In this document: piece by piece, positions 1 through 63,549 of the stretch
Numbering within the stretch: position 1 is the stretch's first letter
Layout of the letters: each line of letters starts with the position of its first letter
Virus record (IMG/VR): IMGVR_UViG_3300036861_000361
Coordinates: 1 to 63,549 of that record
DNA length: 63,549 nt
From: a virus
Taxonomy: Duplodnaviria > Caudoviricetes
Direction: 5' to 3' (one strand)
Program-made: the position numbers and the translations under genes
Notes under the pieces: model-generated
The model's input: only the letters and a program-made list of their open reading frames with translations
The model's database searches: none
What the model was told of the DNA's origin: nothing

Positions 1-121
1 TATCAAACGCAGAAGTCCATTCCCAGCATTGAGTCAAGGGATTAACAACAACTTTAGAAAAAATTCTAGTCAGTTCTTCTGTAGAAAGATGATCGACTAT
101 CAGGTATTCTGTGTTTGGCAT
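1..121 (-). CDS. HNH-family endonuclease, N-terminal part (runs off window start)
   Basis: Manual translation MPNTEYLIVDHLSTEELTRIFSKVVVNPLTQCWEWTSAFD aligns with the N-terminus of HNH 1878..2390 (EYLTVPHL...RIFSKI...CWE). Confidence 0.8.
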   Translation of the reverse strand, partial: MPNTEYLIVDHLSTEELTRIFSKVVVNPLTQCWEWTSAFD

Positions 122-123
122 GG

Positions 124-196
124 TCTGAAACTTAGCCTTTCAGATTGTGTTTGAGCCGTTGAGACGCTATCACGTTTTGGCGGCTCGTTTATTATA
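124..196 (-). promoter_or_regulatory. HNH leader: -10 box, conserved hairpin and RBS-covering hairpin
   Basis: TATAAT at 196-191 on minus; stem GAGCCGTT(153-160)/GGCGGCTC(179-186); stem TCTGAAA(124-130)/TTTCAGA(138-144) just before ATG. Confidence 0.55.
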
Positions 197-200
197 ACCT

Positions 201-1895
201 ATGACTTACGACTTGAGTATCATAATTCCCGCGAGAAACGAGGTCTACTATGAGATAGACCTATTGGCAAACACTGTCGCAAATGTTCTTGAAAATACGA
301 GTGACAGAACTGAAGTAATTTGTATTTTAGACGGATACCATCCCCCACAGCCTTTACCTGTCAGTCCTCGCGTTACCGTTATTCACCACAGCAAAAGTAT
401 TGGTCAAAGGGCCGCAACCAACGAAGGGGCGCGAATCTCCAGAGCCAAGTATGTTTGCAAGTTAGATGCCCATAGCGCGATTGGGAAAGGCTTTGATGAG
501 ATAATGATGGCGGATATGCAGCATCATTGGACGATGGTTCCATTGCAATATAACCTACTTTGTTATGAGTGGAAGTGCAAGAAGTGCGGCTGGATCAAAG
601 ACCAGTCACCGAAGCCCCAGAAGTGTGCCAAGTGCGACTCACAATTTCTGAAGCAAGTCACCATCTGGAAACCCCGCGACGGCAAGGAAGGCCGACGCAA
701 CACACCTACTCACTCATGGCGTTTCGACAGCAACCTTGAGTTTCAATACTGGGGTCAATTTGCCTCGGATAAGAATTATTGTGACAAGCATAAGATTCTT
801 TATCGTCCCGAGCAGCAGGGTGACATACACGACACCATGAGTCTCCTTGGTGCATGTTGGATGATGGAGCGGGAGCGGTATTGGGAATTGGATGGGTTAG
901 ATGAGCGTATGGGATCATGGGGTCAGATGGGGACGGAGTTGGCGCTAAAAACGTGGCTCTCAGGTGGCGAGTTGAAAGTGAATAAGAAGACGTGGTTTGC
1001 TCACTTCTTCCGCGTCGGTGGTATTGGCTTCCCCTATGAGGGTGGTGGTCACAAGGAACGTGCGATGGCGAGGTGCAGAGAAATCTGGTTGAAAGACCAA
1101 TGGCCCAAGGCTGTTCATCCGCTGTCATGGCTCATCAAGAAGTTTGCGCCGGTGCCGGATTGGCCTGACGTGAAACCAACCAAGACAGCGTTGTACTATA
1201 CCTGCAACTCCCACGATGAGACTCTGGAATTGGCTGCCCGCAACAACTTGAAAGCTGCAACTAATGGTCACGAACTTGGTTGTGTCGCTCGTCAGCGTAC
1301 TGAGTTCGGTGATTGGAGCATTATAGTTGATCGTGAGAAGTCCGGCACTACGATGCACTATCAGATACTGGAGGGATTGCGCCGGTCAACAGCCAAGTAC
1401 GTGTTCCTGTGCGAGAGTGATGTGTTTTATCACCCATCCCATTTCGACTTCACGCCCCCCGACGATTCAGTGATCTACTACAATACCAACGTATGGCGCA
1501 TCCGCTATAGCGACGGCCACGCAGTCCGCACTGACGACTTGCAACAAGTAAGTGGCATCTGTGCCAATCGTGAGTTGCTGCTCGACCACTACCGTCGCCG
1601 CATCGAAATGATCCAGGCCAATGGTGACGTGTTCGACGTGAAGTGCATGGCCTATGAACCTGGCACGCGGGGCAAGTTTGGTGACGAAAAGATAGCCAAC
1701 TGGCAGTCACCATATCCCAACATTGATGTCACCGGACATGGGCAGACGTTGACCAAGCCGAAATTCTCTGTAGACGAATTCCGCAACAAGAAATTTGCGC
1801 AGGGTTGGCAGGAGACGGACGAGGAAATTCCGGGTTGGGGCAAACTTAGCGGTCGGATTCAGGAGTTTCTTATTGGCCTAGCTGGCGAGTCTTAG
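201..1895 (+). CDS. Two-domain glycosyltransferase: GT-A/ppGalNAc-T-like domain with CxxC..CxxC insert, plus second GT-A-like domain
   Basis: SIIIPARNE, KLDAH (DxH), WGQMGTELALKTWLSGG..FAHFFR; second domain YVFLCESDVFYHP. Confidence 0.85.
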   Translation: MTYDLSIIIPARNEVYYEIDLLANTVANVLENTSDRTEVICILDGYHPPQPLPVSPRVTVIHHSKSIGQRAATNEGARISRAKYVCKLDAHSAIGKGFDEIMMADMQHHWTMVPLQYNLLCYEWKCKKCGWIKDQSPKPQKCAKCDSQFLKQVTIWKPRDGKEGRRNTPTHSWRFDSNLEFQYWGQFASDKNYCDKHKILYRPEQQGDIHDTMSLLGACWMMERERYWELDGLDERMGSWGQMGTELALKTWLSGGELKVNKKTWFAHFFRVGGIGFPYEGGGHKERAMARCREIWLKDQWPKAVHPLSWLIKKFAPVPDWPDVKPTKTALYYTCNSHDETLELAARNNLKAATNGHELGCVARQRTEFGDWSIIVDREKSGTTMHYQILEGLRRSTAKYVFLCESDVFYHPSHFDFTPPDDSVIYYNTNVWRIRYSDGHAVRTDDLQQVSGICANRELLLDHYRRRIEMIQANGDVFDVKCMAYEPGTRGKFGDEKIANWQSPYPNIDVTGHGQTLTKPKFSVDEFRNKKFAQGWQETDEEIPGWGKLSGRIQEFLIGLAGES

Positions 1896-2390
1896 GCTCT
1901 CTCGACAGGGTCGAGGCGGTCTACGCGACTCAATTTCTAGCTGGCATGGGATGCAACGCCGCCGCGAGCGACCCTTTGAATGCCTGTTAGGTTCCGCGGG
2001 TAATGGGTGTCCGTTCACGCAATGAGTCTTCTTTGCGTTAATAGCTATTGGGCTATTTCCTCGAAGGCAATTTTCTTTTGTTGTCACTAAGTTTAAGTGC
2101 GCAGGGTTACAACATCGGGGGTTGCTGCATACAACGTGGTCTAATTCTAGCCAGTTATCTTTAATCTCTCCACGTTTTCTGCGTTGGAGTGGTTGTACTG
2201 CCCAAGCGTAAAGCAGTCGATGTAGTAGTTCTGTCCGGCCCTTATGGCCCACCTTGCCGTAACCTTGGCGATTTAGATTGGTAAACCGCTCCCAACACCC
2301 AGTCTTCCTATTGATATGGATTTTAGAAAAGATTCTTTTTATTTGTTTTGTGTTAAGATGCGGAACGGTGAGATACTCTTTGTCAGTCAA
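1878..2390 (-). CDS. Free-standing HNH homing endonuclease
   Basis: GYG..HR..ELDH..C.N..CCNPAHL..EN and KTHCVNGH tail; probable TTG start at 2390 after GGAGG. Confidence 0.88.
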   Translation of the reverse strand: MTDKEYLTVPHLNTKQIKRIFSKIHINRKTGCWERFTNLNRQGYGKVGHKGRTELLHRLLYAWAVQPLQRRKRGEIKDNWLELDHVVCSNPRCCNPAHLNLVTTKENCLRGNSPIAINAKKTHCVNGHPLPAEPNRHSKGRSRRRCIPCQLEIESRRPPRPCRESLRLAS

Positions 2391-2396
2391 TGGCGT

Positions 2397-2475
2397 AACC
2401 TCCTGCAAGGTTTCGGTGTTGATGAGAGCCGTTTGGGAACTATTTTCTTGGGCGGCTCGTCAAACTATTGTAGCA
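2397..2475 (-). promoter_or_regulatory. HNH leader: extended -10, conserved hairpin and RBS-covering hairpin
   Basis: TGCTACAAT (2475-2467); stem GAGCCGTT(2426-2433)/GGCGGCTC(2451-2458); AACCT/AGGTT stem over GGAGG. Confidence 0.55.
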
Positions 2476-2640
2476 TAAAGAGTGGTTGGGAGAACTAGTC
2501 AATGGAACAGCAGAAATCAAGTGACCCAACTCCTAGCACGGTGCGCCGCTCCACTGATGAGCCTGACGCGCTGGATACCACTCCGACCAGTGAGCCGATG
2601 GTAGACCAACCGCCACCGGCAGACGACAACGAGGACACGG

Positions 2641-3033
2641 ATGAGTGAAGAATGCTTGGATGAAATTACGGAGCGGTCGTCAAGCACTGTGACGGTCAGC
2701 TTCTTTGACGAGGATGGCAATGCTGTCACTCCCGATGCTGCCACCTATCGCATTGATGTCCCCGTATCTCGCACCAGCATTCTCCCGGCCACAACGTTTC
2801 CATCACTTAGTACAGCGGTTGACTTGGAAATCACTTCTGACCAGAATCGTGTTGTTAAGGAACGCCAGCCCTCCGAGGTGCATGAAGTGACGATTGAATT
2901 CGATTACACTGCTATCAGTGGCCCAAAGCACGGCACTGCTCGTTACCGTTATCGCATCATCAACCTTTACGGCGTGACCACTGTGCCGAGCGCATCAGTG
3001 AGTCCGTCCAGTTCAACCAGTCCGTCAGTGTGA
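2641..3033 (+). CDS. Probable virion protein with C-terminal Ser/Pro tag
   Basis: Beta-rich 130 aa ending [16 protein letters not shown]; upstream of portal. Confidence 0.6.
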   Translation: MSEECLDEITERSSSTVTVSFFDEDGNAVTPDAATYRIDVPVSRTSILPATTFPSLSTAVDLEITSDQNRVVKERQPSEVHEVTIEFDYTAISGPKHGTARYRYRIINLYGVTTVPSASVSPSSSTSPSV

Positions 3034-3042
3034 GGTGCAAAT

Positions 3043-3207
3043 ATGGTTTCATTATCGTTAATCGTTTGCCTTGTTGGCCTGTTACTCTATATTGTTAGCA
3101 GCGAGAAGACGCGGCGACAGTTGTGCGAGGATGTAGGCCGCATCCTGTTTGCCGCTGCTGCGCTCGCAGTGTTAATCGTGTGGGCCACTAAAGTTATCTA
3201 TCCATGA
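3043..3207 (+). CDS. Small two-TM membrane protein (not in ORF track)
   Basis: GAGGT RBS; MVSLSLIVCLVGLLLYIV...ILFAAAALAVLIVW. Confidence 0.6.
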   Translation: MVSLSLIVCLVGLLLYIVSSEKTRRQLCEDVGRILFAAAALAVLIVWATKVIYP

Positions 3208-3216
3208 GGAGGATAT

Positions 3217-3360
3217 ATGGCTGAACCTGAGAAACCCGTACTCCCTGACGATCTCAACTACGGCGACATTTCTGGCCCGCATGACTGCGCCGTATTGGCA
3301 CGAGCCAGCAAGGAACAATGTGAGGCTCGCATAAAAGAAATTGATGAGGGTACTGAGTGA
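3217..3360 (+). CDS. Small hypothetical protein
   Basis: GAGGAGG RBS; stop overlaps portal start (GTGA). Confidence 0.55.
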   Translation: MAEPEKPVLPDDLNYGDISGPHDCAVLARASKEQCEARIKEIDEGTE

Positions 3361-4967
3361 AGCCTTTCGACAAGTTCACCTACGATGACGCCGCCCAGTT
3401 GCTCGGCCCCCATGTGCCGCAGGATGGTACACGGGATTTCCCATCTACCAATAAGAGACGCCCATCCACCGCGATAGCCGCTACTCAGTTCTACAGTGGA
3501 GACCACTGGCAAAACTCCCGTGGTTTCATCGGTCAACTTCCCCCCGCATCTCTGCCGGGGGCGTCTCAGATTTTAGCTGACATCGAGGCGGGGTTTGTCT
3601 CGGAGAACGTTATCCAAGAGATTGTCGAGACACACAAGGGAGGCATACTCGGGCGTGAACCTGCGTGGTCGTTTTTGAAAGCGGGTGTGAAGTTGGGTTC
3701 TAAGCCCACTGACACCGACCGTGACCAGGAGACAGGTGATACGCTGACTCCCTGGTGGAATGAGCGGCAGGCACTGAGAGACTTTCAGAAGGCTTTGACC
3801 ACGCTGCTGTGCGAGGGGCTGGTTGTCCGTCGTCTCTTCTTCCCTCGGGGACTACTGAAGCAAGGCAATCGCATCAGCGCCACCGATATTGCGAAGGCGC
3901 TCGACTTCATCTACTTCCAGACCATCACTGCCGACAAAGCCGGAGTATTCATCAATCCTGAGACGCAGAAGCAAATCGGCATCTTCCTGTTCGAGCAAAA
4001 AGCTGCGGACGATACTGTTATTGCTAATTGTGCTGAGTTGTCTTTCCTGAACGACAACGGCACCACCGCCTGCAAGGTCGTGAAGGACGAAGGCGCACCT
4101 GAAGAATTTGGCCCATACGAACTTGGGGGCCGCTTACTCATCTACGAACTCGACCGCCGCGCCATTATCACTGAGCAGGTACAATCCAGCCAACGCTGTC
4201 TCAACCTGGCCCACACCATGATGATGCGCAACGTGAACATGGCAGGGTCGCGGGAGCGCATGGTCTTCAACGCCAAGCCACCGGAGAACGTCCCCGGCCT
4301 TGATATTCCGCTGGGCAGCAAGAAGCGCACCCCCGGCACGCACAAGACCGGCCCCGGTGCCAATATGTATATCCAGGGTTGGCCCATATACAACGACGAT
4401 GGGACGAAGATAGTTGGCTACACCAATCCGAATGTCACTGTTACCGATCCTGTTCCTGTAGTTACTTTCAAGGAAACTATCGACACTGAGAAGCAGTCGA
4501 TTTACTCGCAGTGTCACCAGCGTCATGTACTGATTGTTGACAAGGCGGATACCAGTGGTCGGGCACGGGAGGTGGCACGCAGAGAATTTGAGCGTTCACT
4601 GAAAAAGACGAAGACCGTCATTGATGCCTGTGGACGTTGGCAATTGGAGACAGCATTGCGTCTTGCTGCTCAGGTTGCTGGTCAGGTCAGCAAATACGCC
4701 AAACTCCGCGCCGACTTCAACTGCATTGTTGATGCTGGCGAGGTTGATACTGAGAAGCAGAAGACTGTGATTGAAATGCGCAAACCCGGTGGGCCGGGAG
4801 CCAAGCCGCTTATCAGTGACGAGACAGCACGGGGCATGATCGGACTTGAAGATCCGGCAGCAGAGTTGGTGAAGATTGATCAGGAAGCAGCACTGCCTCC
4901 CGGTAAACCTGCACCATTGCAGCCTGACAAACCTGCTCAGCCCGATCAGCCGGAGATGGTGCAATAA
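3357..4967 (+). CDS. Portal protein
   Basis: 536 aa, FYSGDHWQ N-terminal motif, SGRARE motif, first large gene of head module. Confidence 0.75.
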   Translation: MKPFDKFTYDDAAQLLGPHVPQDGTRDFPSTNKRRPSTAIAATQFYSGDHWQNSRGFIGQLPPASLPGASQILADIEAGFVSENVIQEIVETHKGGILGREPAWSFLKAGVKLGSKPTDTDRDQETGDTLTPWWNERQALRDFQKALTTLLCEGLVVRRLFFPRGLLKQGNRISATDIAKALDFIYFQTITADKAGVFINPETQKQIGIFLFEQKAADDTVIANCAELSFLNDNGTTACKVVKDEGAPEEFGPYELGGRLLIYELDRRAIITEQVQSSQRCLNLAHTMMMRNVNMAGSRERMVFNAKPPENVPGLDIPLGSKKRTPGTHKTGPGANMYIQGWPIYNDDGTKIVGYTNPNVTVTDPVPVVTFKETIDTEKQSIYSQCHQRHVLIVDKADTSGRAREVARREFERSLKKTKTVIDACGRWQLETALRLAAQVAGQVSKYAKLRADFNCIVDAGEVDTEKQKTVIEMRKPGGPGAKPLISDETARGMIGLEDPAAELVKIDQEAALPPGKPAPLQPDKPAQPDQPEMVQ

Positions 4968-5134
4968 TGCCACTACCAAAAGCACGCAAAGGGAGTGGAA
5001 AGAAGGCACGCCAGCGGGTTGTGGGTAAAGTCATGCACGAGCTGAAGCACAGTGGCAAAAAGCGACCACGTAAGCAACGAATAGCTATTGCTCTCAAACA
5101 AGCTGGTCTTTCACGCAGGAGTCGCAGGAAATGA
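4967..5134 (+). CDS. Small highly basic protein, DUF6496-like (not in ORF track)
   Basis: MPLPKARKGSGKKARQRVVGKVMHELKHSGKKRPRKQRIAIALKQAGLSRRSRRK; coupled to portal stop. Confidence 0.65.
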   Translation: MPLPKARKGSGKKARQRVVGKVMHELKHSGKKRPRKQRIAIALKQAGLSRRSRRK

Positions 5135-5331
5135 GTGCTGTTGTCCCGATTCTTGATGTAAAACCCAGGCGTTATATCCGCTCTCCGCGAGTCGTAAATG
5201 TCCGTGAACTTAGCGAAGACAACTACCTTGTGACCGATCTCAATGACCAGAAAGACTACGAGTATGTCATCAGCAAAAAGGTGCTGGACAGGGAATTCAA
5301 GGAGATAGAACCGAGTGTCAGCCCAGGTTAA
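5131..5331 (+). CDS. Hypothetical protein
   Basis: ATGA coupling, AGGAG upstream. Confidence 0.55.
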   Translation: MSAVVPILDVKPRRYIRSPRVVNVRELSEDNYLVTDLNDQKDYEYVISKKVLDREFKEIEPSVSPG

Positions 5332-5512
5332 AGTGATTAAATCAGTTGACGTGCAACCAAACTGTGATACCATCGCCCCGGTTGACAGGGATTTTTGGAT
5401 GTCCATTCGGCATGCGCTCCTGATGCAACTGGCAACTATTGAGAAGAAATTAGGCATCAGTCGCCGCTGTCCACATTGTGGAAATGACGTGCGGCAGCAG
5501 CGTTTGACTTGA
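5315..5512 (+). CDS. Hypothetical protein with CPHC
   Basis: Overlapping run of + ORFs. Confidence 0.5.
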   Translation: MSAQVKVIKSVDVQPNCDTIAPVDRDFWMSIRHALLMQLATIEKKLGISRRCPHCGNDVRQQRLT

Positions 5513-5534
5513 GATGTACGGGTAGTAGAAACAG

Positions 5535-5582
5535 CCCGCTGTTGGAATTGATTCGTCAGTTCCAGTGGCGGGTTTTTCTTTT
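5535..5582 (+). terminator. Rho-independent terminator-like hairpin
   Basis: CCCGCTGTTGGAATTGA-TTCG-TCAGTTCCAGTGGCGGG followed by TTTTTCTTTT. Confidence 0.7.
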
Positions 5583-5602
5583 GTATACACATCGGAGAAA
5601 CG

Positions 5603-5914
5603 ATGCAGCCTGTTAGTCCAGTGATTCCCGGCGTTGACGCTACCGAAGTTATTTACGCCGCCGATCAGCCACAGTATCGACCGCTCCCAGCTCTACGCTG
5701 TCTCGACGGAACGATACTGACGCGATGGGAATTCACCGAAGAGGAAAAGCAACAAGTGCTTGAGCAGGGCTACATCTACCTCGCGGTAAATACTTTTAAC
5801 ATGCCCCTTCAGCCAGTGATTATCATGGTAACAGCACCTGATATATCAAAAGCTGAGTACGTGGAAATGCCAGAAGGCACTGAAGGCTTTAGCGAGTTCC
5901 GAAACATAAACTAA
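5603..5914 (+). CDS. Hypothetical protein
   Basis: GGAG RBS; DQPQYRPLP motif seen in phage hypotheticals. Confidence 0.65.
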   Translation: MQPVSPVIPGVDATEVIYAADQPQYRPLPALRCLDGTILTRWEFTEEEKQQVLEQGYIYLAVNTFNMPLQPVIIMVTAPDISKAEYVEMPEGTEGFSEFRNIN

Positions 5915-5954
5915 CCAACCCGCGAGACAGCGGAACAGAGAGGCCAGACAGCCA

Positions 5955-6683
5955 ATGCTGAAAATTTACGACAAGCTCGAAGATGTGCCGGAAGCACTGC
6001 GCGAGCATTACAAGCTGATCGAGGGGAAGTATGTTGCTGAGGTAACAGATGACCATCCGATTAAACTCAACAACGTCAAGTTGCTCAATGAAAAGACCAC
6101 TGCTGAGACAAAGGCCAGTGGTCTTGAAACTGCCAACGCGGGACTGAAAGCCGACCTTGAAAGTGCCAAGTCTCACAGCCTGCCGCGTGGACACCGGGCA
6201 GTTCCGGTAGCTGAGGTTGAAGCTGCGGAGAAGCTCAAAGAACATGGCACAGCAGCGGAGATCGTCACCAAGCTCACCGAGCACAAGACCCTGAGCGAAA
6301 AGGTCGCGGCCCAGGAGCGTGAGACCAACCTGCGCCTGGTCGCCAAGGAACTCGGCTACAACGCTGATGCCTTCGTGCTGCTTCCCAATCTACCGGACAT
6401 GGAGATTCGAGAGAAGGATGGCAAGAAGACGGTGGTAGCCAAGGTCAAGGAAGGTGAGACAGTCACGGAGAAACCTGCGGCTGAGTTTGTCGAGGCATCC
6501 TATAGTGTCTTCCTGCCTTCGTTGAAAGCGGAGCAAGGTGTCAAAGTCCTCGGCTCGGCCAGTGATGAGGGAACTACCGCTGACCCATTCAAGTGGGCCA
6601 AGGACTTCAGCAAAGATTACGTCGAGCAATCCAAGCCTGTTGCCGATCCGTTTGCGGCATTTAATCAAAGACAGTCAGCCTGA
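5955..6683 (+). CDS. Capsid scaffolding protein
   Basis: LEDVPEALREHY..GKY N-terminus, coiled-coil, position before capsid genes. Confidence 0.75.
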   Translation: MLKIYDKLEDVPEALREHYKLIEGKYVAEVTDDHPIKLNNVKLLNEKTTAETKASGLETANAGLKADLESAKSHSLPRGHRAVPVAEVEAAEKLKEHGTAAEIVTKLTEHKTLSEKVAAQERETNLRLVAKELGYNADAFVLLPNLPDMEIREKDGKKTVVAKVKEGETVTEKPAAEFVEASYSVFLPSLKAEQGVKVLGSASDEGTTADPFKWAKDFSKDYVEQSKPVADPFAAFNQRQSA

Positions 6684-6695
6684 GGAGATTAACCC

Positions 6696-7109
6696 ATGCC
6701 AATGAGAGTTCAGAAAACAGCCGGGGACACCACTTATGGCCCGGTATTTCTCGGTGAGATTCTTGCGATGGAGCAAGTCCTCATTGATGTCAGCGAGTTG
6801 ACAACCGACGAGGTGGACGCAGACGGCTGGCTAAAACCCGGTGTCCCATTCAAGCAGGACGGCACGCTGGCTGACGGCAGTGGTTGCATCTACGCTGTCA
6901 ATCCTGAGCCACAGGACTTGATGCTCGCAACCGTGCCACCGACCAATGGTAGCTTGGCTGCGGATACCAAGACGTTCCCGCTGGGCATGGGCACTATGGG
7001 CACTGTCAACCGCGACATCATCGAGGACAACCTTGGCCGTGCTCTAACTGGCAACGAGATAACCGCGTTTGCCGCTGCGCCCTGCAAAATCAACTTGACA
7101 CTAACCTAA
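6696..7109 (+). CDS. Head decoration / capsid cement protein
   Basis: 137 aa between scaffold and major capsid; LKPGVP motif. Confidence 0.6.
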   Translation: MPMRVQKTAGDTTYGPVFLGEILAMEQVLIDVSELTTDEVDADGWLKPGVPFKQDGTLADGSGCIYAVNPEPQDLMLATVPPTNGSLAADTKTFPLGMGTMGTVNRDIIEDNLGRALTGNEITAFAAAPCKINLTLT

Positions 7110-7119
7110 AGGAGACGCG

Positions 7120-8169
7120 ATGAGATCACTTATTCCATTAGTTCAGGAGTTGTCGCCCGCGTCTCTGACTGTAGTGGCGCAAACAATATCCCAAGGCAAC
7201 ACCGGCAGGCTGCGGTGGCCCATATTCTTTCCACGACAGAATGTGGATTCCATCGACCTGCGGGAAGTCACCACTATCGACTTTCGCCCGGTGTCGGACA
7301 GACGCGAGTGGAACTCCCGAGGCCGGTTGATTCCCGATATCACCCCGCCAATCCGCGAGCTGAGCATGATCCCGGTTGAGGGTTACTACAAGTGGGATGA
7401 ATACGAGATTCAGAAACTCAGCGAGCGGGCACTGGCGAATTCGGAGATCATCAACCAGATTCTCGGTCGCTCCATTCCTGGCAAGGTGGCCCAGATTGTT
7501 GAAGCCAACGACCGCCGTATCGAGGTGGATGCGTTCACCGCTTGGGCAACCGGCACCAACGTTGCCAAGAACCCGCAGACAGGTCAGACCCACACGGTCA
7601 GCTACGGCTTCCCGAGTGATCGTCTTACTACAGCGGGCACCGCGTGGGACGATCCCGGTGAGAACGCCTATGACCTACTTATCAGCTTCCTTGAAGACGC
7701 CGCTGACAAGATTGGCCCAGTGACAGGCGTGGTGCTCAGAACCGCGCTGCATCGCGCTATCCATGCCGACGCGCCCAATGGCCCACTTGGCACAATCATC
7801 CCGCGTGGACGGTTGGCTGAAGCAGTCAGCGACACCCTCGGCATCCCGTTCAACTTCTTCCTGTTCGATGACACGCTCGACGTGTTCAACGACGGCGGCA
7901 CCGCAACCACATCGACCAACGTGTGGCCTGCTGGCTACATTGCGGCAGTCCCATCCGGTGGCGTGGTTGGACGCACGGTGTTTGCTCCCGTGGTACGCGC
8001 AATGGAAATTGCTCGTGCCTCAGGCAGCCCCGGCATCGATCAGCGTGGGCAGACTGTCTACTACCAGGAATCGGTGATGGGCCGCGACTTGACTGTAGAA
8101 GTGCAGGTCAACCCGTTCACCATTCCCAATGAGCAAAAATTGAGAGTGGAAAACACACTCGTCACCTAA
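7120..8169 (+). CDS. Major capsid protein (lambda gpE-like layout)
   Basis: 349 aa, AAGGAG RBS, IFFP..RRIE..W motifs, follows decoration gene. Confidence 0.8.
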   Translation: MRSLIPLVQELSPASLTVVAQTISQGNTGRLRWPIFFPRQNVDSIDLREVTTIDFRPVSDRREWNSRGRLIPDITPPIRELSMIPVEGYYKWDEYEIQKLSERALANSEIINQILGRSIPGKVAQIVEANDRRIEVDAFTAWATGTNVAKNPQTGQTHTVSYGFPSDRLTTAGTAWDDPGENAYDLLISFLEDAADKIGPVTGVVLRTALHRAIHADAPNGPLGTIIPRGRLAEAVSDTLGIPFNFFLFDDTLDVFNDGGTATTSTNVWPAGYIAAVPSGGVVGRTVFAPVVRAMEIARASGSPGIDQRGQTVYYQESVMGRDLTVEVQVNPFTIPNEQKLRVENTLVT

Positions 8170-8180
8170 AGGAGCAACGC

Positions 8181-8384
8181 ATGAAGGACAATCGTGAGAT
8201 CGTACATGGTATCAGGGTAATGGTTGCCGCTCCCGAGGGACGGAAAACGCCACAGTCCAAGACGTTCTCCTCTGGCATGGAGGATGAACTGGCGGCTGAG
8301 TTCACTGATGCACAGTTGAAGGCAATGATGCAGCGCGGTGACATCACCGGCAACTGGAAATCGACCAAGGGCAAAGCCAAATAA
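8181..8384 (+). CDS. Hypothetical head-region protein
   Basis: AAGGAG RBS after capsid gene. Confidence 0.65.
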   Translation: MKDNREIVHGIRVMVAAPEGRKTPQSKTFSSGMEDELAAEFTDAQLKAMMQRGDITGNWKSTKGKAK

Positions 8385-8423
8385 CTTGCAGGGAAACCTG
8401 TCCCGGAAGCGGAGGTAGAGTTA

Positions 8424-8855
8424 ATGTGGTTTAGAAAAGAAAACAACCTGTTGATGCGGACGTATTCCAACAGTGGACGGACGTATGGTGCACTGCAACT
8501 GGGGATTGATGCAACAGGCAAGCGCATTGTCATTGGTACTACCACCGACTTGGTGCTGGATGGCAACTTTGCCAATGGCTCTGTATCGGCTTACGGCAAA
8601 GGATCGATAGCACTTGACCCCGCAGGCAGCATGCACGTTGTTGATGCCGATGGTTACTGGCAGACTCCGACGATCACGGCAGCCAGTCCAAGTGTGTCAC
8701 CGTCACATTCGGCATCCCCAAGTCACAGCACCAGCCCGAGTGTTTCACCGTCAACCAGTCCATCGAGAAGCCCGAGTGCGTCGGCAAGTCCGTCTGGGTC
8801 AGCCAGTCCATCCGGATCGGCATCACCCAGTCACTCTGCGAGTCCGAGTGCGTAA
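8424..8855 (+). CDS. Probable virion protein with ~56-aa C-terminal Ser/Pro tract
   Basis: GGAGG RBS; ends [19 protein letters not shown]...SPSHSASPSA. Confidence 0.7.
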   Translation: MWFRKENNLLMRTYSNSGRTYGALQLGIDATGKRIVIGTTTDLVLDGNFANGSVSAYGKGSIALDPAGSMHVVDADGYWQTPTITAASPSVSPSHSASPSHSTSPSVSPSTSPSRSPSASASPSGSASPSGSASPSHSASPSA

Positions 8856-8861
8856 TGAACC

Positions 8862-9194
8862 ATGCCTGAGCCGACACCGACAGATGAGGACATTGACTGG
8901 GTACGCGAGGTCACTGGGGAGAATGATGACAGCTTTATCAGTGGCCTGATTGACTCGCTCAACGATGCCCAGTGGGGCCGGGCACTGGATTTGACAACCG
9001 AATGGCAGAAGGTCACGGCAGGCGACCTGGTTGGTCTCAAGGGTGGTCGTGATGGCGTGGTACTCAGTGACCAGGAAGGTCTCAACGACATACGCGCTCG
9101 CATGCGGCTGCTATTGGGACTGCCGGAGTTCAGGAGCTTTGACATAACTGGTGGCCCAGCAACGATAGGAGTGAGAACGGAGTTTAGATGGTAG
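8862..9194 (+). CDS. Putative head-tail adaptor
   Basis: Size and synteny. Confidence 0.5.
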   Translation: MPEPTPTDEDIDWVREVTGENDDSFISGLIDSLNDAQWGRALDLTTEWQKVTAGDLVGLKGGRDGVVLSDQEGLNDIRARMRLLLGLPEFRSFDITGGPATIGVRTEFRW

Positions 9195-9554
9195 ATGAGT
9201 CGAGGAACCAAAATAGCCCGAGCACTCAGTCGCAGTCACGACAAGCTCCGCTCGATTTATCTCGAAGGGGTATGCTTGAAAACTCTGACGGGAGACCAGA
9301 ACAACCGCTCAGTTTCGGCTATCTACAGCACTCATTGGTATCTCGACAAGCGCGAGTATTCAGACGTTATAGCCGGGAAGAAGTTCAAGCGCCTCGTCAT
9401 TGATGACCTTGACGGGTGCCGGTTGCCAAAACTCAGGGAGATGACAGCAGTGCAGGTAGGAGACACGGTGTTCAAGTTTCACGCGAAGGACAGCTTCATT
9501 GGCTCAGTGCCAAGTTACGAGTTCAAGGTCTATCCTACTGGTGAGCGAATATGA
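9195..9554 (+). CDS. Putative head closure protein
   Basis: Size and synteny. Confidence 0.45.
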   Translation: MSRGTKIARALSRSHDKLRSIYLEGVCLKTLTGDQNNRSVSAIYSTHWYLDKREYSDVIAGKKFKRLVIDDLDGCRLPKLREMTAVQVGDTVFKFHAKDSFIGSVPSYEFKVYPTGERI

Positions 9555-9988
9555 ATCTGGTTGAGTTACAGTTGGGCCGCGTGTTTAGTACCTTCCGTAA
9601 GAGCGTGGAAGCCTTGCAGGACGACATCTTGCTGGATGCTGCCCAGATCATGCGCCGTGAGGAAGAGACCAGTATACGTGAGCGTTGGTATCGCAGCGGC
9701 GCAACACTCGGCTCACTGCAAGAGGAACTCGTTATTGATGGCCCACGCAAAACTTTTCGCCTGTTCCCGACCGCCACCAACAAGGGTGCGCCCTACCCAC
9801 TATTTGGTGAATATGGCACTGGCCGTCTGGGGGCAGCGACCGGGAGACCGGCACCCCGTGGTTACAAGTATGGTCAGCAGGCAGGCATGGCAGCGCGGCG
9901 GTTCTCGCGCATCGCAGTGAGCCTTGCCCGGCCACAAATCGAACGCATGGCAATTAAACGAGCACGACAGTTTGTGACAGTGAACTAA
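9551..9988 (+). CDS. Neck/tail-completion protein (HK97 gp10-like)
   Basis: RSGATLGS, YPLFGEYGTG, GMAARRF motifs. Confidence 0.7.
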   Translation: MNLVELQLGRVFSTFRKSVEALQDDILLDAAQIMRREEETSIRERWYRSGATLGSLQEELVIDGPRKTFRLFPTATNKGAPYPLFGEYGTGRLGAATGRPAPRGYKYGQQAGMAARRFSRIAVSLARPQIERMAIKRARQFVTVN

Positions 9989-10109
9989 TGTGGCAACACC
10001 GGACAACTGATGCGTGTGGCTGTGTCAAACGGTACGAAGTACGAGATGAACAGGTTGGGCCGTTACTTATAGAACGATTTTGGTGCATGGGGCATAAAAG
10101 AGAACTTGA

Positions 10110-10694
10110 ATGGCGTCTCCGCCAACAGCGAATGATATTAAGACGCAGCTTATCGCGTTATTGACACCTGTAATCGGCACTTCGGGGACGAAGAAGGTCA
10201 AGCTCCTTGACTCTTTACCGCTGGCATATCTGGTAGCAGAAGGGGAAGACCCAACTGTACTGAAGTCGCCGTTAGACATTGCCACGCTGGAAAGTGGTAA
10301 GACTGATACGCGGGTCAACTGCCTGATGATTACCGAACTGGGATTCGCCCAGGGGCCAGCGCAGTCGGACAGTACCAGGCGCACTATTCAGCCGCAGGGG
10401 CAGAACATCATTACGCGGCGATTTGGACTGGCTTATGTTTATCAATTTGGCACAGGCAGCGAGGCGATATTCTCGACAAACGTAGAGTTGATAAGGACAA
10501 CCTTGAACAGTAATCCCAAACTTGGATTTGCAACAGTAACAGCAGGGCTGGCTGGTCAGGGGTCGTACATCAAAGACCACGGCGGCCTGCAGATGCCATT
10601 GATGCTGCCAGCACCATTTAGTGGAATCATTTGTCATTCGGCTGAAGGAATCTTAACCGTAAGAGTGATTGAGCCACTGGGGAGTCCAAGCTAA
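10110..10694 (+). CDS. Putative tail terminator
   Basis: Synteny before tail tube; ends GSPS. Confidence 0.45.
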   Translation: MASPPTANDIKTQLIALLTPVIGTSGTKKVKLLDSLPLAYLVAEGEDPTVLKSPLDIATLESGKTDTRVNCLMITELGFAQGPAQSDSTRRTIQPQGQNIITRRFGLAYVYQFGTGSEAIFSTNVELIRTTLNSNPKLGFATVTAGLAGQGSYIKDHGGLQMPLMLPAPFSGIICHSAEGILTVRVIEPLGSPS

Positions 10695-11221
10695 TGCAAC
10701 TTTCGGAAGCTCTACGCCACGGAATCACCCTGCGTCCTGAGTCACACCAAGAGCGGTTCTGCAACGTCGAAAATCGCGGACTGTGCAGCGATGCATGGGG
10801 TGCAGCGATTGAAGCAGTGTACTCAATGGTGTCTCTCTGGAACTGGAACCCGAAGAACAGGTACGATTTTGAAGGTTGCATGGAGCAGTTTCGGTTGCTG
10901 CAGCATCACTACTTTGGACAATACTTCAAGATGCCTGCGCGTTGCCCACTGGCACAGCAACGATTCATCGAAGCCGGTGGCCGCATCATCAATCGCAAGG
11001 GCGAGGTCAAAATCGAGGGTGAGAAGATACACGACATCGGTGGCACAACCAGCGAGTGCAACAAGGTTGACCATCTCGCCGGATTCATCGACCACGCCTT
11101 CTACGCCCACGGCTGGTCACGAGAACAGGTTCTGGAAGCAGTCGAGTGGTACGAACAAACACGGGAGCAGGCAGCAGCCAATGTTCTCGTTGGTGAATTT
11201 CAACATTATCAGGTGAACTAG
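10694..11221 (+). CDS. Hypothetical protein
   Basis: Coupled ORF; MQLSEALRHG...DHAFYAHGWSREQV. Confidence 0.6.
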   Translation: MQLSEALRHGITLRPESHQERFCNVENRGLCSDAWGAAIEAVYSMVSLWNWNPKNRYDFEGCMEQFRLLQHHYFGQYFKMPARCPLAQQRFIEAGGRIINRKGEVKIEGEKIHDIGGTTSECNKVDHLAGFIDHAFYAHGWSREQVLEAVEWYEQTREQAAANVLVGEFQHYQVN

Positions 11222-11232
11222 GAGGCTACGCA

Positions 11233-12078
11233 ATGAGTCTATTTTCAGGTCAAGGCCCGGTCTTTTACAGTAACCGGAACCCAACAACTGGCCTCCCAAT
11301 CGAGTTTCACTGGTTCGGTAATGCACCGGCGTTCACGCTGGGCCTAGCCACCAACACACTGACTCACAAGGAGTCGTACACCGGCAACCGCACCACGGAC
11401 GCCCGCATCATCACCGAGTTGACTGCCACGGTCGCCATCACAGTCGATGACTTCAAGGAGTCCAACCTGTCGCTTGCAACCTACGGCTCCGGTTCACAAG
11501 TGGCTGCTGGCTCTGTGAGTGGTGAAGTGGTCTCGACGGTTGTACCGACCATTGGTGAGCGGTATGCATTGAAGTCCACTGGCCGCGTGTCCAATGTGGT
11601 GCTCAGTGGTGGCGGCGTAATTTCCGCAACCAAGTATACGGTAGACGCATCCGGTGTCATCGTATTCACCGACATCAGTGGCATCTCCGCCCCAGTCACT
11701 GCAGCCTATGACGAAGCAGCATCTCGCCAGGTCGGTATCTTCAAGACCGCTGCCCCGGAAGTCACCGTGCGGCTGGATGGTCTCAACACCGCCACCACAG
11801 TCAGTGGCGACTTCGAGCGCACTATTGTTGAGGTATTCAAGACCCGCCTCGACCCGGCTGAGAACTTTGGCTTGATCAACGATGAGTTTGGGCAGTTGGT
11901 CATCAACGGGTCGGCCCTAGTGGACACACTCAAGGCAGCCAGTTCACCCACGGGCCAGTTTGCGCGGTTCATCTACCTTGATCCACCGTCACAGACTGTG
12001 CCAAGTGCAAGCGTGAGTCCTTCCGTGAGTCCGAGCGGATCGGTTTCACCGTCACACTCCGCGTCTCCTTCAGTGTAG
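11233..12078 (+). CDS. Major tail (tube) protein with C-terminal Ser/Pro tag
   Basis: FSGQGPV..FGNAP..HKES tail-tube motifs; ends [26 protein letters not shown]. Confidence 0.85.
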   Translation: MSLFSGQGPVFYSNRNPTTGLPIEFHWFGNAPAFTLGLATNTLTHKESYTGNRTTDARIITELTATVAITVDDFKESNLSLATYGSGSQVAAGSVSGEVVSTVVPTIGERYALKSTGRVSNVVLSGGGVISATKYTVDASGVIVFTDISGISAPVTAAYDEAASRQVGIFKTAAPEVTVRLDGLNTATTVSGDFERTIVEVFKTRLDPAENFGLINDEFGQLVINGSALVDTLKAASSPTGQFARFIYLDPPSQTVPSASVSPSVSPSGSVSPSHSASPSV

Positions 12079-12146
12079 AGAGGCACTGTTGGGAACGTCC
12101 GCAAATGGGGCTGGCAAGTGTCAGCCTCTTTTGCTATTATTAGCCC

Positions 12147-12614
12147 ATGCCAAAACCAGCCAAGGACACCAGCACCCTACGAGAGATAGTCAACACCCCC
12201 GAGGAAGTGAAAGCCTTTGGGCGCACCTACTCCATCGGCAAGTTGACCTTCGGCCCCATGACGCAGGCTCTGGAGTACATCGGCCCAATGGGCTATCTGC
12301 TCCGCAAGCTGGCTGAGTTTCCCAAGGACAAGAAGGGCAACATGCAGGCGACTCCTGAGCAACTGATGGAGTTTGCGGTGACTGCCGTGAGCATCAGTGG
12401 GCCATCGGTCTTTGGGTTGGTCTCCGTCGCTACCAAAGAACCCATCGAGTGGCTGGAAGCACAGGATGCAATGGACGGCATGCGAATCTTCGCAAAGGTG
12501 GTTGAAAAGAATCTCGATTTTTTCTCCCGCGAGAACATCGAGCAGGTGACGGGAATGCTCGGCGGGCTACAGCAGCAAATCCCGAAGCTTGGTGGGGATA
12601 CGTCACTGAGCTAA
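12147..12614 (+). CDS. Tail assembly chaperone (gpG-like)
   Basis: Between tube and tape measure; NLDFF motif. Confidence 0.75.
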   Translation: MPKPAKDTSTLREIVNTPEEVKAFGRTYSIGKLTFGPMTQALEYIGPMGYLLRKLAEFPKDKKGNMQATPEQLMEFAVTAVSISGPSVFGLVSVATKEPIEWLEAQDAMDGMRIFAKVVEKNLDFFSRENIEQVTGMLGGLQQQIPKLGGDTSLS

Positions 12615-13027
12615 TCAAACATGGACATGGGCCACTGCAGAATATCATTGACAATTACACGATGGCCCACATCAATCACTTTCTCAGGGAAGTTGACAAG
12701 GCCGAGAGGCGAAGCAAAATAGGACGCATCTACGAATATCGCATCGCTCAGGCTGAGTCCAAGGGGTTCAAGGAAGCTATGGCCCGCCTGCATCGAGCTG
12801 AGCGCATTGCCGAGGCTAAGGAACAACAGGAAACCGGGTATCAACCCCCACAAGGAGCACCACCAATGACTGAGAAAGAAATCGAGGCCCTGCAAGGTCA
12901 GCAGCACATGAAATTTGCCAACCTACCTGCCGATGAGCAGGAGCAGTTCACAGCCCAGCGAGACGCAATGTGGTCACAAATCCCCGAGCATCTCAGGGAC
13001 AAGGCACGCAAGATGGCAGGGCACTGA
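12518..13027 (+). CDS. Tail assembly chaperone extension (gpGT-like) via -1 frameshift
   Basis: T TTT TTC heptamer at 12518-12524; -1 frame opens after TGA 12503-12505 and runs to 13027. Confidence 0.7.
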   Translation, partial: FFLPREHRAGDGNARRATAANPEAWWGYVTELIKHGHGPLQNIIDNYTMAHINHFLREVDKAERRSKIGRIYEYRIAQAESKGFKEAMARLHRAERIAEAKEQQETGYQPPQGAPPMTEKEIEALQGQQHMKFANLPADEQEQFTAQRDAMWSQIPEHLRDKARKMAGH

Positions 13028-13199
13028 TGCGGTATATGACAACTTACCCGATGTGGCTGCGTTCACTCCGTAGCAACCCCTTTCACCCTAAGTCGAGTAA
13101 GGTTATGCGGCGTCGTGTTGGTCGTTGGATTAGAAGATTTGAACGGCGGCATGGGGTTCGCTCTCGTTTCCGTGACCCTGAAGTGGTAAAGCAGTTTTA

Positions 13200-13394
13200 A
13201 TGTCTCCAGCCTTCATTGACGTGCGCTGTGAGCACTGCCAGAAACTGTTGTGCCGTGTCTCCCGTGACTTCTATGGACTGGTGGGCCTGAAGTGCCGCCA
13301 CTGCAAGAAGGATCAAGTTATCAGTCTCGCCACAATTCTCAAGCAGATGCCTGAAGATTCTGCTACAATCCCGCTAAGAGCACCCGCGCAATAA
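13200..13394 (+). CDS. Mu Com-like zinc-ribbon protein
   Basis: DVRCEHCQKLL...LKCRHCK. Confidence 0.65.
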   Translation: MSPAFIDVRCEHCQKLLCRVSRDFYGLVGLKCRHCKKDQVISLATILKQMPEDSATIPLRAPAQ

Positions 13395-13418
13395 GCCAGA
13401 GTGCCGGATACAACCGGC

Positions 13419-16400
13419 ATGGCTGACGATACCACACGTTTAATCATTTCCATAGAGACCCTGCTAAAAGGGGTCGATAAAACTCTCGCTGGCTTGTCGC
13501 AAGTCGAGAAGCGTCTGAAGTCTGTCGGCACTGCTATCTCCACTGGCGCAACTGACAAGAGCATTGCGCGAAACCTAGCGGCCCAACAGCGGACAGTGGA
13601 GGCTTTGCAACGGCAACGCAGTGCGGCTCTCATTGCTGAGGAACGCAAACGAATAGCAGCGGTCGAATCTCTCCAAGCGAAACGTAGTGCTGCACTAATT
13701 GCGCAAGAGAAAAAGCAGCAGGCGGATATTCAAACCGTGCAAAGGCGGGCTGCTGCTCAGCAACTCATTGAGAGTCAACGACAGCAGGCTGCTGTTAATT
13801 CGCTTCAGAGACAACGGAGTGCCGCCCTTATTGCTCAGGCGCGACAAGCAGAACAACTTGCAGCAAGACAAGCCAAAGCATCTTTCGCTGCGCTCCCCCA
13901 AGCAGATGCCCACGTACAGGCATTTCGCAAAATAGAAGCGGCTAACACAGCGGCGGCGGCATCTGCTAATGCACTCAATGCTCGCCTGCAATCCCTCGGT
14001 AACGGGCTGCGCTCACTGGGTCAAGGTGCGGCATCAATCGGCATTGGCCTGACCGTTGCGTTGACCGTGCCACTGGTGGCGTTTGGCAAGGCAGGACTGG
14101 ATGCGGCTGTCACCATTGACTCGCTGAGACGCGGACTCATTGCCATCGTCGGCTCATCCGCCGAGGCCGAAGTCCAACTAAAGCGGCTCACGGAAATCGC
14201 CAAACTTCCTGGTATCGGTTTCGAGGAAGCAATACAGGGGTCGATTCGATTACAAGCGGTTGGTTTCAGTGCCAAGGATGCCGAGAAGGCACTGATTGAG
14301 TTCAGCAATGCCATCGCGCTGACAGGTGGTGGCCGTGAGGAACTCAGCCGAGTCACGGTGCAGTTGGGCCAGTTGGCGGCCAAGGGCAAAGTGCTGAGTC
14401 AGGACTTGCGACCCATCATCGAGGCTGCTCCGGCTGTGGGTCGCGCTCTCAAGGCAGCGTTCGGTACAGTCAATGCCGATGACATCGCCAACCTCACTAC
14501 CAACTCCCGCGAATTCCTCGACGTGCTCACCAAGGAACTGGAGAAGTTGCCTCGCGTTGCTGGTGGTGCTAAGAATGCTTTTGAGAACTTCCGTGACACA
14601 ATATTTCGAGCCAGTGCGGCAATCGGTGATGCGCTCATTCCAGTACTGAGTAACCTCATTGATGTAATCGGCCCTGCAGTCACGCAGTTGGCCCAGTCGT
14701 TCCGTGAACTGCCAACACCAATACAGACGACTCTTGTGGCTATCGGTGCATTCGCAGCCGTACTTGGCCCAACCCTGTTTATATTTGGTCAGTTCACTAC
14801 TGGCATAGGCCGCACCATAGTTTCCCTTGCACAACTCAATGCTCTCGGACTGCTGCCTACCATTGCCAACTTCCGTCTGCTTGGTCAGGTGATGGCGGGA
14901 ACAGCATCCATTGCAGGGTCAGCCGGGCTATCGACGCTCATTGCTGCTGCGCCGTGGCTGGCCTTGGCTGTGGGTGTGGTTGCTGCGACAGTCGCTTTTG
15001 ATGCATGGCTGCACAAGAAACGGGAAATAATTAAGGTTGATGTCGAGGCTGCAAAGGCTCGCAATGCCCGGCTTGCCAGCGTTGATACCGAAGTCAAGTT
15101 CCTTCAGGATTTGCAGTCAAAGGTATCCCTCACTGCTGACCAGCAGAAGCGGCTGGAGCAGGCTTATGGCAGTCTCACCGGAGCAGCGAAAGTGCGTGTC
15201 AACGGCATTGAAGATGAAACTGAGAAGTTGAACGCTCTCATTGCCGCCAAGAAGGAGCAAGCCAAGATTGACGCCTTTGCCGCACGAGCCACGCAGGCCG
15301 CACTGGTTGAGAATGTTGTTACTGCACTTGAGAAGCAGACCAAGGCACAAAATGATCTCAACGGCGCAAAGGAACGCACTCTCACCTCGGCAGCCTTCCG
15401 CCGCTCCATTGAAAGTCTGGACATCACTGAGCAACAGACACGTCTGACTGAATTCCAGAACAAGGCTGCTATACAAGCCGAGGCCGCACAAGGAGATTTG
15501 AGCAGGGCGGAATTGGAGACTGGCAAGGCCATCAAGGTTCTCTCCGAGGTCACTGGGGTAAGCGTCAAGTCCCTGTTTGAGCAACTCAAAGCAGCGGGCA
15601 AGACTGAAGCGGAAATTACCCAGCTCCAGAAGGCTATAGATGCGCTGGCTAAGAGTGAGCAGGACGGGCTGGGCGCGGTTGACGATTTTACTAAGGCTCT
15701 CAATGACCAACTCAATGAACTGCTGAAGTTGGGCAAAGCGGCTCAGGACGCTGAAACCAGACGCAAAACAATCATCAGTGGTGCCGCTGCTGAAGCCCGC
15801 GAAGTCTCCGATTCATTTGAAGGCGCAACCAAGTGGATGAAAGCGTTCATTGCCGCCAACCCTGAAATCGGTGAGGCAGTGAAAAAGGAGTTGCAGCTTC
15901 AGGGCAAGTCGCTGGACGAGTTTCTGGAGGACACACTTGGCAAGCGAGACAAACGCGGTGGGGCACTGCGCAATGCTCAGGAACAACTGGCAAAGGCGAT
16001 TGCAGCTGCGGCTCTCTCATCTGCCGAGCAGGAGAACCAGATTGAGCACACCAAGAATGAGCGGCTGTTGCAGGAGAATGAGCATGCGTTCAAGCTGCAG
16101 CTCATCTCCTATCGCCAGTACCTGAACCAGCGTGCCTTTCTCACCAGCAGCAACATCGAATTGGAAATCAGAGAACAGGAGCGAATTGCCACCAATGCGC
16201 TCGCCCAACAGCAGCGGTTTGCAGATAGAGCAGCACGGGCTGGCATACCTGCACCTGAGCGTGTGAAGGCGAAAGCTGGAGCAGTCGAAGCAGAGAAGAT
16301 TGTCATCGAAGCCAACACCAAGATTCTCGCTCTCAGGGCCAAGCAGAAAGCTGACATAACTGAGATTGATCAACTGTTGGCTGAGTCGCAGCGGCAGCAG

Positions 16401-18344
16401 ATTAAGGACATCCGTCAACTGGAAATCGAGTACGCCACGTTGCGCGGTCGCATTGAGGACGCGCTGAACGCAGCCACCGATGAGAAGTTTCGTGAGAGCC
16501 TGTTGCAACTGGGACTGGCCCAAGACGATCTCAACAAACGATTTCAACTGGCAAAGGAAGCTAAGGACGCCGATAAGCAAGCAGAAATTAGTTTGGCCCA
16601 GGCAATTAACCAGCGACACATAGATGCCATCAACGGTATTGTTGATGAAGAGCGAGCCACTAATAAGCTGACTGTGGCACAGGAGTTCATCTCACAGGCC
16701 AAGCAGCGACAAGCCGATTTGGAGAAGCAGATAGCATTCGATGTTGACTTCCGTGGTCTCAAGGAAGAGGAAGCCATTCGGCGTCGGCTGGAAGGCGAGG
16801 AGAAGGTCAGGAACTCGCTGAAGATTGCCAAGGACATCATTCAGGAGACCATTGCGCGTCTTGAGCAACTCGGTCTCACTCCACCAAAGGGGTTGATAGA
16901 TTTTGTCAACGACGTGACGCTCGCCATGAAAGGGTTGGGTGAGTTGTCCTTCGCTGAGCAGTTCCGCTTGGCCCAGCAGGAATTCGACCGGCTCAACGAT
17001 GAGCGCATCGTGAAGATTCAGGACGTTGAGCGGGCAGTGCGCCACCGTGACCTGGCTGAGATTGAAGGGCGCATCCTTATCAAGAAACTCAATGGTGAGT
17101 ATGTGGCTGACCTTGAACGGCAGGCTGAGGTACTCAGGCAGATTGCTGAGAAGTCTGGTCAGCAAGGATTGCTCAAACAGGCTACCGATGCCCAGCAAGC
17201 TGCCAAGGACATTAGAGCAGCTACAGATGAGGTGGCGGATTTCAACATCGCTCTCCGTTCTACTACCATCGACGCTCTCCGTGAAGGCTTCTCACAGTTC
17301 TTCAAAGACCTCACCGACAACACCAAGTCAGCCAAGGAGAAACTGCTCAGCCTGCTTGACAGTGTGCGCAACCGTATCAACGATTTCATTGCCGAGCGGC
17401 TGGCGGACAAATTGATTGAGAGTCTGTTTGGCACTGGCAAAAAGGGCGAAGAGGGTCTGCTGGGTGGTATATTCAACAAGGTGCTGGGAATCGAGCCGGG
17501 GGCGGATACTGCTACGGCAGCGAACACAACGGCCACGGATGCCAACACCGAGGCCATCAATGGATTGACCACTGCATTTGGCGGGCAGGTTGCAGGTGGG
17601 ATAGGAGGGCTGTTTGGTGGTGGCGGTGGGGCAGGCGGCACGGTGGGCCAGGTTGCAGGAATTGCTGATAGCATACTCGGTAGTCTCGGCATCAGTGTTC
17701 CAGGTCTTGGAGAGACAGCACAAAAAGGTTCGACTGTAATCGAGGCACTGAACATCGTCTCTGACTGGCTGTCGAAGTTGTCAACTGCGGTGAAGGACTT
17801 GACCGATGCAGTCAACCAGAACACACAGGCGCAGGGTGGCAGTAGTTTACAACAAGGGATTACCGCGTTATTCGGTGGTGGAGGTGGTGAGGCAACTGGA
17901 GATATCATACCCGCTGCTCCCAAGGGCAGAATCATCCGTGTAGCCGAAGCTGGCTTTGATGAGGCCGTGCTCACCACCGACCCGAAGCATGCGCTCAGAC
18001 AAGCACGGATACTGCACGAGTTTCTCAGCCGCACCCATGGGCTGATGGGACGGTTTCGAGCAGTGCCTGAATTCGCTGAAGGTGGACTGCTCAGTGCGCG
18101 AGATGCCGAGGCCAACATGCTGCACTCGATTGCTGCCGGTCGCGTTGGCTCACCCAGCTTGCCTGACAGCGTAGTAGCTGGTGGTGGCAACCAAGTAACA
18201 CCTATCAACTTCCGCAACATCAACTTGTTCGACCGCAGGCGGCTGGTTGGCGATCACATCCGCTCAGCCGAGGGTGCAAGAGACATTATGAATATCATCT
18301 CCGAGAATTCGGACGAGATTGGCAGACGTATAGGAGTCAAATAG
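13419..18344 (+). CDS. Tape measure protein
   Basis: ~1640 aa Ala/Gln-rich helical, tape-measure domain QLGQLAAKGKVLSQDL; ATG 13419 or GTG 13401. Confidence 0.92.
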   Translation: MADDTTRLIISIETLLKGVDKTLAGLSQVEKRLKSVGTAISTGATDKSIARNLAAQQRTVEALQRQRSAALIAEERKRIAAVESLQAKRSAALIAQEKKQQADIQTVQRRAAAQQLIESQRQQAAVNSLQRQRSAALIAQARQAEQLAARQAKASFAALPQADAHVQAFRKIEAANTAAAASANALNARLQSLGNGLRSLGQGAASIGIGLTVALTVPLVAFGKAGLDAAVTIDSLRRGLIAIVGSSAEAEVQLKRLTEIAKLPGIGFEEAIQGSIRLQAVGFSAKDAEKALIEFSNAIALTGGGREELSRVTVQLGQLAAKGKVLSQDLRPIIEAAPAVGRALKAAFGTVNADDIANLTTNSREFLDVLTKELEKLPRVAGGAKNAFENFRDTIFRASAAIGDALIPVLSNLIDVIGPAVTQLAQSFRELPTPIQTTLVAIGAFAAVLGPTLFIFGQFTTGIGRTIVSLAQLNALGLLPTIANFRLLGQVMAGTASIAGSAGLSTLIAAAPWLALAVGVVAATVAFDAWLHKKREIIKVDVEAAKARNARLASVDTEVKFLQDLQSKVSLTADQQKRLEQAYGSLTGAAKVRVNGIEDETEKLNALIAAKKEQAKIDAFAARATQAALVENVVTALEKQTKAQNDLNGAKERTLTSAAFRRSIESLDITEQQTRLTEFQNKAAIQAEAAQGDLSRAELETGKAIKVLSEVTGVSVKSLFEQLKAAGKTEAEITQLQKAIDALAKSEQDGLGAVDDFTKALNDQLNELLKLGKAAQDAETRRKTIISGAAAEAREVSDSFEGATKWMKAFIAANPEIGEAVKKELQLQGKSLDEFLEDTLGKRDKRGGALRNAQEQLAKAIAAAALSSAEQENQIEHTKNERLLQENEHAFKLQLISYRQYLNQRAFLTSSNIELEIREQERIATNALAQQQRFADRAARAGIPAPERVKAKAGAVEAEKIVIEANTKILALRAKQKADITEIDQLLAESQRQQIKDIRQLEIEYATLRGRIEDALNAATDEKFRESLLQLGLAQDDLNKRFQLAKEAKDADKQAEISLAQAINQRHIDAINGIVDEERATNKLTVAQEFISQAKQRQADLEKQIAFDVDFRGLKEEEAIRRRLEGEEKVRNSLKIAKDIIQETIARLEQLGLTPPKGLIDFVNDVTLAMKGLGELSFAEQFRLAQQEFDRLNDERIVKIQDVERAVRHRDLAEIEGRILIKKLNGEYVADLERQAEVLRQIAEKSGQQGLLKQATDAQQAAKDIRAATDEVADFNIALRSTTIDALREGFSQFFKDLTDNTKSAKEKLLSLLDSVRNRINDFIAERLADKLIESLFGTGKKGEEGLLGGIFNKVLGIEPGADTATAANTTATDANTEAINGLTTAFGGQVAGGIGGLFGGGGGAGGTVGQVAGIADSILGSLGISVPGLGETAQKGSTVIEALNIVSDWLSKLSTAVKDLTDAVNQNTQAQGGSSLQQGITALFGGGGGEATGDIIPAAPKGRIIRVAEAGFDEAVLTTDPKHALRQARILHEFLSRTHGLMGRFRAVPEFAEGGLLSARDAEANMLHSIAAGRVGSPSLPDSVVAGGGNQVTPINFRNINLFDRRRLVGDHIRSAEGARDIMNIISENSDEIGRRIGVK

Positions 18345-18345
18345 C

Positions 18346-18756
18346 ATGGCCGGTGGCGCAACATTCTATACAGCAGGCGAGATACTGGACTTCATACTGC
18401 GGGCAGTGGCACCAAGCATTCCCGCGACTGTGTACCTGCGACTGCTGACTACACCTTCGACTAGGGGCACGAGCGGTACTGAGTCAACTTATGGAGCTTA
18501 TGCGCGACTCCCATTGGTGCGGGGGACAGCACTGTTTACCGATCCGGTACTGACTGGCCGAAGTGCCAATGTTGATCCGTTCGTGTTCCCAAGTCCCAGC
18601 AGTCCCGGTGATCCTATCGTCGCATTTGACATCGTAGACACCCCCAGTGGCGCAGTGGGCACTACATATCTATTCGGCGCTGTGTCACCGGCGCGGTCAA
18701 TCACTGTCGGCAAGGCAATTCGCTTTCCTGCTGGAGCACTGGAGGTCACGGCGTAG
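18346..18756 (+). CDS. Minor tail protein
   Basis: YARLP..FP..FPAGALEV pattern; follows tape measure. Confidence 0.6.
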   Translation: MAGGATFYTAGEILDFILRAVAPSIPATVYLRLLTTPSTRGTSGTESTYGAYARLPLVRGTALFTDPVLTGRSANVDPFVFPSPSSPGDPIVAFDIVDTPSGAVGTTYLFGAVSPARSITVGKAIRFPAGALEVTA

Positions 18757-19577
18757 TGGATCAATTTTACCTCTATGCTTTCCGAGACAGAGACCGTGAC
18801 TACCTATTCACTGGTGTGGGCCATGCGATCATCTTCGATGGTGCCGTGTATGCTCCAGTTAGCATCTCGCACTCCCCGCCCACATTCTCCTCCGACCCAT
18901 CGCAGGCCCGCGTCACCGTGCATCTGCGCGACAACCTGCTGGTAGCAATGAACTACATTTCACACCCGCCACCAAGCAAGACTGAGTTGGTAATCTACGA
19001 GGTATTGGAAACATCCGTGGTTGGCAACCAGCTTCAAGTGGAGCAGTTTGAACCGCACTGGTCAGGACAAGTCGTGCGGATAGCATGGCGGGATGGATTC
19101 AGGTCAGTGGATATGTCCTGTCGCACGGCCCACGAGATTCACTTCAGCCGGGAGACACTCACAGAGTCACTGAATCCACTATGCCGCTTCCACATTGGCG
19201 ATGGTCGCTGCCCGGTCAACATCGAGGACTTCAAAGAGACTGTGCAAGTGACAGGTATATCGGATGACATTTCTGAGCCAACTGTGACAGTGACAGGTTT
19301 AGCCCAACTCGACACCTACTACGCAGCAGGCATGATACGCACTGCCGATGACGATTGGCGCACAGTGGATAGGTGCGTGGCCGGTGTGTTGACACTATCA
19401 CGGGCATTTCCATCCACTGCGCTGCAAATCGGTGATGACGTAGATGTATTCGCCGGTGATGACCTCACGCTGGAGACTTGTGCAGTGAAGTTTGGCACAC
19501 CAACGAACTCAGGTGAAGCATGGGGCGGCTGGAAGCTGACACCTAATCGAGACTTTCAGAGGTTTGGGATTAAATGA
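18756..19577 (+). CDS. Tail tip/hub protein (DUF2163/BR0599-like)
   Basis: CRFHIGDGRCPV and GDDLTLETCAVKF..N..WGG motifs. Confidence 0.75.
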   Translation: MDQFYLYAFRDRDRDYLFTGVGHAIIFDGAVYAPVSISHSPPTFSSDPSQARVTVHLRDNLLVAMNYISHPPPSKTELVIYEVLETSVVGNQLQVEQFEPHWSGQVVRIAWRDGFRSVDMSCRTAHEIHFSRETLTESLNPLCRFHIGDGRCPVNIEDFKETVQVTGISDDISEPTVTVTGLAQLDTYYAAGMIRTADDDWRTVDRCVAGVLTLSRAFPSTALQIGDDVDVFAGDDLTLETCAVKFGTPTNSGEAWGGWKLTPNRDFQRFGIK

Positions 19578-22414
19578 GCGCGCAATTAGCTCTCCTTGCA
19601 CTTCAGGCATACCTGGGGATTGTCTTTCAAAAACGGCCCCATAAATTTACGTTTCAGGAGTTGCTCGATTCCAACAAAGGTGATGAGACTCGACCTATCT
19701 CATATATTCGAGGTCGCTGGAAGACTACACCGCAACGCATCTGGCTGGGAGACTTCACCGCCCATGCTGTTGAGCGAGATTCCGAGTGGACGGATTTCGT
19801 AATCGGAGGGCTGATTGGTGGAGTCGTTGGCGGGCTGGCTCTAGCTGCACTGCTTGATACTATAACTGTCGGCTATCGTTATAACGTCGGTCAGGGATTT
19901 GCACTGACCTGGGGGCCAATCAATCGGGTGCATCAGGTGTATGTGCAAGACTTAGCCTGTGCAGTCGCTCCAACGGTAGACAATGCTGGTGGCTCTCTCC
20001 TGCTCGACTTCCCCACGGCCTTCGGTGGCGACCAGCCTCCCGGTGGCGGTGGCATTTACGGCGTGTGCGATGTGATACCGGGGACGTACACGCAGGCACG
20101 CAACCCATACCTGCAAAGTGTCGAAGGCAACATCCCTGCGTTGCATGGAGTTGCTGCACTCATCATCCGTGGTGAGTCTGGTGCCCCATCATCAGGCTAC
20201 TTCTCAGCGAACGTCTTGGAACTCCGCGAGTGGCAGGTGGAGCTGATGGCATGGCCGGACGTACTGGGCACAGGTGATGCCGAACTTCCCGATCAATCAT
20301 TCAACCGCATCCACGCCATGTACGAGTGGGCCACGGCAGCAGATTATGGCGCACAGTATCCACTGGAGAAGATTCACCTGCCATCGTGGCGAGCAGCAGC
20401 AGCCCAGTGCTTTACTGATGGGCTGGGCTTCAGTGGGGAAATCAATACTGGCGGCAACGTAGGTGAAGTGTTTGACCAGTTGCGAGCGTCAGTGGATGCC
20501 GAGGTCTATGAGCACCCACGCGATGGCCTCAAGATCAAGCTCATTCGCAAAGACTACTCAATTCCATCGCTGCAGGTGCTGAGTCAGGCCAACTGCAACT
20601 CGGTCGAAGAGTACACACCCGGTGACTATGCGGACACTTTCAATCGTGTGACGTTGCCGTATATCAATGCAGAGAACAACTACCAGCCACGACCGGCAGT
20701 CTACGAAGACCCGGCGAACTTTCAAATACAGCGGCGGGTTGCCAGCAAGGAAATCAACTACCCCGGTGTGGCGTCCGCTGAGCTGGCCCAGAAACTGGTG
20801 ACACGCGATGGGCGGGTGTTGGCCCAACCGTTTCCCCCACTGGTACTGAATTCAGGAGAAGTTGGCCGCAATCTCTACCCCGGTGAAGTTTACAAGTTCC
20901 AATGGTCAGACCCGCTCATTGAGAAGATATTCAGGGTGCATGCGCGGACACCATCGGTCAGTTACGAAGGGGAGAAGAATTTCCGGCTGACTGCTACTGA
21001 GGATCAATACTCGATTGGCATGAGCGTGTTTGGTGCGCCGGAAGAGTCCGATGCAACCAATCCCGGCACCATCTGGGCCACTGCGCCACCGTCAGCGGCA
21101 TGGGATGATGCTCGGATTCCACCGGCTGGGCTGGAGATGTTCATCACGACCGGGCTGGCTGGGACTCTGGACACTTTCATTCGTGGGGCAGTGCTGTTCG
21201 ATGCTTACGCTGGAGGCCAGTACGCTCGCATCTATGTGACACCACCGGGCGGGTCGCAAACACTAACGCCGATTCATTTGTCGCCCGATGCCAATGACCA
21301 GGCGACCTTCATCTGGCCTGCACTGATTGCTGGCACATATCAGTTCTGTGTGCAGACCTTTGCTGCTGGCCCACCATTTGCTACCAATGGAGTCAAGGTG
21401 TGCGAGACGATTGCTGCCTCGTCATTCTCGGTCAGTCCGAGTCACAGCGTTAGTCCAAGCGTATCACCATCTATCAGTCCCAGCTCGTCTGTAAGTCCTA
21501 GTGAAAGCCCTTCGGTTAGTCCCAGTATGAGTATGAGTCCAAGTGGCAGCCAGAGTCCGTCTGCATCCCAAAGTCCATCATCTTCACAATCCTTGTCTGT
21601 GTCGCCTTCTGGTTCTATCAGCGCCTCAATATCACCGTCTGCTTCACAGTCTCCGTCAAGTTCAGCCTCTAGTTCAGTGTCACCTTCGGCTAGTATGAGT
21701 CCATCTTCATCAGTATCGCCTTCCGTGCCCACAGGAATTACATTTGTAGCGGCAGGCGCTTTAGGCACATCTACATCAGGAACAAGTCTGTCTGTTGTAG
21801 CCCCAACGCTGGCTGCTGACGACATAATGGTTTGCTGCATTATAAATAAATCGGTCACTGCCAATGTAATCAGTCCGCCGGATGGCACTTGGACAGCAGT
21901 TATCGCTCAGGAGGTCAATAACTGTACCTTGGCAGCAGACGATTTTGAGTATGCGGTATTTTGGAAACGGGCAGGAGTTGGAGATTCAGGCGCGACGTTT
22001 AACTTCACTAAAGCATCGCAAGATTTTGTGTTGTTCGCCGGAGTGATTGGAGCATGGCGAGGAGCAGTTGCAAGTGGTAGCCCCTTGGACGCAACTGCGG
22101 CAGTGAGAACAAATACTGCTGCCCAGACTGACAATGTCAGTTTCCCGGCATACGATCCTACATCAACCGACGTACACGTGATCTACATAGCTTTCTACGG
22201 AAATGATTTGGTAGCGTTCTCAGCGGCAATGTCAAATGACACCAACCCTGATTGTACTACACGGTGGAGCGTGGAATCTTCAATTGGCAATGATTGCGCG
22301 ATTGCCTGCACTTCAGGTGATAACGATGGTTCCAGTATTGCGTCAAGAACATGGGCCAGTAATGCTACCACTGATGCCGGTAATACAGGCATTGTATTCG
22401 CACTGATACCATAA
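19574..22414 (+). CDS. Central tail tip/host-specificity protein with internal ~100-aa Ser/Pro linker and C-terminal beta domain
   Basis: 946 aa, KLIRKDY, FNRVTLPY; SPS tract ~21417-21729. Confidence 0.75.
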   Translation: MSAQLALLALQAYLGIVFQKRPHKFTFQELLDSNKGDETRPISYIRGRWKTTPQRIWLGDFTAHAVERDSEWTDFVIGGLIGGVVGGLALAALLDTITVGYRYNVGQGFALTWGPINRVHQVYVQDLACAVAPTVDNAGGSLLLDFPTAFGGDQPPGGGGIYGVCDVIPGTYTQARNPYLQSVEGNIPALHGVAALIIRGESGAPSSGYFSANVLELREWQVELMAWPDVLGTGDAELPDQSFNRIHAMYEWATAADYGAQYPLEKIHLPSWRAAAAQCFTDGLGFSGEINTGGNVGEVFDQLRASVDAEVYEHPRDGLKIKLIRKDYSIPSLQVLSQANCNSVEEYTPGDYADTFNRVTLPYINAENNYQPRPAVYEDPANFQIQRRVASKEINYPGVASAELAQKLVTRDGRVLAQPFPPLVLNSGEVGRNLYPGEVYKFQWSDPLIEKIFRVHARTPSVSYEGEKNFRLTATEDQYSIGMSVFGAPEESDATNPGTIWATAPPSAAWDDARIPPAGLEMFITTGLAGTLDTFIRGAVLFDAYAGGQYARIYVTPPGGSQTLTPIHLSPDANDQATFIWPALIAGTYQFCVQTFAAGPPFATNGVKVCETIAASSFSVSPSHSVSPSVSPSISPSSSVSPSESPSVSPSMSMSPSGSQSPSASQSPSSSQSLSVSPSGSISASISPSASQSPSSSASSSVSPSASMSPSSSVSPSVPTGITFVAAGALGTSTSGTSLSVVAPTLAADDIMVCCIINKSVTANVISPPDGTWTAVIAQEVNNCTLAADDFEYAVFWKRAGVGDSGATFNFTKASQDFVLFAGVIGAWRGAVASGSPLDATAAVRTNTAAQTDNVSFPAYDPTSTDVHVIYIAFYGNDLVAFSAAMSNDTNPDCTTRWSVESSIGNDCAIACTSGDNDGSSIASRTWASNATTDAGNTGIVFALIP

Positions 22415-24562
22415 ATGGCAACTTACGAAGAAACTGTTTTAGCTGACACTCCAGCGTTGTATTACCGCCTTGACATGGTGGGCGCGGCGGTAAATGGTGA
22501 CACAATTCCTGACCTATCCGGCAACAACCTGCACGGCACTTTGGAGTTTATACAACCCGGTACTACTCCCGAACCTTACGGCTATCCTTCGCCGATAGAG
22601 ACGGACGAAGGCAGCCGGGAATTCAGAGGATTCAACCAAGGCACTTTTTCCAGCACCAGAGTTGCACGAATTGGACGGGCATCTGATTCCCAGATAGAAC
22701 CCGATGGGGACTTCGCTCTTGAGGGATGGCTACGACTACCAAATGCTACAGGCGGATCAGCGGCCTTCGGAACCATTATGCAGGTAATGTTTGGGCGAAC
22801 AGGTTCAATATTCGCTTACATAGACCACTTCAATTTCATAGCAGGTTGCGTTATAGACACGGCTGGAACTGGCTGGCTGATTGTATCGCCTACCCCGGTA
22901 GAATATGGAGTTTCCTACCATACGGTAATTGAACGACTCGGTAATGCTTTGATTCTCAAGATAAACGGAGTTTTGCAAAACTTCACCACTATTACGAGCG
23001 GTCTGCCGAATCGCATGGACGCGCCTGGCACGTTTCTAAATGCGTCAGGGGGAATTCAACAGCTTCCGGCATTCTTTGTACATCCTTACCAGATTGCCCA
23101 GATGGATGCTCGCTATGATGAGATAGCATTTTACAACGCGGCGCTTGGCTCAAGAGCAGCAGCGCACTATGAAGCAGCGTTGAATACGCTGGAACTACGT
23201 GGAACGTGTAACATCCGCACGTCTGTGCAGCTTGATGGCAGTGATGACCCAGACCCGGTTGCTTATCCGTTTCGTCACAATTGGAGTGAGCCGGTAATCG
23301 AGCGTCTGCGGTGGCGCACCTCGCTGTTCAAGCCGGAGAACGGTTCGACTGAGTTTGCACGGCAACGGTCAGCACTGCGCCGGTCGGTCGAATATCAACA
23401 CCTGCTCTACAACGAGAACTTGCGGCGGCAATTCGAGGCCCGGTCGTTTGGTGGGCGCAAGTCGCTAGTGCAGTTTGAGCCGGACAAGGTGCAGGTGGCA
23501 TCGCTACCCGCCGCTACTACAGCCGTCACCTTCGACACCGTTCATATGGACTTCGAAGTGGGCCATTATGCACTCATCTGGCAGGATGATGACACCTATG
23601 AGTACAAGCTACTGACAGCAGTGGATGACAGTGGAGTACAGTGGGATGGCAACCTGACTCGTGACTATGTGAACCCGTGGTTGAAACCGGCGCGCATTGC
23701 TCGCCTACCCGCATCACAGGACATGGACGCAGAGACCGACACCATTGGTAATGCCTCGACTATCTATGAGTACCAGCTGGAAGATGAACCACTCAACTCG
23801 AGACGCATCACGCCATTTGTGGAGACACTAACCTACCGTGACCGAGAAGTATTCGACCTGCGCGAATGGCAGGGACATGATTACAGTGAGATTCCAAAGA
23901 TTGAGTTTGCAGCCGACCGGGCCGAGCTTGACTTTGGCACTGGGGTGGTCTCCCAGAAGCAGTATCGCTGGGGTGCTGAGCAAATCACGCCATACAACAT
24001 GAACCTGCAGGGGAGGCCACTGATAGCCAAGTATCTCGGTTGGTTGTACCGGAGAGCAGGCATGAACACGCCGTTCTGGATGCCCACATTCAGGCAGGAC
24101 TTGGAACCACTGTTGGGCGACACGCTTGACCTGACTGTGCGCGGCCACGAGTACACGCAACTTTATGCGCCTGCTGATAATCGTATCGACCTGGCATTTG
24201 TGTACTTTGACAGCACGGTGATTATGCGACGGATTGAAGCGGCAGTGGCGGATGGCATGAATGACTTGTTGACACTCGACGCAGCGGTGCCTACGTTCAC
24301 CAACCTGCGCTGGCTGTGCTTCCTGCGCCGGGTGATTCTCAGCAGTGATGACCTGGAGATTGCGTGGGAGACAGACAACGTGGTGCAAGTGGCTTTCGCA
24401 GTCAGGGACGCACCACTGGACTGGGCACTGGGGAGTCCTTCAGTAAGTCCTTCACCATCACCGTCGCTGTCACTTTCACCATCGCCCAGCCACTCAGCAT
24501 CTGGATCGGTGTCGCCAAGCGGTAGCGCAAGTCCTAGTCACAGCGCAAGTCCCTCGGTATAA
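22415..24562 (+). CDS. Tail structural protein with N-terminal LamG/ConA-like domain and C-terminal Ser/Pro tag
   Basis: YYRLD..DLSGNNLHG..DEIAFYNAAL; NWSEPVIERLRW; PFWMP; terminal SPS tract. Confidence 0.75.
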   Translation: MATYEETVLADTPALYYRLDMVGAAVNGDTIPDLSGNNLHGTLEFIQPGTTPEPYGYPSPIETDEGSREFRGFNQGTFSSTRVARIGRASDSQIEPDGDFALEGWLRLPNATGGSAAFGTIMQVMFGRTGSIFAYIDHFNFIAGCVIDTAGTGWLIVSPTPVEYGVSYHTVIERLGNALILKINGVLQNFTTITSGLPNRMDAPGTFLNASGGIQQLPAFFVHPYQIAQMDARYDEIAFYNAALGSRAAAHYEAALNTLELRGTCNIRTSVQLDGSDDPDPVAYPFRHNWSEPVIERLRWRTSLFKPENGSTEFARQRSALRRSVEYQHLLYNENLRRQFEARSFGGRKSLVQFEPDKVQVASLPAATTAVTFDTVHMDFEVGHYALIWQDDDTYEYKLLTAVDDSGVQWDGNLTRDYVNPWLKPARIARLPASQDMDAETDTIGNASTIYEYQLEDEPLNSRRITPFVETLTYRDREVFDLREWQGHDYSEIPKIEFAADRAELDFGTGVVSQKQYRWGAEQITPYNMNLQGRPLIAKYLGWLYRRAGMNTPFWMPTFRQDLEPLLGDTLDLTVRGHEYTQLYAPADNRIDLAFVYFDSTVIMRRIEAAVADGMNDLLTLDAAVPTFTNLRWLCFLRRVILSSDDLEIAWETDNVVQVAFAVRDAPLDWALGSPSVSPSPSPSLSLSPSPSHSASGSVSPSGSASPSHSASPSV

Positions 24563-24614
24563 TGGGCCAGTGGAGTCTCTCCCGACCGACTCTAGAAGAA
24601 GGTGGACAAATTGA

Positions 24615-25010
24615 TTGAGCGGAGAAACAGAAAAAGAAGTCAGTGGTTGGACAATAGACACACTCAAGATACTTTTGGAAGTGCGCATGAGCGCGCACGA
24701 AAAAGCACTGAGCCTAGCCCGAGAGGAGTTAGAGCGGCGTTTAGATGGATTGAATCAGCTACGGCAGGAGGTCACGCAGGATAGATCGCAGTTTGTAAAG
24801 ACCGATGTTTATTATCCAGCCCATGAGGAATTGCGAAGACAGCGCATTTCTGACAATGAGAAGATAACAGTGCTTCAGGGTGACGTGAAGAATAATGCAA
24901 CCGACATCGCACAAATGAAGAGTTCGCTGATGTGGCTGACTCGTTTGATTGCAGGCGCACTGGTTCTCGGCATCATAGCCTATGTATTTCAAAGGTTGAC
25001 GGGGAGATAA
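24615..25010 (+). CDS. Coiled-coil protein with C-terminal TM (holin-like)
   Basis: C-terminal WLTRLIAGALVLGIIAYVF. Confidence 0.5.
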   Translation: MSGETEKEVSGWTIDTLKILLEVRMSAHEKALSLAREELERRLDGLNQLRQEVTQDRSQFVKTDVYYPAHEELRRQRISDNEKITVLQGDVKNNATDIAQMKSSLMWLTRLIAGALVLGIIAYVFQRLTGR

Positions 25011-25069
25011 TTAGCTATGCGCATTGGCCCAAGTGGTGTAAGATACGGCCCAGAATGGAGATAAACTAA

Positions 25070-25417
25070 ATGGAAGTAATAATCGGAATAAGTGGTGCAA
25101 CTACAGCAGCATCGTTGCTGGTTGCTTTATTCAAGCTGGGAGTCCCGAGCGCGTCATCAGCGTTAATTGCGTTGGTGGCGTTTTTAGCAGGGCAAGCCTC
25201 GGCAGTCCTGGTAACAGCGGCCCAGGGTGGACTAGCTACTGAGCAGAAGGTTATTGCTTCAATCCTGCTTACTGGGATCATGGCAGCAGCGGCAGCAGCG
25301 GGAATCAGCCGCACCGACAATGCCGCAGAAGCCAAACGAATCGGAGCAGATGTTCAAGCCAACCGTGAAGTTATTGCCAATCTGGGAGCGAAGGCAGAAA
25401 AGGAAGCTAACAAATGA
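25070..25417 (+). CDS. Multi-TM membrane protein (holin candidate)
   Basis: Three hydrophobic segments, charged C-terminus, GGAG RBS. Confidence 0.55.
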   Translation: MEVIIGISGATTAASLLVALFKLGVPSASSALIALVAFLAGQASAVLVTAAQGGLATEQKVIASILLTGIMAAAAAAGISRTDNAAEAKRIGADVQANREVIANLGAKAEKEANK

Positions 25418-25914
25418 AACTAATGACTCGTTCCTTAATGGCATTCATTCTCACTGTCTGCATGTTGTCCCAAGCGGCGTGCGGTGGTGGTCTAATCGAC
25501 TCATTCAAAGCAGGCTTCGGAGCAACTAAGCCGTTCATCCAAACGCTCGTCTCGCAAGGGGTAATTGACCAAGCGAAGGCAGACGCGGCCATTGCAGATA
25601 TAGATGACAGTCTCAACTTTGCGTCGGTGGCCCAGGCGTGCGTCGAAGCAGCAGGCTCAAGCAAACCAGTCAAAGCACAGTGCTACCTGACCCTTGCTAA
25701 TAATCTGAGGACGGTACTGCAAAGACACAACATCGGCGGCAGCCCACAGTTGGATCGCATTGCGGTAATTGCCGCGGCGGCCATTGTGGCATTTGAAGCC
25801 TACAACAGTAGAGTGACCTCGACAGCCAAGGGGATGAGAGCCGACCCAGATAAGCAACTTGAGGCCGACATGAAGGCTGTTAAGCGAGACTTGGACGCAC
25901 TCACTGGAAAATGA
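25414..25914 (+). CDS. Putative lipoprotein
   Basis: Signal peptide ending QAA-C lipobox-like. Confidence 0.6.
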   Translation: MKLMTRSLMAFILTVCMLSQAACGGGLIDSFKAGFGATKPFIQTLVSQGVIDQAKADAAIADIDDSLNFASVAQACVEAAGSSKPVKAQCYLTLANNLRTVLQRHNIGGSPQLDRIAVIAAAAIVAFEAYNSRVTSTAKGMRADPDKQLEADMKAVKRDLDALTGK

Positions 25915-26111
25915 GAATCTTCCACGACATAGAAGGCAGGAGCAATCTTTACTTCCTGCTCAATGCTTTCATCGGCGCGTACAATCGGCGCACTGATGTA
26001 ATGCATGCGCAAGTCGATCCTGAAGCCTTGAAACTGCTGACCGCCAAGCTCAAGGCATCATCTGACAACTTGGCGGCGGCAGTAAAATCTCAAACACCGA
26101 AGGAGAAATAA
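25911..26111 (+). CDS. Hypothetical protein
   Basis: Coupled ORF; C-terminus LKASSDNLAAAV resembles next gene. Confidence 0.5.
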   Translation: MRIFHDIEGRSNLYFLLNAFIGAYNRRTDVMHAQVDPEALKLLTAKLKASSDNLAAAVKSQTPKEK

Positions 26112-26113
26112 TC

Positions 26114-26335
26114 ATGGCAGATACAACGGGCATCGCAGCCCAGGTAGAAACAACAGTAGGAGTTGAGGCTTCAGCAGCAGCACTTATCAGCGGCTTTCAA
26201 GCAAGATTGGACGCAGCCATTGCGGAGGCAGTTGCAGCGAACGACAATGCTGATTTGACCGCGCTTACAGCGTTGTCAGACGAACTAAAGGCATCATCGG
26301 ATGCTCTTGCGGCGGCTGTAGCAGCTAACCCATAA
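26114..26335 (+). CDS. Ala-rich helical hypothetical protein
   Basis: AAGGAG RBS; LKASSDALAAAVAANP. Confidence 0.7.
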   Translation: MADTTGIAAQVETTVGVEASAAALISGFQARLDAAIAEAVAANDNADLTALTALSDELKASSDALAAAVAANP

Positions 26336-26704
26336 CCACTTTGGCGACAGCTTCTCTCTGGTCTGCTGCGTTGCGGGGGCGATAGTGGTGGGCCTGATTG
26401 GTGAGCAGAGGGGCTGTCGCCATTTCTAAGCTAATGAACAGTAACTACCCGGAACCAACCTCAGAACAGCGGTATCGCTTCGGGCTGGAGTTTGAGGAGT
26501 TCCAGCGAGAGCATATTGGGATGCTTATGCTTGACAAAGACATTTGGTATCACGCACGGGCGTATGGTGAGGAGAAGCAGGGGTTGACTCCAATGGAGTT
26601 GCCCGAGTGAGAGTTCTATTCAACCTGCTACTTGCGCTGCTTCGCTACCGCTGCATCTTTTGCAATGGACTATGAAGGAGAAATTTAAATGACCGACTCA
26701 CGCA

Positions 26705-27292
26705 TTGACGTTGACGACGAGAAAGAAGGCGACGATGAGCCAAGCAAGACTCCGCCTAGTGACCCTGGAAGACTTGGAGACCCAGCACCAGCCGATGACC
26801 CGGTGCCCGTCCCCCCAACTGAACCAGGGGAGATCCCAGGATCAGGCAAACCAAAGCCTGCCTAGAATGCATTGCCACGTTGGGCAGGTGCTCTATGCCA
26901 AGGATGTCTACAAGGACTATCCGGCATGGAAGCGGTGGGCGGCAGAGCACATTCACATTCCGCTGTTTCGGTTCCTGCAAAAGTGGCTGAATCTGTTCCC
27001 GCCTGGACGCCTTGAGCCGGACGGCACATATTCGTGGGTGATGCACCAAGGCTGTTTCTTCACTCAAGAGGATGCGGACAGGGACGCGGCTCGCTACCCG
27101 CATGGCTATGTGGTGCCCAATGTGCCACTGGGGCAGTCGCTGACAGACAAGGTTACTGAAAAGTCCTCCATCTACTTTCCAAGGCAAGAAGAAGCCTTTG
27201 ATGTTGATCTCGCTCCAATTAGGCAAGGTCTTGAGAATGAGGTCAGAGAACTAAAAGATTTAGGACGCGCCGCCGCATGGATCAATACCTAA
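26705..27292 (+). CDS. Hypothetical protein (start uncertain)
   Basis: ORF in + run. Confidence 0.45.
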   Translation: MTLTTRKKATMSQARLRLVTLEDLETQHQPMTRCPSPQLNQGRSQDQANQSLPRMHCHVGQVLYAKDVYKDYPAWKRWAAEHIHIPLFRFLQKWLNLFPPGRLEPDGTYSWVMHQGCFFTQEDADRDAARYPHGYVVPNVPLGQSLTDKVTEKSSIYFPRQEEAFDVDLAPIRQGLENEVRELKDLGRAAAWINT

Positions 27293-27296
27293 TGAG

Positions 27297-27818
27297 ATGC
27301 ACTACCTTTTCCAGCAGTCCTCACCATCGCTCGCAGTGTGGTTTGGCATTGCGGGTACGCTTCTTGGTGTAAGCGCAACACTCCTCGGAACTTGGCTCAA
27401 TAGAAAGAGACGTAGCAGTGTCCGGGCGGAAGATCGCAAGACGCATGCTGAAGCCACCAAACTGGAGATTGAGAGCATTGCTGACCTCTACGAGCAGCTT
27501 CGGGCAACACGGGCAGAGCTGACAGCGATTATTCACGAAGGTGCAGAAAAGTCTCGGGAGTTGAGGGAACTGCACGCCAAGCAAATCGAGTTTCTCCAGA
27601 GCCAGGTTGAGATAAAGACCGAGGCTGAATTCGACGCGCGCCAGAATGAGCAGAAGGTGCGGACTCGGTTTCATGCGTCACAGAATGAAATCCAGCGGTG
27701 TATTTTCAGGATGCGTGACTACGAGGAGTTAATCAGGAAGTGTGAGCCGAAGGTGGAATTTGTTCCATTTGACTTCACACCTTACAAGGACATCATGGAG
27801 GGGCGTGGTGAGCATTGA
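27297..27818 (+). CDS. N-terminal TM plus coiled-coil protein
   Basis: LAVWFGIAGTLLGVSATLLGTWL then coiled coil. Confidence 0.6.
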   Translation: MHYLFQQSSPSLAVWFGIAGTLLGVSATLLGTWLNRKRRSSVRAEDRKTHAEATKLEIESIADLYEQLRATRAELTAIIHEGAEKSRELRELHAKQIEFLQSQVEIKTEAEFDARQNEQKVRTRFHASQNEIQRCIFRMRDYEELIRKCEPKVEFVPFDFTPYKDIMEGRGEH

Positions 27819-28192
27819 AGATTCTTGACCCATCACCGGCTCGCGCAGCAGCTTACGTTGCCCTGTATCCGATACTGGTACAGATTGCACGGCGTCACGG
27901 TTACGCACTCGCAGTTCACGGCTCGCTTCATCGTGATATGGACTTGATTGCTGTGCCGTGGGTTGATGAAGCCAACGATCCACTAACGCTGATCAAGGCA
28001 TTCAAGAAAGCGACGCGGGCAGTTACGAGTCATGAGAAGACAGATAAGCAGATTAAAGACTGCCGCCCGACACCAAAGCCGCATGGCCGAGTCGCTTACT
28101 CTCTACATGTTACGAATCATGGAATGTACGGCGGCTACTTTGACATCTCGGTCATGCCCAAACAGAAAAAGGCCAAGAGACGTAGACCCTGA
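27815..28192 (+). CDS. Minimal nucleotidyltransferase-like protein
   Basis: VHGS..RDMDLI..D motif. Confidence 0.5.
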   Translation: MKILDPSPARAAAYVALYPILVQIARRHGYALAVHGSLHRDMDLIAVPWVDEANDPLTLIKAFKKATRAVTSHEKTDKQIKDCRPTPKPHGRVAYSLHVTNHGMYGGYFDISVMPKQKKAKRRRP

Positions 28193-28434
28193 TGTCCAAG
28201 CTGTTTGAAGTACCCAGTGGTACGCGAGTGCGGATGACATCCAAGCTCATTCGCTGGCGTGAGCAGGGAGCTGACTTAAAAGTTGGAGAAGGTGTTACAT
28301 GGGAAGGCACTACGACCGGCTGCTACGAAGAGTTCCAAGGGGAGAGACGCAGGCTGGTAATTGCGCACACTATTCCACTATGGCGCGGCACGGGGATTTG
28401 GCAGACCGATTGCGAGTGCGAGGTGGTTGACTAG
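28192..28434 (+). CDS. Hypothetical protein (last + gene before strand convergence)
   Basis: Coupled ORF. Confidence 0.5.
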   Translation: MSKLFEVPSGTRVRMTSKLIRWREQGADLKVGEGVTWEGTTTGCYEEFQGERRRLVIAHTIPLWRGTGIWQTDCECEVVD

Positions 28435-29202
28435 CAAGCACACGACCGCACGCACTTACGGCAGAGCAGTTTCTGATTCTTAGTGCGCCAGCCCTTTTCA
28501 TAGAAGCCACATGCAGCCTCATTAGCGTCCTCAGCCATTAGTTTGGTGTGGGTGTAACACTTGGAACATGTAATATAGAAAACCCCACTTAATTGCTGGC
28601 TGATTTCAAACTCTTGTTGATTGCGTTTGGCTGACATTCAAATAGTTCTCAACGTTGTAAAGCTGTTCTCGGTACTGCAACTTGCCACACTTCTCACACG
28701 ACCAAATCGAACGAGCGAACTTGCGCCATGTGCTGTAGTAATGAATCGGATCACCATGAAGGTTTACTAACCAACGGTAATCATGCTTACAAAACAGACG
28801 TTTAATTAAGAGACTGAGTACGGTCATCAAACGTTCCTTCTGGAATGGTGTCGCCGCTCTTCCTACAGATGATGTCCTCCAACTTTTCCTGCTCTTCCTT
28901 CGCATGTATGTAGAGCCAGCCAAAGTCGTTGAGGTCATCTTTGGTCGCGGCGTCCATGTGCTGAGCAAACCAAAACTTCTCATCAGCCGCTGCTTTATCT
29001 TTCCACATTTGAAGTATTGACAGATTCATTTCTGCTCCTTTATCAGTTCTGGGTTCTCGTAGATGTTGCCGACCACCTCAATCCAACAGTCCTTATCTTG
29101 GCGCGAGAACTCAGAAAGGTGCTGGTCTTCACCAGCCCACCACCCAAACTCTTGCATTGCCACCACAGACCCTTCTCGCTCGGTTCGGTCTCTTTCTCTG
29201 CC

Positions 29203-29469
29203 CTAGCAATCTTCAGGCATGTTATCTGAGCACTCAACACGATCAACGATGCATGTGTTCACAATATCCGCCTCGTAAATCTCTTGTCCGTTCTTGTCTA
29301 AGAGTCCAGTAAATTGTAGGCGCACTAACAAAGGATCAAAAAATTGATAGCAAAGAACCCCAAAGGGAACTCGACCTGTAAAAACAGGTTCGTGATTAGC
29401 TTTCACCCCCATTTCAAGCATAACCTTATGCTTTGCATCCCACGCTCTGAATTTAATCGGTTTGCTCAT
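29203..29469 (-). CDS. YopX-family protein (short)
   Basis: IKFRAWD...QFTGLLDKNGQEIYEADIV. Confidence 0.8.
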   Translation of the reverse strand: MSKPIKFRAWDAKHKVMLEMGVKANHEPVFTGRVPFGVLCYQFFDPLLVRLQFTGLLDKNGQEIYEADIVNTCIVDRVECSDNMPEDC

Positions 29470-29804
29470 TTCAAATTATCTCCCTTTGGCGCAAACAACT
29501 TGCGAAGCTGATAGTGATCCCAAACGGTCGCCTCTCTAATTTCATCCCCGTCTATCACTGTAAGACCATTTTTACTGATCGAGCACGACTTAAAACGATC
29601 CGTCTCTTCCAACACCTGCTTGACCATAATTCCCGGTCTCTGGGTTTCCTCGCTGGCAAGGTTCTCATAACTGAACGCTTCAAGGTTATTAATGAAACCG
29701 TACTTGCACGGCGTCTTATTCAACCATCGGCTGTTCAGTAACCATAGCAATGCTTTAATCAGAATCGCACTCATTTCACCCTCGCAAGGCTTCCCCACGA
29801 CCAC
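29466..29804 (-). CDS. Hypothetical protein
   Basis: In coupled minus-strand run. Confidence 0.45.
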   Translation of the reverse strand: MVVGKPCEGEMSAILIKALLWLLNSRWLNKTPCKYGFINNLEAFSYENLASEETQRPGIMVKQVLEETDRFKSCSISKNGLTVIDGDEIREATVWDHYQLRKLFAPKGDNLK

Positions 29805-29995
29805 GCAACGTCATAGCGTCCGCAAGTTTCACACTTGAGTACATGAACATTATCCGGCGTGTTTTCATCATCAGTTTTCCATCTACAACCGCTGATTAGG
29901 TCACCTGAGTAACCAACCGAATGCAAGACAAACGATTTATAAAGTGTGCGCCACCAGCAAATAGCTCTCTTAGCACTCATTCCACACTCCTTTCG

Positions 29996-30232
29996 TCAAT
30001 AGCCGTGCCGCTCGCCGTTGTGCCCAGTAGTTAAGATTGAGGGCGTTACGCTGATCGTCCCATCTTCGTGTTCCTCAACTTTATGATTCGCAAGTCCGCC
30101 AAGAAGGCCGTGACCGTCTGTTGTCGGGAAATGGATATACCACTCACCCGACTCTTCATCCTTCCAGTAGCAGATCATAGACTCATCTCTCTGACTGTAA
30201 TTCCTAACTCGCTTTGTTGGCTCAGGAGTCAT
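29996..30232 (-). CDS. Hypothetical protein (DGTISVTPSI motif)
   Basis: Coupled minus-strand ORF. Confidence 0.55.
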   Translation of the reverse strand: MTPEPTKRVRNYSQRDESMICYWKDEESGEWYIHFPTTDGHGLLGGLANHKVEEHEDGTISVTPSILTTGHNGERHGY

Positions 30233-30531
30233 ATTTTAGTAGCTGCTACCGTAATAAGTTTCCATTGCAGAATGTTCCAACATCGAGAATCAATGGATCG
30301 TATGACTTCAGCAATGTCCCTAACATTTGCCTCCGTGTGACCGCCTGCGACTATTACGCTTGGTGGTTCCTTATCATGCTCGCAACAACAGCCGAGCGTC
30401 TCAAAGCCAGCCGCCCATATCGCCTTAATTGCTGGCACCAGGCATCGGTCTAAGCTAACCCAACGGACTTTCTTCGACGTATCCACGTTCGGTGGCAAAG
30501 CTACTACTTCGCTTGTATTCCATTGGCACAT
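30229..30531 (-). CDS. Hypothetical protein
   Basis: LDRCL..W..G..T..CCCEH phage motif. Confidence 0.6.
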   Translation of the reverse strand: MCQWNTSEVVALPPNVDTSKKVRWVSLDRCLVPAIKAIWAAGFETLGCCCEHDKEPPSVIVAGGHTEANVRDIAEVIRSIDSRCWNILQWKLITVAATKI

Positions 30532-30671
30532 TTCTCAACAGCACCACCAAGCAGGCTTGAAGCGTCTGCATCGCTCGAAGGTGGGTGGCTTGTCGATGTA
30601 GAGGTCGATGTATGTGTAACACAGTACGCAGATGCGTCCGTCACGATAACGTATAGTTGTTGGGCGTTGCA

Positions 30672-33362
30672 TTAAAAGTCCTCCATTGAGTCCATGTCGT
30701 AACCTATTTGTGAATCGGCGTGGACAAAGAAGTTGCCTAAACTGTTGACCAATACCTCTGACGGTTTCTCGAACTCAGCCGTCACTACTTGCTTGCACTC
30801 ATCGGCGTCCTGCTCACGGGGCATCGACCACAGCGCGTCATGGGCAAAATTTACCGCGTTGAATTGTTTGAATACTCCGCCAGCGTGCAACCTGACCAGT
30901 GCTGCTTGCACAGTGCAGTGAGCGCAGTTACTGACTCTAAACGCAGTGCCCTGCTCAGCATCCTGATCCCAGAACCAGCGCATACAACCAAAGGGTGAGA
31001 TGAGTCGAGGTGACTTGGCGAGCAGCCGCTTTGTTTCAGCCGGGAACTCCTTGAACGTCTTGGGGAACAGGTTTTTAATCAGATAGATAAGTTCCTGCAC
31101 CTCACCCAACGACACAAAACCACCGTGGAGAATACGGAACATTTTCTCAGCACCCCCACCGAAGGCCATAAGGAAACTACACCTCTTCACCTTAGCGTTG
31201 CGAACATCGGTGTGCTTCTGCTTAATTTCTTTCAGGCGCTTACCCAAGTCAGAATCATTCATTGTCAGTAGACTGTCCGCATCAGGCTCCTCCATATAGT
31301 GCGCAGTGACGAAGCTGTGAACGTCGGAGTTGGCAAGGCGATAGTAGGCGGCGTCCTCGGCCAAAAATCCCTGCATTCGTGCATGGAAGCCGCGCAGGTC
31401 AGTCTTCACAAATACGTGGCCCTTCTCAGCGCGAATGGTGCCCTTGACCCGGTGCATGAGGTCGGTTATCCACGCATCGTTGGGGTCATAGTGCTCGGGG
31501 AACTGTTGGATGTTGGGCCGAGTACAGGATGTCTGCCCACTCGCTGTGCCAAAGCGGAATGTCCCATGCACACGACCATCACCGTTGGGCACCCAGTCAC
31601 CATTGGCATAGGTGCCACCGAGTTTGGTCAGCTTGCGTATCTTCTGCACCAGACGCAGCACATCGTCATCGGTCTCATCAATGAGAGCCTCGATTGCTTC
31701 TTTACCGGTAGTGTCACGGCCTGTGTCAATGTGGATGGGGACGCGGTAGCCCTGAAAGCGGATGTACTCCAAAAGTTGTTGTGACGAGTTGGAATTGAAC
31801 GGAAGCAGCTTGCACAGGCGATGCTCAACGTAGGATTCTCCTTCTGGTGTCACTAATTCGAATGGTTGACTCATGTAGCCCAACGCATTGTACTGCTCGT
31901 AGAATTGTGTCGGCTGGCATTTCTTGACCCAGAGCCCAGCGGCTTTGACCGCCTCACGTAAGTCTTTAGGGAAGCCCTTGTAGCCCTCCTTGGGAGTGAT
32001 GGGACGCAACTCCAGTGGCACTAACTCTTGCAACTCAGCCGACAGTGCCACTTCCTGCTCCGCAATGAACTCACGCAACTGAGCCTGCCGATCCTTGTCC
32101 ACGGGCAGGCCACGCTCACTAAGGTCGTCAAGCACAAAGCTTAGACGGTACTTGGTCTGATAATAGCCATCATAGAGATTAGACTTGTGCAGCGCAGCAA
32201 ACAGTTTGACGCCAACGCGGTAAGTCAGGTCAGCATCTCGTGCTCCGTACCATCGAAGTGTGGGCCACACGCGAGTCTCTAACCACTCGTCGCGCTCAGG
32301 GCCGTTTTCGTAGGGGCAGGAGGGGTCTACCATACCTTTCCAGACGCCCTCTTGTGGATAATAGAAGCTGACACAGGATTGCAGGGACATCAGCTTGGAT
32401 GGCACGCCCTTGTCACCGTGGGTGTCGTCCTTGTTCGACATGAAGTTTGGTTGCAGGTGGCCCCATGCATCCATCAGGTCATGGGTCTCACCATTGATGG
32501 TCACTCCATGAGCCCGCAGCACCTTACGGTCGAACAGGCGGTCAAACCAACCCCACTTGGGATTGGGTAGCGCGAGGATGGTCTCTATTGCCTCTCTCCG
32601 CTCGGGCCACGGCAGTACAAGGGCTTCTCCTGCATTGGATGAGAACTGCACTTGCAAGATGCGCTTGTCAGCCCACGTGCTCGGTTCGTCCTCGCCAAGT
32701 ATGTCCCCGGTTTCGATGTCATAAGCGCAGGGAAGTTCAGGGTCGTTACGCAGCTGCTGGATATATGCATCCACGTCAAGAGATGTTGGTGAGGTAACAT
32801 AGTTGGTGGGCAGTCGAGCAGGGATTCCCTTGGTAGCAAATTGGTGGACGCGCCTTATGTCGTGCATGAATGCCCCGAACAGATGCATCGCACCTCGGGC
32901 CAGAAATGACGGATGGTAGGTGGCAATCATCGGAATGCCATAGCGTGATTCAAGTAGAAAGCCACGCAGTTCGCTAATGTTGCCTTTGGTGAGGCTCAGT
33001 TCTTTGAGGGGAACGTCTCCGAGCGTCAGGATTAGCTTTGGCTTGCGCTCTTCGACAGCGGCGTCGAGGTACTGCCTGCACTGCGCGACAGCCTCTGGTG
33101 GATAGGGGGCTTCACTTTTGCACCTGATGGTATTTGTGATCGTTAATAATTTGCGGTTAATGCCACCGCCGTTTACTGCCTTTTGGAATACACCCCCACT
33201 GGGTGCACGTGGTCGCAAAGGAAGCCCATCAATTTCTTCCGCACGTCCAAGTGATTCAGCTATTACCATCAGCCCGCTGCTACCATCCCCTTCCAGCAGG
33301 GAGAAGCCCTTACGGTTGGAGTGCAAGGAGCAGCCGAGGCAGGTTTTGGGCAGGGGAATCAT
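30672..33362 (-). CDS. Family A DNA polymerase with N-terminal family-4 uracil-DNA-glycosylase-like domain and 3'-5' exonuclease
   Basis: CLGC..ESLG..TYHPSFL (UDG); YDIET and Y..RDAD (exo); PNIQQFP, AHDAL (pol). Confidence 0.9.
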   Translation of the reverse strand: MIPLPKTCLGCSLHSNRKGFSLLEGDGSSGLMVIAESLGRAEEIDGLPLRPRAPSGGVFQKAVNGGGINRKLLTITNTIRCKSEAPYPPEAVAQCRQYLDAAVEERKPKLILTLGDVPLKELSLTKGNISELRGFLLESRYGIPMIATYHPSFLARGAMHLFGAFMHDIRRVHQFATKGIPARLPTNYVTSPTSLDVDAYIQQLRNDPELPCAYDIETGDILGEDEPSTWADKRILQVQFSSNAGEALVLPWPERREAIETILALPNPKWGWFDRLFDRKVLRAHGVTINGETHDLMDAWGHLQPNFMSNKDDTHGDKGVPSKLMSLQSCVSFYYPQEGVWKGMVDPSCPYENGPERDEWLETRVWPTLRWYGARDADLTYRVGVKLFAALHKSNLYDGYYQTKYRLSFVLDDLSERGLPVDKDRQAQLREFIAEQEVALSAELQELVPLELRPITPKEGYKGFPKDLREAVKAAGLWVKKCQPTQFYEQYNALGYMSQPFELVTPEGESYVEHRLCKLLPFNSNSSQQLLEYIRFQGYRVPIHIDTGRDTTGKEAIEALIDETDDDVLRLVQKIRKLTKLGGTYANGDWVPNGDGRVHGTFRFGTASGQTSCTRPNIQQFPEHYDPNDAWITDLMHRVKGTIRAEKGHVFVKTDLRGFHARMQGFLAEDAAYYRLANSDVHSFVTAHYMEEPDADSLLTMNDSDLGKRLKEIKQKHTDVRNAKVKRCSFLMAFGGGAEKMFRILHGGFVSLGEVQELIYLIKNLFPKTFKEFPAETKRLLAKSPRLISPFGCMRWFWDQDAEQGTAFRVSNCAHCTVQAALVRLHAGGVFKQFNAVNFAHDALWSMPREQDADECKQVVTAEFEKPSEVLVNSLGNFFVHADSQIGYDMDSMEDF

Positions 33363-33592
33363 GCGGCGTACTTACTCACAAGATCACGCGACCAAGCGAG
33401 TTGTCGCTCACTAACACCGAAGCGATCAATCTTCTCTTCCATGTCGCTGACAAACTGTGCTTCTCGGTCGCCCATGCCGTCTGTCTCGGATGCAAGCAGC
33501 GCAAGACACTTCCGCGCTGACTTCAGGCGGTCGTCGTCACTAAGAACATTGTCACGATTGAATGCTGTTTGGGTCATGTACCATTTCTCCAC
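33359..33592 (-). CDS. Hypothetical protein
   Basis: Coupled to polymerase; EAQFV..SERQLAW. Confidence 0.6.
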   Translation of the reverse strand: MEKWYMTQTAFNRDNVLSDDDRLKSARKCLALLASETDGMGDREAQFVSDMEEKIDRFGVSERQLAWSRDLVSKYAA

Positions 33593-34092
33593 CGAACACT
33601 GTTTTCATCAACTTTCTCCAGCAACGTCCAGGCACGAATCGCCGTGCCATTGCCTGTAGTAATGCCATAGACCTTGCGAATCTTTAGCGGCTTGCGTGTG
33701 ACGGGAACAATGAAGTGTAGCAACCCAATGAAGCCACCAACCTTGCACAGCCTCGCTGCTTCTTTCAATAATTCTCCCGGCTTAGGATAGTGCTTACCGA
33801 CGCCGTAGAGATTCTCTGCATAAGTTTCTGAGTATGGTGGGTCAATCATTATGAAACTAAAAGATTCATCAGCGAGTGGGACGGCTCGCGCATCTGCAAG
33901 GATGCTTGGATTCATCTCAGCTCGTATGTCTACTGTGACACCTGAACGCATTGAGCCAGAGCAGAGGTGTAATACAGACTCAGGGTCGTCACAGCCCATC
34001 TCAGCAAGCGCCCACTCCATAAACCGCTTTGGGTATCCACCACCGTCAGGAAAGGCATCGAACCAGACGACAGGTTGCGGTTTTCCATACAT
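33574..34092 (-). CDS. DNA amino-methyltransferase
   Basis: LHLCSG SAM motif and IDPPY. Confidence 0.75.
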   Translation of the reverse strand: MYGKPQPVVWFDAFPDGGGYPKRFMEWALAEMGCDDPESVLHLCSGSMRSGVTVDIRAEMNPSILADARAVPLADESFSFIMIDPPYSETYAENLYGVGKHYPKPGELLKEAARLCKVGGFIGLLHFIVPVTRKPLKIRKVYGITTGNGTAIRAWTLLEKVDENSVRWRNGT

Positions 34093-34288
34093 GATCGGAT
34101 GACCTTCACCTTTGCTGGATGTTGATGTAGTGCCAAAGTTGTGTTTTATGCTACAGCCTCATTCACCACCGCATCATCCATCGCTACCCACTCGTAATAG
34201 TCATCGTACTCGGTGCCGTTGCGGGGATAGGTGTCACCACTGAGTTGAGCATTATCGCTACAGCAGTTGTCGGCGTCTCTCTCGTCGC

Positions 34289-34642
34289 TCACGACTCACC
34301 TCCAGCCTCTGCGCCCCCATTGACCGCCAGTGGCATGCGTCCGGCCTTGGCCCGCTCCAGTTCCAGTCCCAGGCGAGCAATCTCTTTGCCGTCGCCCATC
34401 GCAACTGCCTTGGTGAGATGGGCGTTGAGGTTGGCAAGGCGTTTGGGTATACCCTCCAGTTGTTCGTAGCCGAGGTCAATTAATGTCGTTGTAGCAACGC
34501 CACATTCATTTGCAATGGCGGCTTCACTGGTGCCTTGGACAGCATCCAACACCGCTCGCAGTGCCAACGCCAGCCGCCGCTCCCGGCTCACTAATGCGCG
34601 TTCCTTTGTTGTTGTCTCTGTTGTCGTTTTCTTTTTACCCAT
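34289..34642 (-). CDS. Hypothetical protein
   Basis: Strong GGAGAAGGAG RBS. Confidence 0.7.
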   Translation of the reverse strand: MGKKKTTTETTTKERALVSRERRLALALRAVLDAVQGTSEAAIANECGVATTTLIDLGYEQLEGIPKRLANLNAHLTKAVAMGDGKEIARLGLELERAKAGRMPLAVNGGAEAGGES

Positions 34643-35049
34643 ATCAATCTCCTTCTCCTTTAGTGTTGATTACTTTCCTACATTGAAGCGGGAGTCTCCC
34701 CCAGGTAATTAGGAAACCTGCTGACCGTGGTTAGGTCAGAACTCCCGCATAAACTTGAACTGTGGTTGGGCGATGCGATGCCCCTTATGTTTAGTGTCGT
34801 AAGCGACTGAGCTGATTACATCGCTACCCTTGTTTCGCGGGCGTCATCGGCTCGTTTTAGCCATCCGCTTAGCCCTTGAAAATCCCGACGATTGCCCAAC
34901 CACAAACTTGTCAAATATCTCGCCCCTGCCTAATCGTCCTCACCGTCTCACTTCCCAGCCAGCACACTGCCAGCACGAACCAGCCGATGGCGGCGACAAC
35001 GCCAGCAATCAGCAGCACGGCCAAGGCGATGAAGGATGTAGCTATGAGT

Positions 35050-35493
35050 TCAGCCATTTCTCCACTCACTTTCTGTTATTTCGGTCAAGACCACTTCCAC
35101 CTTGTTCTCATTGCTGTTGCGACTGTCCATATAACCCCGCTTCACATACAAGTCGTCGATGCCAATCTTGCGCGTCACCAGATTGAATAACAGCGCATCC
35201 ATGTTCACTACATCCACTCTGCGCCATGTTCCCTTGGCCGTGAACCAGGGCAGGTAGTAGCAACGGTCAACACGCAGTATCGAATTGGTTGCTACCGTGA
35301 ACCGAGGGATGAACGGCATCATGCGTGTTATCCATAGGCTCCACTCGGCCTTGAGCCGCTTCCGTGGCAACCCACTGTCGGGCCGATTCAACTCGTAAAG
35401 ATCGTTCAAAGAACCCGGAAGCGAAGGTAATGTGAAACTCACTGTGTTGGCAGACACACCAGTTATTGCCCCATCTGATATGTCTGCCAACAC
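35050..35493 (-). CDS. RusA-like Holliday junction resolvase
   Basis: PGSLN..RRVDVVN..GIDD..V..KVEV. Confidence 0.65.
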   Translation of the reverse strand: MLADISDGAITGVSANTVSFTLPSLPGSLNDLYELNRPDSGLPRKRLKAEWSLWITRMMPFIPRFTVATNSILRVDRCYYLPWFTAKGTWRRVDVVNMDALLFNLVTRKIGIDDLYVKRGYMDSRNSNENKVEVVLTEITESEWRNG

Positions 35494-35497
35494 AGTG
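35440..35497. repeat. Perfect 17-bp inverted repeat
   Basis: CACTGTGTTGGCAGACA (35440-35456) / TGTCTGCCAACACAGTG (35481-35497). Confidence 0.9.
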
Positions 35498-35732
35498 CCC
35501 CCTTTGCCTAATAGATTAAGTGAGCGTGATTTTGCTTTTGGCCCACGCCCGTGCCTCAGAAGGTTTCGACTTTGTGCCGAGTTCAGAATTACTGTAGCGA
35601 ACGACGACGGTTCTTTCCCCGATATTCTGTTCGCGTCTTTGGCCTCGGGGTCAGCGGGCCAGCTACTCTGTCTCGGTCATACGGGTTTGCCACCTACAAA
35701 TATCAGACTTCCCGCTTGGTTTGCTGCCAAGA

Positions 35733-36371
35733 TTATGCTACTGCGGTCTCGGAAGCCTGAGCCGTTGCCCGCTTCACAGGCTTCAGGTTGCGCAGATGGT
35801 TCTCGAACTCGCCGTCGATTTTGACGTACTTCTTGGCGGCTTGATCGTAGGTCTCCCGCTTGTCCTTGCTGATGTCGGCCACGAACTTGCGACCGATAAG
35901 CCCCTCACGAAAGGCTTTGTCGTTCTTGGGAGATGGGTTGTTGGGAAAGCCGAGGGCCGTCAGCAACTCGTTATACTCACCCCACGCACCACCGGACTTC
36001 GGCGTGTACCAGTCCTTCTTGAAGTCATAGCCTTCGCGGTTCACCTGGATCAATATGCGCGGGAAAAACATCTTCTTGGCGTATCGGCCCTTGCCATCCA
36101 CGCCGTGCTTGTCCACGGCCACGTAGAGTTTCAGCGATCGCTTCATCCAGTCAGTCTTGTCCTTAGGCGTGTAGGTGTCGATCATGGCCCTGACAATCTC
36201 AAACGTGACCCCCTTGGCCGGTTCGATGTAATCCTCGTTGGACATGGGCGTGGCTTGCGACACGTCCTCACCTGGTATTTCCACCTCATCGGATTCAGTC
36301 TCGGCTGAGCCTGTTGGTGGATCGTTAATATCAACTTCCTGTGCTACATCATCGTCTACTTCGGTACTCAT
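35733..36371 (-). CDS. Putative single-stranded DNA-binding protein
   Basis: Acidic N-terminus, follows Sak4-like ATPase. Confidence 0.5.
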   Translation of the reverse strand: MSTEVDDDVAQEVDINDPPTGSAETESDEVEIPGEDVSQATPMSNEDYIEPAKGVTFEIVRAMIDTYTPKDKTDWMKRSLKLYVAVDKHGVDGKGRYAKKMFFPRILIQVNREGYDFKKDWYTPKSGGAWGEYNELLTALGFPNNPSPKNDKAFREGLIGRKFVADISKDKRETYDQAAKKYVKIDGEFENHLRNLKPVKRATAQASETAVA

Positions 36372-37363
36372 TTAGTTGCTCCTTTAGCAGTTGGTTGGGC
36401 TTCAGCCCCTTTGGTTGTTGATGATTTGCTGTCGGTACTACCCGAAGCAGCGTTAGTAGAACTGTTGGCGATTTTGGCTAAGATTGTTTTGTAAAGGTTT
36501 CCATTAGTTAAGCGTAAAGTGCCCAAACCAAAACGATTCTTTGCGAGAATCACAGTATCGAGTGATTCAGAGCGAGTGCGCCGACAATAAGCGTAGTATT
36601 GAATTATCTCCTTGCCTTCTTCGCTGCGCTCAAGTCGATCTTCAAGGTAGATCATGGCCGAAGGCAGCCCGGCGATACGCTGACGAAATGAACCGAGCAC
36701 TTGAGGTGAAAGGTCTGAGTCAAGATTTACTTGGCGTTTGGATTGTGCTTGTTGCTCTATCGCAGTTGGTGTTCGTGCAAATTGCATCCCTTTTATCGTA
36801 TTGTCCGACTCCCGTTGTAGATGGCAAGAAACAACGACGTTCAGGCGGTCACGAGTCGCAAGCGGTAATAGATTTTGCAGTACAAGATGATCTAGGTAAG
36901 AACCCAATGCATCATACCAGCTACGTTGGTCAGCGTCCTTACGATCCATCCCCTGCTTCTCAGTCCAAACAACGCCCTTGGACTCACAAATCTGTGTCCA
37001 TTTAAGTGTCGCTAAATAATTGAAGCCATCCAGAAATACGGTTTCAATTTTCTTTTCACCCTTTGGGCCAAGTTGTTGAGCCAAGGCAAGTGCTCCGTAG
37101 ATGCTCCTCTCGCTTGGTGTCTCGGTGAATTGAAAGACTTCGTTAAGCGGGATACCATTTAACGGCACGTGCATCACCAAGTTGTCAATATGTTTTTGGT
37201 TCTCAGGCTGACGGAGCACGTCTGTTCCAGTTGGATCGAAACTGATTATCAGAACCTTGGGAAATGTCATCCCTTGTAAGGTCTTGCCGCTGCCAGCCCC
37301 ACCGTTCAGCCAAATTGTCAGACCGTTCGGCTTTAGAAACTCCTCTTTATTTACGAATGGCAT
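36368..37363 (-). CDS. Sak4-like / AAA_24 ATPase
   Basis: GGAGSGKT, FLDG, CH, AKNR. Confidence 0.75.
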   Translation of the reverse strand: MPFVNKEEFLKPNGLTIWLNGGAGSGKTLQGMTFPKVLIISFDPTGTDVLRQPENQKHIDNLVMHVPLNGIPLNEVFQFTETPSERSIYGALALAQQLGPKGEKKIETVFLDGFNYLATLKWTQICESKGVVWTEKQGMDRKDADQRSWYDALGSYLDHLVLQNLLPLATRDRLNVVVSCHLQRESDNTIKGMQFARTPTAIEQQAQSKRQVNLDSDLSPQVLGSFRQRIAGLPSAMIYLEDRLERSEEGKEIIQYYAYCRRTRSESLDTVILAKNRFGLGTLRLTNGNLYKTILAKIANSSTNAASGSTDSKSSTTKGAEAQPTAKGATK

Positions 37364-37545
37364 TTATTTTTCCTTCCATCAACAATGGTCAGTGCGTCTT
37401 CTACAGACCAACCACTGCGAAGACGTGCGTAAATTGCCTGATAAGGTGGGGTAACGAAACGCTCTACAATCTCAGCGAGCGTGGCGGTTACTCCTTGGAT
37501 TTTATAGGTTGGGGTTTTGTGCATCCCGTGCTTAGCTGATGGCAT
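37351..37545 (-). pseudogene. Internally deleted HNH-type homing endonuclease remnant
   Basis: KHGMHKTPTY N-terminus joined directly to TLAE..RLRSGWSVEDAL C-terminus. Confidence 0.5.
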
Positions 37546-38536
37546 CTTCTGTGACCTCTTCCTCGACTTCGTGATCGGCCTGCACTGCAACGGTCGCATC
37601 ATGCTCACCCTCATGGCCCAGAGCCAACTGACACTTGCCTTCGGGTAATACCCTTGGACACGCCTGCTTGTAATAGTTGAGTATCAACTCCTCGTCACGG
37701 GGCCATGTGTAACCGGCACGGCACAACTGCAGATAGACACACTCGACGCCGTACTGGTGGCAGGACTGGTCATTGTAGCCCCACAGGCCGGATGCCTTGT
37801 CCTGCTCGATGCGCTGCGTCCAGTAGGTGAAATTGTCACGCTCAAGCTGTAGGCAGTCCTCGTTCGGGTTGAAGCACATGCGAGCGAAGGAGAACCAGTC
37901 ACCGGCTGGCTGCTGCACACCTTTATCGGGGCCTTGGCGGGGTGTGTAGGCTTTGCTGCGGTGCTTGAACGACGCAGCATTGATGTAGAAGCCGCCGCAG
38001 TGACCGAACTTGGTCTTGATGTAGTCAGTGTAGAAGCGAATCTGGCTGTCAGGCTCGAAGCGAGTCCAATAGTTGTTGTCCAGGTAACTGCTGGTTGTCT
38101 TGTGATCCCAACCGTAGATTTGTCCGTCACGCTGGTCTTCGGTAATCAAATCCAGCTTGAGAATCTTGTCCCCTTCGTCGGTGTTGCGCTCCTCGACGTG
38201 CAGGACTTTGTGGTAACTGTCGTCTTCCTGCCAGCGATTGATATACTTGCCCAGTCCGGCAATGCCGTTCAGGAAAGACTTACCCTGGGAGCGAACAGGC
38301 AATGGGTTGGGGTAATTCTCAGCAGGATAGGCGGTAGCAAAGGCGTCGGCCATATTCTTGAGAGTACCACCTTGATAGCGAGCAGCCAGTCCTGCGTGCC
38401 ACGCATTGCCAAAGTCAGCATCGTGGCGACTCTCGGCCTGCAAAGGCACCAGCTTGTCAATGTAACGCATCTTGAATTTCAAGGCGCAGGCACGGTAGGT
38501 GCTCAGCATGGAATGGCTGTACTTAGGGTTGCTCAT
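37532..38536 (-). CDS. PD-(D/E)xK exonuclease (Cas4/RecB-like)
   Basis: SHSMLSTY..C, FGNAWH, LDLI..DHKT, QIRFY, C-terminal Cys cluster. Confidence 0.8.
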   Translation of the reverse strand: MSNPKYSHSMLSTYRACALKFKMRYIDKLVPLQAESRHDADFGNAWHAGLAARYQGGTLKNMADAFATAYPAENYPNPLPVRSQGKSFLNGIAGLGKYINRWQEDDSYHKVLHVEERNTDEGDKILKLDLITEDQRDGQIYGWDHKTTSSYLDNNYWTRFEPDSQIRFYTDYIKTKFGHCGGFYINAASFKHRSKAYTPRQGPDKGVQQPAGDWFSFARMCFNPNEDCLQLERDNFTYWTQRIEQDKASGLWGYNDQSCHQYGVECVYLQLCRAGYTWPRDEELILNYYKQACPRVLPEGKCQLALGHEGEHDATVAVQADHEVEEEVTEDAIS

Positions 38537-38643
38537 TTTGGTTTATTCCAACTATAACTCTTGCACTTCGGACACACTTTCGGCTTCTCAGGCCGTTGTG
38601 GATACCATGAATGCTGACAGCGTTTGCATGTTAGTTTCTTCAT
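38533..38643 (-). CDS. 36-aa zinc-ribbon microprotein (not in ORF track)
   Basis: MKKLTCKRCQHSWYPQRPEKPKVCPKCKSYSWNKPK; stop overlaps exonuclease ATG. Confidence 0.75.
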   Translation of the reverse strand: MKKLTCKRCQHSWYPQRPEKPKVCPKCKSYSWNKPK

Positions 38644-38651
38644 GGGCGGAC

Positions 38652-38680
38652 AGCTTACTACGTAGTGGTCAGATTGTCAA
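38652..38680 (-). promoter_or_regulatory. Sigma70-type promoter
   Basis: TTGACA-17 nt-TAAGCT, 8 nt before ATG 38643. Confidence 0.65.
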
Positions 38681-39344
38681 GTTTTATTTCTTTGAATCCT
38701 CTTTGGTAGCCAGTAGGAAGGAGAGCACGGATTGCTGTGGCAAGATTATCGGCGGCGACTCTTTGCCCTTCCCAGTATTTGACCTGCGGAAGCAAACAGG
38801 ACTCTCCGATTGAATCAAATTCTGTTTCATTGATGGACGCTTGCTGTTCCGGGTGCGGAGAGCAATGTGATCACGTCGTTGTAGATCGCTTCCCACTTCC
38901 GATGAGTCTCAGCAGAATCCCATTCACCACTTGCCACGTATTCCATTTCGAGTTCAGGATGTGCTTCAAAGTGCTCCGCCCAGTGAAGGTGTGTATCTCT
39001 GGCTTCCTTCATAAAGTCAACTAGGGCTTCGTGTGAACTTTGTGCGGGTTGGTTGGGTTGAGAGCGGATGTCAGCCTCGGCGCTGGATAACAACCTCTCC
39101 GCTCTAATTCGCTGTGGACACGATATGCCTCCATAAGCGCAACCCAAATCGCTGCCGTGGAACAAGGCGTGGATGCCCCCTAATAAACCTCCGGGCAATA
39201 GTTCCTGCTCTCCACCACCCTGAGAGGAATCAACGGGAAACTCACAGTAGCAGTGGCATCTTGGCGACTTACACATTCCAGATGGATATGTGCCCTCACT
39301 ATCACCGCACTTTATACATTTGTCCTGAGAGGAATTGATTTCGT

Positions 39345-39773
39345 TCATTTGGTTTGCTCCAACGGGATCGGCTGAATATGCCGGATAGCCCATGCTCTAA
39401 CTCTTTTCCACCGTGCTTGCGGGGTTTCATCGCCGCGCCAAGCGTTCCCACCTTCATCGTTGACGTAGACGATCTCACGGGCGAGTTGTTCGGCTATGTC
39501 GAAGGCATCAGCGATGGATTCCGACTCTTCGGGGTCAAGGTGTTCCATTGAAATACCGCGTCGCAGCCCGACTGCTCCAAGCGCACAGACATCACCGGCA
39601 CCGTCGATAAGTTCTCTTGCTATCAACACCTTCTCGGGCATTGCGTCCAAAGCGTTGACTAAATCAACTAGCAAAGCTTGCCCACGCTTTCCGCGCATTG
39701 CGGACGCTACCTGACCGCGCCATTTGATTAAGTCCCACTGATCTAGGTCGTCGCTGTAACCATGTCTGCTCAT
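39345..39773 (-). CDS. Conserved phage hypothetical protein
   Basis: MSRHGYSDD..WRGQVASA..GKRGQA..CALG..NDE. Confidence 0.7.
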   Translation of the reverse strand: MSRHGYSDDLDQWDLIKWRGQVASAMRGKRGQALLVDLVNALDAMPEKVLIARELIDGAGDVCALGAVGLRRGISMEHLDPEESESIADAFDIAEQLAREIVYVNDEGGNAWRGDETPQARWKRVRAWAIRHIQPIPLEQTK

Positions 39774-39777
39774 CTAC

Positions 39778-40197
39778 CTACCCTCTTGTGGGTTGATGGG
39801 AATTAACCGCCTTCGTGATTGCTGCTTCAAGCCGAGCCACTTCTGAATAAAATGTGTCGTCATCAGAGCAGTAGCAGTTAGCGATCAGTTCAGCCGCATC
39901 GTGAATGGCTGCGCTTGCTTTATTAGACCGCCAGTTGCGCTCGGGTGCGGCAGACTCAACACTTTGAGAGATGGTCATTTCGATTGCTCCTTCGGGTAAG
40001 CTAATCAATCTAAATCGCTTTAGCGTTTCATCGAGAGAGTGCCGCGCTGCGTCATGGTTCCTTACAAGCTCACCATAATTCGATACATCTTTATCTGTTC
40101 GCTGTGACAGGTTGTAGAGAACATTCGAGCACTGCGCTGCCGCACTCTTGTACGATTGCCATGCCGCCGCGAGCTTTGCTTTATCGTCCTTGGTCAT
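39778..40197 (-). CDS. Hypothetical protein
   Basis: Coupled minus-strand run. Confidence 0.55.
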   Translation of the reverse strand: MTKDDKAKLAAAWQSYKSAAAQCSNVLYNLSQRTDKDVSNYGELVRNHDAARHSLDETLKRFRLISLPEGAIEMTISQSVESAAPERNWRSNKASAAIHDAAELIANCYCSDDDTFYSEVARLEAAITKAVNSHQPTRG

Positions 40198-40544
40198 TTT
40201 CGTTCCTTTCCTTCCAGCGCATTGAGAGCCAGCAGTGCATTGGTGACACTGATAACCGCCTCGCCATAAGCATCTGGATACACCACCAAGACCACCGCTG
40301 CGCTGTCCATTTGCTTCTTACATTCCCGCGCTGCGTCCACCACTGCCTGGTACGCTCGTTCCCGCTCTGGGGAGGCTTGTCGCATTACAAACAAGTCGTT
40401 TATTCTTTGACGCAACGGTGTCTGAAGCGCGCCGGGGACATGCGCCCGAATGAAGTCGTCAAGGCGCACAACGGCAGTTAACCCATCATCTTCTTCATCC
40501 CGTGGAGACTGGCGCGGATGCTCATCAATATTAGTTTGGCTCAT
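40194..40544 (-). CDS. Hypothetical protein
   Basis: Coupled minus-strand run. Confidence 0.55.
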   Translation of the reverse strand: MSQTNIDEHPRQSPRDEEDDGLTAVVRLDDFIRAHVPGALQTPLRQRINDLFVMRQASPERERAYQAVVDAARECKKQMDSAAVVLVVYPDAYGEAVISVTNALLALNALEGKERK

Positions 40545-41068
40545 TTGGTTTCTCCAGTTATAAGTGAAGCTACATTGCCCATGATTCCCGTACCGGGATA
40601 AAGATCAACAACATCATCGCCCTCTTGCACATTCAACAGTTCTAAAATCCAGCGACATACTTTCTCAGGTTTCGCGCCGACTAAACCTTTCTTCAGTGTG
40701 ATCGGTTCAACAATGAAATCTTTCGGCGTGTTTTGCTTACCGTTGCGCTCTGGCGGTGCATGTTTAAATCCATTGCTGGGATTACGGCCACCGCGAAAGA
40801 TAATCGGCTCCCAAGCGTAAGCAGGCCGCACTCCTTTCTTGAATGCGCAGAATGACTTCACCCATGCGGCGATGCGAACATCAGGAGGACAGAGTGGCAA
40901 AATAACTTTCAAACTAGGCGAGCTGGCAGACAATGCCCAACCATCGGGAAACTCAGATTGCAATCGTGCAATCAATTCCACGTGGTCTACCTCGGCGCAG
41001 AGCGGATCGTGGCTGTAATGCCGCTTAGCTTGGCCGATATACGGCGGGTCTGCGTAGGCAAATCTCAT
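40541..41068 (-). CDS. DNA amino-methyltransferase
   Basis: YADPPY, AKP, DLYPGTG. Confidence 0.8.
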   Translation of the reverse strand: MRFAYADPPYIGQAKRHYSHDPLCAEVDHVELIARLQSEFPDGWALSASSPSLKVILPLCPPDVRIAAWVKSFCAFKKGVRPAYAWEPIIFRGGRNPSNGFKHAPPERNGKQNTPKDFIVEPITLKKGLVGAKPEKVCRWILELLNVQEGDDVVDLYPGTGIMGNVASLITGETK

Positions 41069-42643
41069 TTCACTTCTCTCGCACCCTGTTCGTAGGCTTC
41101 GTCATCACTTGAATCCAGAGTGGAAGTAGTTGGCTTCATTTCAATATCTCAGCCATTAAAACCATGATGTGCGCACAAGCCTTTGCACGAATTGCCAGCG
41201 GCCAATCTTTAGCGGCCCAAATATGATCATGGGCATGTAGTAAGGTAGTAAACGCTGATTGATCAACTTTCACGACTTCCCTTCTTTCAACATCCATTCG
41301 AGCATTTCGATCTCGGTTGTTGCCGAAAGCATTTGCTCTAAGACAACTTTCCGAAACCCTGCATCGCCAGTTGCCTTGCCATCAGGAATCAGCAACATGT
41401 CGCGGCGGCCTTCGTAGAAATCCCTCGATTCTTCCAACCGCTTTTTGATTTCATCTTGAGTTTTCATAGTTGCCCCCCGTAGGCTTCGTCATAGTTGGGA
41501 TCAGGTTTAGTCATACTCCTCCGCTCAGCACCGATTTGTCTCTGGTAATGCCTCCCACTCAGCTTTTGAAATTGTTTCATAGCGAATCTCAATTTCTTCT
41601 CGTTCGGCAATGGGCTTGTGTGCCTGATTACGGAGACATCGATCAGTGTTGTCAATAGCATCCTCGCGATCACGACAGAACAACTCATTACCACTTTTGC
41701 TATGTTTTAGAACTACAGCTCTCATTCCCCCTCCTCGGTTTTATCTGGTGAATCAGTTTTCATGGTTGCTCCTTGACACGCTTGTGTACCTTCCGGCCCA
41801 ATATCCTCGTTTCCATGTTATGAACGAGTCATTAGTGATTACTGGTTGTCCGCGCCGATCCCATTCTTCGGCAATTCCTGCACAAGAAACACCATCGCCT
41901 TGCAAACCACGTTCATAGCCAGACTGAAAGTCCGTATTAGTCTGATTCTCTGGAGCATCAGGAAAATATGACTTGCCGTCCATCTTTGACATCGCAGCCA
42001 ATATTGAATACTCCGGTGAATCAGTTTCAGTTGACATGGCTAACCTCTACACTTTCAAGTATCCACTTACCCATTTCCCCTGTTAGCATATTTAGCCGTT
42101 CGAAGTCCGCGAATTCATCGGCAAGCACTTGCCAGTAACGATAACGTGGGCCAAATGGTCGCCCTTCGCGCATAGTGGTTGACGTGTTACCACAATGTTC
42201 ACATTGCCAGCCGTGACCAAGCTCCCCGTTGTCCCACTGAGGCATCCGGCCTACCCACCGCTTGCAGGCATAGCAATGAAGTGTGTAGGACTTGACGAGC
42301 AGTAATTTGAGCGGTTTAGTTGGCATGATTAAAGTCTCCCCTCACTACTTATCCGCTTTCGCCGCTGCCGCTTGACTGAGCACGATCAGTGCATCCTTTA
42401 AGCCTCGTGCGTATTCTGCGAGAGCAAGCTTCTCTGCCGTTTCCCTCACGTTTTCTGGGGTGGAACTGGGTTGGGCGGCCAAGGCGCGAATCGCAGCGAA
42501 TTGTTCCGGGGAAAGTCCGCTGGATCGGTAGCCGCCAGTCGGGGTAAACATTGCCATCCAGCCCTTCGCGGGACGCGGGGATTCAGTCGCTATCCCCGCG
42601 AGGTCTTTGCCTACATTCACAGAATCGTTTTCTGAATCAGTAT

Positions 42644-43015
42644 TCATGGTTTCTCCGAAGTCACTACTTCATCAAACTCGATTTCATTCGGCCATTCGCG
42701 GTCGTCGTAGCCAGTCTCCTTTTCCAGCCATGCATCCCACAACTCTACGATTTCCTCATGCGTTCGCTGCATGATATACATATGCCAACTGTGCCAGCAC
42801 CTTTCTTTTGCTCGCTCCCAATCGTGCTGAAGGCGATCTGCAAGCAACAACCAGATGACGCGCCACGGGCCTCCGTAAATGCGAACTAGAACAGATTGAC
42901 AATATGAAGCAATCAGGAACGGCGGAAATATCTCGGGTTTATTCACTGTCCGTGCCAACGCTTTACAGCGATCTAGATACCAGTCTTTATTTGGCGGCGT
43001 TGCGTTCGGTAACAT
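42644..43015 (-). CDS. Hypothetical protein
   Basis: GAGGAG RBS. Confidence 0.55.
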   Translation of the reverse strand: MLPNATPPNKDWYLDRCKALARTVNKPEIFPPFLIASYCQSVLVRIYGGPWRVIWLLLADRLQHDWERAKERCWHSWHMYIMQRTHEEIVELWDAWLEKETGYDDREWPNEIEFDEVVTSEKP

Positions 43016-43092
43016 TTATTTCTCCTCTGGTGAATCATCCATTACAAATCCTGCGGATTATTTAAGTTAAGGCTGCAAAAACCTCTCGGTGC

Positions 43093-43788
43093 TTACGTTG
43101 CTAATGCCTTTTGTTCGCTGGTATCTTGACCGTGGGCCAGCGCAAGCCCGGTATGCGCGTCACACTTGGGACATGGCGCACCAGCAACGGTGCAACACAG
43201 TTCCGTGTCACAATCACAACCGCAAGTCTCCTCGTTATCGCGGTAAATCTTCTCAAGTTGCTTATAGAGTGACGGCGCAGCCGCAATTAGTCGGGCATTG
43301 GCTTGCCCTTCAATGCCATCTTGGTCTAACGGATAAACCTCAGCTACGGCGTACTTGCCTCTCCGCCGCCCGACTTGCTGCACACAAAAACCTTTGTGGT
43401 TCTCCGATCCAGACAAGAACGGCACGTATCGCCACGGCCCCGGTGTAAACGGAAAGGTTGTTATCCTCGTGTCTCGCGCTGTAGTGCTCTCTATTCTTGC
43501 AGCCTGGGCAAGTGCAGCCGCCTCCGCAAGTGCATTGTGTGATCGTTCAGCGGGAGAATCACCATCCCTGAAATGCGCGGAAAATACCTTCTTCCCGTAA
43601 TCGCTCCAGTGTGCGTTAGTATCGGTAACAATTTGTTTACCTTCAGCGTTCACTCGATATACTGCCCAGCCGTGAAAATGTTGAGTGCGTATCCCGTTGT
43701 AACTCGGCGTTATTGCCACGCCACCACCAGCGGCTCTTAATTGTTGGTAGGTATTTATGATTTCCACTTTGTCCTCAGTTGAATCCAT
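43093..43788 (-). CDS. Hypothetical protein with TPGPW...ANARLIAAAP domain
   Basis: Common phage early-gene motif. Confidence 0.65.
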   Translation of the reverse strand: MDSTEDKVEIINTYQQLRAAGGGVAITPSYNGIRTQHFHGWAVYRVNAEGKQIVTDTNAHWSDYGKKVFSAHFRDGDSPAERSHNALAEAAALAQAARIESTTARDTRITTFPFTPGPWRYVPFLSGSENHKGFCVQQVGRRRGKYAVAEVYPLDQDGIEGQANARLIAAAPSLYKQLEKIYRDNEETCGCDCDTELCCTVAGAPCPKCDAHTGLALAHGQDTSEQKALAT

Positions 43789-44687
43789 TGCTACTCGTTA
43801 TCCGCACGGATGCAGCGGTAGCATAAATCCTGATAGGTCGCATCCCAGTTTGTGGGCTGACCACACTTGGAACAGGAAATTGGAATCCGTTCGTCGTCTT
43901 CATTCTCATCATCAGGGCGATTGTAGCCGTCCCTTACCGCGTCAGCATCAAAGCGCATTGATGGTCTCCTTGGCTGTATTAATTTCAGCCGTAATTCTTG
44001 TCTCAGACATCAAACTCTGGCCCAGGAAGATCAAACTCATCAACTCCTGTTGAAATTGCAGTGGGCACTTCGCGGCTGCTGCTTCACATGCCTCGACCCA
44101 GCGTTGGTTGATGAGTTGGAATTCGGTCGGCGGAGGCGTCGGTGTCTGCTGGCGCTGCTCGTAGTCGTCGGCCCAGCGGCACATTGAGCACCGGCAGGAG
44201 TTGCTGTCGTGGATCACTCGATTCGCAGGTTGGTCAATCTCTTGTATGTATCCCATTGTTACTCCTCTAATAGTGATGGGCATCGCCATTCGACAATCTC
44301 TTTGACGTGCGCCGGGATTACCTTCTCAGGCTGAACATACTCAGGAATCTCTTCGGTTCCGAGCACGATGCGCTCGCAGACCTCGGTGCGACTGAATACA
44401 GCCCGTAATTTGACTGTCCCAAATCGCTTGGTCAGTCGCAGGAATTGTTCATCACCATTTTTTTTCAAAGTTTCCCATCGCACGGGCCATCGCACGAGCA
44501 TGTTCCATGGTATCCCAAGCATAGATGTTGATCTCGCTCTCAAATTCAGACGGCAAGGGAATTTCAGGATGCGCGTCAAGCCACGATAAAAGACTGCGTA
44601 CATCATTGAGAACCTGGGTACGCTGCTCTTGTTTAGTTTGTTCAACTACTGTTTCCATTGTTTGTAACTCCTTTCAAGGTAAATTGG

Positions 44688-44716
44688 ATTATACGCCCTC
44701 TTTACACGGCTGTCAA
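44688..44716 (-). promoter_or_regulatory. Consensus sigma70 promoter (leftward early)
   Basis: TTGACA-17 nt-TATAAT. Confidence 0.85.
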
Positions 44717-44750
44717 CAAATATTTTTGCTACAGTGCGTTTATTTAGTAA

Positions 44751-44781
44751 TTGACAACAGAAATAATTGCGTCTATATTCT
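44751..44781 (+). promoter_or_regulatory. Sigma70-type promoter (rightward, divergent)
   Basis: TTGACA-17 nt-TATATT(CT) just before ATG 44787. Confidence 0.7.
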
Positions 44782-44786
44782 AGCGT

Positions 44787-44978
44787 ATGAAAACCAACGG
44801 TAAACCAATAAACCGCAAAAAGCCTAAAGTCATTGGTGTCTCTCTCTACCCTGGCGACCTAACTGGGTTGAAGAAAATCAAAGACGAACACGGACTGCTC
44901 CATGATACTGAAGCAATCCGGCTGGCTATTCGTGAGACTGTAAGAAGCATCACGATCAAAGAATCACAAGCAGCCTAA
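44787..44978 (+). CDS. Ribbon-helix-helix regulator
   Basis: VIGVSL..L..I......TEAIRLAIRE. Confidence 0.65.
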   Translation: MKTNGKPINRKKPKVIGVSLYPGDLTGLKKIKDEHGLLHDTEAIRLAIRETVRSITIKESQAA

Positions 44979-44998
44979 GCGCGGAGGCTCACCTCTAA

Positions 44999-46057
44999 AT
45001 GTCGTCACTGTTCGATGTGGATGTGCCACACCGGCCAGAGATTGTGCAAGGTGTGTTCCGCGAGGGGCAGATCGTCACGATAGCTGGCGCGTACAACGTT
45101 GGCAAGACTCCCCTGCTGGCCCACATCGCCGTGTGCATCGCTAAAGGGATTCCATGGTGTGGGCGGGCAGTACATAAGCGTCCGGTCATACACATTGATT
45201 ATGAGTCGTCGCTGCCAAACTTCATTCAGACCTATCGTAATATCTCCACCGCCAACTCATTGAAACTGCCGCGCACTCCGCAGGAGATTGATCCTTACTT
45301 GTTGAATGCGGACTTGGTTGACCCAAATACCAAAGCTCTGTTTGAAGTCAAATCCCTTGCCGCAGCCAACACATTTCTGAGGGAGCGGCTAAGTAAGCGA
45401 CCTGATTCCTTAGTGGTCATTGATCCGGTTGAAATGTTTTTCCCTGTGCTCAATCTGGTTAAGCCTGACCACGCACTCGCAATGGTAAAATTCTGGCGGT
45501 CATTGTTCTCAACATTTCCAAAAGCTGCTGTCATGTCATCACACAATCTTCGCAAGCTGGACGTGCGAGCAGCACAAGCACCAGATTTAATTGAAAACGT
45601 CCACGGCTGGCTACGGGAAATCTGTGGCTCCAATAATCTGCTCAATCGCAGCGATGTTCGCATCGGCATGGATCGTAATGGCGAAGATGACGTGCGCTCC
45701 ATAAATGGTATCCGGCGTGGCGAGGACATGCACCCCATGTTGCTACTCCCGATTGAAGTCGATGATGACCCAGAGCGGCTTGGTGGATTCAAGGCAATCA
45801 TCGGTAGCGCAACTGACCTCCGCAAAGTCTTAGGAAGCAAGATGCTGACCTACTATACCAAGCTCCCGGACAGCTTCAGATTTGTCGAAGTAGCTAACAA
45901 CGGCGTACCAAAAACAACGCTATACAGGATTCTGAAAAAGGCAGAAAGTATGGGTTATGTTGTTAATAACAATGGACTTTGGACGAAAACTGCCGATCCT
46001 CATACGCTCCCCTTGGAACCTGCCACAGATTTTGACGATAACTTAGTGATACAGTGA
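44999..46057 (+). CDS. RecA-fold helicase (AAA_25/RepA-like) with C-terminal HTH
   Basis: GAYNVGKT, IDYE, VVIDP, HNLRK, GS. Confidence 0.8.
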   Translation: MSSLFDVDVPHRPEIVQGVFREGQIVTIAGAYNVGKTPLLAHIAVCIAKGIPWCGRAVHKRPVIHIDYESSLPNFIQTYRNISTANSLKLPRTPQEIDPYLLNADLVDPNTKALFEVKSLAAANTFLRERLSKRPDSLVVIDPVEMFFPVLNLVKPDHALAMVKFWRSLFSTFPKAAVMSSHNLRKLDVRAAQAPDLIENVHGWLREICGSNNLLNRSDVRIGMDRNGEDDVRSINGIRRGEDMHPMLLLPIEVDDDPERLGGFKAIIGSATDLRKVLGSKMLTYYTKLPDSFRFVEVANNGVPKTTLYRILKKAESMGYVVNNNGLWTKTADPHTLPLEPATDFDDNLVIQ

Positions 46058-46195
46058 GAGTTAAGTCGGTTCCAAGATGTTTGGAACCTGCTTGGAACCT
46101 TGGCACTGATTCGGTTCCAAGGTTCCAACTCGGTTCCACCCCATTTGGAACCACTTAAACTCTTTATTTATATATATATAGATAGTAGGTTCCAA
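46013..46195. repeat. TTGGAACC iteron cluster with AT-rich tract (candidate origin)
   Basis: 8 perfect copies in both orientations plus one variant; TTTATTTATATATATATAGATA tract. Confidence 0.75.
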
Positions 46196-46347
46196 AATAC
46201 GCACAGTGAGACCCCCTTACTTACTCATCACACACGCCAGGAGCAGAAACAGGAAGCCGCAGATGATCACCAGCGCACAGCCAATGGATGATGCAGCCCC
46301 ACCGGCGTTTCCTATTGCCATGCCAAGCTGCTCTAGCTCTTTGTTTG

Positions 46348-46653
46348 TCATTCGGGAACCTCCAATTCAAACACCAGCGGCTGCACTGCACGACCGGCAT
46401 CGAAGTCGCGGATGAAGGTGCGGGCAGTGGCTGGCAGAGGCGTAGGCATCTGCGCAGAGTGGTAGTAGACACTATAACCATAGTCTGAATAACCAGTCCC
46501 ACGAACATCAGCGACAACCGCCTGTACTGCCCGCGTCACTGGACAGTCACAGAAAGCATGGTAGATGTGACCATGATGAGGGCGGCGGCGTTGCCTTGCT
46601 GACTGTGCAGCTTCAATATCCTCAGCGGTGATGGAGACCTGGATGGTGGTCAT
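46348..46653 (-). CDS. Hypothetical protein
   Basis: GGAGG RBS; ITAEDI..CPV..FIRDFD. Confidence 0.6.
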   Translation of the reverse strand: MTTIQVSITAEDIEAAQSARQRRRPHHGHIYHAFCDCPVTRAVQAVVADVRGTGYSDYGYSVYYHSAQMPTPLPATARTFIRDFDAGRAVQPLVFELEVPE

Positions 46654-47135
46654 TGCTCATCACCTCCCCATTCGGCCTCTGTTGTACACTCAGTATCGTC
46701 GCTGTGCGTCACGCGGCCATCGTCCTCGATCATGTGGAATGGTTCATCGCAGTTGTTGGTGTCGATCCATACTTTCATTTCCGTTCCTTTCTGATGGGCT
46801 GCTGACACTGGGTGCAGCGGTTAGCTTCGTGGTCTGTAGCGGTCAACTCTGCACCGCACTTCTGACAATACTGCGATGGTAGTTCCTCCCAACGTTTCTT
46901 GCTCATTATTTTTGCTTGGGCCATCTGAGTAACCTCCTGGTTCCCGGTTCGATGCGTCTAACACCCGGCTCCCTGGTTTCGTAGTGGGCCATCTGATGCA
47001 GTTCGCCAGGTGCAATCTGATACTGGGTAAACTGGAATTGTTGCCCGCATTCAGCACAGCTCCGATGTCCACTGATGGGGAGTGACAGGTACGGGTGCTT
47101 GCAGGACAGGCCGAGCCACTGCTTGAGACGTTTAC

Positions 47136-47480
47136 TCATGCTGCTGCTTTCCTGTCTCGCCTGACGTTCACGATGCACAGATCACATAATCGCTCCGGTT
47201 CATAGCCGCGCATCTTCAGTGTGCGGTCATAAGGTGATTCGCAATGCTCGCATCTGAGCAAGACTTCTAATGCTTTGTTGTTGTCGCGCAAGAGACTGCG
47301 AGCTTCCTCTACAATCTGAGCATCAGTTCTGAACGTCCTCAGATGCAGGTAAAACCGTTGCGGCACGATGAAACCATTGCGCTCGTTGATCATCTCCGCG
47401 TACATAGCCCTGAGCGCGTCGCCCTGAGCGTGAGACGTGCCAACCTTGTGACACGCTTTCTTAGCTTCTCGGAAGTTCAT
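47136..47480 (-). CDS. Hypothetical protein with CxxC pairs
   Basis: AAGGAG RBS. Confidence 0.6.
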   Translation of the reverse strand: MNFREAKKACHKVGTSHAQGDALRAMYAEMINERNGFIVPQRFYLHLRTFRTDAQIVEEARSLLRDNNKALEVLLRCEHCESPYDRTLKMRGYEPERLCDLCIVNVRRDRKAAA

Positions 47481-47782
47481 TGAGTCTCCTTATTGTTTAA
47501 CATCGTTAGCTTTGCACAGAATTGACGCTGCAGCCTTTGGGCATGGTAACAGCCGCACCCGTTGTCAATCGCCACAGCTAGCCATAATTACGTCGCAGAC
47601 AGCCTATAGTGGCTCGCTACCCTCACCATCTACCAGTCTGAGCGCGGCGCATGCCTCGTTTGCCGGTCGGCTATGGCGACGACCTCCCGGTTACTTGAAA
47701 CTGTTGGAGACCCGCCCCGGCTTAACACCTTGCGGCATCAAATCTGTTTCCAGACGCGGAGACCGGAGCAGGTCATAAACTG

Positions 47783-48235
47783 TTAGTTGACGCGATAGAT
47801 GAAGTATTCGCCCTCTTCATTCTCTTCGCCATCATAGCTGGACATAAAGTGACCACGACCATCTGCGCTGATTGCTGACTCAACAAACGAGTCAATGTCA
47901 TCAATGCAGGAAGCTATCGCGTCGTTATTGCTTTCACACTTGCCGTTGTTTTGTATAGCCTCGAATACAGATTCATCAATGCCGGTCTCGCCGCTCAGGA
48001 ACGACGCATTGAACGCCCAAAGGGAATCTTTGATGTAGTCTGCCGCTCGCTGGTCTGCCTCATCGTCAGTGAGTACCATGTATTCGCCGCCTTCGGCATC
48101 AAAGGTATTCTCGCCGTAGGACGCTTCGCTTATGTCGTCAACGTCGCACTCAAGATGCACAGCAAGAGCGGCAATGCGAGCTTCAGTGTCAGTCAGATCA
48201 GTCTCTTCAATTTTGTTTTCCATGATTGTCTCCAT
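47783..48235 (-). CDS. Highly acidic hypothetical protein
   Basis: D/E-rich; DGRGHF..YDG.E motif. Confidence 0.7.
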   Translation of the reverse strand: METIMENKIEETDLTDTEARIAALAVHLECDVDDISEASYGENTFDAEGGEYMVLTDDEADQRAADYIKDSLWAFNASFLSGETGIDESVFEAIQNNGKCESNNDAIASCIDDIDSFVESAISADGRGHFMSSYDGEENEEGEYFIYRVN

Positions 48236-48288
48236 TTGGGTGTCCCTGACAGAAGGTGCTATCAGTCACTTTGCCGTGCACTTTGTAT

Positions 48289-48513
48289 TCATTCTCCATC
48301 GTTGAATCCTCCAAACTGGGCTGGGATACTTGCGGCTGCTTGCTTGCCCTTCTCAAATGCATCAGCATCGTTTGTCGCATAGAATTCTCGTGCTCTGACC
48401 ATTGAAGGACTGAAATTATCACGATTGGCATCGAACGTTCCGCGATGTACAACGACATGATCGCCTGTCTGTGGATACGCTGGCCGATAATGTTCAAAGG
48501 TATAGATTTGCAT
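48289..48513 (-). CDS. Hypothetical protein
   Basis: GAGGAG RBS. Confidence 0.55.
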   Translation of the reverse strand: MQIYTFEHYRPAYPQTGDHVVVHRGTFDANRDNFSPSMVRAREFYATNDADAFEKGKQAAASIPAQFGGFNDGE

Positions 48514-48766
48514 GGTAGTCTCCTCTCAATTTTGAAATGCAGGATTCCGTCCCAGCTTGCGATACACTACGCACAGAAATATGGCGAGGTAGATTAGTTC
48601 CATGCTCAGCCTCGCAGTCTCTGTGATAACGGTATCCAGTTCGGATTAGCTTTCAGCATTGCTCTGACAATCGCTATCTCTTGTCGCTGTGCTCGATTGA
48701 AACCGCGTGAAGTCTTAGCGACCAAGTGCAAGATTGTCTTACCCTGCAGATCTTTAATTGTGATGC

Positions 48767-49042
48767 TCATAGTTGTGTCTCCGCATCAATGGCTAGCCAT
48801 AATGCTTTATCTGAGAAGTCAACGTCCGTGTGACGTTTGCGAAACCATTTGAATACGTAGGATAGGCGAGTATGCCGATTGTGGCTCTCAACTCTGCTAA
48901 GGTGCCAAAGAACGTTAATGTCGGCCTTCTCAGTATTGGTAAGATCGGCCTTCCGAAAACCTTTGACCTTAATTGGGCCTACGATGTAGTGTCCATCGGT
49001 CGCGTGGTTCAATGTGCAAATGTCACAGCATTCAGCTTCCAT
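48767..49042 (-). CDS. Hypothetical protein
   Basis: GAGGAG RBS. Confidence 0.55.
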   Translation of the reverse strand: MEAECCDICTLNHATDGHYIVGPIKVKGFRKADLTNTEKADINVLWHLSRVESHNRHTRLSYVFKWFRKRHTDVDFSDKALWLAIDAETQL

Positions 49043-49581
49043 TGCTATCTCCTCTTTTACTGTTTCGGTTTCAATTAGTCGCGGTCATCCCATGCGGCAG
49101 GACCACAATCGATATAGCGAGCATGTTGCTCTGCTCGTGATGCCTTGCATGGCTTTCGAGTATTACGCGAAAAGATTGCGTTATAGAGAGCCTGCTCACG
49201 CGGCTTGCCATGTAAATTGCTCTGAACAGTACGGCGAGTGCGCTCTTTTGCACAACGTTTACAATCGCAATCTATGATGTAGCTATGCTTTGACATAGGT
49301 GTCTCCTTCATCCTTTCGGTTTCAATTCTCGCCGTGGTGCTAGTAATTCCAGGGATGCTCAATGCGGTCAACGCACTTGTAGTGCTTACGCAAAGCGCGA
49401 ACGGTGATATCAACTGTGCTTTTCCACGAGACGCCATTAACGCGGGCTATATAGACAAACCCTAAGATTCGTCCTATTCGTGTGCGGGCATCATCGTATC
49501 GTTGCATTGAGCGGTATTTTTCAAGTGTCATAAACATGATAGGTTCTCCTTTGGAGTATGTTCCGCGCCATGCGGTAAGGG

Positions 49582-49701
49582 TTACTTATCTTTGTCCCAG
49601 TTCACAGAGTGACAGTGCTTGTTCGGGCAAACCTTTGGCCGCTCCTCAGTGCGCGGAATCCAGGTATGCCCGCATCGTTTACATGTTTGCTTCCGTATCA
49701 T
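49582..49701 (-). CDS. 39-aa zinc-ribbon microprotein, paralog of 38533..38643
   Basis: MIRKQTCKRCGHTWIPRTEERPKVCPNKHCHSVNWDKDK; TGTTATAGT 7 nt upstream. Confidence 0.7.
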   Translation of the reverse strand: MIRKQTCKRCGHTWIPRTEERPKVCPNKHCHSVNWDKDK

Positions 49702-49821
49702 GGGACGGACTATAACACGGACTATAATACGCTTGTCAAGAGGTAAATGTAAAATACTTGCAACCCATTTCGTGTAGCATAGTGACAACCCCTCCCCACT
49801 TGCGCTATACTGGCAACCACC

Positions 49822-50343
49822 ATGCGCGCCAAGCAACCACAAGTAGTTGAGCCACAAGAGTTTACCTATGTATGTGAGGACGAATTCAGTGGCGACGATG
49901 CGACGGTTTCAAGAAAGCGTGACTTTATTACCGCGTACCATGAGCACGGCACTGTCTATCATGCGGCCATAGTTGCTGGAATTCACCGCGCTACTGTTTG
50001 GAAGTGGATCGAGAAGGACCCACTATTCGCTCAGGCTTATAAGGACTCTCACGAGGACTGCGCCGATGACATAGAGACCAGCGTATTCAAGCGTGCCAAG
50101 ACCGATAGTCTCCTGGCGATGTTCTATCTCAAGGCCAAGCGGCCAGCATTCAGGGACAAGCTAGCTATCGATGTACCCACTATACAGAATCAGGTTAAGG
50201 AGTTTATGCAGCAACTACTCAGCAGTCATGCTACTAATGTTGACAACCATCACGATGCAATTCGCACCGACGCATCACAGAACAAAAGAGAGCAACTACT
50301 ACTGTCACCGGCCACCACCAATGGTGATGATAGTCCATCATAG
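49822..50343 (+). CDS. Terminase small subunit
   Basis: HTH (AGIHRATVWKW..DP.F), DSLLAMFYLKA.RP; upstream of TerL. Confidence 0.8.
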   Translation: MRAKQPQVVEPQEFTYVCEDEFSGDDATVSRKRDFITAYHEHGTVYHAAIVAGIHRATVWKWIEKDPLFAQAYKDSHEDCADDIETSVFKRAKTDSLLAMFYLKAKRPAFRDKLAIDVPTIQNQVKEFMQQLLSSHATNVDNHHDAIRTDASQNKREQLLLSPATTNGDDSPS

Positions 50344-50360
50344 CACAACAAGGCCCACTA

Positions 50361-50487
50361 CACATGGGCCACTTGGGCCTACTACATACAGTATAGACCA
50401 TAGTCAACCACTACAATATAGTGTGAGTCCGATAATGCCCATTGTGTTAAGGCTTGTGTCATGCGTTGCACATGGGCCACTTGGGCC
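50361..50487. repeat. 19-bp direct repeat
   Basis: CACATGGGCCACTTGGGCC at 50361-50379 and 50469-50487. Confidence 0.85.
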
Positions 50488-50865
50488 AATGAATCATTAC
50501 GATCACGGCGACGACCCCCGGTAGCCGGGAGTTGGGCCTTCGAGTCCTGGAAGTCGGGTTGCCTCACAGTCTACAATTTGCCAATTTTTGAAAATTTTAA
50601 CTTTTGGTGAAAACAAAAAGGACTACTGCGAGTGACCCCAGTTAGAGTAGACTGTGGCTCGCATGATTGAAGTCTACTCACTCGACACTGAAGTTTTAGT
50701 TGATGGTGAAATTCCTGCTGTAATTAGAGCCGTCACAATTTACTCCACAGACTGGGTGAAGTATCTCTGCGTCTGGTGGGACGAGCGCAATCGCAAGGAA
50801 TAATGGTTGGCACCAAACGAATTCACTGTTAAGGAACCACATAAATCGCAGGTCAAGTTTATCTA

Positions 50866-53265
50866 ATGTCAATCGAAATACAGGAACTGCTCCGGAGTGG
50901 AAAATTCGACGGTTGGGAGAAGTGGGCACCCGAGGCTCAGTTGCTGCTGCGTGATGAACTCAAGCGGGCAGTCGAGACACTGAATCTCAAGGTGCCGCAG
51001 ACCGATGACGAATTGAAACTGCTGGTGCGCGATACCTGCGGCGTGATACTGCCCGATACCCAAGTCTGCACCAACCACACCACACCCTTCCGCGCTTTCA
51101 GTGATGCATTCTTTGCCCGCAGCCCGGTAACAGTGTGGAAAGCTAGTCGCGGATTTGGCGGCAAGTCATTTCTACTCGCACTCCTGGGCCACGTCGAAGC
51201 CTTTACGCTGGGAGCAGAGGTAGCCATACTCGGTGGCAGTGGTGAGCAGTCGCTCGGTGTCATGCGCTACCTGCAGAAGTTCACTGGCGGCGAGCAGACC
51301 ATGACCCAGCGCCAATCACTGTACGGAAGCGGTGGCAAGATACGAGCGCAGATGGCCTCATCCACCTCAGTGCGTGGCCCACACCCACAGCGACTGCGCC
51401 TTGACGAAGTTGATGAGATGGAATTGGAGATACTCGACGCCGCGATGGGCCAACCAATCAGCACCGCGAAGATTGCCAAGCAGACTGTGATGAGTTCAAC
51501 CCACCACTACCCGGACGCCACCTTCAGCGAGATACTCAAGCGTGCCGATGATAACCAGTGGCCGGTGATGGAGTGGTGTGTGGACGGAGACTCTGATATA
51601 CTGACTCCTAATGGACAAGTAAAAATGAAAGACCTGTCCATAGGAGACTCAATTTATGCGTTCAGAGACGGACAGCTTATCAGAACTCAAATCATCAACG
51701 CTTGGCAGTCAGGACTCAGACCCACACTCAGAATTGAAACTGATGCGGGCGTCCTTAGATGCACCGCCGAACATCGCGTTCTTACGGTCACGGGCTGGAA
51801 AGAAGCAGGCTCACTCACAGAAGGTGAAATTGTGCGTGCTGTGTGGCAAACGAAAAGCCCGTCGCTACAAAGACAAAACTTGCAGGAAGTGTCACTGCGC
51901 CAACAAGTGTTTGGATTGCGGAACCGTCATTACGGAAGAAGCGAAGCGGTGCTGTGCTTGTCAAGGCAAGATTCACGCGGAGCTGGTGAGGGCGCGGGCC
52001 GTGAAGTCAATATGTCCGTCCTGCAAAGGCCGGAAGCGAACCGCATCGCGGGTTTGTCTCATTTGCTTTCGCAAAGAACTTACCAAGCGGAACATTCGAG
52101 AAGCGGGAACAATGGTACTAGCACGGCAGCGGATTTCACACTCAGGAACAAGCCGCAAGCGCCGCAGTTCAGGCGAGATGGCAGTAAAGGAATTGTTCTC
52201 GCGTTTATCCGTTCGCTATTTGGAGGAACAGCTTTTCGACCGTTACGTGGTAGATTTTGTTTTCCCCGAATTCAATTTGGCCGTGGAGGTCAGTGGCAGA
52301 TATTGGCACACGAAGCCAGAACAGGTGAAGCGAGACCGCTTGAAGAAGAAAGCGGTGGAAGCGATGGGTTTAACACTTCTAGTGCTGTGGACAGATCAAC
52401 CCCATCTGTGGACTTTGCAGTTGTTCGACGCATTGAGCGTAACGCTACCATCCCTGTCTATGACATAACAGTTGCAGAAGGCTCATCCTTCATTGCCAAC
52501 GGTATAGTCGTTCACAACTGCTATCAGGAATCCTCGGCCCATCCCGACGGCTGGCTGGACGTGAACGAAATTCTCTCGAAGCAGAAGGAAGTTACCGCTG
52601 CCATGTGGGCCGCTGAGTACGACCTGCAGGAACCATCGCCCGAAGACCGCGCCATACTCACTGAGAAAGTAGATGCCTGCTTCCGCAAGAACTTAATCGA
52701 ATGGGGTCGGGATGAAGAACACGAGTGGAAGGGCCAACTCGGTGAGCGCATCGAAATAGAACCTCCCACACCTGAAGCCAAGTATGCCACCGGCTGCGAC
52801 TGGGCCAAGAAGAAAGACTTCACCATCATCGACACATTGCGCATCGACTGCCAGCCATTTCGTCGCGTTGCCTGGCAGCGCACCGGGCGACTGCCGTGGC
52901 CCATGATGATTGCACGGTTCGAGCAGCAGGTGAAACGCTATCCCGGTCGCTCCTGCCATGATGCTACTGGTCTTGGCGACGTAGTTGAAGATTACCAGGG
53001 AGCCAACGCCGAACCCGTGGTGCTGGTAGGGCAAACTCGCAGCGACGTTTTCACTAAATATATTGCGGCCATCGAAAACGGTGCTATCATCAGCCCGAAG
53101 ATTCGTCACTGCGAGAACGAACACCGCTACTGCACCAATGACGACCTTCGCGGCACCGGCCACCCGCCGGATTCGTTCATCGCTGGCGCAATGGCTTACC
53201 GCGCCGCCATGAAACGAGAGCCAGTCGAAGACGAGACCTACAGCTTCGGTTTTGTAGACTACTGA
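50866..53265 (+). CDS. Terminase large subunit containing an intein
   Basis: SRGFGGKS Walker A, LDEVDE Walker B, GCDWA/DATGLG/D nuclease motifs. Confidence 0.9.
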   Translation: MSIEIQELLRSGKFDGWEKWAPEAQLLLRDELKRAVETLNLKVPQTDDELKLLVRDTCGVILPDTQVCTNHTTPFRAFSDAFFARSPVTVWKASRGFGGKSFLLALLGHVEAFTLGAEVAILGGSGEQSLGVMRYLQKFTGGEQTMTQRQSLYGSGGKIRAQMASSTSVRGPHPQRLRLDEVDEMELEILDAAMGQPISTAKIAKQTVMSSTHHYPDATFSEILKRADDNQWPVMEWCVDGDSDILTPNGQVKMKDLSIGDSIYAFRDGQLIRTQIINAWQSGLRPTLRIETDAGVLRCTAEHRVLTVTGWKEAGSLTEGEIVRAVWQTKSPSLQRQNLQEVSLRQQVFGLRNRHYGRSEAVLCLSRQDSRGAGEGAGREVNMSVLQRPEANRIAGLSHLLSQRTYQAEHSRSGNNGTSTAADFTLRNKPQAPQFRRDGSKGIVLAFIRSLFGGTAFRPLRGRFCFPRIQFGRGGQWQILAHEARTGEARPLEEESGGSDGFNTSSAVDRSTPSVDFAVVRRIERNATIPVYDITVAEGSSFIANGIVVHNCYQESSAHPDGWLDVNEILSKQKEVTAAMWAAEYDLQEPSPEDRAILTEKVDACFRKNLIEWGRDEEHEWKGQLGERIEIEPPTPEAKYATGCDWAKKKDFTIIDTLRIDCQPFRRVAWQRTGRLPWPMMIARFEQQVKRYPGRSCHDATGLGDVVEDYQGANAEPVVLVGQTRSDVFTKYIAAIENGAIISPKIRHCENEHRYCTNDDLRGTGHPPDSFIAGAMAYRAAMKREPVEDETYSFGFVDY
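51577..52518 (+). mobile_element. Intein (314 aa, residues 238-551 of TerL)
   Basis: CVDGD block A, CTAEHRVL block B, VYDITV block F, VVHN|C block G. Confidence 0.92.
51824..52468 (+). CDS. Zn-finger plus DUF559/Vsr-like endonuclease nested out-of-frame in the intein
   Basis: Repeated CxxC pairs, then YVVDF..LAVEVSGRYWH..DRLK....G..LLVLW; start uncertain. Confidence 0.8.
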   Translation: MKLCVLCGKRKARRYKDKTCRKCHCANKCLDCGTVITEEAKRCCACQGKIHAELVRARAVKSICPSCKGRKRTASRVCLICFRKELTKRNIREAGTMVLARQRISHSGTSRKRRSSGEMAVKELFSRLSVRYLEEQLFDRYVVDFVFPEFNLAVEVSGRYWHTKPEQVKRDRLKKKAVEAMGLTLLVLWTDQPHLWTLQLFDALSVTLPSLSMT

Positions 53266-53275
53266 GGAGTGAGCC

Positions 53276-53638
53276 ATGAGTGATTACGATGTCACGACGG
53301 CGGATGGTACACGCATCAACGCGAAGGTGACGATTCCCAGTGGCCCCGGTGCAAGCTACTTGGTCTATACTGCATTGCTTACTCAAATAGGAACAGGCGC
53401 ACCAGTAGCTACGGTCATTGAGAACACAATAGGTGTGATAACGTTTTCTTACGATGACGTAGGTCAATACCACGCGCTTTCAGCGGGATTGTTCACAGAA
53501 GGAAAGACCGTTGTATTTTTAACTGACGTGCAAAGTTACGGAGCAAGACCTGTGAGCGCGAGTAGTATTTTACTTTTGGCAGGAACGGGTGATGATCAGT
53601 TTCTTAATGCATCCATTGAAATCCGCGTCTATCCATAG
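53276..53638 (+). CDS. Hypothetical (probable virion) protein, paralog A
   Basis: VYTALLTQ..AP..ENT.G..IEIRVYP. Confidence 0.7.
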   Translation: MSDYDVTTADGTRINAKVTIPSGPGASYLVYTALLTQIGTGAPVATVIENTIGVITFSYDDVGQYHALSAGLFTEGKTVVFLTDVQSYGARPVSASSILLLAGTGDDQFLNASIEIRVYP

Positions 53639-53648
53639 TGAGGCATAA

Positions 53649-54080
53649 ATGAATATAATCAACGGGCGCTTCTTGTCCATCGCGTTTTTGCTAGCTATCA
53701 GCTTTAATGCTATCGCGTTTACCAGATTTACACCACCTGCTAGACCATACAAAGTCTACACCGCAACCCTCACCCAGCAAGGAGAGGACGCTCCAACAGT
53801 CGTAGTGATGGAGAACACGCTGGGAGTTGAAATCACATGGTCACGGATGACTCAGGGCATGTATGCTGGCAGGACATCCATTCCAGTCTTCCCTTCAGAC
53901 AAAACCTTCATCCCGCCGATGCGCAGCGTGCAGGAACTTGAACCAACGCTCAACTTCAAGACATTCGCCTTCTACGGCAACACCAACACGGTCAACGTCC
54001 AAACCCTCATAAACAATTTGCAGTATGAGGACGGATTGTTGCGAGAGAACCCAATCGAGATTCGTGTCTACCCCGAATAG
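53649..54080 (+). CDS. Hypothetical protein, paralog B with signal-peptide-like N-terminus
   Basis: VYTATLTQ..AP..ENT.G..IEIRVYP. Confidence 0.7.
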   Translation: MNIINGRFLSIAFLLAISFNAIAFTRFTPPARPYKVYTATLTQQGEDAPTVVVMENTLGVEITWSRMTQGMYAGRTSIPVFPSDKTFIPPMRSVQELEPTLNFKTFAFYGNTNTVNVQTLINNLQYEDGLLRENPIEIRVYPE

Positions 54081-54083
54081 TCA

Positions 54084-56333
54084 ATGGCAACAGTAGTCAC
54101 ACTCCTTGCGTCCGTTGCCAACAAGACTGCCGAGGCGGCAACGACAAAGGTCATCAACCTGGCAGGGGCCGCTATTGGCGACTTGGTGCTGGTTGAGATT
54201 GCTGCCGACAACGCTGGCGCTAGCGGCGTGAGTTCCATCTCCAGTGTCACCGACTCCAAAGGTAATAGCTACTCTCAGGTTTTCCTCAAAAACCAGACAC
54301 CAGGAAGTGCTGCCGTTGACGGTTGCACGGTCGCGTTGTATCAGTCAGTACTTACCGCTGCGTTGGTCCAGAACGTAGATTCCATTACCGTCAACTTTTC
54401 GCCTAACACGACCGCAAAATGTCTTGGATTCCTTAAGGTAACCGGGGCAAACCCCACAAATTTCGGCACTGGCACCAATAGCGGTTCAGGCTCAGCCTAC
54501 TCAGTTGCCGCATCGTCGTCACTGGCAACTGGCGAACTGATCGTGGCCGTGGTTGCTAACGAGTCGGGCAGTTTTCCTGCCGCTGACACCGACACTTCCA
54601 ACGGATCGTGGACTGCTCATCTGCTCTCAGGTTCCGGTGGTTCTGGTGGCGACGCTACGAAAATGGGTATGTTGGTAATGTCCAAGATTGTCACTGGGGC
54701 AGGCACTCAAACAGTTGATGGCAGCAATGGTGCCAATACCGACTGGGCAGCAGGTTACGTGCTCTACCATGTCGCTACCGTGGGGTCGTCCTCGGTCTCG
54801 CCGTCACTCTCGCAATCACCGTCCTCGTCTCAGTCACCTTCAGTCTCACCTTCCGCATCCGTCAGTCCCAGTGCGAGTGTATCACCCAGTAGTTCAGCAT
54901 CACCTTCAGTCTCTCCGTCTGCAAGCCAATCACCCAGCATGAGTGTATCGCCCTCAGTCTCACCATCAGCAAGCACGTCGCCATCATCAAGTCAGTCTCC
55001 AAGTGTGAGCCCGAGTGAGTCGGTAAGCCCCTCGGCCAGCGTGAGCCCCAGTAGCAGTGAAAGTCCGTCAGTTTCACCAAGCGCAAGTGTCAGTCCGAGT
55101 GCAAGTGAAAGCCCCTCGATCTCCCCTTCGGCTTCAATATCTCCATCCAGTTCCGTGAGTCCGTCGTCCAGTGAGAGCCCGTCACTCAGTCCATCGGCAT
55201 CTGTGAGCCCTTCGTCCAGTGCATCACCAAGCGTCTCTCCAAGTACGTCTCAGTCACCAAGTTCGTCCGAGTCTCCATCCATGAGTCCATCAGCGAGTGT
55301 TTCACCGTCAGGCAGTGAGTCGCCCTCCGTGTCGCCGTCGTCCTCGGTGTCCCCCAGCGCAAGCGAATCACCTTCGGTTAGCCCATCCGAGTCCCCGTCA
55401 GTCTCACCTTCAAGTAGCGCGTCTCCCAGCCCCAGTGGCGGCTCCGAGAGTGTAAGTCCCAGTGGCAGCGAGTCCCCCAGCCTGAGTCCAAGCGCGTCAC
55501 AGTCTCCATCCGCATCAGCTTCACCAAGCCTGAGCCCGTCTGCGTCCCTGAGCCCAAGCACTAGCGCATCCCCATCAGTGTCACCGAGTGGTAGTGTTTC
55601 CCCGTCTGCCTCAGCTTCACCAAGCACCAGTCCCAGCGGCAGCCAGTCACCCTCTGCCTCAGTGTCACCATCTGTCTCCCCATCCAGCTCACGCTCACCA
55701 TCAGCGTCCGCAAGCCCGAGCGTCAGCCCCAGCCACTCCCTATCACCGAGCGCGTCTGCTAGCGCTTCAGTGAGCCCCAGTCACTCAGTGTCGCCATCGA
55801 TTTCAACGTCTCCAAGTGTTAGTCCATCAGCTAGTCGCAGCCCATCGGCATCCGTCTCCCCGAGCATCTCCCCATCAGGCAGCGTGAGTCCATCAGCATC
55901 GGAGTCTCCCAGCGCGTCCCCGAGTGCGAGCCTGTCGCCATCTGCCAGTGAGTCGCCGTCGCTTTCCCCCAGTGCATCTGCAAGTCCGAGTGTCAGCCCA
56001 TCTGGCTCAGAGTCCCCTTCGGTCTCCCCCAGCGCCAGCATCTCACCGTCCGCGAGCGTGTCTCCCTCCGTCAGCCCAAGCGCAAGTGAGTCCCCAAGCA
56101 TTTCCCCGAGCGCATCCATCTCCCCCTCATCATCGGCCTCCCCATCCCCGACCCCCTTCAACCACATGCAGGCACTGTTCACTGCCCGCCAACCAACTGC
56201 CACCTTCGACTCCACTCAGCCCACCATAACTTTCTCTGTCACTAGGCCGTCTGTGACCTTCACAGTGCGTGCCCCATCAGTCACTTTCGACGCCCGCCAG
56301 CCATCAGCGACGATTATTGAAACTTATCCTTGA
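54084..56333 (+). CDS. Mucin-like protein: beta domain, ~455-aa Ser/Pro stalk, short C-terminal repeat anchor
   Basis: SPSxSx repeats 54786-56150; C-terminal FTARQPTAT-type 9-mers. Confidence 0.85.
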
Positions 56334-56358
56334 CACACCTCCTACAGTAGGATATTCT
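56330..56358 (+). promoter_or_regulatory. Sigma70-type promoter
   Basis: TTGACA-17 nt-TATTCT, 7 nt before GTG 56366. Confidence 0.7.
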
Positions 56359-56365
56359 GCTCCCC

Positions 56366-56512
56366 GTGAAGGTAGTTGATACTCATATTTACTTCCCTGC
56401 CAAGGTTTGGGCAGCATTAAAGCGGCTGGCTAAGCGCAATAGGCGGTCATTGTCAGCACAGATTGTTATTGCCGTTGAACAGATGCTGGAGCGGGAGAAT
56501 TCAAAGCAATGA
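56366..56512 (+). CDS. Arc-like ribbon-helix-helix regulator (not in ORF track)
   Basis: MKVVDTHIYFPAKVWAALKRLAKRNRRSLSAQIVIAVEQML. Confidence 0.75.
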   Translation: MKVVDTHIYFPAKVWAALKRLAKRNRRSLSAQIVIAVEQMLERENSKQ

Positions 56513-56732
56513 TCAGACGACAGATTGACTATGGCTATAACGAGAAGGGTGAGTTTGTCATAGAACTCACTGAAGCAGCCTTGGAAGATGATGGCGAGAC
56601 TATAGATGAGGGGCCATTTGAGTCTTCCATTACTCTGACCCGCAAAGAGTGCCAACGGATTTCAAAGCACATGGAATTTGGTAAGAAGGGGGATATTCGC
56701 TCCCTTGAAACCTTGAACGGGGAACTAACTAA

Positions 56733-57020
56733 GTGAAGTTATACATTGCGGGCCGCATCGCCAACGAAAAGGGCTACCACGCCAAGTTTGCCCGAGCTTG
56801 CACTGAGGTTTTGCTGCTTGACCACGTTCCCGTGAGCCCGTGTGATATTCACGGTGGCTGCGATCATCGAGAGTGGGAACAGTGGATGGTCTGTGACCTG
56901 CACGCGATGCTCGACTGTGATGGTGTCTATGCGCTCAGAGATTGGCAGTCCTCCAAAGGCGCGACTATCGAAGTGCAGTTGGCAATGCGACTGGGGAAAG
57001 AGATTATTTACCAACAATGA
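56733..57020 (+). CDS. DUF4406 / nucleoside 2-deoxyribosyltransferase-like protein
   Basis: KLYIAG..F..P..LDCDGVY.L..WQSSKGA..E. Confidence 0.8.
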   Translation: MKLYIAGRIANEKGYHAKFARACTEVLLLDHVPVSPCDIHGGCDHREWEQWMVCDLHAMLDCDGVYALRDWQSSKGATIEVQLAMRLGKEIIYQQ

Positions 57021-57400
57021 CCACCGCCGAAGCACTCGAACTCAGCGTCATCTACACCCGACTCCTGCGCGACCTGGAGGAACTGGGCAAGTTCGAGTTC
57101 ACTCCTGATGAGCTACACCGGGCGGTGCAGTTGCTGGATGACATGGCTGAGCAGGCGTATCAGGTGAAGCTAAAGGAGCGGCGATGAGCGTAATAAAAGA
57201 GAAGTGTTTCGTTTGCGATACTGAAATTATCATCAGCGTGGACGTTTTAATGAATGGCCCAATAATGGGTGGGCCAGAACACGAAGCCTTGGTAGCTAGA
57301 TACCTGAGACGCTACAAGACTGCCTCCGCTGATGAGGTACGACGTGTGTTGGAACAGATTCTTTATGATATTGGTACGGCTCAGCTAAGAGAGGTAGTGG

Positions 57401-59359
57401 ATGGCAAAAGTTAGTGTAATCATCCCCGCTCGCAACGAACGCTTCCTCGTCCCAACCATCGAGGACGTGTTCAAGAATGCCCGTGGCGAAGTGGAAGTCA
57501 TCGCCGTGCTCGAAGGCTACACTCCTGACAACTGGAAAGAAACCGTTGCTAAGTATCCTGCCCTGCACACCATTCAGCACCATGAAGCTAAGGGCATGAG
57601 GGCCGCGATCAATGCTGGTGCTGCCTCAGCCATCAGTCGTGGTGCCAAGTATCTTGCCAAATTCGATGCCCACTGCTGCTTTGGTGAAGGCTTTGATGAG
57701 ATTATTAAAGCTGACATGGACAAGGATTGGATTGTCGTCCCGCGCCGCAAGCGTCTTGACCCCGATACCTTTGCTCCCCGCAACGATGGCCGTCTTGACA
57801 TCGACTACCACTACCTGACCTTCCCTGACAACGTGAAAGATTTTGGTGGGCCAGGTCTCAATGGTCGGGTGTGGGATGAGCGGGCGCGGGAGCGGCTTGA
57901 TATTTTGCTGGATGAGGAGATGTCATCGCAGGGTAGCGGTTGGGCAATGCATGCTGCGTATTTCACTGAGTTGGAACTCATGGACGCTGCCAACTACGGC
58001 CAATTCTGGAATGAGTTTCAGGAGCTGGGATTGAAGTGTTGGCTCAGTGGCGGGCAGGTGATGGTCAACAAGAAAACTTTCTATGCACACTGGCATAAAG
58101 GCTCTGCTGGTCGCGGCTACCACCTCCCCAAAGAATGGCTGGCCCAAGGCGCAACCTTTACCAAACGCTGGCTGTTCAATGAAGCATGGGCCAAGCAGAC
58201 GCTGCCCTTCAAAACACTCATCGAACGCTTCTGGCCGGTGCCGACTTGGCCTGAGAATTGGGAGGAGTTGGTGTATGGGGGCAGGAAGTCTGTGGTTGCA
58301 ATGAGCAGTGAGAGTGGTGTCCGAACTCAGGTTGCGGAAGTTGTAACCCATGAAGCACAGCTTGTTATCCACTCCGCCCACTACGGCATTGATAGCCCTG
58401 ACCGTACTTCGGACGTCATTGATGTAACTAATGTGCTGCAACAGTCGGTGGTGGGTGGTTCACTGGACATAGTAGTCACGAACGACTCACTGAAGGTGGG
58501 CAACCCGTTCCGTGGGCAGAAGAAGCAACTGACAGTGGTCTATAGTTACGATGATGGTGAGCCTGTGACGATTACACGCGATGAACGCGACTGGCTCATC
58601 ATTGGGCAGAGTGCGAGGTATGTGAAGCAGGCGCAATCCACTTCCGAACCGAGTATTATTGGAATTCTGGACGCTGATGGTAAGAATGTTGGCAAAGTGG
58701 TACACGGAACATTGATAATCTCAGAACCGCCTCGTACCGCTGCCGCCCTCAACGATGCTCTCATCCGCCGCTTCCGCATCCATGACCGCCGCTTGCGTGG
58801 GCCAATGCCGATTGAAGTTCCTAGCTTTCACAGAGATGACCTTGCCAAGCTGTTTGCCGAGTTAGGCTTCCTGCACGGTGCGGAGATTGGTGTGGCTGAA
58901 GGCAACTACAGTGAGGTGCTGCTCAAGGCGAATCCAGACTGCCACTTGCTCCTCGTTGACCCGTGGCACGCCTACTCGAACAATCCACAGAACAAGTCCA
59001 AGGAGAAGAATGAGTACGCTTACAATGAGACGGTGAGGAAGACTAAGGACTATCCCAACGTTACATTAGACATGCGCTACTCAATGGATGCAGTGCGTGA
59101 CGTACCGGACAACTCCCTTGACTTCGTCTACATCGACGCTCACCACTCCTACCCATTTGTCATGGAAGACATCATCGCATGGAGCCGCAAGGTTCGCTCC
59201 GGTGGCATCGTCAGTGGCGATGACGTGTACCAACTTAATGAAAAGTGGGGTGCTGGGCCAATGGAAGCGGTGTATCACTACACGGAAGCGATGAAGATCA
59301 ATCCGTGGTTTCTAATTGATGCTCACAAATCAGTGGACTTCTTTTGGGTGAAGCCATGA
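57401..59359 (+). CDS. Fusion: ppGalNAc-T-like glycosyltransferase, SUEL/Gal-lectin-like domain, class I SAM methyltransferase (Methyltransf_24-like)
   Basis: VSVIIPARNE, KFDAH, ELGLKCWLSGG; AHYG..DVT..NPFRGQKKQLTVVY; AEIGV..FVYIDAHHSY..GGIVSGDD. Confidence 0.85.
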   Translation: MAKVSVIIPARNERFLVPTIEDVFKNARGEVEVIAVLEGYTPDNWKETVAKYPALHTIQHHEAKGMRAAINAGAASAISRGAKYLAKFDAHCCFGEGFDEIIKADMDKDWIVVPRRKRLDPDTFAPRNDGRLDIDYHYLTFPDNVKDFGGPGLNGRVWDERARERLDILLDEEMSSQGSGWAMHAAYFTELELMDAANYGQFWNEFQELGLKCWLSGGQVMVNKKTFYAHWHKGSAGRGYHLPKEWLAQGATFTKRWLFNEAWAKQTLPFKTLIERFWPVPTWPENWEELVYGGRKSVVAMSSESGVRTQVAEVVTHEAQLVIHSAHYGIDSPDRTSDVIDVTNVLQQSVVGGSLDIVVTNDSLKVGNPFRGQKKQLTVVYSYDDGEPVTITRDERDWLIIGQSARYVKQAQSTSEPSIIGILDADGKNVGKVVHGTLIISEPPRTAAALNDALIRRFRIHDRRLRGPMPIEVPSFHRDDLAKLFAELGFLHGAEIGVAEGNYSEVLLKANPDCHLLLVDPWHAYSNNPQNKSKEKNEYAYNETVRKTKDYPNVTLDMRYSMDAVRDVPDNSLDFVYIDAHHSYPFVMEDIIAWSRKVRSGGIVSGDDVYQLNEKWGAGPMEAVYHYTEAMKINPWFLIDAHKSVDFFWVKP

Positions 59360-59552
59360 CATTAAAAGAATTAGTAGAAGCCGCAGATGGGAACCTTGAC
59401 ACCGAAGTGCGGATGTACGTGGTTATTAACACTCTCGGAGTTCGCACGACGAGACCTATACTGCGAGCCGACATTGTTAGTGACCATCATGGGCCGATTC
59501 TATACTTGGACAACTGGATCGAGTATCGCCGAAGTGATTGGGAGAACTTGCC

Positions 59553-59771
59553 ATGACCTTTACCGAAGCCCTCGACGCCGTATTCAAGGACAACGACTGC
59601 ATCACCCGCGCCACCTGGGCCAACCGCAACATCTTCTGTGCCCTTGAGGAAGGTCGTCTCTGCATCAAGGGTTTTGCCAGCGAGGGTCAGGATGATGGTC
59701 TCTATCACCCGTGGGTAGTCACCGAACAGGACTTCTTTGCGTATGATTGGGAGGTGCTGAGTGATGCCTAA
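59553..59771 (+). CDS. DUF2829-family (Tad2-like) protein
   Basis: MTFTEAL..ITRATW..W....QDFFAYDWEV. Confidence 0.7.
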   Translation: MTFTEALDAVFKDNDCITRATWANRNIFCALEEGRLCIKGFASEGQDDGLYHPWVVTEQDFFAYDWEVLSDA

Positions 59772-60813
59772 GCGAGTTTGCATTACCGGAATTGCAGGCT
59801 TCATTGGCAGCCATCTTGCTGATGAATTGGTAGCTCACGATTATGATGTTTGTGGCATTGACAACCTTGATCCGCAGGTGCATGGGCCGGGTGGTCATCT
59901 TCCTACATACTTAAATCCAGCAATTCAGTTTCTAAAGGGAGACATCTGCGAATCAGTTGTGGAGCGTTTGTTTCCCGTTGACGCCGTGATTCATCTGGCT
60001 GCGAAAGTCGGTGTGGCCCAGTCCATGTACCAGATGTCAGATTACACTTGGCATAATACTTACGGCACGTCAATGCTGCTCCAGTCATTGCAGAAGTACC
60101 CGCCCAAGAAACTCATCGTCGCCTCCAGCATGAGCGTGTATGGGGAAGGGGCGGGAGTTTGTCCTGATGATGGCAGTCCCTGCGGAATGGATCACCGAAT
60201 CCCTGTGCCTACCCCTGAAACTAAGCAGCCCGACCTGCAATCTATCTACGCCCTCACCAAGTACGACCAAGAGCGCATGTGCCTGCTGTTTGGTCGTGCT
60301 TATCACGTCCCCACCATCGCGCTCAGGTTCTTCAACGTCTATGGCCTACGTCAGTCACTAAACAACCCTTATACTGGGGCAATGGCAATCTTTGCCTCCC
60401 GCCTGCTCAACGGCAAGCCTCCAATCATCTATGAGGATGGATTGCAAAGCCGTGACTTTGTGCATGTGAGTGATGTGGTGCGCGGGATACGGCTGGCACT
60501 GGAATCGGATGTGAGTGATGAAGTTATCAACATTGGCAGTGGCACGCGGGCTTTGATTCTTACTCTAGCTGAAGATTTGGCTAAGGAGTTGGGAGTAGAT
60601 GTTAGACCCCAGATTACCAGACAGCACAGAGTCGGGGACATTCGCCATTGTTGGGCTGATGTTTCCAAGGCTAGACGGCTGTTGGGCTATGAGCCGCAGG
60701 TATCTATTTTCCAAGGCATTCGTGATTATGTTCAATGGCTCAAAACTCAACCCGCCGAGGACAACTTAGAGCAGCATCGAGCAGAGTTACGGGAGAAAGG
60801 ATTGCTGGTATGA
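59761..60813 (+). CDS. NAD-dependent NDP-sugar epimerase/dehydratase
   Basis: GIAGFIG, HLAA, SS, YALTK, RFFNVYG, RDFVHV. Confidence 0.92.
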   Translation: MMPKRVCITGIAGFIGSHLADELVAHDYDVCGIDNLDPQVHGPGGHLPTYLNPAIQFLKGDICESVVERLFPVDAVIHLAAKVGVAQSMYQMSDYTWHNTYGTSMLLQSLQKYPPKKLIVASSMSVYGEGAGVCPDDGSPCGMDHRIPVPTPETKQPDLQSIYALTKYDQERMCLLFGRAYHVPTIALRFFNVYGLRQSLNNPYTGAMAIFASRLLNGKPPIIYEDGLQSRDFVHVSDVVRGIRLALESDVSDEVINIGSGTRALILTLAEDLAKELGVDVRPQITRQHRVGDIRHCWADVSKARRLLGYEPQVSIFQGIRDYVQWLKTQPAEDNLEQHRAELREKGLLV

Positions 60814-61149
60814 GTGTAATGAGTTCACTCCGGCGCAAACTTAGCTATGAATATCAAAGTGTTCCACCTGAACTGCTGGTCCGTTATGTTGAAGCTCGAC
60901 GTGTCCGGCAGAACACCAGACGGCGGAAGCGAATCGCTCGCATGGCTAGGCCCAAGGGTTCTCTGCCGAAATGAAAGGGGTTGTTGATATGAGAACTTGG
61001 ATTCTTTTCAGCGCCAGTATCTTAGCGATAGCTATTAGACCTGAAATTAACTCGGTAGAGATAATGGGTCGTAATGTTGCTGTGGTGTGGATTGCTTTGC
61101 TTATTGCAGGTTTCTTTTTTGACGCCAGAGAGCATATTAAGAGGACAGA

Positions 61150-62055
61150 ATGAAGGTATACCTCACCCCACCCCAACCTTCCCGTGGCCTGCAACGCATT
61201 GCTGATGCGCTGGTGAAGTGGAAGCCAGACGGTGTAGAAGTTGTAAGCGATGAACGTGAGGCGGAGCTGGTGGTGCTCTACGCGATTGGGCGTAATGGCG
61301 CGTTGGTTCGCAAAGCAGTTGAATTACAGGGTAACAAGCAGAAGTACGCAGTTATTCAGGTCTGTCTCCGCTCGACAATGAAACCGCGTACTGATGCTTG
61401 GTTACACTTATGGTGGGCGGCTGAAGTTGTCTGGAGTTACTACGACTTGAATGCGGCGATAACTGTTGACGGCAGCGATGATCGACCTCTATTGAACTTC
61501 TACCACGCCCCTCTGGGAGCGGATGCGGAAGTGTTTCGTGACCCGTTCGTGAGTGAGCGATGGGAAAGTATTCCACGCAATGGCCGGAACTTTATTATAA
61601 CTACCAGTGGTCTAAGTCGTCTAAGTGAAAGTGTGCGAGAGTGCTGGTTGGCCGCAAAGGAAGTCGATGGCAAGGTATTCCATGTAGGGCCGTCGATACG
61701 CACAAATCAACTGATTCAATTTTCTCGTGACTGTACTGACATTGAGATGGCAATTCATTATGCCGCCTCACAATTCGTCTCCGCTCTCCGCCGCACCGAA
61801 GGCTTCGAGTTGCCAGCAGTGGAGGGACTACTCTGTGGTGCACGTCCCATCTGCTTTTCAACTAGAGACTACCGGACTTGGTACGAACCTTTTGCGGAGT
61901 TTATTGAGGAAGGTTCACGTGCTGACGTGGTGGAGAGCTTGGTGAAACTGTTTAAGCAGGGTGCTCGCCCTGTTACCGAAGATGAACTAGCGTTAGCGCG
62001 AGAACGGTTTAACTGGAAAACTATAATTGAAGGATTCTATAGTCGCGTACAATGA
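61150..62055 (+). CDS. GT-B (GT4-like) glycosyltransferase
   Basis: EGFELPAVEGLLCG (Ex7E) and C-terminal RFNW. Confidence 0.8.
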   Translation: MKVYLTPPQPSRGLQRIADALVKWKPDGVEVVSDEREAELVVLYAIGRNGALVRKAVELQGNKQKYAVIQVCLRSTMKPRTDAWLHLWWAAEVVWSYYDLNAAITVDGSDDRPLLNFYHAPLGADAEVFRDPFVSERWESIPRNGRNFIITTSGLSRLSESVRECWLAAKEVDGKVFHVGPSIRTNQLIQFSRDCTDIEMAIHYAASQFVSALRRTEGFELPAVEGLLCGARPICFSTRDYRTWYEPFAEFIEEGSRADVVESLVKLFKQGARPVTEDELALARERFNWKTIIEGFYSRVQ

Positions 62056-62615
62056 AGCCTGCTACATGCCATCCAGAAAAACCTGATCGCGGTCGCGGAC
62101 TATGCAACGTCTGTTATATGCGTGTATGGAGAACGGAGAATCCCGAGCACGTTAAAGATTACCAACGGCAATGGTCGGATAAAAACAGAGAAAGTGTTAA
62201 CCAGAAAGCAAGGGAGCGCTGGGCTGCTAATCCTGAGCTATATCGTGAAAGAAACCGTCGCAAGACAGCGCAGCGGAGACAGGAATTAAATCAGCAAGCC
62301 CGTGAATGGCGACAGAAAAATCCAGTCAAGATACTCATGCAGAGATATAGAGCGCCGGAGCACGAAGTTCTGCGTGTCTTGGCATCCGAGACGTGCGAGG
62401 CTTGTGGGTCTACGGAACAACTACACTTCGATCATGATCATAGCACGGGCGTGCTGCGTGGTCGGCTTTGTCGGGGATGCAACATCGCAGTTGGTGCCTT
62501 ACGTGACTCACCTGATATAGTGTTTAGTCTTGGACGTTACCTATTGAAGTATCAAGCAAAAACGGTAGATGCGTATCCCGACTGGAAAGACGGTAGAGAA
62601 CTTAAAGTGTCGTGA
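62052..62615 (+). CDS. Endonuclease VII-family homing endonuclease
   Basis: CEACG..DHDH..G.LRGRLC..CN..G. Confidence 0.85.
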   Translation: MKPATCHPEKPDRGRGLCNVCYMRVWRTENPEHVKDYQRQWSDKNRESVNQKARERWAANPELYRERNRRKTAQRRQELNQQAREWRQKNPVKILMQRYRAPEHEVLRVLASETCEACGSTEQLHFDHDHSTGVLRGRLCRGCNIAVGALRDSPDIVFSLGRYLLKYQAKTVDAYPDWKDGRELKVS

Positions 62616-62616
62616 T

Positions 62617-62712
62617 GCGGTGGAGCGATTTAACTGGGAGACAATCATCGGTGGCTTCTATGAACGGCTTGATGGGACTAAAGCTGCTGAAGCCTTCGCA
62701 GAGCGAGCATAG
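62617..62712 (+). pseudogene. Orphan duplicate of GT4 gene 3' end
   Basis: ERFNWETIIGGFYERL vs ERFNWKTIIEGFYSRV in 61150..62055. Confidence 0.75.
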
Positions 62713-62723
62713 AGCGGCAACGG

Positions 62724-63365
62724 ATGAACACCTTAGATAGAATCCGTGAATTGTGGCCGCAGTTGCCACTACGAGGCCGCCTGCTGCCGTGGGAAATCGC
62801 AGATGTCGGGAGGGACGACCTTGCTCAATTATTTAATCACCTCGATTTCAAAGTCGGTGTTGAGGTTGGCACTGAATATGGACTATATGCTGAGACGCTC
62901 TGCAAAGCTGCTCCTCGGCTGAAGCTGTACTCGGCTGACCCCTACAAGGCTTACAAGGGCTACCGTGAGCATCGCTCGCAACAGAAGCTCAATGGCATCT
63001 ATGAGCAGGCCCAGGAGCGAATGTACCCTTACAACCATGAGTTCATCTGCAAGCCCAGCATTGAAGCCGCTGCTGACTTCAAAGACGGCTCACTGGATTT
63101 CGTCTACATCGACGGCAACCACTCACTACTGCATGTAATTCAAGACCTGTGCTACTGGGTGCCCAAGGTGCGCAAGGATGGTATCGTCGCTGGACATGAC
63201 TTCATCCGTCGTGACCATACTGGTTACGCAATGCATGTTTGTCAGGCACTGCATGCCTACACGCAAAGTTATGGAATCAAGCCGTGGTACGTGTTAGGAT
63301 CGAAAGCAGTTCGAGATGGTGAAGTCAGAGATAAGCCGAGGAGCTGGATGTGGGTGAAGAGTTAA
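62724..63365 (+). CDS. Class I SAM methyltransferase (Methyltransf_24-like)
   Basis: VEVGT..DFVYIDGNHS..GIVAGHDF; paralog of 57401 C-terminal domain. Confidence 0.85.
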   Translation: MNTLDRIRELWPQLPLRGRLLPWEIADVGRDDLAQLFNHLDFKVGVEVGTEYGLYAETLCKAAPRLKLYSADPYKAYKGYREHRSQQKLNGIYEQAQERMYPYNHEFICKPSIEAAADFKDGSLDFVYIDGNHSLLHVIQDLCYWVPKVRKDGIVAGHDFIRRDHTGYAMHVCQALHAYTQSYGIKPWYVLGSKAVRDGEVRDKPRSWMWVKS

Positions 63366-63549
63366 GCTGCTTTCCTCTGCCAATAACGCTCTTTTGTTGT
63401 CAAGGCACGACAGGGATTACATATTCGCTGTTTTGCTTCAGGTGGTTTGGGCTGCAATAAGTGCCCGCGTTTGCAGTGAGTTTTTCTGGCATTTATCGCA
63501 GATGTTCCACAACCCCTTAGCACGTTCTCTCGGTTTGTTGCGAGTTTTA
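63362..63549 (-). CDS. HNH-family endonuclease, C-terminal part (runs off window end)
   Basis: KLATNRENVLRGCGTSAINARKTHCKRGH aligns with C-terminus of 1878..2390. Confidence 0.8.
   Translation of the reverse strand, partial: KLATNRENVLRGCGTSAINARKTHCKRGHLLQPKPPEAKQRICNPCRALTTKERYWQRKAA

What the first reader, a model, noticed from the sequence alone, without database searches (positions are those of the whole stretch)
201..1895. Glycosyltransferase with polypeptide GalNAc-transferase (GT27)-like signature
SIIIPARNE, LDAH and WGQMGTELALKTWLSGGELKVNKKTWFAHFFR parallel the ppGalNAc-T motifs SVII..HNE, FLDxH and WGGENxExSxRxWxCGG..VGHxFR. Those enzymes initiate mucin O-glycosylation and favour Pro near the acceptor. 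This copy also has a CKKC..CAKC insert and a second GT-A-like domain, suggesting two sequential transfers.
Basis: partly seen in the sequence, partly recalled or inferred. Interest (0 to 1): 0.82.

Follow-up and report, generated by a model that had tools for sequence, protein, structure and literature searches.

The report
Phage GalNAc-transferase-like two-domain glycosyltransferase
An uncultured tailed phage encodes a soluble two-domain sugar-adding enzyme whose first domain most resembles the animal enzymes that start mucin sugar chains; it probably sugar-coats serine-repeat tails on the phage's own particle proteins, but no chemistry has been done.

Summary

- **N-domain (residues 1-~322).** It is a GT-A domain whose closest solved relatives are ppGalNAc-transferases. 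The profile search gives E=1.8e-11 and the top 16 PDB sequences are all that family. VIA-align gives Z 26.3 and 25.1, against 17.8 or less for any other enzyme.
- **Residue matches.** The Mn ligands (D89, H91, H268), the mobile Trp, Phe361/Arg362 and a flexible loop all have counterparts.
- **What is missing.** There is no lectin domain, no membrane anchor and no counterpart of GalNAc-T2 Glu334.
- **Zn ribbon.** An invariant four-Cys ribbon is inserted in the N-domain.
- **C-domain (residues 326-564).** It is a second GT-A fold with no Pfam family and an invariant E-x-D.
- **Linkage of the two modules.** They are fused or adjacent in 80 of 80 phage loci.
- **Link to tags.** The family travels with Ser-every-second-residue tags on virion proteins.

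The likely function is O-glycosylation of those tags; this is inferred, not shown. This scan had already flagged the same kind of system on this genome and on at least six other genomes.

The parts
201..1895 (+). Whole gene: 564-aa soluble two-domain glycosyltransferase
   Evidence: ORF. No hydrophobic segment (maximum Kyte-Doolittle 19-aa mean 0.72). Family of 3934 clusters.
201..1166 (+). N-terminal GT-A catalytic domain (aa 1-~322), ppGalNAc-T-like
   Evidence: Pfam Glycos_transf_2 E=1.6e-16 over aa 6-111; weak Glyco_transf_7C 0.047 over aa 214-263. PDB profile E=1.8e-11. VIA Z 26.3, rmsd 2.8 over 268 residues to 8v9q, model range 1..324.
462..473 (+). LDAH: DxH metal-binding motif (D89, H91)
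   Evidence: Aligned to D224/H226 of human GalNAc-T2 (numbering checked against PMC4432651). Invariant 35 of 35, and present in 142 of 150 representatives.
576..635 (+). CKKC-x12-CAKC zinc-ribbon insert (C126, C129, C142, C145)
   Evidence: Four Cys invariant 35 of 35. Weak rubredoxin-like and Zn-ribbon Pfam/NCBIfam hits. Absent from the paralog 57401..59359. All four Cys present in 56 of 150 representatives.
918..1013 (+). Gal/GalNAc-T-like motif W240-G-x-x-G-x-E246 ... H268-F-F270-R271
   Evidence: Aligned to W331, E337, H359, F361, R362 of GalNAc-T2. The E334 position is M here and Q, M, V or E across the family.
1011..1070 (+). Likely flexible loop after HFFR (aa 271-290)
   Evidence: The only low-confidence stretch of the N-domain model (block means 62 and 69; aa 281-283 below 50). 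Same position as the Arg362-Ser373 loop of GalNAc-T2 (PMC4432651 passages).
1176..1892 (+). C-terminal second GT-A-fold domain (aa 326-564), no known family
   Evidence: Model pLDDT 95.7. Flat GT-A hit list, Z 12.7-9.8. No significant Pfam or PDB sequence match. 259 stand-alone homologues.
1410..1421 (+). C-E-S-D: E405-x-D407, candidate DxD-type metal/nucleotide-sugar motif of the C-domain
   Evidence: E and D invariant in 40 of 40 fused and stand-alone sequences. Sits at the end of strand aa 75-80 of the C-domain model.
1878..2408 (-). HNH endonuclease gene overlapping the last 6 codons of the GT, in the same codon register
   Evidence: Pfam HNH_3 E=1.3e-4. Coordinates. Register noted. Homologues lie nested antisense inside the GT frame in other phages.
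2980..3030 (+). Ser/Pro tag at C-terminus of 130-aa protein (2641..3033)
   Evidence: The tag is kept in 8 of 8 GT-bearing relatives.
8682..8852 (+). 57-aa (SPSxSx)n tag at C-terminus of 143-aa protein (8424..8855)
11998..12075 (+).
21419..21736 (+). 106-aa internal Ser/Pro tract in the 946-aa protein 19574..22414
24425..24559 (+). 45-aa tag at C-terminus of the 715-aa protein 22415..24562
54783..56162 (+). 460-aa Ser/Pro stalk of the 749-aa fibre-like protein 54084..56333
57401..59359 (+). Paralogous DxH GT-A domain fused to a middle region and a Methyltransf_24 domain
   Evidence: 33% identity over 331 columns, E=7e-32; keeps DAH, the third His and the Glu; lacks the Zn ribbon.
59761..60813 (+). 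NAD-dependent sugar-nucleotide epimerase/dehydratase (best NCBIfam hit GalE, below its cutoff)
   Evidence: Pfam Epimerase 2.3e-48. TIGR01179 galE 126.5 bits against a cutoff of 262.3.
62724..63365 (+). Stand-alone Methyltransf_24 methyltransferase
   Evidence: Pfam 6.1e-16. A homologue lies in 60 of 80 GT loci.

Best explanation
The gene encodes a soluble, cytoplasmic, bifunctional glycosyltransferase of a large phage-restricted family. The N-domain is a metal-dependent (DxH plus His) GT-A enzyme built like the polypeptide GalNAc-transferases. It most likely transfers a sugar from a UDP-sugar (perhaps a HexNAc or hexose supplied by the neighbouring 4-epimerase-like enzyme) onto Ser hydroxyls of the (SPSxSx)n tags carried by this phage's late-region proteins: the 130-aa and 143-aa proteins, the 281-aa putative tail tube, two large tail-region proteins and a 749-aa fibre-like protein. 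The C-domain is a second GT-A module with its own invariant E-x-D. It most likely adds a further sugar to the same chain, so one polypeptide would perform two steps. The paralogous GT-methyltransferase fusion and the stand-alone methyltransferase would extend and methylate the glycan. What is shown: fold, closest relatives, conserved catalytic-type residues, obligate linkage of the two modules, and co-occurrence with the tags. What is inferred: the acceptor, the donor, the order of steps, and which GT domain starts the chain.
For: (1) Closest relatives. The profile of 35 family members hits ppGalNAc-T1 at E=1.8e-11, and the first 16 PDB sequences are all ppGalNAc-Ts. The best Foldseek matches are all ppGalNAc-Ts, from E=2.8e-15. 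VIA-align against 48,161 chains gives Z 26.3 (8v9q) and 25.1 (8uhv), then 17.8 for the next enzyme. (2) Residue mapping to GalNAc-T2 (residue roles from passages of PMC4432651): D224/H226/H359 correspond to D89/H91/H268, Trp331 to W240, Glu337 to E246, Phe361 to F270, Arg362 to R271, and Phe280 to F181 (F or Y in the family). All are invariant in 35 of 35 except F181, which is F in 27 and Y in 8. Across 150 representatives at 50% identity, D89 and H91 are kept in 142 and H268 in 143; the rest are gaps. A low-confidence loop follows HFFR, where GalNAc-T2 has its catalytic flexible loop. (3) C-domain. It has a confident GT-A fold, E405 and D407 are invariant in 40 of 40, and it begins with a YYTCN(S/T)H strand-turn like the IPxxN start of GT-A enzymes (sequence). 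(4) Module linkage. In 80 of 80 viral loci found through the C-domain, the orthologous N-type domain is fused (66), directly or closely upstream (8), or downstream (6). Some loci are duplicates of one contig. (5) Acceptor. Six proteins in this genome carry the tags. 8 of 11 capsid-related loci have both the GT and tags on the same three proteins, and the 3 most distant have neither. 66 of 80 GT loci have Ser-alternating tags within about 8 kb, and all 207 runs are on the GT strand. In the reverse test, the GT was found in 7 of 26 records with Ser-alternating tags and in 0 of 39 records with other S/P repeats. Among records at least 19% complete the split is 5 of 7 against 0 of 24, Fisher p=1.2e-4. 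(6) Setting. The gene lies between the terminase and portal genes among late genes, the protein has no membrane segment, and the family is found in only 1 of about 185,579 species genomes. (7) Precedents. Phage-encoded O-glycosylation of capsid and tail-tube C-termini is known in mycobacteriophages (passages in PMC12619734 and PMC11256854 citing Freeman et al. 2023). Alternating-Ser repeats are the acceptors of cytoplasmic O-glycosylation in bacterial SRRPs (PMC6973325 passages).
Against: There is no biochemical or mass-spectrometric datum for any member. No relative exists among 50,697 deposited phage records at E<=1e-3; only five weak N-terminal GT2-type matches appear at E 0.02-0.8. So there is no experimental anchor. 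The GT27 parallel is incomplete. The Glu334 position is M or Q (E in only 17 of 150 representatives), Trp282 falls in an insertion with no aligned counterpart, and there is no lectin domain. Acceptor recognition may therefore differ. The co-occurrence evidence is weaker than the raw counts suggest. 19 of 26 tag-bearing records lacked the GT; all but two of those are 16% complete or less, and the two fuller ones carry SSSP-type repeats. 14 of 80 GT loci showed no tag within the fetched flanks. The three GT-less capsid relatives are only 25-64% complete and form one outgroup, so they may reflect a single evolutionary event. The class boundaries used were set after I had seen the data. The genome has at least three GT-A domains, so this enzyme need not be the one that touches the peptide. 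Foldseek E-values for the two-domain polysaccharide polymerase K4CP (5.7e-14, rank 26) are not far from those of the ppGalNAc-Ts.
Confidence: 0.6

Rival explanations
1. Same system, different step. This enzyme does not touch the peptide. The chain is started by the paralogous DxH GT (57401..59359) or by the unassigned 301-aa protein (61150..62055), and both domains of this protein only extend an existing glycan.
For: The genome holds a second DxH GT-A domain that keeps the same metal ligands. That paralog type is present in 64 of 80 loci. Several records have extra C-domain-like ORFs, as expected for glycan-extending enzymes. The peptide-recognition residue Trp282 of GalNAc-T2 has no aligned counterpart here.
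Against: All solved relatives of this fold type at Z above 25 act directly on peptides. Phe361 and Phe280, which recognise Pro-containing peptides in GalNAc-T2 (PMC4432651 passages), have conserved counterparts. The orthologous N-type domain, not only the paralog, is present in 80 of 80 loci.
Confidence: 0.17
2. The enzyme modifies a host envelope polymer (teichoic acid, LPS O-antigen or capsule) during infection or lysogeny, as prophage TarP or Gtr-type enzymes do. On this reading the Ser/Pro tags are unrelated flexible linkers.
For: Pfam assigns the N-terminal half to generic GT2. The C-domain's nominal best structural matches include TarS and TarP. The full model also aligns over both domains to bifunctional polysaccharide polymerases (K4CP Z 17.8, heparosan synthase Z 17.1). 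S/P-rich linkers are common in viral contigs that lack this GT (39 of 65 records).
Against: There is no membrane segment or lipid-carrier partner. The gene lies in the late structural block. The family is almost absent from cellular genomes (1 of about 185,579). It associates specifically with Ser-alternating tags and not with (PS)n or (PT)n linkers (0 of 39). The ppGalNAc-T matches exceed all polysaccharide enzymes by about 8 Z units.
Confidence: 0.1
3. The C-domain is not a second glycosyltransferase. It is either a sugar-nucleotide-forming nucleotidyltransferase or a non-catalytic substrate-binding module that plays the part of the missing lectin domain.
For: The C-domain hit list is flat and mixes GT-A glycosyltransferases (Z 12.7-12.0) with IspD-, GlmU- and MobA-type nucleotidyltransferases (Z 11.8-10). 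There is no sequence-level family assignment. ppGalNAc-Ts carry a non-catalytic C-terminal domain that guides the acceptor (PMC4432651, PMC4202792 passages).
Against: E-x-D is invariant at the end of a hydrophobic strand, where GT-A enzymes carry DxD. There is no Gly-rich N-terminal loop of the kind I recall for IspD/GlmU enzymes (recalled feature; sequence). Many further invariant polar residues (H89, Q124, S126, E161, R203, N204 in C-domain numbering) suggest an active site rather than a simple binding surface.
Confidence: 0.1
4. The enzyme glycosylates hypermodified phage DNA bases.
For: Phage glycosyltransferases often act on DNA (passage in PMC12619734 citing Pyle et al. 2024).
Against: A Pfam scan of ten replication- and packaging-region proteins found no base-hydroxymethylase or thymidylate-synthase-type gene; the scan was not exhaustive. 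The gene sits among structural genes. The fold points to peptide-acting enzymes.
Confidence: 0.03

Closest known systems
Eukaryotic polypeptide N-acetylgalactosaminyltransferases (ppGalNAc-T, CAZy GT27; e.g. mouse T1 1xhb/8v9q, human T2 2ffu/4d0t, Toxoplasma T3 8uhv)
   Same: GT-A catalytic domain with the closest structure (Z 26.3 and 25.1) and the closest sequence profile (E=1.8e-11). Shared features: DxH plus a third His as metal ligands, the Trp and the last Glu of the WGGENxE motif, the H-x-F-R segment followed by a flexible loop, and a Phe280 counterpart. The same Pfam pair, PF00535 plus a weak PF02709, matched by 15 of 35 members at E<=1. Candidate acceptors are Ser- and Pro-rich repeats.
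   Different: Only 17-21% identity. No ricin-type lectin domain; a second GT-A domain stands in its place. No membrane anchor, so the enzyme is cytoplasmic rather than Golgi-resident. An inserted four-Cys zinc ribbon. The Glu334 position is M or Q, and Trp282 has no counterpart. The tags are Ser-only. Donor sugar and anomeric outcome are unknown.
Virion glycosylation of mycobacteriophages (Che8 and relatives; Freeman et al. 2023, Cell Host Microbe 31:1216). The paper is not held here; I know it only through passages in PMC12619734, PMC11256854 and PMC13445384.
   Same: Phage-encoded glycosyltransferases, and glycans reported at the C-termini of capsid and tail-tube subunits. Here the tags also sit at the C-termini of a putative tail-tube protein and other late proteins.
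   Different: tblastn against 50,697 deposited phage records found no relative of this enzyme at E<=1e-3; at E<=1 there were only weak generic GT2 matches and none was a mycobacteriophage. Here the acceptor is a modular Ser-alternating tag that can reach hundreds of residues, and the enzymes are of the DxH GT27-like type. No glycan has been measured.
Serine-rich repeat protein (SRRP) glycosylation of Gram-positive bacteria (GtfA/GtfB, GtfC, dGT1; review PMC6973325, passages read)
   Same: The acceptor has Ser at alternating positions, separated mostly by A, V or T. Glycosylation is cytoplasmic, before export or assembly, and proceeds by stepwise extension by several GTs, including bifunctional ones.
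   Different: In SRRPs the starting enzyme is the GtfA-GtfB pair adding GlcNAc (PMC6973325); I recall these as GT-B fold enzymes. Here the candidate initiator is a GT-A, DxH enzyme. The tags contain regular Pro. There is no accessory Sec system, and the carriers are phage structural proteins.
Two-GT-A-domain bifunctional polymerases (E. coli K4 chondroitin polymerase 2z86; Pasteurella heparosan synthase 8viw)
   Same: Two tandem GT-A domains in one soluble polypeptide. The full model aligns over both domains (Z 17.8 and 17.1).
   Different: The high rmsd (15-16 A) means only the individual domains match, not their arrangement. Sequence similarity is limited to the first ~110 residues (E=0.002). 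Those enzymes polymerise polysaccharides.

Membership tests
CAZy GT27 (ppGalNAc-T) | GT-A catalytic domain most similar in structure to solved ppGalNAc-Ts | tested here: met
   VIA-align over 48,161 chains: 8v9q Z 26.3 (rmsd 2.8, 268 aligned residues) and 8uhv Z 25.1; the next enzyme scores 17.8. The Foldseek best matches are all ppGalNAc-Ts down to rank 25.
CAZy GT27 (ppGalNAc-T) | DxH motif plus a third His as Mn2+ ligands (Asp224, His226, His359 in GalNAc-T2; Asp209, His211, His344 in mouse T1, per PMC4432651 and PMC4202792 passages) | tested here: met
   D89, H91 and H268 align to these residues. They are invariant in 35 of 35, and present in 142, 142 and 143 of 150 representatives.
CAZy GT27 (ppGalNAc-T) | Complete Gal/GalNAc-T motif W-G-G-E-N-x-E | tested here: inconclusive
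   W240, G241 and E246 are conserved. The position of Glu334 is M or Q in the 35 family members, and E in only 17 of 150 representatives.
CAZy GT27 (ppGalNAc-T) | Peptide-groove residues Phe280, Trp282 and Phe361, and the flexible loop Arg362-Ser373 (PMC4432651) | tested here: inconclusive
   F181 (F or Y), F270 and R271 align. Trp282 falls in a two-residue insertion without a counterpart. A low-pLDDT loop at aa 271-290 occupies the loop position.
CAZy GT27 (ppGalNAc-T) | C-terminal ricin-type (CBM13) lectin domain (PMC4202792, PMC4432651) | tested here: not met
   No lectin family in Pfam at E<=1. Residues 326-564 fold as a GT-A domain.
CAZy GT27 (ppGalNAc-T) | Type II membrane protein of the secretory pathway (recalled feature) | tested here: not met
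   No hydrophobic segment: the maximum 19-aa hydropathy mean is 0.72. The gene is a phage gene.
CAZy GT27 (ppGalNAc-T) | UDP-GalNAc donor with retaining transfer to Ser/Thr of polypeptides | not testable with these tools
   Needs an enzyme assay. The neighbouring epimerase is most like GalE but scores below its cutoff (126.5 against 262.3 bits).
CAZy GT27 (ppGalNAc-T) | Assignment by CAZy's own family models and phylogeny | not testable with these tools
   No dbCAN/CAZy models are on hand. Pfam gives PF00535 in 35 of 35 members and weak PF02709 in 15 of 35.
Phage virion O-glycosylation (mycobacteriophage type, Freeman et al. 2023) | Glycans covalently attached to virion protein C-termini | not testable with these tools
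   Only the candidate acceptor tags can be seen in sequence.
Phage virion O-glycosylation (mycobacteriophage type, Freeman et al. 2023) | Homology of the enzymes to the mycobacteriophage glycosyltransferases | tested here: not met
   tblastn of the whole protein against 50,697 deposited phage records gave no match at E<=1e-3. The N-domain at E<=1 gave five weak matches, none from a mycobacteriophage.
SRRP glycosylation (GtfA/GtfB type) | Acceptor made of alternating Ser residues | tested here: met
   Tags of the form (SPSxSx)n, with S about 0.5 and P about 0.15 of residues. The SRR definition comes from PMC6973325.
SRRP glycosylation (GtfA/GtfB type) | GtfA-GtfB initiating pair with DUF1975, and accessory Sec export | not tested
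   I made no dedicated search for these. The Pfam scans of the cluster's proteins showed none.

The most novel reading that the evidence does not exclude
The N-domain family (at least 1060 clusters at 50% identity, nearly all viral) is a prokaryotic-virus sister lineage of the GT27 enzymes and performs the same chemistry: direct transfer of a sugar to Ser in Pro-containing repeats. On this reading 'mucin-type' initiation is not a eukaryotic invention. It would be widespread in uncultivated phages, which use modular Ser-alternating tags to coat heads, tails and fibres. The Zn ribbon and the fused second GT-A domain would replace the lectin domain as the device that drives dense, processive glycosylation of repeats.
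Probability: 0.35. Interest if true: 0.85.

Novelty: new variant of a known kind. Interest (0 to 1): 0.62.

Why it matters
Peptide O-glycosylation started by DxH-type GT-A enzymes is treated as a hallmark of eukaryotic secretory pathways, and the origin of GT27 is unresolved. A large, phage-restricted family with the same active-site architecture offers two things. It is a testable candidate for the prokaryotic or viral counterpart of mucin-type initiation, and it is a soluble, membrane-free enzyme-plus-tag pair that could be tried for glycoengineering in bacteria. For phage biology it would extend virion glycosylation, so far documented only in mycobacteriophages, to many environmental phages. 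That bears on how they adsorb, stick to surfaces and evade recognition. The fusion or adjacency of the two GT-A modules in every locus examined gives a clear experimental handle on step order.

Tried and rejected
**Searches that gave nothing or only weak hits**

- PHROGs gave no family.
- NCBIfam gave only sub-threshold N-terminal matches, for example MftF at 28 bits against a cutoff of 280.
- Megablast of the first 20 kb of the window against the phages collection found nothing, and so did tblastn of the protein.
- The ESM Atlas returned only viral GT2 clusters, and it holds no structure for this protein.
- The C-domain profile against PDB gave one insignificant hit at E=0.027. Pfam on 40 C-domain sequences gave nothing better than 0.055.
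- The 301-aa neighbour (61150..62055) has no Pfam or NCBIfam family and only an E=0.33 PDB hit.

**Complex prediction**

The complex prediction of the full enzyme with the 64-residue tagged tail of the 143-aa protein returned 'no answer' (score 0.00, controls not run). This counts neither for nor against binding.

**Tests that were weaker than hoped**

- The three GT-less capsid relatives were searched as whole records and had no match. They are only 25-64% complete, so this shows little.
- My tag DNA pattern proved unspecific. It also caught (PS)n, (PT)n and SR-type repeats, so the raw result of 7 in 65 records could not be read directly. I re-classified the hits with thresholds chosen after seeing the data, which weakens that test.
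- The pattern fixes AGY for the Ser before Pro, so the sample leans toward similar codon usage.
- 14 of the 80 loci could not be searched because they are not held, and one further locus shares a record with another, leaving 65 records.

**Literature**

- Searches for phage GT27-type enzymes and for Ser-tag glycosylation in phages found no paper that describes this family. These cover only the held library.
- Freeman et al. 2023 is not held and is cited second-hand.
- Supplementary files were not consulted.

**Readings I considered and rejected**

- DNA glycosylation.
- A membrane Gtr-type role.

Both are discussed under the rival explanations.

**Not attempted**

- I did not try to identify the host.


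Full report
**What is there.** The window is one IMG/VR virus record of 63,549 bases, estimated 95% complete. It has the gene order of a tailed phage. There is a terminase-sized gene with an intein (50866..53265), a capsid-E-like gene (7120..8169) and a 1647-aa protein of tape-measure size at 13401..18344. ORF 201..1895 (+, 564 aa) is open and unique. The 564-aa start is right: 34 of 34 aligned homologues share the N-terminus. The source's own 463-aa gene call (P0001) would remove the first 101 residues, which include the DxH motif. The protein has no hydrophobic segment.

**The N-domain.**
- Pfam sees only Glycos_transf_2 over residues 6-111 (E=1.6e-16) and a weak Glyco_transf_7C over 214-263 (E=0.047). 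PHROGs sees nothing.
- Against all PDB sequences the single protein hits mouse GalNAc-T1 at E=5.5e-6, and the best 11 hits are ppGalNAc-Ts.
- A profile of 35 family members raises this to E=1.8e-11. The first 16 distinct PDB sequences are all ppGalNAc-Ts, and generic GT2 enzymes start at E=3.3e-4.
- An AlphaFold2 model (mean pLDDT 88.1) gives only ppGalNAc-Ts as its best Foldseek matches, from E=2.8e-15. The first other enzyme is the two-domain chondroitin polymerase K4CP at rank 26, E=5.7e-14.
- An exhaustive VIA-align comparison with 48,161 chains gives Z 26.3 (8v9q, rmsd 2.8 over 268 residues) and Z 25.1 (8uhv). The next entries are 17.8 (K4CP, both domains, rmsd 15.4) and 17.6-17.5 for AvpGT, WrtF and SpsA.

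**Residue-level comparison.** The HMM alignment to full-length human GalNAc-T2 (6nqt_A) uses natural numbering. I checked this by counting to Phe280, Trp282, Trp331, His359, Phe361 and Arg362, which are the residues named in PMC4432651 (passages read).

| GalNAc-T2 residue | Role (PMC4432651) | Counterpart here | Conservation |
|---|---|---|---|
| Asp224, His226, His359 | Mn ligands | D89, H91, H268 | 35 of 35 |
| Trp331 | mobile catalytic Trp | W240 | 35 of 35 |
| Glu337 | Gal/GalNAc-T motif | E246 | 35 of 35 |
| Phe361, Arg362 | peptide recognition; start of flexible loop | F270, R271 | 35 of 35 |
| Phe280 | peptide recognition | F181 | F in 27, Y in 8 |
| Glu334 | Gal/GalNAc-T motif | M243 | M or Q in the 35; E in 17 of 150 |
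| Trp282 | peptide recognition | none (two-residue insertion) | no counterpart |

- The stretch after H-F-F-R (aa 271-290) is the only low-confidence part of the N-domain model. It sits where GalNAc-T2 has its catalytic flexible loop.
- Across 150 representatives of the wider N-domain family, D89 and H91 are kept in 142 and H268 in 143; the remainder are gaps. That family has 1060 clusters at E<=1e-3 and protein lengths of 161-1352 aa. It is therefore a DxH family throughout, not a DxD one.

**The insert.** CKKC-x12-CAKC lies in an extended hairpin between the two halves of the GT-A fold. It gives weak rubredoxin-like and zinc-ribbon matches. It is invariant in the 35 close relatives, and all four Cys are present in 56 of 150 representatives. 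It is absent from the paralog in this genome. Its role is unknown; an acceptor-binding role is a guess.

**The C-domain.**
- Residues 326-564 have no Pfam or PDB sequence relative.
- There are 259 stand-alone homologues of about 215-250 aa, none of them named.
- Modelled alone with 40 sequences the domain is very confident (pLDDT 95.7, pTM 0.92).
- It is a GT-A fold, but no family stands out. TarS, SpsA, a Leptospira GT and K4CP score Z 12.7-12.4, and IspD-, GlmU- and MobA-type nucleotidyltransferases score 11.8-10. Foldseek's best match is 1.3e-6.
- E405 and D407 (C-E-S-D) sit at the end of a hydrophobic strand, where GT-A enzymes carry DxD, and both are invariant in 40 of 40.

I read the C-domain as a second transferase, with a nucleotidyltransferase or a binding module as lesser options.

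**The two modules belong together.** In 80 viral loci found through the C-domain, the orthologous N-type domain (38-67% identity) is arranged as follows:
- in the same open frame in 66 loci;
- in a separate upstream gene in 8 loci;
- in a separate downstream gene in 6 loci.

Some loci are copies of the same contig region. Linkage that survives fission and a change of gene order argues for a joint function.

**Context and acceptor.** The gene lies between the terminase and portal genes. Across the record's ends it continues a cluster with these members:
- a paralogous DxH GT fused to a Methyltransf_24 domain (57401..59359);
- a sugar-nucleotide epimerase/dehydratase most like GalE but below its cutoff (59761..60813);
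- an unassigned 301-aa protein;
- an endonuclease VII gene;
- a second Methyltransf_24 gene.

Six late-region proteins carry (SPSxSx)n: four at the C-terminus, one internally, and one as a 460-residue stalk.

*Co-occurrence, forward direction.*
- Among 11 loci fetched by capsid similarity, 8 have the GT and the tags on the same proteins. The 3 most distant have neither.
- Those three are incomplete records and form one outgroup, so this is weak.
- Among the 80 GT loci, 66 hold Ser-alternating tags within the flanks. All 207 tag runs are on the GT strand.

*Co-occurrence, reverse direction.*
- A degenerate DNA pattern for the tag gave 6 matches in the window and 0 in 100 shuffles. It was run over the viral collection with the Ser before Pro fixed as AGY.
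- Of the 65 records that could be searched, only 7 had the GT, and only 1 of the 8 records at least 90% complete. At face value this speaks against a link.
- Inspection showed that the pattern also catches (PS)n, (PT)n and SR-type repeats, and that is what all seven complete GT-less records have.
- With a post-hoc rule (Ser at alternate positions for 20 or more residues, Pro 8-27%, Arg 12% or less), the GT is present in 7 of 26 tag records and in 0 of 39 others.
- Among records at least 19% complete the split is 5 of 7 against 0 of 24 (Fisher p=1.2e-4). The two exceptions carry SSSP-type repeats.
- The rule was chosen after seeing the data, and related phages are not independent. I treat this as supportive only.

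**Distribution.**
- The full-length family has 3934 clusters at 90% identity, many on contigs of 62-68 kb.
- It has no relative among 50,697 deposited phage records at E<=1e-3, and only weak generic N-terminal matches at E<=1.
- A pattern-seeded scan found only one relative in about 185,579 species genomes. That is a contig of a candidate-phylum MAG which carries the same paralog-N-C cassette and tags.
- The nearest Atlas clusters are viral.
- The enzymes of the only documented phage virion glycosylation, in mycobacteriophages, are therefore not detectable relatives.

**Mechanism proposed.** In the infected cell's cytoplasm, late in infection, the N-domain binds Mn2+ and a UDP-sugar through D89, H91 and H268. 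It closes the loop at 271-290 over the donor and transfers the sugar to Ser in the extended SPSxSx tags. F270 and F181 would contact the Pro residues as in GalNAc-T2. The C-domain then adds a second sugar, and the paralog and the methyltransferases elaborate the chain. What is shown: fold, relatives, conserved residues, module linkage and co-occurrence. What is inferred: everything about substrates and order. I put 0.6 on this reading and 0.17 on the variant in which this enzyme only extends a chain started by another GT. Smaller weights go to a host-envelope role, a non-transferase C-domain and a DNA role.

**Comparison with what is known.** It works like a ppGalNAc-T but fails two family features: the lectin domain and the membrane anchor. 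One motif residue is also absent. I therefore call it GT27-like, not a member. The acceptor resembles the alternating-Ser repeats of bacterial SRRPs, which are likewise glycosylated in the cytoplasm but by a different initiating pair, GtfA-GtfB (PMC6973325). The biological outcome resembles mycobacteriophage virion glycosylation, which I could cite only second-hand. My literature searches found no description of this family; they cover only the held library.

**Earlier notes of this scan.** The neighbouring cluster on this genome, and similar systems on at least six other genomes, were already flagged and followed up. Their reading agrees with mine. I re-derived the main points independently and added the following:
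- the residue mapping to GalNAc-T2;
- the family-wide DxH count;
- the obligate N-C linkage;
- the tag-type specificity test;
- the nested HNH genes.

**Verdict.** The finding is a new variant of known kinds (GT27-type enzymes; phage virion glycosylation), of moderate to high interest, and it awaits chemistry.

Noticed in passing
L009:3670-5961 (same contig as L015); also L049, L057, L058, L061: An HNH endonuclease gene lies antisense inside the glycosyltransferase reading frame, which stays open, giving 727-767-aa proteins. In L009 it sits in the interdomain linker. In L049, L057, L058 and L061 it sits in a variable loop of the N-domain, at about query residue 190-208. In the four cases inside a fused frame the HNH codons are in the same register as the GT codons, so GT stop codons would have to be HNH codons TTA, CTA or TCA. 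16 of the 120 best family hits are 737-770 aa and may be such forms. It looks like a homing-endonuclease gene selected not to break its host gene.
   Followed up: partly
window 1878-2408 (-): The HNH gene downstream of the GT overlaps its last 6 codons, also in the same codon register. By coordinates, the GT stop TAG (1893-1895) is the reverse complement of a CTA codon of the HNH gene (noted).
   Followed up: partly
window 50866-53265 (+): The 799-aa terminase-sized protein contains an intein (Pfam Intein_splicing E=5.9e-12 over aa 252-551).
   Followed up: no
window 201-503: The source's own gene call for this record (P0001, 463 aa) starts at M102 and omits the first 101 residues, including the DxH motif. 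Automated annotation of this family may therefore miss the catalytic half.
   Followed up: yes
G028, G045, G057 (records behind L129, L148, L161): Several phage records hold two or three extra C-domain-like ORFs of 218-243 aa besides the fused one, so the C-domain family is expanded within single phages.
   Followed up: no
L095:7995-10447 and 12933-13480: The only hit in about 185,579 species genomes is a 38.8-kb contig of a candidate-phylum (Peribacteria-labelled) MAG. It carries paralog-N, N and C modules in a row and Ser-alternating tags 2.5 kb downstream. No capsid, portal or terminase relative of this phage was found in the fetched 18 kb. Whether it is phage, prophage or cellular is open.
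   Followed up: partly
L096-L175: (PS)n and (PT)n Pro-rich linkers, some over 100 residues and some in giant-virus bins, are common in viral contigs and never co-occurred with this GT family: 0 of 39 records.
   Followed up: partly
window 62052-62615 (+): An endonuclease VII-type gene (Pfam 1.1e-13) sits inside the glycosylation cluster. With the HNH gene and the intein, this makes three selfish-nuclease-type elements around this block.
   Followed up: no
window 57401-59359 (+): The middle region of the paralog (aa ~321-395) gives a sub-threshold Pfam match to DnaJ-like_C11_C (26.4 bits against a cutoff of 27.1).
   Followed up: no

What the first reader, a model, noticed from the sequence alone, without database searches (positions are those of the whole stretch)
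2641..24562. One Ser/Pro tag appended to unrelated structural proteins
The SPSxSx motif (x = V, A, G, H, T, Q, E) ends 2641..3033 (~16 aa), 8424..8855 (~56 aa), the tail tube 11233..12078 (~26 aa) and 22415..24562 (~42 aa), and forms a ~100-aa linker in 19574..22414. Three end in SPSHSASPS(V/A)-stop and two begin VPSASVSPS. Ser codons mix TCN and AGY, so this is protein-level selection, not DNA slippage. It behaves like a portable modification tag. The major capsid protein lacks it.
Basis: partly seen in the sequence, partly recalled or inferred. Interest (0 to 1): 0.88.

Follow-up and report, generated by a model that had tools for sequence, protein, structure and literature searches.

The report
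Serine-repeat sugar tags on phage particle proteins
An uncultivated soil-type phage hangs the same serine-every-second-residue tail on five otherwise unrelated particle proteins and carries enzymes resembling those that start mucin sugar-coating, so it probably sugar-coats its own particle, though no sugar has been measured.

Summary
Five virion-module proteins carry an (S-X)n / SPSxSx tract. Four have it at the C-terminus and one has it as a ~100-aa linker. A sixth protein outside the finding (54084-56333) carries a ~458-aa array. The major capsid protein lacks it.

Selection acts on the protein, not the DNA. All six Ser codons are used, and 30 of 41 invariant tag-Ser columns switch between TCN and AGY among orthologs. 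Identical peptide ends are only 15-18/30 nt identical.

Tagged relatives carry the phage glycosyltransferases; two near-complete untagged relatives (91% and 100%) have neither tags nor any GT2 gene. That contrast is only one or two evolutionary events.

Wider evidence comes from 80 viral loci holding this transferase family. Of these, 65 (28 of 28 with complete flanks) encode (S-X)n arrays on 63 unrelated domain clusters. In 80 terminase-centred control loci, only 2 do.

The transferase at 201-1895 is most like polypeptide GalNAc-transferases.

Best reading (~0.7): these are portable O-glycosylation acceptor tags. No chemistry exists.

The nearest known system is mycobacteriophage virion glycosylation, which uses different enzymes and no repeat tags.

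This scan already noted the same system on this genome (e1-6283431) and on other DNA (e1-6024282, e1-6187365, e1-6137652).

The parts
2641..3033 (+). 130-aa protein (P0001) between GT 201-1895 and the portal gene. Predicted Ig-like beta-sandwich core plus a 16-aa C-terminal tag (nt 2983-3030).
   Evidence: Translation. AF2 pLDDT 73, tag disordered. Only weak fold matches to phage connector/neck chains (E 6e-3). The tag is kept in 8 of 8 orthologs.
8424..8855 (+). 143-aa protein (P0002) encoded just after the capsid gene. Small beta core (85 aa) plus a ~57-aa C-terminal tag (nt 8682-8852). It may be a capsid decoration protein; that is a guess from position only.
   Evidence: 118 of 119 database homologs carry the tag.
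11233..12078 (+). Tail tube protein with a 26-aa C-terminal tag (nt 11998-12075).
   Evidence: phrog_807 E 7e-57 over aa 1-248. Cultured-phage homologs align only to aa 1-249. Of 120 homologs, 90 are tagged and 30 untagged.
19574..22414 (+). Baseplate hub / gpJ-like protein. N-terminal 615 aa are conserved, followed by a ~107-aa (S-X)n linker (nt 21419-21739) and a 224-aa distal domain.
   Evidence: phrog_1101. PDB 8rk3_o E 1e-16. Untagged orthologs end at 639-682 aa without linker or distal domain.
22415..24562 (+). Distal-tail-protein-like protein with a 42-aa C-terminal tag (nt 24434-24559).
   Evidence: phrog_1082. PDB 8rk3_U E 6e-16 and 8vjh_B. Two untagged orthologs (G002, G004) end 6 aa after the aligned core; the third (G009) aligns only from residue 205 and ends 15 aa after it.
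54084..56333 (+). 749-aa protein outside the finding. 232-aa N-terminal domain, a ~458-aa (S-X)n array (nt 54780-56153) and a short C-terminal repeat region.
   Evidence: The N-terminal domain and the hub's distal domain hit the same unnamed viral clusters in the ESM Atlas (0.95-0.96; a lead only).
201..1895 (+). Soluble two-domain glycosyltransferase. The N-terminal GT-A domain is most like polypeptide GalNAc-transferases.
   Evidence: Pfam Glycos_transf_2 E 1.6e-16. 12 of 13 PDB sequence hits are ppGalNAc-Ts, best E 5.5e-6. D89-x-H91 and the WFAHFFR region are invariant in 7 orthologs. No hydrophobic segment.
57401..59359 (+). Fusion of a GT2-type glycosyltransferase with a Methyltransf_24 methyltransferase.
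   Evidence: Orthologs occur in 6 tagged relatives (G001, G003, G005, G006, G007, G008) and in no untagged one; the weak match in a seventh tagged record, G011, falls on its 201-1895-type GT gene.
59761..60813 (+). GalE-like NAD-dependent sugar-nucleotide epimerase/dehydratase. It is specific to the window and not found in relatives.
   Evidence: Pfam Epimerase E 2e-48. Best NCBIfam model is GalE, below its cut-off. No blastp hit in 15 relatives.
62724..63365 (+). Stand-alone Methyltransf_24 methyltransferase, a paralog of the C-terminal domain of 57401-59359.
7120..8169 (+). Major capsid protein, without a tag.
   Evidence: phrog_29 E 3e-13. C-terminus ...RVENTLVT.

Best explanation
The (Ser-X)n / SPSxSx tracts are genetically portable acceptor tags for O-glycosylation by the phage's own soluble glycosyltransferases.

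Proposed course of events (inferred):
1. During late infection, the GT-A enzymes 201-1895 and 57401-59359 act in the cytoplasm.
2. They transfer a sugar from a nucleotide sugar to the tag serines of virion proteins.
3. A second GT domain extends the glycan.
4. The fused or stand-alone methyltransferases cap it.

The result would be a particle whose tail tube, baseplate and head-associated proteins carry disordered, sugar-coated bristles. The hub and the 54084-56333 protein would present a distal domain on stiffened stalks.

Shown here: the tags, selection on them at the protein level, their portability, and their tight co-occurrence with this GT family.

Inferred: that they are glycosylated at all, which sugar is used, the order of the enzymes, and what the coat is for. 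Candidate uses are colloidal or protease stability, masking, or adhesion.
For: 1. The tags are real, disordered and selected as protein.

2. In related IMG/VR records, the same orthologs are tagged in all 10 tagged relatives. The GT 201-1895 homolog is present in all 7 of these whose GT region is covered. Untagged G002 (91% complete) and G004 (100%, terminal repeats) have no tags, no homolog of either GT and no PF00535 match, while the positive control G003 gave 2 matches.

3. Untagged orthologs of tube, hub and Dit-like proteins are colinear and simply end where the tag starts.

4. GT-first sampling found 141 viral contigs encoding a relative of GT 201-1895, of which 80 loci were kept.
- 65 of 80 have an ORF with (S.)x6 or more within 10 kb.
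- 28 of 28 loci with both flanks complete have one, including 24 of 24 outside the window's clade.
- 148 of 152 such ORFs are co-oriented with the GT.

5. Controls:
- 0 such ORFs in 355 kb of 13 GT-less loci.
- 2 of 80 terminase-centred loci (991 kb, none with the GT) have co-oriented arrays. One of these is an ORF running off the contig end. Fisher p = 4e-27, not corrected for relatedness.

6. The same grammar (X = Pro 0.33) holds from GC 0.34 to 0.56.

7. 12 of 13 PDB sequence hits of GT 201-1895 are polypeptide GalNAc-transferases, which glycosylate Ser/Thr in Pro-rich repeats. 338 of 366 tag serines have Pro at -3, -1, +1 or +3. That these are the positions those enzymes favour is recalled, not tested here.

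8. Both GTs lack hydrophobic segments, so they can meet virion proteins in the cytoplasm.

9. There is precedent. Mycobacteriophages glycosylate capsid and tail tube with their own GTs plus an O-methyltransferase. I saw this only as passages in citing papers PMC12363180 and PMC11600133.
Against: - No mass spectrometry, staining or expression data exist for any of these phages.
- The similarity to GalNAc-transferases is modest: best E 5.5e-6 over about 88 residues. GT 57401-59359 has no PDB sequence hit at all.
- The tags are almost purely Ser (13 Thr against 366 Ser). Animal ppGalNAc-Ts prefer Thr; this point is recalled.
- In the hub and in 54084-56333 the tract joins two domains and could act as a plain spacer.
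- Within the window's clade the tag/GT contrast needs only 1 change on the tail-tube tree (16 and 120 rows) and on the hub tree, and 2 on the Dit-like tree. The untagged phages also have a different head module, so that contrast carries little statistical weight.
- 15 of 80 GT loci show no array. All are truncated loci of 4.6-17.6 kb.
- An array-first census could not be done. The single array locus retrieved, L178, an 11.9-kb contig, shows no GT. L204 shows a 296-residue array without a GT in view.
Confidence: 0.7

Rival explanations
1. The tracts are unmodified flexible spacers or entropic bristles, comparable to Pro/Thr/Ser linkers. The glycosyltransferases would act on something else, such as host envelope glycans or phage DNA.
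For: Two of the six tracts are true inter-domain linkers. AF2 predicts the tags as disordered. No chemistry exists. Phage GTs that modify host O-antigen or DNA are well known (recalled).
Against: - Four tags end the protein and link nothing.
- Ser at alternate positions is invariant across orthologs while X varies, which is stricter than a spacer needs.
- 108 of 119 P0002 homologs end in SPSxSxSPSx-COOH.
- The arrays track one GT family across unrelated phages (65 of 80 loci against 2 of 80).
- The GT's nearest solved relatives are protein O-glycosyltransferases, and it is predicted soluble.
Confidence: 0.13
2. The serines are modified by another chemistry, such as phosphorylation, acylation or a host glycosylation system, and not by the phage GTs.
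For: Ser-rich disordered tails are generic substrates for many enzymes. I did not scan every window ORF for kinases or acyltransferases.
Against: None of the 39 window ORFs scanned with Pfam is a kinase or acyltransferase. This rival does not explain the specific coupling to this GT family.
Confidence: 0.07
3. The tags are assembly or docking signals, for example for binding each other, the 54084-56333 array protein or a host surface polymer. The GT linkage would then be indirect.
For: A conserved start (V-P/A-S-A-S) and a conserved end (SPS-x-S-A-SPS-T/A/V) look like recognition elements.
Against: Tag length varies 16-80 residues within one family, and X positions drift freely. No partner is evident. 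Conserved ends fit an enzyme recognition or priming site equally well.
Confidence: 0.06
4. The tracts are neutral low-complexity drift or an assembly artefact.
For: Low-complexity tracts can expand by slippage.
Against: - Tandem Repeats Finder reports no DNA repeat in the five tags.
- Codon families switch at conserved serines.
- The same tags recur in independent metagenome assemblies: 10 of 15 complete tail-tube loci, 118 of 119 P0002 homologs and 90 of 120 tube homologs.
Confidence: 0.02

Closest known systems
Virion glycosylation of mycobacteriophages (Che8, Corndog, Myrna; Freeman et al. 2023, Cell Host Microbe). The paper is not held. I know it only from passages in the citing papers PMC11256854, PMC12363180 and PMC11600133.
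   Same: The phage encodes its own glycosyltransferases together with an O-methyltransferase. The tail tube subunit is a target, and the modification is placed at the C-terminus of virion proteins.
   Different: - GT 201-1895 has no tblastn match in 50,697 cultured phage records. Only the methyltransferase part of 57401-59359 matches any.
- Che8 capsid and tail tube end ...NKTGS and ...YSDGS with no repeat tract.
- Here the capsid protein is untagged, and 16- to 458-residue (S-X)n tracts are spread over six proteins.
- Here nothing has been measured.
Animal mucin-type O-glycosylation by polypeptide GalNAc-transferases (CAZy GT27; PDB 1xhb, 2d7i, 4d0t and others)
   Same: GT 201-1895's best solved relatives are these enzymes (12 of 13 hits). 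The DxH and Gal/GalNAc-T-motif regions are invariant among orthologs. The acceptors are dense Ser/Pro repeats.
   Different: No ricin-type lectin domain and no membrane anchor were detected. Acceptors are Ser, not Thr. The enzyme is cytoplasmic and prokaryotic-viral, and its sugar is unknown.
Serine-rich repeat glycoproteins of Gram-positive bacteria (Fap1, GspB, SraP) with GtfA/GtfB. This comparison is recalled, not taken from a call.
   Same: Long (Ser-X)n dipeptide repeats are glycosylated in the cytoplasm by dedicated soluble transferases before the protein reaches its final place.
   Different: No GT4 GtfA/B and no accessory Sec genes were found among the window ORFs I scanned. X is Pro in a third of positions here. 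The carriers are virion proteins, not wall-anchored adhesins.
Autonomous capsid glycosylation of chloroviruses and giant viruses (PMC9614988, PMC4691112; seen only as search listings)
   Same: A virus encodes its own glycosylation machinery for structural proteins.
   Different: Those are eukaryotic viruses with different enzymes, and no repeat acceptor tag is known to me (recalled).

Membership tests
Mycobacteriophage-type virion glycosylation system | The phage genome encodes glycosyltransferase(s) plus an O-methyltransferase. | tested here: met
   GT2 domains in 201-1895 and 57401-59359. Methyltransf_24 in 57401-59359 and 62724-63365.
Mycobacteriophage-type virion glycosylation system | The transferases are homologous to those of Che8 or Corndog. 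| tested here: not met
   tblastn of 201-1895 against 50,697 phage records gave no match at E <= 1e-3. The collection holds Che8. 57401-59359 matches only through its methyltransferase part.
Mycobacteriophage-type virion glycosylation system | The acceptors are the C-termini of the capsid and tail tube subunits. | tested here: inconclusive
   The tail tube carries a C-terminal tag. The capsid protein does not. A small protein encoded next to the capsid gene does.
Mycobacteriophage-type virion glycosylation system | Glycans are detected on virion proteins. | not testable with these tools
   The phage is uncultivated and no proteomic data were available.
Polypeptide GalNAc-transferase (CAZy GT27) | GT-A catalytic domain with a DxH motif and a Gal/GalNAc-T motif. 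| tested here: met
   phmmer hits to 12 ppGalNAc-T sequences, E 5.5e-6 to 2.4e-3, over aa 197-301. LDAH aligns with LDAH of 1xhb. D89, H91, W240, G241, E246 and W265-R271 are invariant in 7 orthologs.
Polypeptide GalNAc-transferase (CAZy GT27) | C-terminal ricin-type lectin domain. | tested here: not met
   No lectin family was reported by Pfam for either GT. The region after aa 320 of 201-1895 is a second conserved domain of unknown family.
Polypeptide GalNAc-transferase (CAZy GT27) | Type II membrane anchor (Golgi enzyme). | tested here: not met
   The maximum 19-residue Kyte-Doolittle mean is 0.72 and 1.13 for the two GTs.
Polypeptide GalNAc-transferase (CAZy GT27) | Transfers GalNAc from UDP-GalNAc to Ser/Thr. 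| not testable with these tools
   The only hint is a GalE-like epimerase in the window. It is absent from relatives.
Serine-rich repeat glycoprotein (SRRP) system | Long (Ser-X)n dipeptide repeats in the substrate. | tested here: met
   Ser occupies 0.78-0.97 of alternate positions in the five tags.
Serine-rich repeat glycoprotein (SRRP) system | GtfA/GtfB (GT4) glycosyltransferases and accessory SecA2/SecY2 export genes. | tested here: not met
   None were found among the 39 window ORFs scanned with Pfam. Not every ORF of the window was scanned.

The most novel reading that the evidence does not exclude
(SPSxSx)n may be a sequence-encoded, freely transferable sequon for a cytoplasmic, mucin-type O-glycosylation pathway that tailed phages invented or captured.

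A two-gene enzyme core would recognise any protein carrying the tract. Phages of many lineages and GC contents would then use it to coat tubes, baseplates, head-associated proteins and long fibre stalks. At least 141 IMG/VR contigs encode the enzyme.

If so, it is a prokaryotic-viral counterpart of mucins and a ready-made tag-plus-enzyme pair for glyco-engineering in bacteria.
Probability: 0.5. Interest if true: 0.85.

Novelty: new variant of a known kind. Interest (0 to 1): 0.78.

Why it matters
Glycosylation of phage particles by phage enzymes has been shown experimentally only for mycobacteriophages, as far as my searches reach. Here the acceptor is a long, recognisable, transferable repeat, and the enzyme family is different.

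This turns a chemical question into a sequence-readable trait. One can predict from a genome which virion proteins are coated, and on how many sites.

For this phage the tail tube alone could offer roughly 4,000 serines. This is an inference from several numbers:
- a 1647-aa tape measure, at about 1.5 A per residue (recalled);
- a 43.2 A rise per hexameric disc, as in JBD30;
- 12 tag serines per subunit.

The system is directly testable by co-expressing two genes with a tagged reporter.

It also bears on phage stability and adsorption in soil, and on how phages mask or present their surfaces. It may offer a compact tool for O-glycosylating recombinant proteins in bacteria.

Tried and rejected
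Steps that led nowhere:
- Megablast of 1-25000 against cultured phages gave no match. tblastn of the capsid protein gave no match.
- Fold search of the P0002 model found nothing with E <= 0.001. The P0001 model gave only generic Ig-like and weak connector/neck matches. The virion positions of these two proteins therefore remain guesses.
- BLASTP of the hub's distal domain against the N-terminal domain of 54084-56333 was not significant (E 1.7). Only the ESM Atlas features link them (a lead).
- PHROGs and Pfam on ten non-tag domains from distant GT loci named only Laminin_G_3, Gly_rich_2, DUF2341 and one tail-fibre-assembly family. Six of the ten matched nothing in PHROGs or Pfam, and a seventh had only a below-cut-off DUF6406 match.
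- The alignment-based tail-tube scan added only 7 distant, untagged prophage-like loci. The P0002-based scan returned only records already seen. The window's clade in IMG/VR is therefore small.
- The genome-contig scan with the GT alignment found 9 MAG contigs. Six are labelled Patescibacteria/CPR, one actinobacterium, one gammaproteobacterium and one unclassified. Five of the nine loci hold arrays. I draw no host from this, because short phage contigs are often mis-binned.
- Literature searches found no paper on Ser/Pro repeat tags on phage virion proteins. The library lacks most subscription journals. Supplements were not consulted.
- I considered periplasmic oligosaccharyltransferase-type O-glycosylation (PglL/PilO) and rejected it by reasoning only: virion proteins assemble in the cytoplasm, and both GTs are soluble.
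Full report
WHAT THE WINDOW IS

The window is a whole IMG/VR virus record of 63,549 bp, estimated 95% complete. It has no near relative among 50,697 cultured phage records.

The + strand from 201 to about 25,000 is a late module. In order it holds:
- a GT2-type glycosyltransferase (201-1895);
- a 130-aa protein (2641-3033);
- a 536-aa ORF (3357-4967) that I take to be the portal from its place and size only; it has no family match;
- the capsid protein (7120-8169, phrog_29);
- a 143-aa protein (8424-8855);
- the tail tube (11233-12078, phrog_807);
- a 1647-aa ORF (13401-18344) that I take to be the tape measure from its length and its place after the tail tube; it was not scanned against any family library;
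- a baseplate hub / gpJ-like protein (19574-22414; phrog_1101; PDB 8rk3_o, E 1e-16);
- a distal-tail-protein-like protein (22415-24562; phrog_1082; PDB 8rk3_U, E 6e-16).

The other end of the record (49.8-63.5 kb, + strand) holds:
- an ORF (50866-53265) that I take to be the large terminase, interrupted by an intein; only the intein has a family match;
- a 749-aa protein with a huge Ser/Pro array (54084-56333);
- a GT2 + Methyltransf_24 fusion (57401-59359);
- a GalE-like epimerase (59761-60813);
- an endonuclease VII;
- a second Methyltransf_24 gene (62724-63365).

In relatives with terminal repeats the array protein, the two GTs, the 130-aa protein and the portal are contiguous. The glyco genes and the tagged late genes therefore form one block that the record's ends happen to split.

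THE OBSERVATION

Tag lengths are 16, ~57, 26 and 42 residues, and the linker is ~107 residues. Three tags end SPSHSASPS(V/A)-stop, two begin VPSASVSPS, all six Ser codons are used, and the capsid protein has no tag.

The motif is best described as Ser at every second position (0.78-0.97 of alternate positions). Pro makes up 16-20% of all residues. Consequently 338 of 366 tag serines have a Pro at -3, -1, +1 or +3, and only 13 Thr occur.

The tracts are far beyond chance. Only 1 of 2000 pooled shuffles of 19 late proteins gave any six-fold S-x run, against 5 of 19 real proteins. 'SPS' counts are 27, 37 and 107 in the three + frames and 19, 14 and 16 in the - frames.

PROTEIN-LEVEL SELECTION

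- Tandem Repeats Finder reports no DNA repeat in the five tags. It gives only two weak 18-nt rows inside the giant array.
- The three identical peptide ends are encoded by DNA that is 15-18 of 30 nt identical. The two identical starts are 21 of 27 nt identical.
- In codon-aware alignments of orthologs from related records, 30 of 41 invariant tag-Ser columns use both the TCN and AGY families (P0002 15/22, P0001 6/7, tube 9/12).
- In the alignments, alternate serines are invariant while the residues between them vary.
- AlphaFold models give pLDDT 30-50 for the tags and 70-89 for most of the two cores.

RELATIVES WITH AND WITHOUT THE TAG

A tail-tube scan of IMG/VR gave 16 loci. Of the 15 complete genes, 10 carry the tag and 5 end at 251 aa with ...IYFDA. 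I fetched the 15 records behind them and called ORFs.

In all 10 tagged records (11 with the window) the tracts sit on orthologs of the window's tagged proteins wherever those genes lie on the contig. These are the 130-aa protein, the 135-aa protein, the tube, the hub linker, the Dit-like tail and a giant array protein. Five records (G001, G005, G006, G007, G008) have a further tagged gene after the Dit-like one.

Untagged G002, G010 and G015 have no clustered SPS, and G004 has a single two-SPS hit in a 61-aa ORF. None of the four holds a six-fold S-x run. G009 has two small SPS clusters by the looser detector and none by the stricter one.

A homolog of GT 57401-59359 was found in 7 of the 15 records, all of them tagged. 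One of the 7, G011, matched weakly through its GT 201-1895-type gene. Among the six records at least 90% complete, the four tagged ones have it and the two untagged ones (G002 at 91%; G004 at 100% with terminal repeats) do not. GT 201-1895 has 58-67% identical homologs in the same 7 records and none in the untagged ones. PF00535 finds nothing in G002, G004, G009 or G010, and two genes in the positive control G003. The three tagged records without a GT match (G012-G014) are 17-35% fragments. Their contigs end before the place where the GT would lie.

Untagged orthologs are colinear and simply stop. The tube stops at 251 aa. The Dit-like protein stops 6 residues after the aligned core in G002 and G004; in G009, which aligns only from residue 205, it stops 15 residues after. 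The hub stops at 639-682 aa with a short RLLEDG-x-x-RLLEDG end in place of linker plus distal domain.

HOW MUCH THAT CONTRAST IS WORTH

It is worth little on its own. The tag label needs one change on the tail-tube tree (16 rows; 120 database homologs, 90 tagged and 30 untagged). It needs one change on the hub tree and two on the Dit-like tree.

The untagged phages also have an unrelated head module. They have no homolog of the capsid, portal, P0001 or P0002 proteins. For P0002 no untagged relative exists: 118 of 119 database homologs carry a tag of 16-80 residues, and the exception looks frameshifted inside the tag. 108 of them end SPSxSxSPSx-COOH with T, A or V as last residue.

INDEPENDENT EVIDENCE FROM THE ENZYME SIDE

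With an alignment of seven GT 201-1895 orthologs I scanned IMG/VR. 141 contigs encode a relative, and 80 loci (38-67% identical) were kept.

- 65 of 80 loci have at least one ORF with a six-fold or longer S-x run within 10 kb, often hundreds of residues long.
- 148 of 152 such ORFs are co-oriented with the GT.
- The 15 loci without one are all truncated (4.6-17.6 kb).
- All 28 loci with both flanks complete have arrays, including 24 of 24 outside the window's clade.

After masking the arrays, the 154 tagged proteins (including the window's six) fall into 63 BLAST clusters. The tract therefore sits on many unrelated domains. A few of these are Laminin_G_3, DUF2341 or Gly_rich_2 fibre-like proteins. 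The grammar is the same (X = Pro 0.33, then Ala and Val) at GC 0.34-0.56.

Controls:
- 13 GT-less loci totalling 355 kb have no such ORF.
- 80 terminase-centred loci (991 kb, 42-100% identical to the terminase of the untagged relatives) contain no GT. Only two hold co-oriented arrays. One has 14 residues. The other has 296 residues in an ORF that runs off the contig end 3 kb after the terminase, which is the position of the array gene in the window.
- Comparing 65/80 with 2/80 gives Fisher p = 4e-27. Relatedness inflates this.

WHAT THE ENZYMES LOOK LIKE

GT 201-1895 has no tblastn match in cultured phages. Its PDB sequence hits are 13, of which 12 are polypeptide GalNAc-transferases (best 1xhb, E 5.5e-6). 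They cover the Gal/GalNAc-T-motif region, and LDAH aligns with the enzymes' DxH motif. These residues are invariant among orthologs.

GT 57401-59359 has no PDB sequence hit. Neither enzyme has a lectin domain by Pfam or a hydrophobic segment.

I tested it.

MECHANISM

I commit to the following at about 0.7. Soluble phage GTs glycosylate the tag serines of virion proteins in the cytoplasm before or during assembly. A second GT domain extends the glycan and methyltransferases cap it. The particle ends up with glycosylated bristles on the tube, baseplate and head-associated proteins, and with glycosylated stalks that hold a distal domain on the hub and on the 54084-56333 protein.

The two distal domains hit the same unnamed viral clusters in the ESM Atlas (0.95-0.96). 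This is a lead, because BLASTP between them is not significant.

Shown: the tags, selection on them, portability and co-occurrence with the GT family. Inferred: glycosylation itself, the sugar, the enzyme order, outward exposure and the benefit.

The rivals are a plain spacer, another chemistry, a docking signal and neutral drift. They are weighed in their own sections.

COMPARISON WITH WHAT IS KNOWN

The closest system is mycobacteriophage virion glycosylation. I know it here only from citing papers, because the original is not held. The principle is the same: phage GTs plus an O-methyltransferase, with the tail tube as a target. The enzymes are not detectably related. Che8's capsid and tube end in ...TGS and ...DGS without any repeat.

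The system works like mucin-type O-glycosylation and like Gram-positive serine-rich repeat glycoproteins, but it fails defining features of both families (see the membership rows).

Eight literature searches found no description of such tags on phage proteins. I therefore rate it a new variant of a known kind.

This scan had already reached the same reading on this genome's GT cluster (e1-6283431) and on three other genomes (e1-6024282, e1-6187365, e1-6137652). Those notes are not independent evidence.

Noticed in passing
window 50866-53265: The large terminase carries an intein (Pfam Intein_splicing, aa 252-551). Its closest relatives, 63% identical over the exteins, are the intein-less 465-aa terminases of the untagged phages G004 and G010, not those of the tagged relatives. 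Head, tail and packaging modules are therefore mosaic.
   Followed up: partly
window 19574-22414, aa 76-94; hub orthologs in L034/L037 (G002, G004): The hub protein has a Gly-rich hydrophobic segment, VIGGLIGGVVGGLALAALL (Kyte-Doolittle 2.29). Hub orthologs of untagged phages end in a duplicated RLLEDGxxRLLEDG motif instead of the Ser linker plus distal domain.
   Followed up: no
window 59761-62615: The GalE-like epimerase, the 301-aa ORF 61150-62055 (no family; PDB best E 0.33 to a GT4 enzyme) and an endonuclease VII gene have no counterpart in any of the 15 related records. They look like a window-specific insertion into the glyco block. An HNH_3 gene lies antisense at 1878-2408.
   Followed up: partly
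window 56733-57020: A DUF4406 / nucleoside 2-deoxyribosyltransferase-like 95-aa ORF sits between the array protein and the GT-methyltransferase fusion.
   Followed up: no
window 30672-33362 (- strand): An 896-aa protein fuses a uracil-DNA-glycosylase-superfamily domain to a family A DNA polymerase.
   Followed up: no
L169-L177 (MAG contigs): Relatives of GT 201-1895 occur on 9 contigs of metagenome-assembled genomes. Six are labelled Patescibacteria/CPR (Peribacteria, Saccharibacteria x3, Yanofskybacteria, Patescibacteria group). Five of the 9 loci also hold SPS arrays of up to about 1,700 residues. This could be a host hint or mis-binned phage contigs.
   Followed up: partly
L204:14414-17023: A terminase-centred control locus has an 869-aa ORF with 296 array residues, 3 kb downstream of the terminase and running off the contig end. 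This is the same layout as the window, and the GT is probably just beyond the contig.
   Followed up: no
P0126 (homolog of 8424-8855): This is the only one of 119 homologs without a full tag. It starts the tag (ASPSVSPSA) and then reads like a frameshifted Ser/Pro tract, which is probably a sequencing or assembly error.
   Followed up: no
G001, G005, G006, G007, G008 (e.g. L049:2804-4792): Relatives carry a further 614-668-aa gene after the Dit-like gene, with a short internal SPS tract. The window lacks it; there an XhlA-like gene (24615-25010) follows directly.
   Followed up: no

What the first reader, a model, noticed from the sequence alone, without database searches (positions are those of the whole stretch)
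51577..52518. Terminase intein with its endonuclease encoded in an overlapping +1 frame
The intein frame is stop-free, but between blocks B and F it reads as non-domain filler. The +1 frame over the same ~640 nt encodes tandem CxxC fingers and a DUF559/Vsr-like nuclease, stopping at 52468 inside block F. Both frames staying open implies true dual coding: a separately translated homing nuclease hidden in a contiguous intein, unlike canonical in-frame intein nucleases or split inteins with free-standing nucleases.
Basis: partly seen in the sequence, partly recalled or inferred. Interest (0 to 1): 0.85.

Follow-up and report, generated by a model that had tools for sequence, protein, structure and literature searches.

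The report
Terminase intein with overlapping-frame homing nuclease
A phage DNA-packaging gene carries a self-splicing protein insert whose middle encodes, in a second overlapping reading frame, a DNA-cutting enzyme that probably spreads the insert; related phages share this layout, but similar two-frame inserts were described recently.

Summary
ORF 50866-53265 is a terminase large subunit (TerL) interrupted by a 314-residue class-1 intein (51577-52518). An intein-less allele, P0004, reads MEW|CYQESS straight across the junction.

Intein residues 94-272 are frame-0 read-through: stop-free, poorly conserved and predicted disordered. The +1 ORF 51656-52468 encodes three C4 zinc ribbons and an EDxHD/Vsr-like nuclease. 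Its closest structure is I-Bth0305I.

It is not an assembly error. Ten other lineages with DNA in hand show the same layout, always nuclease = host frame +1. They lie at two TerL sites and in a Mu-F-like head gene.

Synonymous-codon shuffles give P<=1e-4 for the open host frame in each of the ten lineages tested. Substitutions peak at frame-0 third positions in the splicing lobes and at +1 third positions in the middle. The nine TerL-nested nucleases form one clade.

Translation, cleavage and splicing are inferred, not shown.

Inteins with overlapping-frame nucleases are already in print: cyanobacterial dnaX, and a 2025 actinophage survey. A sense-strand +1 Vsr-like version turned up in none of my searches. 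I rate this a new member of a known kind, of moderate interest.

The parts
50866..53265 (+). TerL precursor ORF (799 aa): N-extein, intein, C-extein
   Evidence: The intein-less homologue P0004 (474 aa) matches phrog_9 'terminase large subunit' at E 9.9e-8 and PDB TerL nuclease domains at about 2e-3. Walker A (GFGGKS) and Walker B (RLRLDEVDE) are read directly from the translation. Pfam did not recognise the exteins.
50866..51576 (+). N-extein (237 aa), ends ...PVMEW
   Evidence: BLASTP to P0004 gives 74% identity, and P0004 continues ...MEW-CYQESS.
51577..52518 (+). Class-1 intein, 314 residues, frame 0
   Evidence: Pfam Intein_splicing 49.4 bits against a cut-off of 35.8. Cys1, block B T63..H66, D296, H313 and N314 are invariant in 8 of 8 aligned inteins. 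It is followed by Cys+1 at 52519.
51577..51855 (+). HINT N-lobe (intein residues 1-93)
   Evidence: AF2 pLDDT 90-94. Substitutions peak at frame-0 third positions: 216/155/312.
51856..52392 (+). Frame-0 read-through 'filler' (intein residues 94-272)
   Evidence: pLDDT about 30, one segment below 50. Frame-0 identity among 4 lineages is 0.24, against 0.46 in the +1 frame. Only G180, L243 and A244 are invariant in frame 0. L243-A244 is the shadow of W-H in the +1 motif YWH, read from the codons.
52393..52518 (+). HINT C-lobe (blocks F and G, ...GIVVHN)
   Evidence: pLDDT 87-94. Substitutions 88/71/116 by frame-0 position.
52519..53265 (+). C-extein (248 aa plus stop), starts CYQESS
   Evidence: 82% identity to P0004 residues 235-474.
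51656..52468 (+). Nested +1 ORF, 270 aa: leader, three zinc ribbons, EDxHD/Vsr-like nuclease
   Evidence: A profile of the nested nucleases hits PDB 3r3p_A (I-Bth0305I) at E 5.6e-10 and Vsr 1cw0 at 1.8e-4. In the AF2 model residues 58-267 have pLDDT of about 74-97. Foldseek finds 3r3p_A at E 3.1e-5, TM 0.75 on the target.
51642..51646 (+). AGGAG, Shine-Dalgarno-like, 9 nt before ATG 51656
   Evidence: Read. (A)GGAG also lies 9 nt before the ATG at the same offset (+79) in L082 and L083. L084 has GGAGG 6 nt before its ATG, L164 has GGAGG at 6 nt and L167 has GGAG at 7 nt. It overlaps the conserved frame-0 'GD..YA', so it is not independent of intein constraint.
51656..51820 (+). Leader of the nested protein (residues 1-55), overprinted on the HINT N-lobe
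   Evidence: pLDDT below 50 for residues 1-54 except residue 38. Substitutions peak at +1 position 2, which is frame-0 position 3: 94/208/136. Here frame 0 is the constrained frame.
51833..52066 (+). Three C4 zinc ribbons (Cys 60/63/76/79, 85/88/99/102, 120/123/134/137)
   Evidence: Cysteine columns are invariant or nearly so in 21 aligned nucleases. Pfam DZR is weak in the window (E 0.052). In relative L166, DZR_2 scores 25.9 bits (E 8.8e-6), just under its 27-bit cut-off.
52169..52423 (+). Nuclease core; D200 (52253-52255), E211 (52286-52288), H218 (52307-52309), D227 (52334-52336)
   Evidence: These four residues are invariant in 21 of 21 sequences. The HMMER alignment pairs D200 and H218 with the D of DFVV and the last H of FWH in Vsr, E211 with a Vsr Phe, and D227 with the D of ERDR. 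These match the Vsr residues Asp51, His69, Phe62 and Asp97 named in PMC2677866.

Best explanation
This is a composite mobile element in the phage's terminase large-subunit gene.

1. Ribosomes read frame 0 through the whole insert and make a 799-residue precursor.
2. The two HINT lobes (intein residues 1-93 and 273-314) are joined by a disordered linker of about 180 residues. The linker is simply the nuclease gene read in the wrong frame.
3. The lobes splice the intein out and join ...MEW to CYQE..., giving a working 485-residue terminase.
4. From the same mRNA, a second initiation at ATG 51656 (AGGAG 9 nt upstream) reads the +1 frame. It makes a 270-residue protein with a disordered leader, three zinc ribbons for DNA binding, and an EDxHD/Vsr-like nuclease domain.
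5. That nuclease most likely cuts intein-less terminase alleles of co-infecting relatives near the insertion site. Repair then copies the whole element in (homing).

Each stretch of DNA encodes a folded domain in only one frame. In the other frame it only has to stay stop-free.

Shown: both frames, their conservation, the selection signatures and the predicted folds. Inferred: the start site, cleavage, homing and splicing.
For: Layout. Intein-less allele P0004 reads MEW|CYQESS across the junction.

Conservation. The nuclease lies in host frame +1 in L082 (= L002 = L003), L083, L084 (= L004) and L110. The same holds in 10 of the 80 IMG/VR loci that hold relatives of the nuclease: L162-L168, L170, L228 and L229. 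Their host ORFs run 560-1048 codons. In none of the 80 was the other sense frame open for more than 87 codons. Hosts are TerL at the window's site (L164), TerL at the Walker-B site (L084, L166, L167, L168, L170), and a Mu-F-like head protein (L228/L229).

Host frame open by selection. Observed stops were 0, against shuffled means of 5.8-17.9. P was at most 1e-4 in 10 of 10 lineages tested, and the control frame behaved as expected.

Which frame is constrained. In the middle, the +1 frame has 0.46 amino-acid identity and substitutions of 484/410/714 by codon position, while frame 0 has 0.24 identity. In the HINT lobes substitutions peak at frame-0 position 3.

Folds. In the frame-0 model, residues 94-272 have pLDDT of about 30 and the lobes 87-94. 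In the +1 model, residues 58-267 have pLDDT of about 74-97 and the leader is below 50.

Nuclease identity. The closest structure is 3r3p, I-Bth0305I. D200, E211, H218 and D227 are invariant in 21 of 21 sequences.

Start site. An ATG lies within 15 codons of the last upstream +1 stop in 9 of 10 lineages. A Shine-Dalgarno-like site lies 6-9 nt upstream in 6 of 10.

Ancestry. The nine TerL-nested nucleases form one clade (SH-aLRT 98), and the insertion site changes once within it.
Against: There is no expression, peptide, cleavage or splicing data, and no RNA run holds the stretch. The AGGAG and ATG overlap the conserved frame-0 residues G-D..Y-A, so their conservation could be a by-product of intein constraint. 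Four lineages lack a clear Shine-Dalgarno site, and L228 has no early ATG. In L083 the +1 frame carries one internal stop, so the nuclease can decay while the intein persists. The window's copy could therefore be recently dead without showing it. Whether a 180-residue disordered linker allows efficient splicing is assumed from general knowledge of mini-inteins with linkers. The tree rests on 88 columns and a quick search.
Confidence: 0.8

Rival explanations
1. The nuclease is made by +1 ribosomal frameshifting from the TerL/intein frame, not by internal initiation. The product would be an N-extein-HINT-N-nuclease fusion that ends at 52468.
For: The +1 frame opens 12 nt before ATG 51656, so a shift anywhere in the leader would stay open. 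L228 has no early ATG, and four lineages have no clear Shine-Dalgarno site. In some canonical intein nucleases the HINT domain helps to bind DNA (recalled, not tested).
Against: An ATG follows the last upstream +1 stop within 15 codons in 9 of 10 lineages, and is the very first codon after it in L164 and L166. I did not look for a conserved slippery site. The start offset differs between lineages (+79, +121, +178), yet each has its own ATG and, in 6 of them, a Shine-Dalgarno-like site.
Confidence: 0.07
2. In this window the +1 ORF is a recently inactivated relic. Only frame 0 matters now, and the element is inherited vertically as a long mini-intein.
For: L083 shows exactly this decay: one stop in the +1 frame while frame 0 stays open. 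Homing elements are expected to decay once fixed, a point made in the preprint section read.
Against: The window's +1 ORF has no stops over 274 codons. It keeps all four catalytic residues and all 12 zinc cysteines. Across lineages the +1 frame is the conserved one. Close intein-less alleles with 74-82% extein identity exist, so targets for homing are available.
Confidence: 0.08
3. Assembly or sequencing artefact: two compensating indels displaced an ordinary in-frame intein nuclease.
For: The window is a metagenome assembly at modest depth (word depth 13). In-frame versions of this nuclease in inteins do exist: P0162, P0210 and P0212 and L184.
Against: Ten other lineages from other assemblies share the same frame offset, with nuclease identity of roughly 27-50%. 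The host frame is stop-free far beyond chance in each of the ten tested. An artefact would not purge stops from about 180 off-frame codons. Logan's separate assembly of run X1 is identical, with 0 differences and 0 gaps, though that run may be the window's source.
Confidence: 0.01

Closest known systems
Non-canonical actinobacteriophage inteins with out-of-frame or antisense homing nucleases (Gosselin, Arsenault and Gogarten, bioRxiv 10.1101/2025.01.02.630785; I read the abstract, sections 8 and 15, and passages)
   Same: Contiguous inteins, many in TerL. The nuclease is encoded in the usual nuclease-insertion region but not in the intein frame. One type is VSR-like, with an HHpred match to 3R3P. 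The authors propose that a free-standing nuclease gene invaded an intein.
   Different: Their VSR-like nucleases are on the antisense strand. Their only sense-strand out-of-frame type is endonuclease VII-like, in 'frame 3'. Here the VSR-like nuclease is on the sense strand in frame +1, has three zinc ribbons, and comes from uncultured phages. I could not see their supplementary tables, which might list a case like this one.
Cyanobacterial dnaX intein with an out-of-frame LAGLIDADG nuclease (Phillips, DeSimone and Gogarten, bioRxiv 10.64898/2026.09.14.751524; I read the abstract and section 17; Gorbalenya 1998 is known to me only as cited there)
   Same: A same-strand overlapping ORF inside a contiguous intein. 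Selection is stronger on the nuclease frame and relaxed on the intein frame across the overlap.
   Different: The nuclease family is LAGLIDADG, the host is a cellular dnaX gene, and the frame is called '+2ORF'. Here the nuclease is EDxHD/Vsr-like and sits in phage structural and packaging genes.
Fractured genes: split inteins with a free-standing Vsr-like nuclease gene between the halves (Dassa et al. 2009, PMC2677866; passages read)
   Same: The same nuclease family in the same position between the N and C splicing parts. The nuclease 3' end overlaps the C-intein coding region, by 6-69 bp there and by about 75 nt of the HINT C-lobe here. Terminase is among their hosts. I found such loci myself: L210, L202 and L174.
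   Different: In fractured genes the host frame is broken into separate ORFs and the intein splices in trans. Here frame 0 is continuous. Their nucleases, as seen in L210, L202 and L174, lack the triple zinc ribbon.
I-Bth0305I and the EDxHD homing endonuclease family (Taylor et al. 2011, PMC3239194; abstract and passages read)
   Same: A Vsr-like catalytic fold with the conserved E, D, H and D residues. The architecture has an N-terminal DNA-binding region and a C-terminal nuclease. It is the best structural and profile match.
   Different: I-Bth0305I sits in a group I intron of recA and binds DNA through NUMOD/HTH motifs. Here the gene is overprinted on an intein and carries zinc ribbons instead.
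Canonical inteins with an in-frame DUF559/Vsr-like nuclease (P0162, P0210, P0212, L184)
   Same: Intein_splicing plus DUF559. P0212 is in a Mu-F-like host, as L228 is.
   Different: Everything is in one reading frame. By profile score they are more distant (E 4e-22 to 2e-15) than the proteins I read as nested (E 1e-96 to 1e-40).
ShiLan insertion: hidden out-of-frame HNH nuclease in a phage methylase (Arsenault et al. 2025, PMC11855218; abstract only)
   Same: A nuclease ORF overprinted on a stop-free in-frame insert in a phage gene.
   Different: That insert has no splicing domains. Here the insert is a complete intein.

Membership tests
Class-1 intein (HINT) | Cys/Ser at position 1, block B TxxH, terminal HN, nucleophile at +1 | tested here: met
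   C1, T63, H66, H313 and N314 are invariant in 8 of 8 sequences. Cys+1 lies at 52519.
Class-1 intein (HINT) | Profile match above the curated cut-off | tested here: met
   PF14890 scores 49.4 bits against a cut-off of 35.8.
Class-1 intein (HINT) | Exact in-frame insertion relative to an intein-less allele | tested here: met
   P0004 reads ...LMEW-CYQESSAHPDGW....
Class-1 intein (HINT) | Protein splicing activity | not testable with these tools
   It needs expression of the 799-residue precursor.
EDxHD / Vsr-like homing endonucleases | Vsr-like catalytic fold | tested here: met
   Profile against 3r3p_A, E 5.6e-10. Foldseek 3r3p_A at E 3.1e-5, target TM 0.75; Vsr 1cw0 and 1vsr at about 2e-3.
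EDxHD / Vsr-like homing endonucleases | Conserved catalytic E, D, H and D | tested here: met
   D200, E211, H218 and D227 are invariant in 21 of 21 sequences. They align to the Vsr positions named in PMC2677866.
EDxHD / Vsr-like homing endonucleases | N-terminal NUMOD/HTH DNA-binding region | tested here: not met
   The N-terminal region holds three C4 zinc ribbons instead. I did not run a NUMOD-specific search.
EDxHD / Vsr-like homing endonucleases | Site-specific cleavage of the element-free allele | not testable with these tools
   It needs a cleavage assay.
Pfam DUF559 | Score above the gathering cut-off | tested here: met
   24.9 bits against 20.6. Relatives L166 and L170 score 48.5 and 36.4 bits.
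Inteins with an overlapping-frame homing nuclease | Contiguous splicing frame, with the nuclease ORF in another frame of the same DNA | tested here: met
Inteins with an overlapping-frame homing nuclease | Purifying selection on the nuclease frame within the overlap | tested here: met
   (codon-phase counts and identity of 0.46 against 0.24). (stop avoidance).
Fractured gene / split intein with a free-standing nuclease gene | Host frame interrupted, with separate N- and C-intein ORFs | tested here: not met
   Frame 0 is open from 50845 to 53265.

The most novel reading that the evidence does not exclude
The zinc-ribbon EDxHD nucleases overprinted in frame +1 form a single, old clade of obligately dual-coded intein elements. 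The clade has diversified across two TerL sites and a head-morphogenesis gene while keeping the overlap. If so, overprinting is an evolutionarily stable design, not a brief intermediate. It would also be the contiguous counterpart of Dassa-type fractured genes: one stop in the filler plus a start before block F would yield a natural split intein with a free-standing nuclease gene.
Probability: 0.35. Interest if true: 0.65.

Novelty: new member of a known kind. Interest (0 to 1): 0.5.

Why it matters
The finding extends overlapping-frame nucleases in inteins beyond actinophages and cyanobacterial dnaX. They also occur as a widespread family in uncultured phages.

Gene callers mostly miss this family. 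Only 2 called proteins turned up in the word-indexed search of 5.8 billion clusters, and the top hits of the exhaustive profile search look like nested ORFs called on short contigs.

It gives a clean natural example of how two proteins share DNA: each frame is folded only where the other is disordered.

It puts contiguous, in-frame and fractured arrangements of one nuclease family side by side. That bears on how inteins acquire nucleases and how split inteins arise.

Practically, intein surveys and phage annotation should scan alternative frames of 'filler' inteins. The long disordered linker is also a natural test of how much insert a HINT domain tolerates.

Tried and rejected
Single-protein scans of viral contigs with the nested ORF and with TerL found nothing. 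Alignment-based scans then worked.

It gave no nested case and no host clue.

Internal promoter: 0 sigma-70-like sites in 50500-53500, against 1.7 expected. I assume the nested ORF shares the TerL transcript.

A hairpin that occludes the Shine-Dalgarno site: in the window AGGAG pairs in a stem (z -2.2; 3 of 200 shuffles fold as well). L082, L083 and L084 give z of -1.1, +0.5 and -1.0. It is not conserved, so I dropped it as a general feature.

Sequencing runs: one DNA holder was listed (X1), kept as contigs and possibly the window's own source. No RNA holder was listed. The laid contig is identical, which is not independent support.

Mini-inteins L106, L109, L121, L127, L144, L148 and L149 (142 residues) resemble the window's HINT lobes. 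They sit in ribonucleotide-reductase-like genes (TNP|C...HN|CGE), not in TerL. They are not nuclease-less forms of this element.

Pfam did not recognise the TerL exteins or P0004. TerL identity rests on PHROGs, weak PDB hits and motifs.

Literature searches. None returned a sense-strand +1 Vsr-like or EDxHD nuclease nested in a contiguous intein. 'intein' + 'Vsr' + 'overlapping reading frame' returned 0 papers. Gorbalenya 1998 was not in the searchable library and is cited second-hand. Supplements were closed, so the preprint's supplementary tables were not seen.

In one search the row L229 (near-identical to L228 and nested) was mislabelled 'other'. redid the test with it included.

For the tree, 55 of 81 loci gave a nuclease core of at least 60 profile positions, and 47 distinct rows were used. 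The rest were dropped as too short or duplicate.

I did not use complex prediction, the protein-atlas search or the listing of cluster members.
Full report
**What is there.** The window is an IMG/VR virus record of 63.5 kb, estimated 95% complete. ORF 50866-53265 (+) encodes 799 residues. Residues 238-551 (51577-52518) are an intein. It starts MEW|CVDGDS, has block B CTAEH, and ends GIVVHN|CYQE. Pfam Intein_splicing scores 49.4 bits against a cut-off of 35.8.

The host is a terminase large subunit. It carries Walker A GFGGKS and Walker B RLRLDEVDE. The intein-less homologue P0004 (474 aa; 74% and 82% identical to the two exteins) matches phrog_9 'terminase large subunit' (E 9.9e-8) and, weakly, PDB TerL nuclease domains. 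P0004 reads ...MEW-CYQESS... across the junction, which fixes the intein boundaries. Of the 120 best TerL homologues listed, most are intein-less proteins of about 440-510 residues. Twelve carry an intein domain.

**The two frames.** Between the splicing lobes, frame 0 reads as an Arg/Gly/Ser-rich sequence with no domain match. The +1 frame is open from 51644 to 52468, with ATG at 51656. Its 270-residue product has three C4 zinc ribbons (Cys 60-137) and a nuclease core that passes the DUF559 cut-off (24.9 against 20.6 bits). The third sense frame has 18 stops.

**Not chance and not an artefact.** Instead I scanned IMG/VR and JGI/ENA metagenomes with an alignment of eight inteins (A1) and later with 21 nucleases (A3).

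- tblastn showed the splicing lobes in frame f and the nuclease in f+1 in L082 (identical to L002 and L003), L083, L084 (= L004) and the fragment L110.
- Among the 80 IMG/VR loci that hold relatives of the nuclease, 10 have a long host ORF (560-1048 codons) open across the whole nuclease in the frame one base upstream.
- None of the 80 has the other sense frame open for more than 87 codons.

Counting duplicates once, that makes 11 lineages including the window.

Synonymous-codon shuffles that keep the +1 protein and its codon usage gave 5.8-17.9 expected host-frame stops, against 0 observed. P was at most 1e-4 in each of the 10 lineages tested. The control frame matched expectation each time. 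Logan's separate assembly of the only holder run is identical, though that run may be the window's source.

**Which frame is under selection where.** I compared four lineages at the window's site: WIN, L082, L083 and L164.

| Region | Frame aligned | Substitutions by codon position 1/2/3 | Amino-acid identity |
|---|---|---|---|
| HINT N-lobe | frame 0 | 216/155/312 | 0.48 |
| HINT C-lobe | frame 0 | 88/71/116 | 0.53 |
| Middle | +1 | 484/410/714 | 0.46 |
| Middle | frame 0 | 684/485/441 | 0.24 |
| Nested-ORF leader (over the N-lobe) | +1 | 94/208/136 | 0.28 |

In the two HINT lobes substitutions peak at frame-0 third positions. In the middle they peak at +1 third positions. In the leader they peak at +1 position 2, which is frame-0 position 3.

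The fold predictions mirror this. In the frame-0 intein, residues 1-93 and 273-314 have pLDDT 87-94 and residues 94-272 about 30. In the +1 protein, residues 1-54 are almost all below 50 and residues 58-267 are about 74-97. Each stretch of DNA therefore encodes a folded domain in one frame only.

**What the nested protein is.** A profile of the nested nucleases hits I-Bth0305I (3r3p) at E 5.6e-10 and Vsr at about 2e-4. Foldseek gives 3r3p first (E 3.1e-5, target TM 0.75), then Vsr. D200, E211, H218 and D227 are invariant in 21 of 21 sequences. They align to the Vsr active-site positions and to the family-specific Glu described by Dassa et al..

It is therefore an EDxHD/Vsr-like homing nuclease (Taylor et al. 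2011), but with zinc ribbons in place of NUMOD/HTH motifs. In phage genomes, free-standing nuclease genes show weak similarity of 22-32%. One example is ChubbyThor gp188, a separate gene next to the capsid gene.

**How it is probably expressed.**

- WIN, L082 and L083 have an ATG at intein offset +79, with (A)GGAG 9 nt upstream.
- L084 has its ATG at +178, with GGAGG at 6 nt.
- In L164 the ATG is the first codon after the upstream stop, with GGAGG at 6 nt. L167 has GGAG at 7 nt.
- L166, L168 and L170 have an early ATG but no clear Shine-Dalgarno site. L228 has only a GTG.

This favours internal initiation on the TerL mRNA, and no internal promoter-like site was found. It remains an inference. 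In the window the ATG and AGGAG coincide with the conserved frame-0 residues G-D..Y-A.

**Family picture.**

- The nested nuclease occurs at the window's TerL site (W|C) in L082, L083 and L164.
- It occurs at the Walker-B site of TerL in L084, L166, L167, L168 and L170. L084's TerL has the window's site unoccupied.
- It occurs in a Mu-F-like head protein in L228/L229.
- In a tree of 47 nuclease cores, the nine TerL-nested ones form one clade (SH-aLRT 98). The insertion site changes once within it.
- Forcing the Mu-F case into the clade is not rejected (p-AU 0.60). The tree is short (88 columns) and was a quick search.

The exhaustive profile search found 9209 relatives at E<=1e-3 and 25 at E<=1e-30. 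Several top hits begin MPTK... and end ...SMT or ...SMI. By my reading of the codons, these are the +1 shadows of the intein's YAYKDG and VYDI/L. They look like nested ORFs called on short contigs, but their DNA was not seen.

The same nuclease family also occurs in frame in inteins (P0162, P0210, P0212, L184). It occurs too in Dassa-type fractured genes (L210 DnaE-like, L202 IMPDH-like, L174). L083 carries one stop in the +1 frame while frame 0 stays open, which is a decaying nuclease.

**Prior knowledge.** The idea is not new.

- The 2025 actinophage survey reports contiguous inteins, many in TerL, with antisense LAGLIDADG, antisense VSR-like, and sense-strand 'frame 3' endonuclease VII-like nucleases.
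- A 2026 preprint analyses the out-of-frame LAGLIDADG ORF of the cyanobacterial dnaX intein. It credits Gorbalenya 1998 for the first proposal.
- A hidden HNH nuclease in a methylase insert is also described.

My searches found no report of a sense-strand +1 Vsr-like or EDxHD nuclease inside a contiguous intein. The preprint's supplements were not visible.

**Verdict.** I file it as a new member of a known, recently described kind. Its added value is a large conserved family, a constant +1 offset, quantitative evidence of dual constraint, and all three arrangements of one nuclease family side by side. Translation, splicing and cleavage remain to be shown.

Noticed in passing
L064:2501-3316 (intein) and L064:2709-3293 (+1 ORF): A 272-residue intein in a PolA-type DNA polymerase (RYSS|C...VVHN|SNPNLQNIPR) has an Arg/Gly-rich frame-0 middle. 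Its +1 ORF of 194 residues matches Pfam HNH_3 (E 1.6e-11, 44.1 bits against a cut-off of 24.8). This is a second overprinted nuclease family, also in frame +1.
   Followed up: partly
L083:1010-1978: The nested nuclease frame has a single internal stop (..ALARQ*IALSG..) while the TerL/intein frame stays open. The rest of the nuclease, including the catalytic motifs, is intact. It looks like an early stage of nuclease decay.
   Followed up: partly
L210:1045-5333; L202:1745-3461; L174:2096-3932: These are fractured genes of the Dassa type. An N-intein ORF, a Vsr-like nuclease ORF and a C-intein ORF lie in three different frames with short overlaps. The hosts are a DnaE-like, an IMPDH-like and a third gene.
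   Followed up: partly
P0162 (1274 aa): The Pfam matches suggest two inteins in one protein, each with an in-frame Vsr/DUF559 nuclease: Vsr at 442-497, DUF559 at 963-1041, and HINT matches at about 175 and 681-1090.
   Followed up: no
P0111, P0113, P0117 (TerL homologues): Three further TerL inteins have Arg/Gly/Ala-rich, filler-like middles. P0117's sits at the Walker-B site. They may hide overlapping ORFs, but their DNA could not be fetched.
   Followed up: no
window 51606-51646: A stem that pairs the AGGAG before the nested ATG with upstream sequence (MFE -18 kcal/mol for the 80-nt stretch folded, z -2.2). It is not conserved in three relatives.
   Followed up: yes
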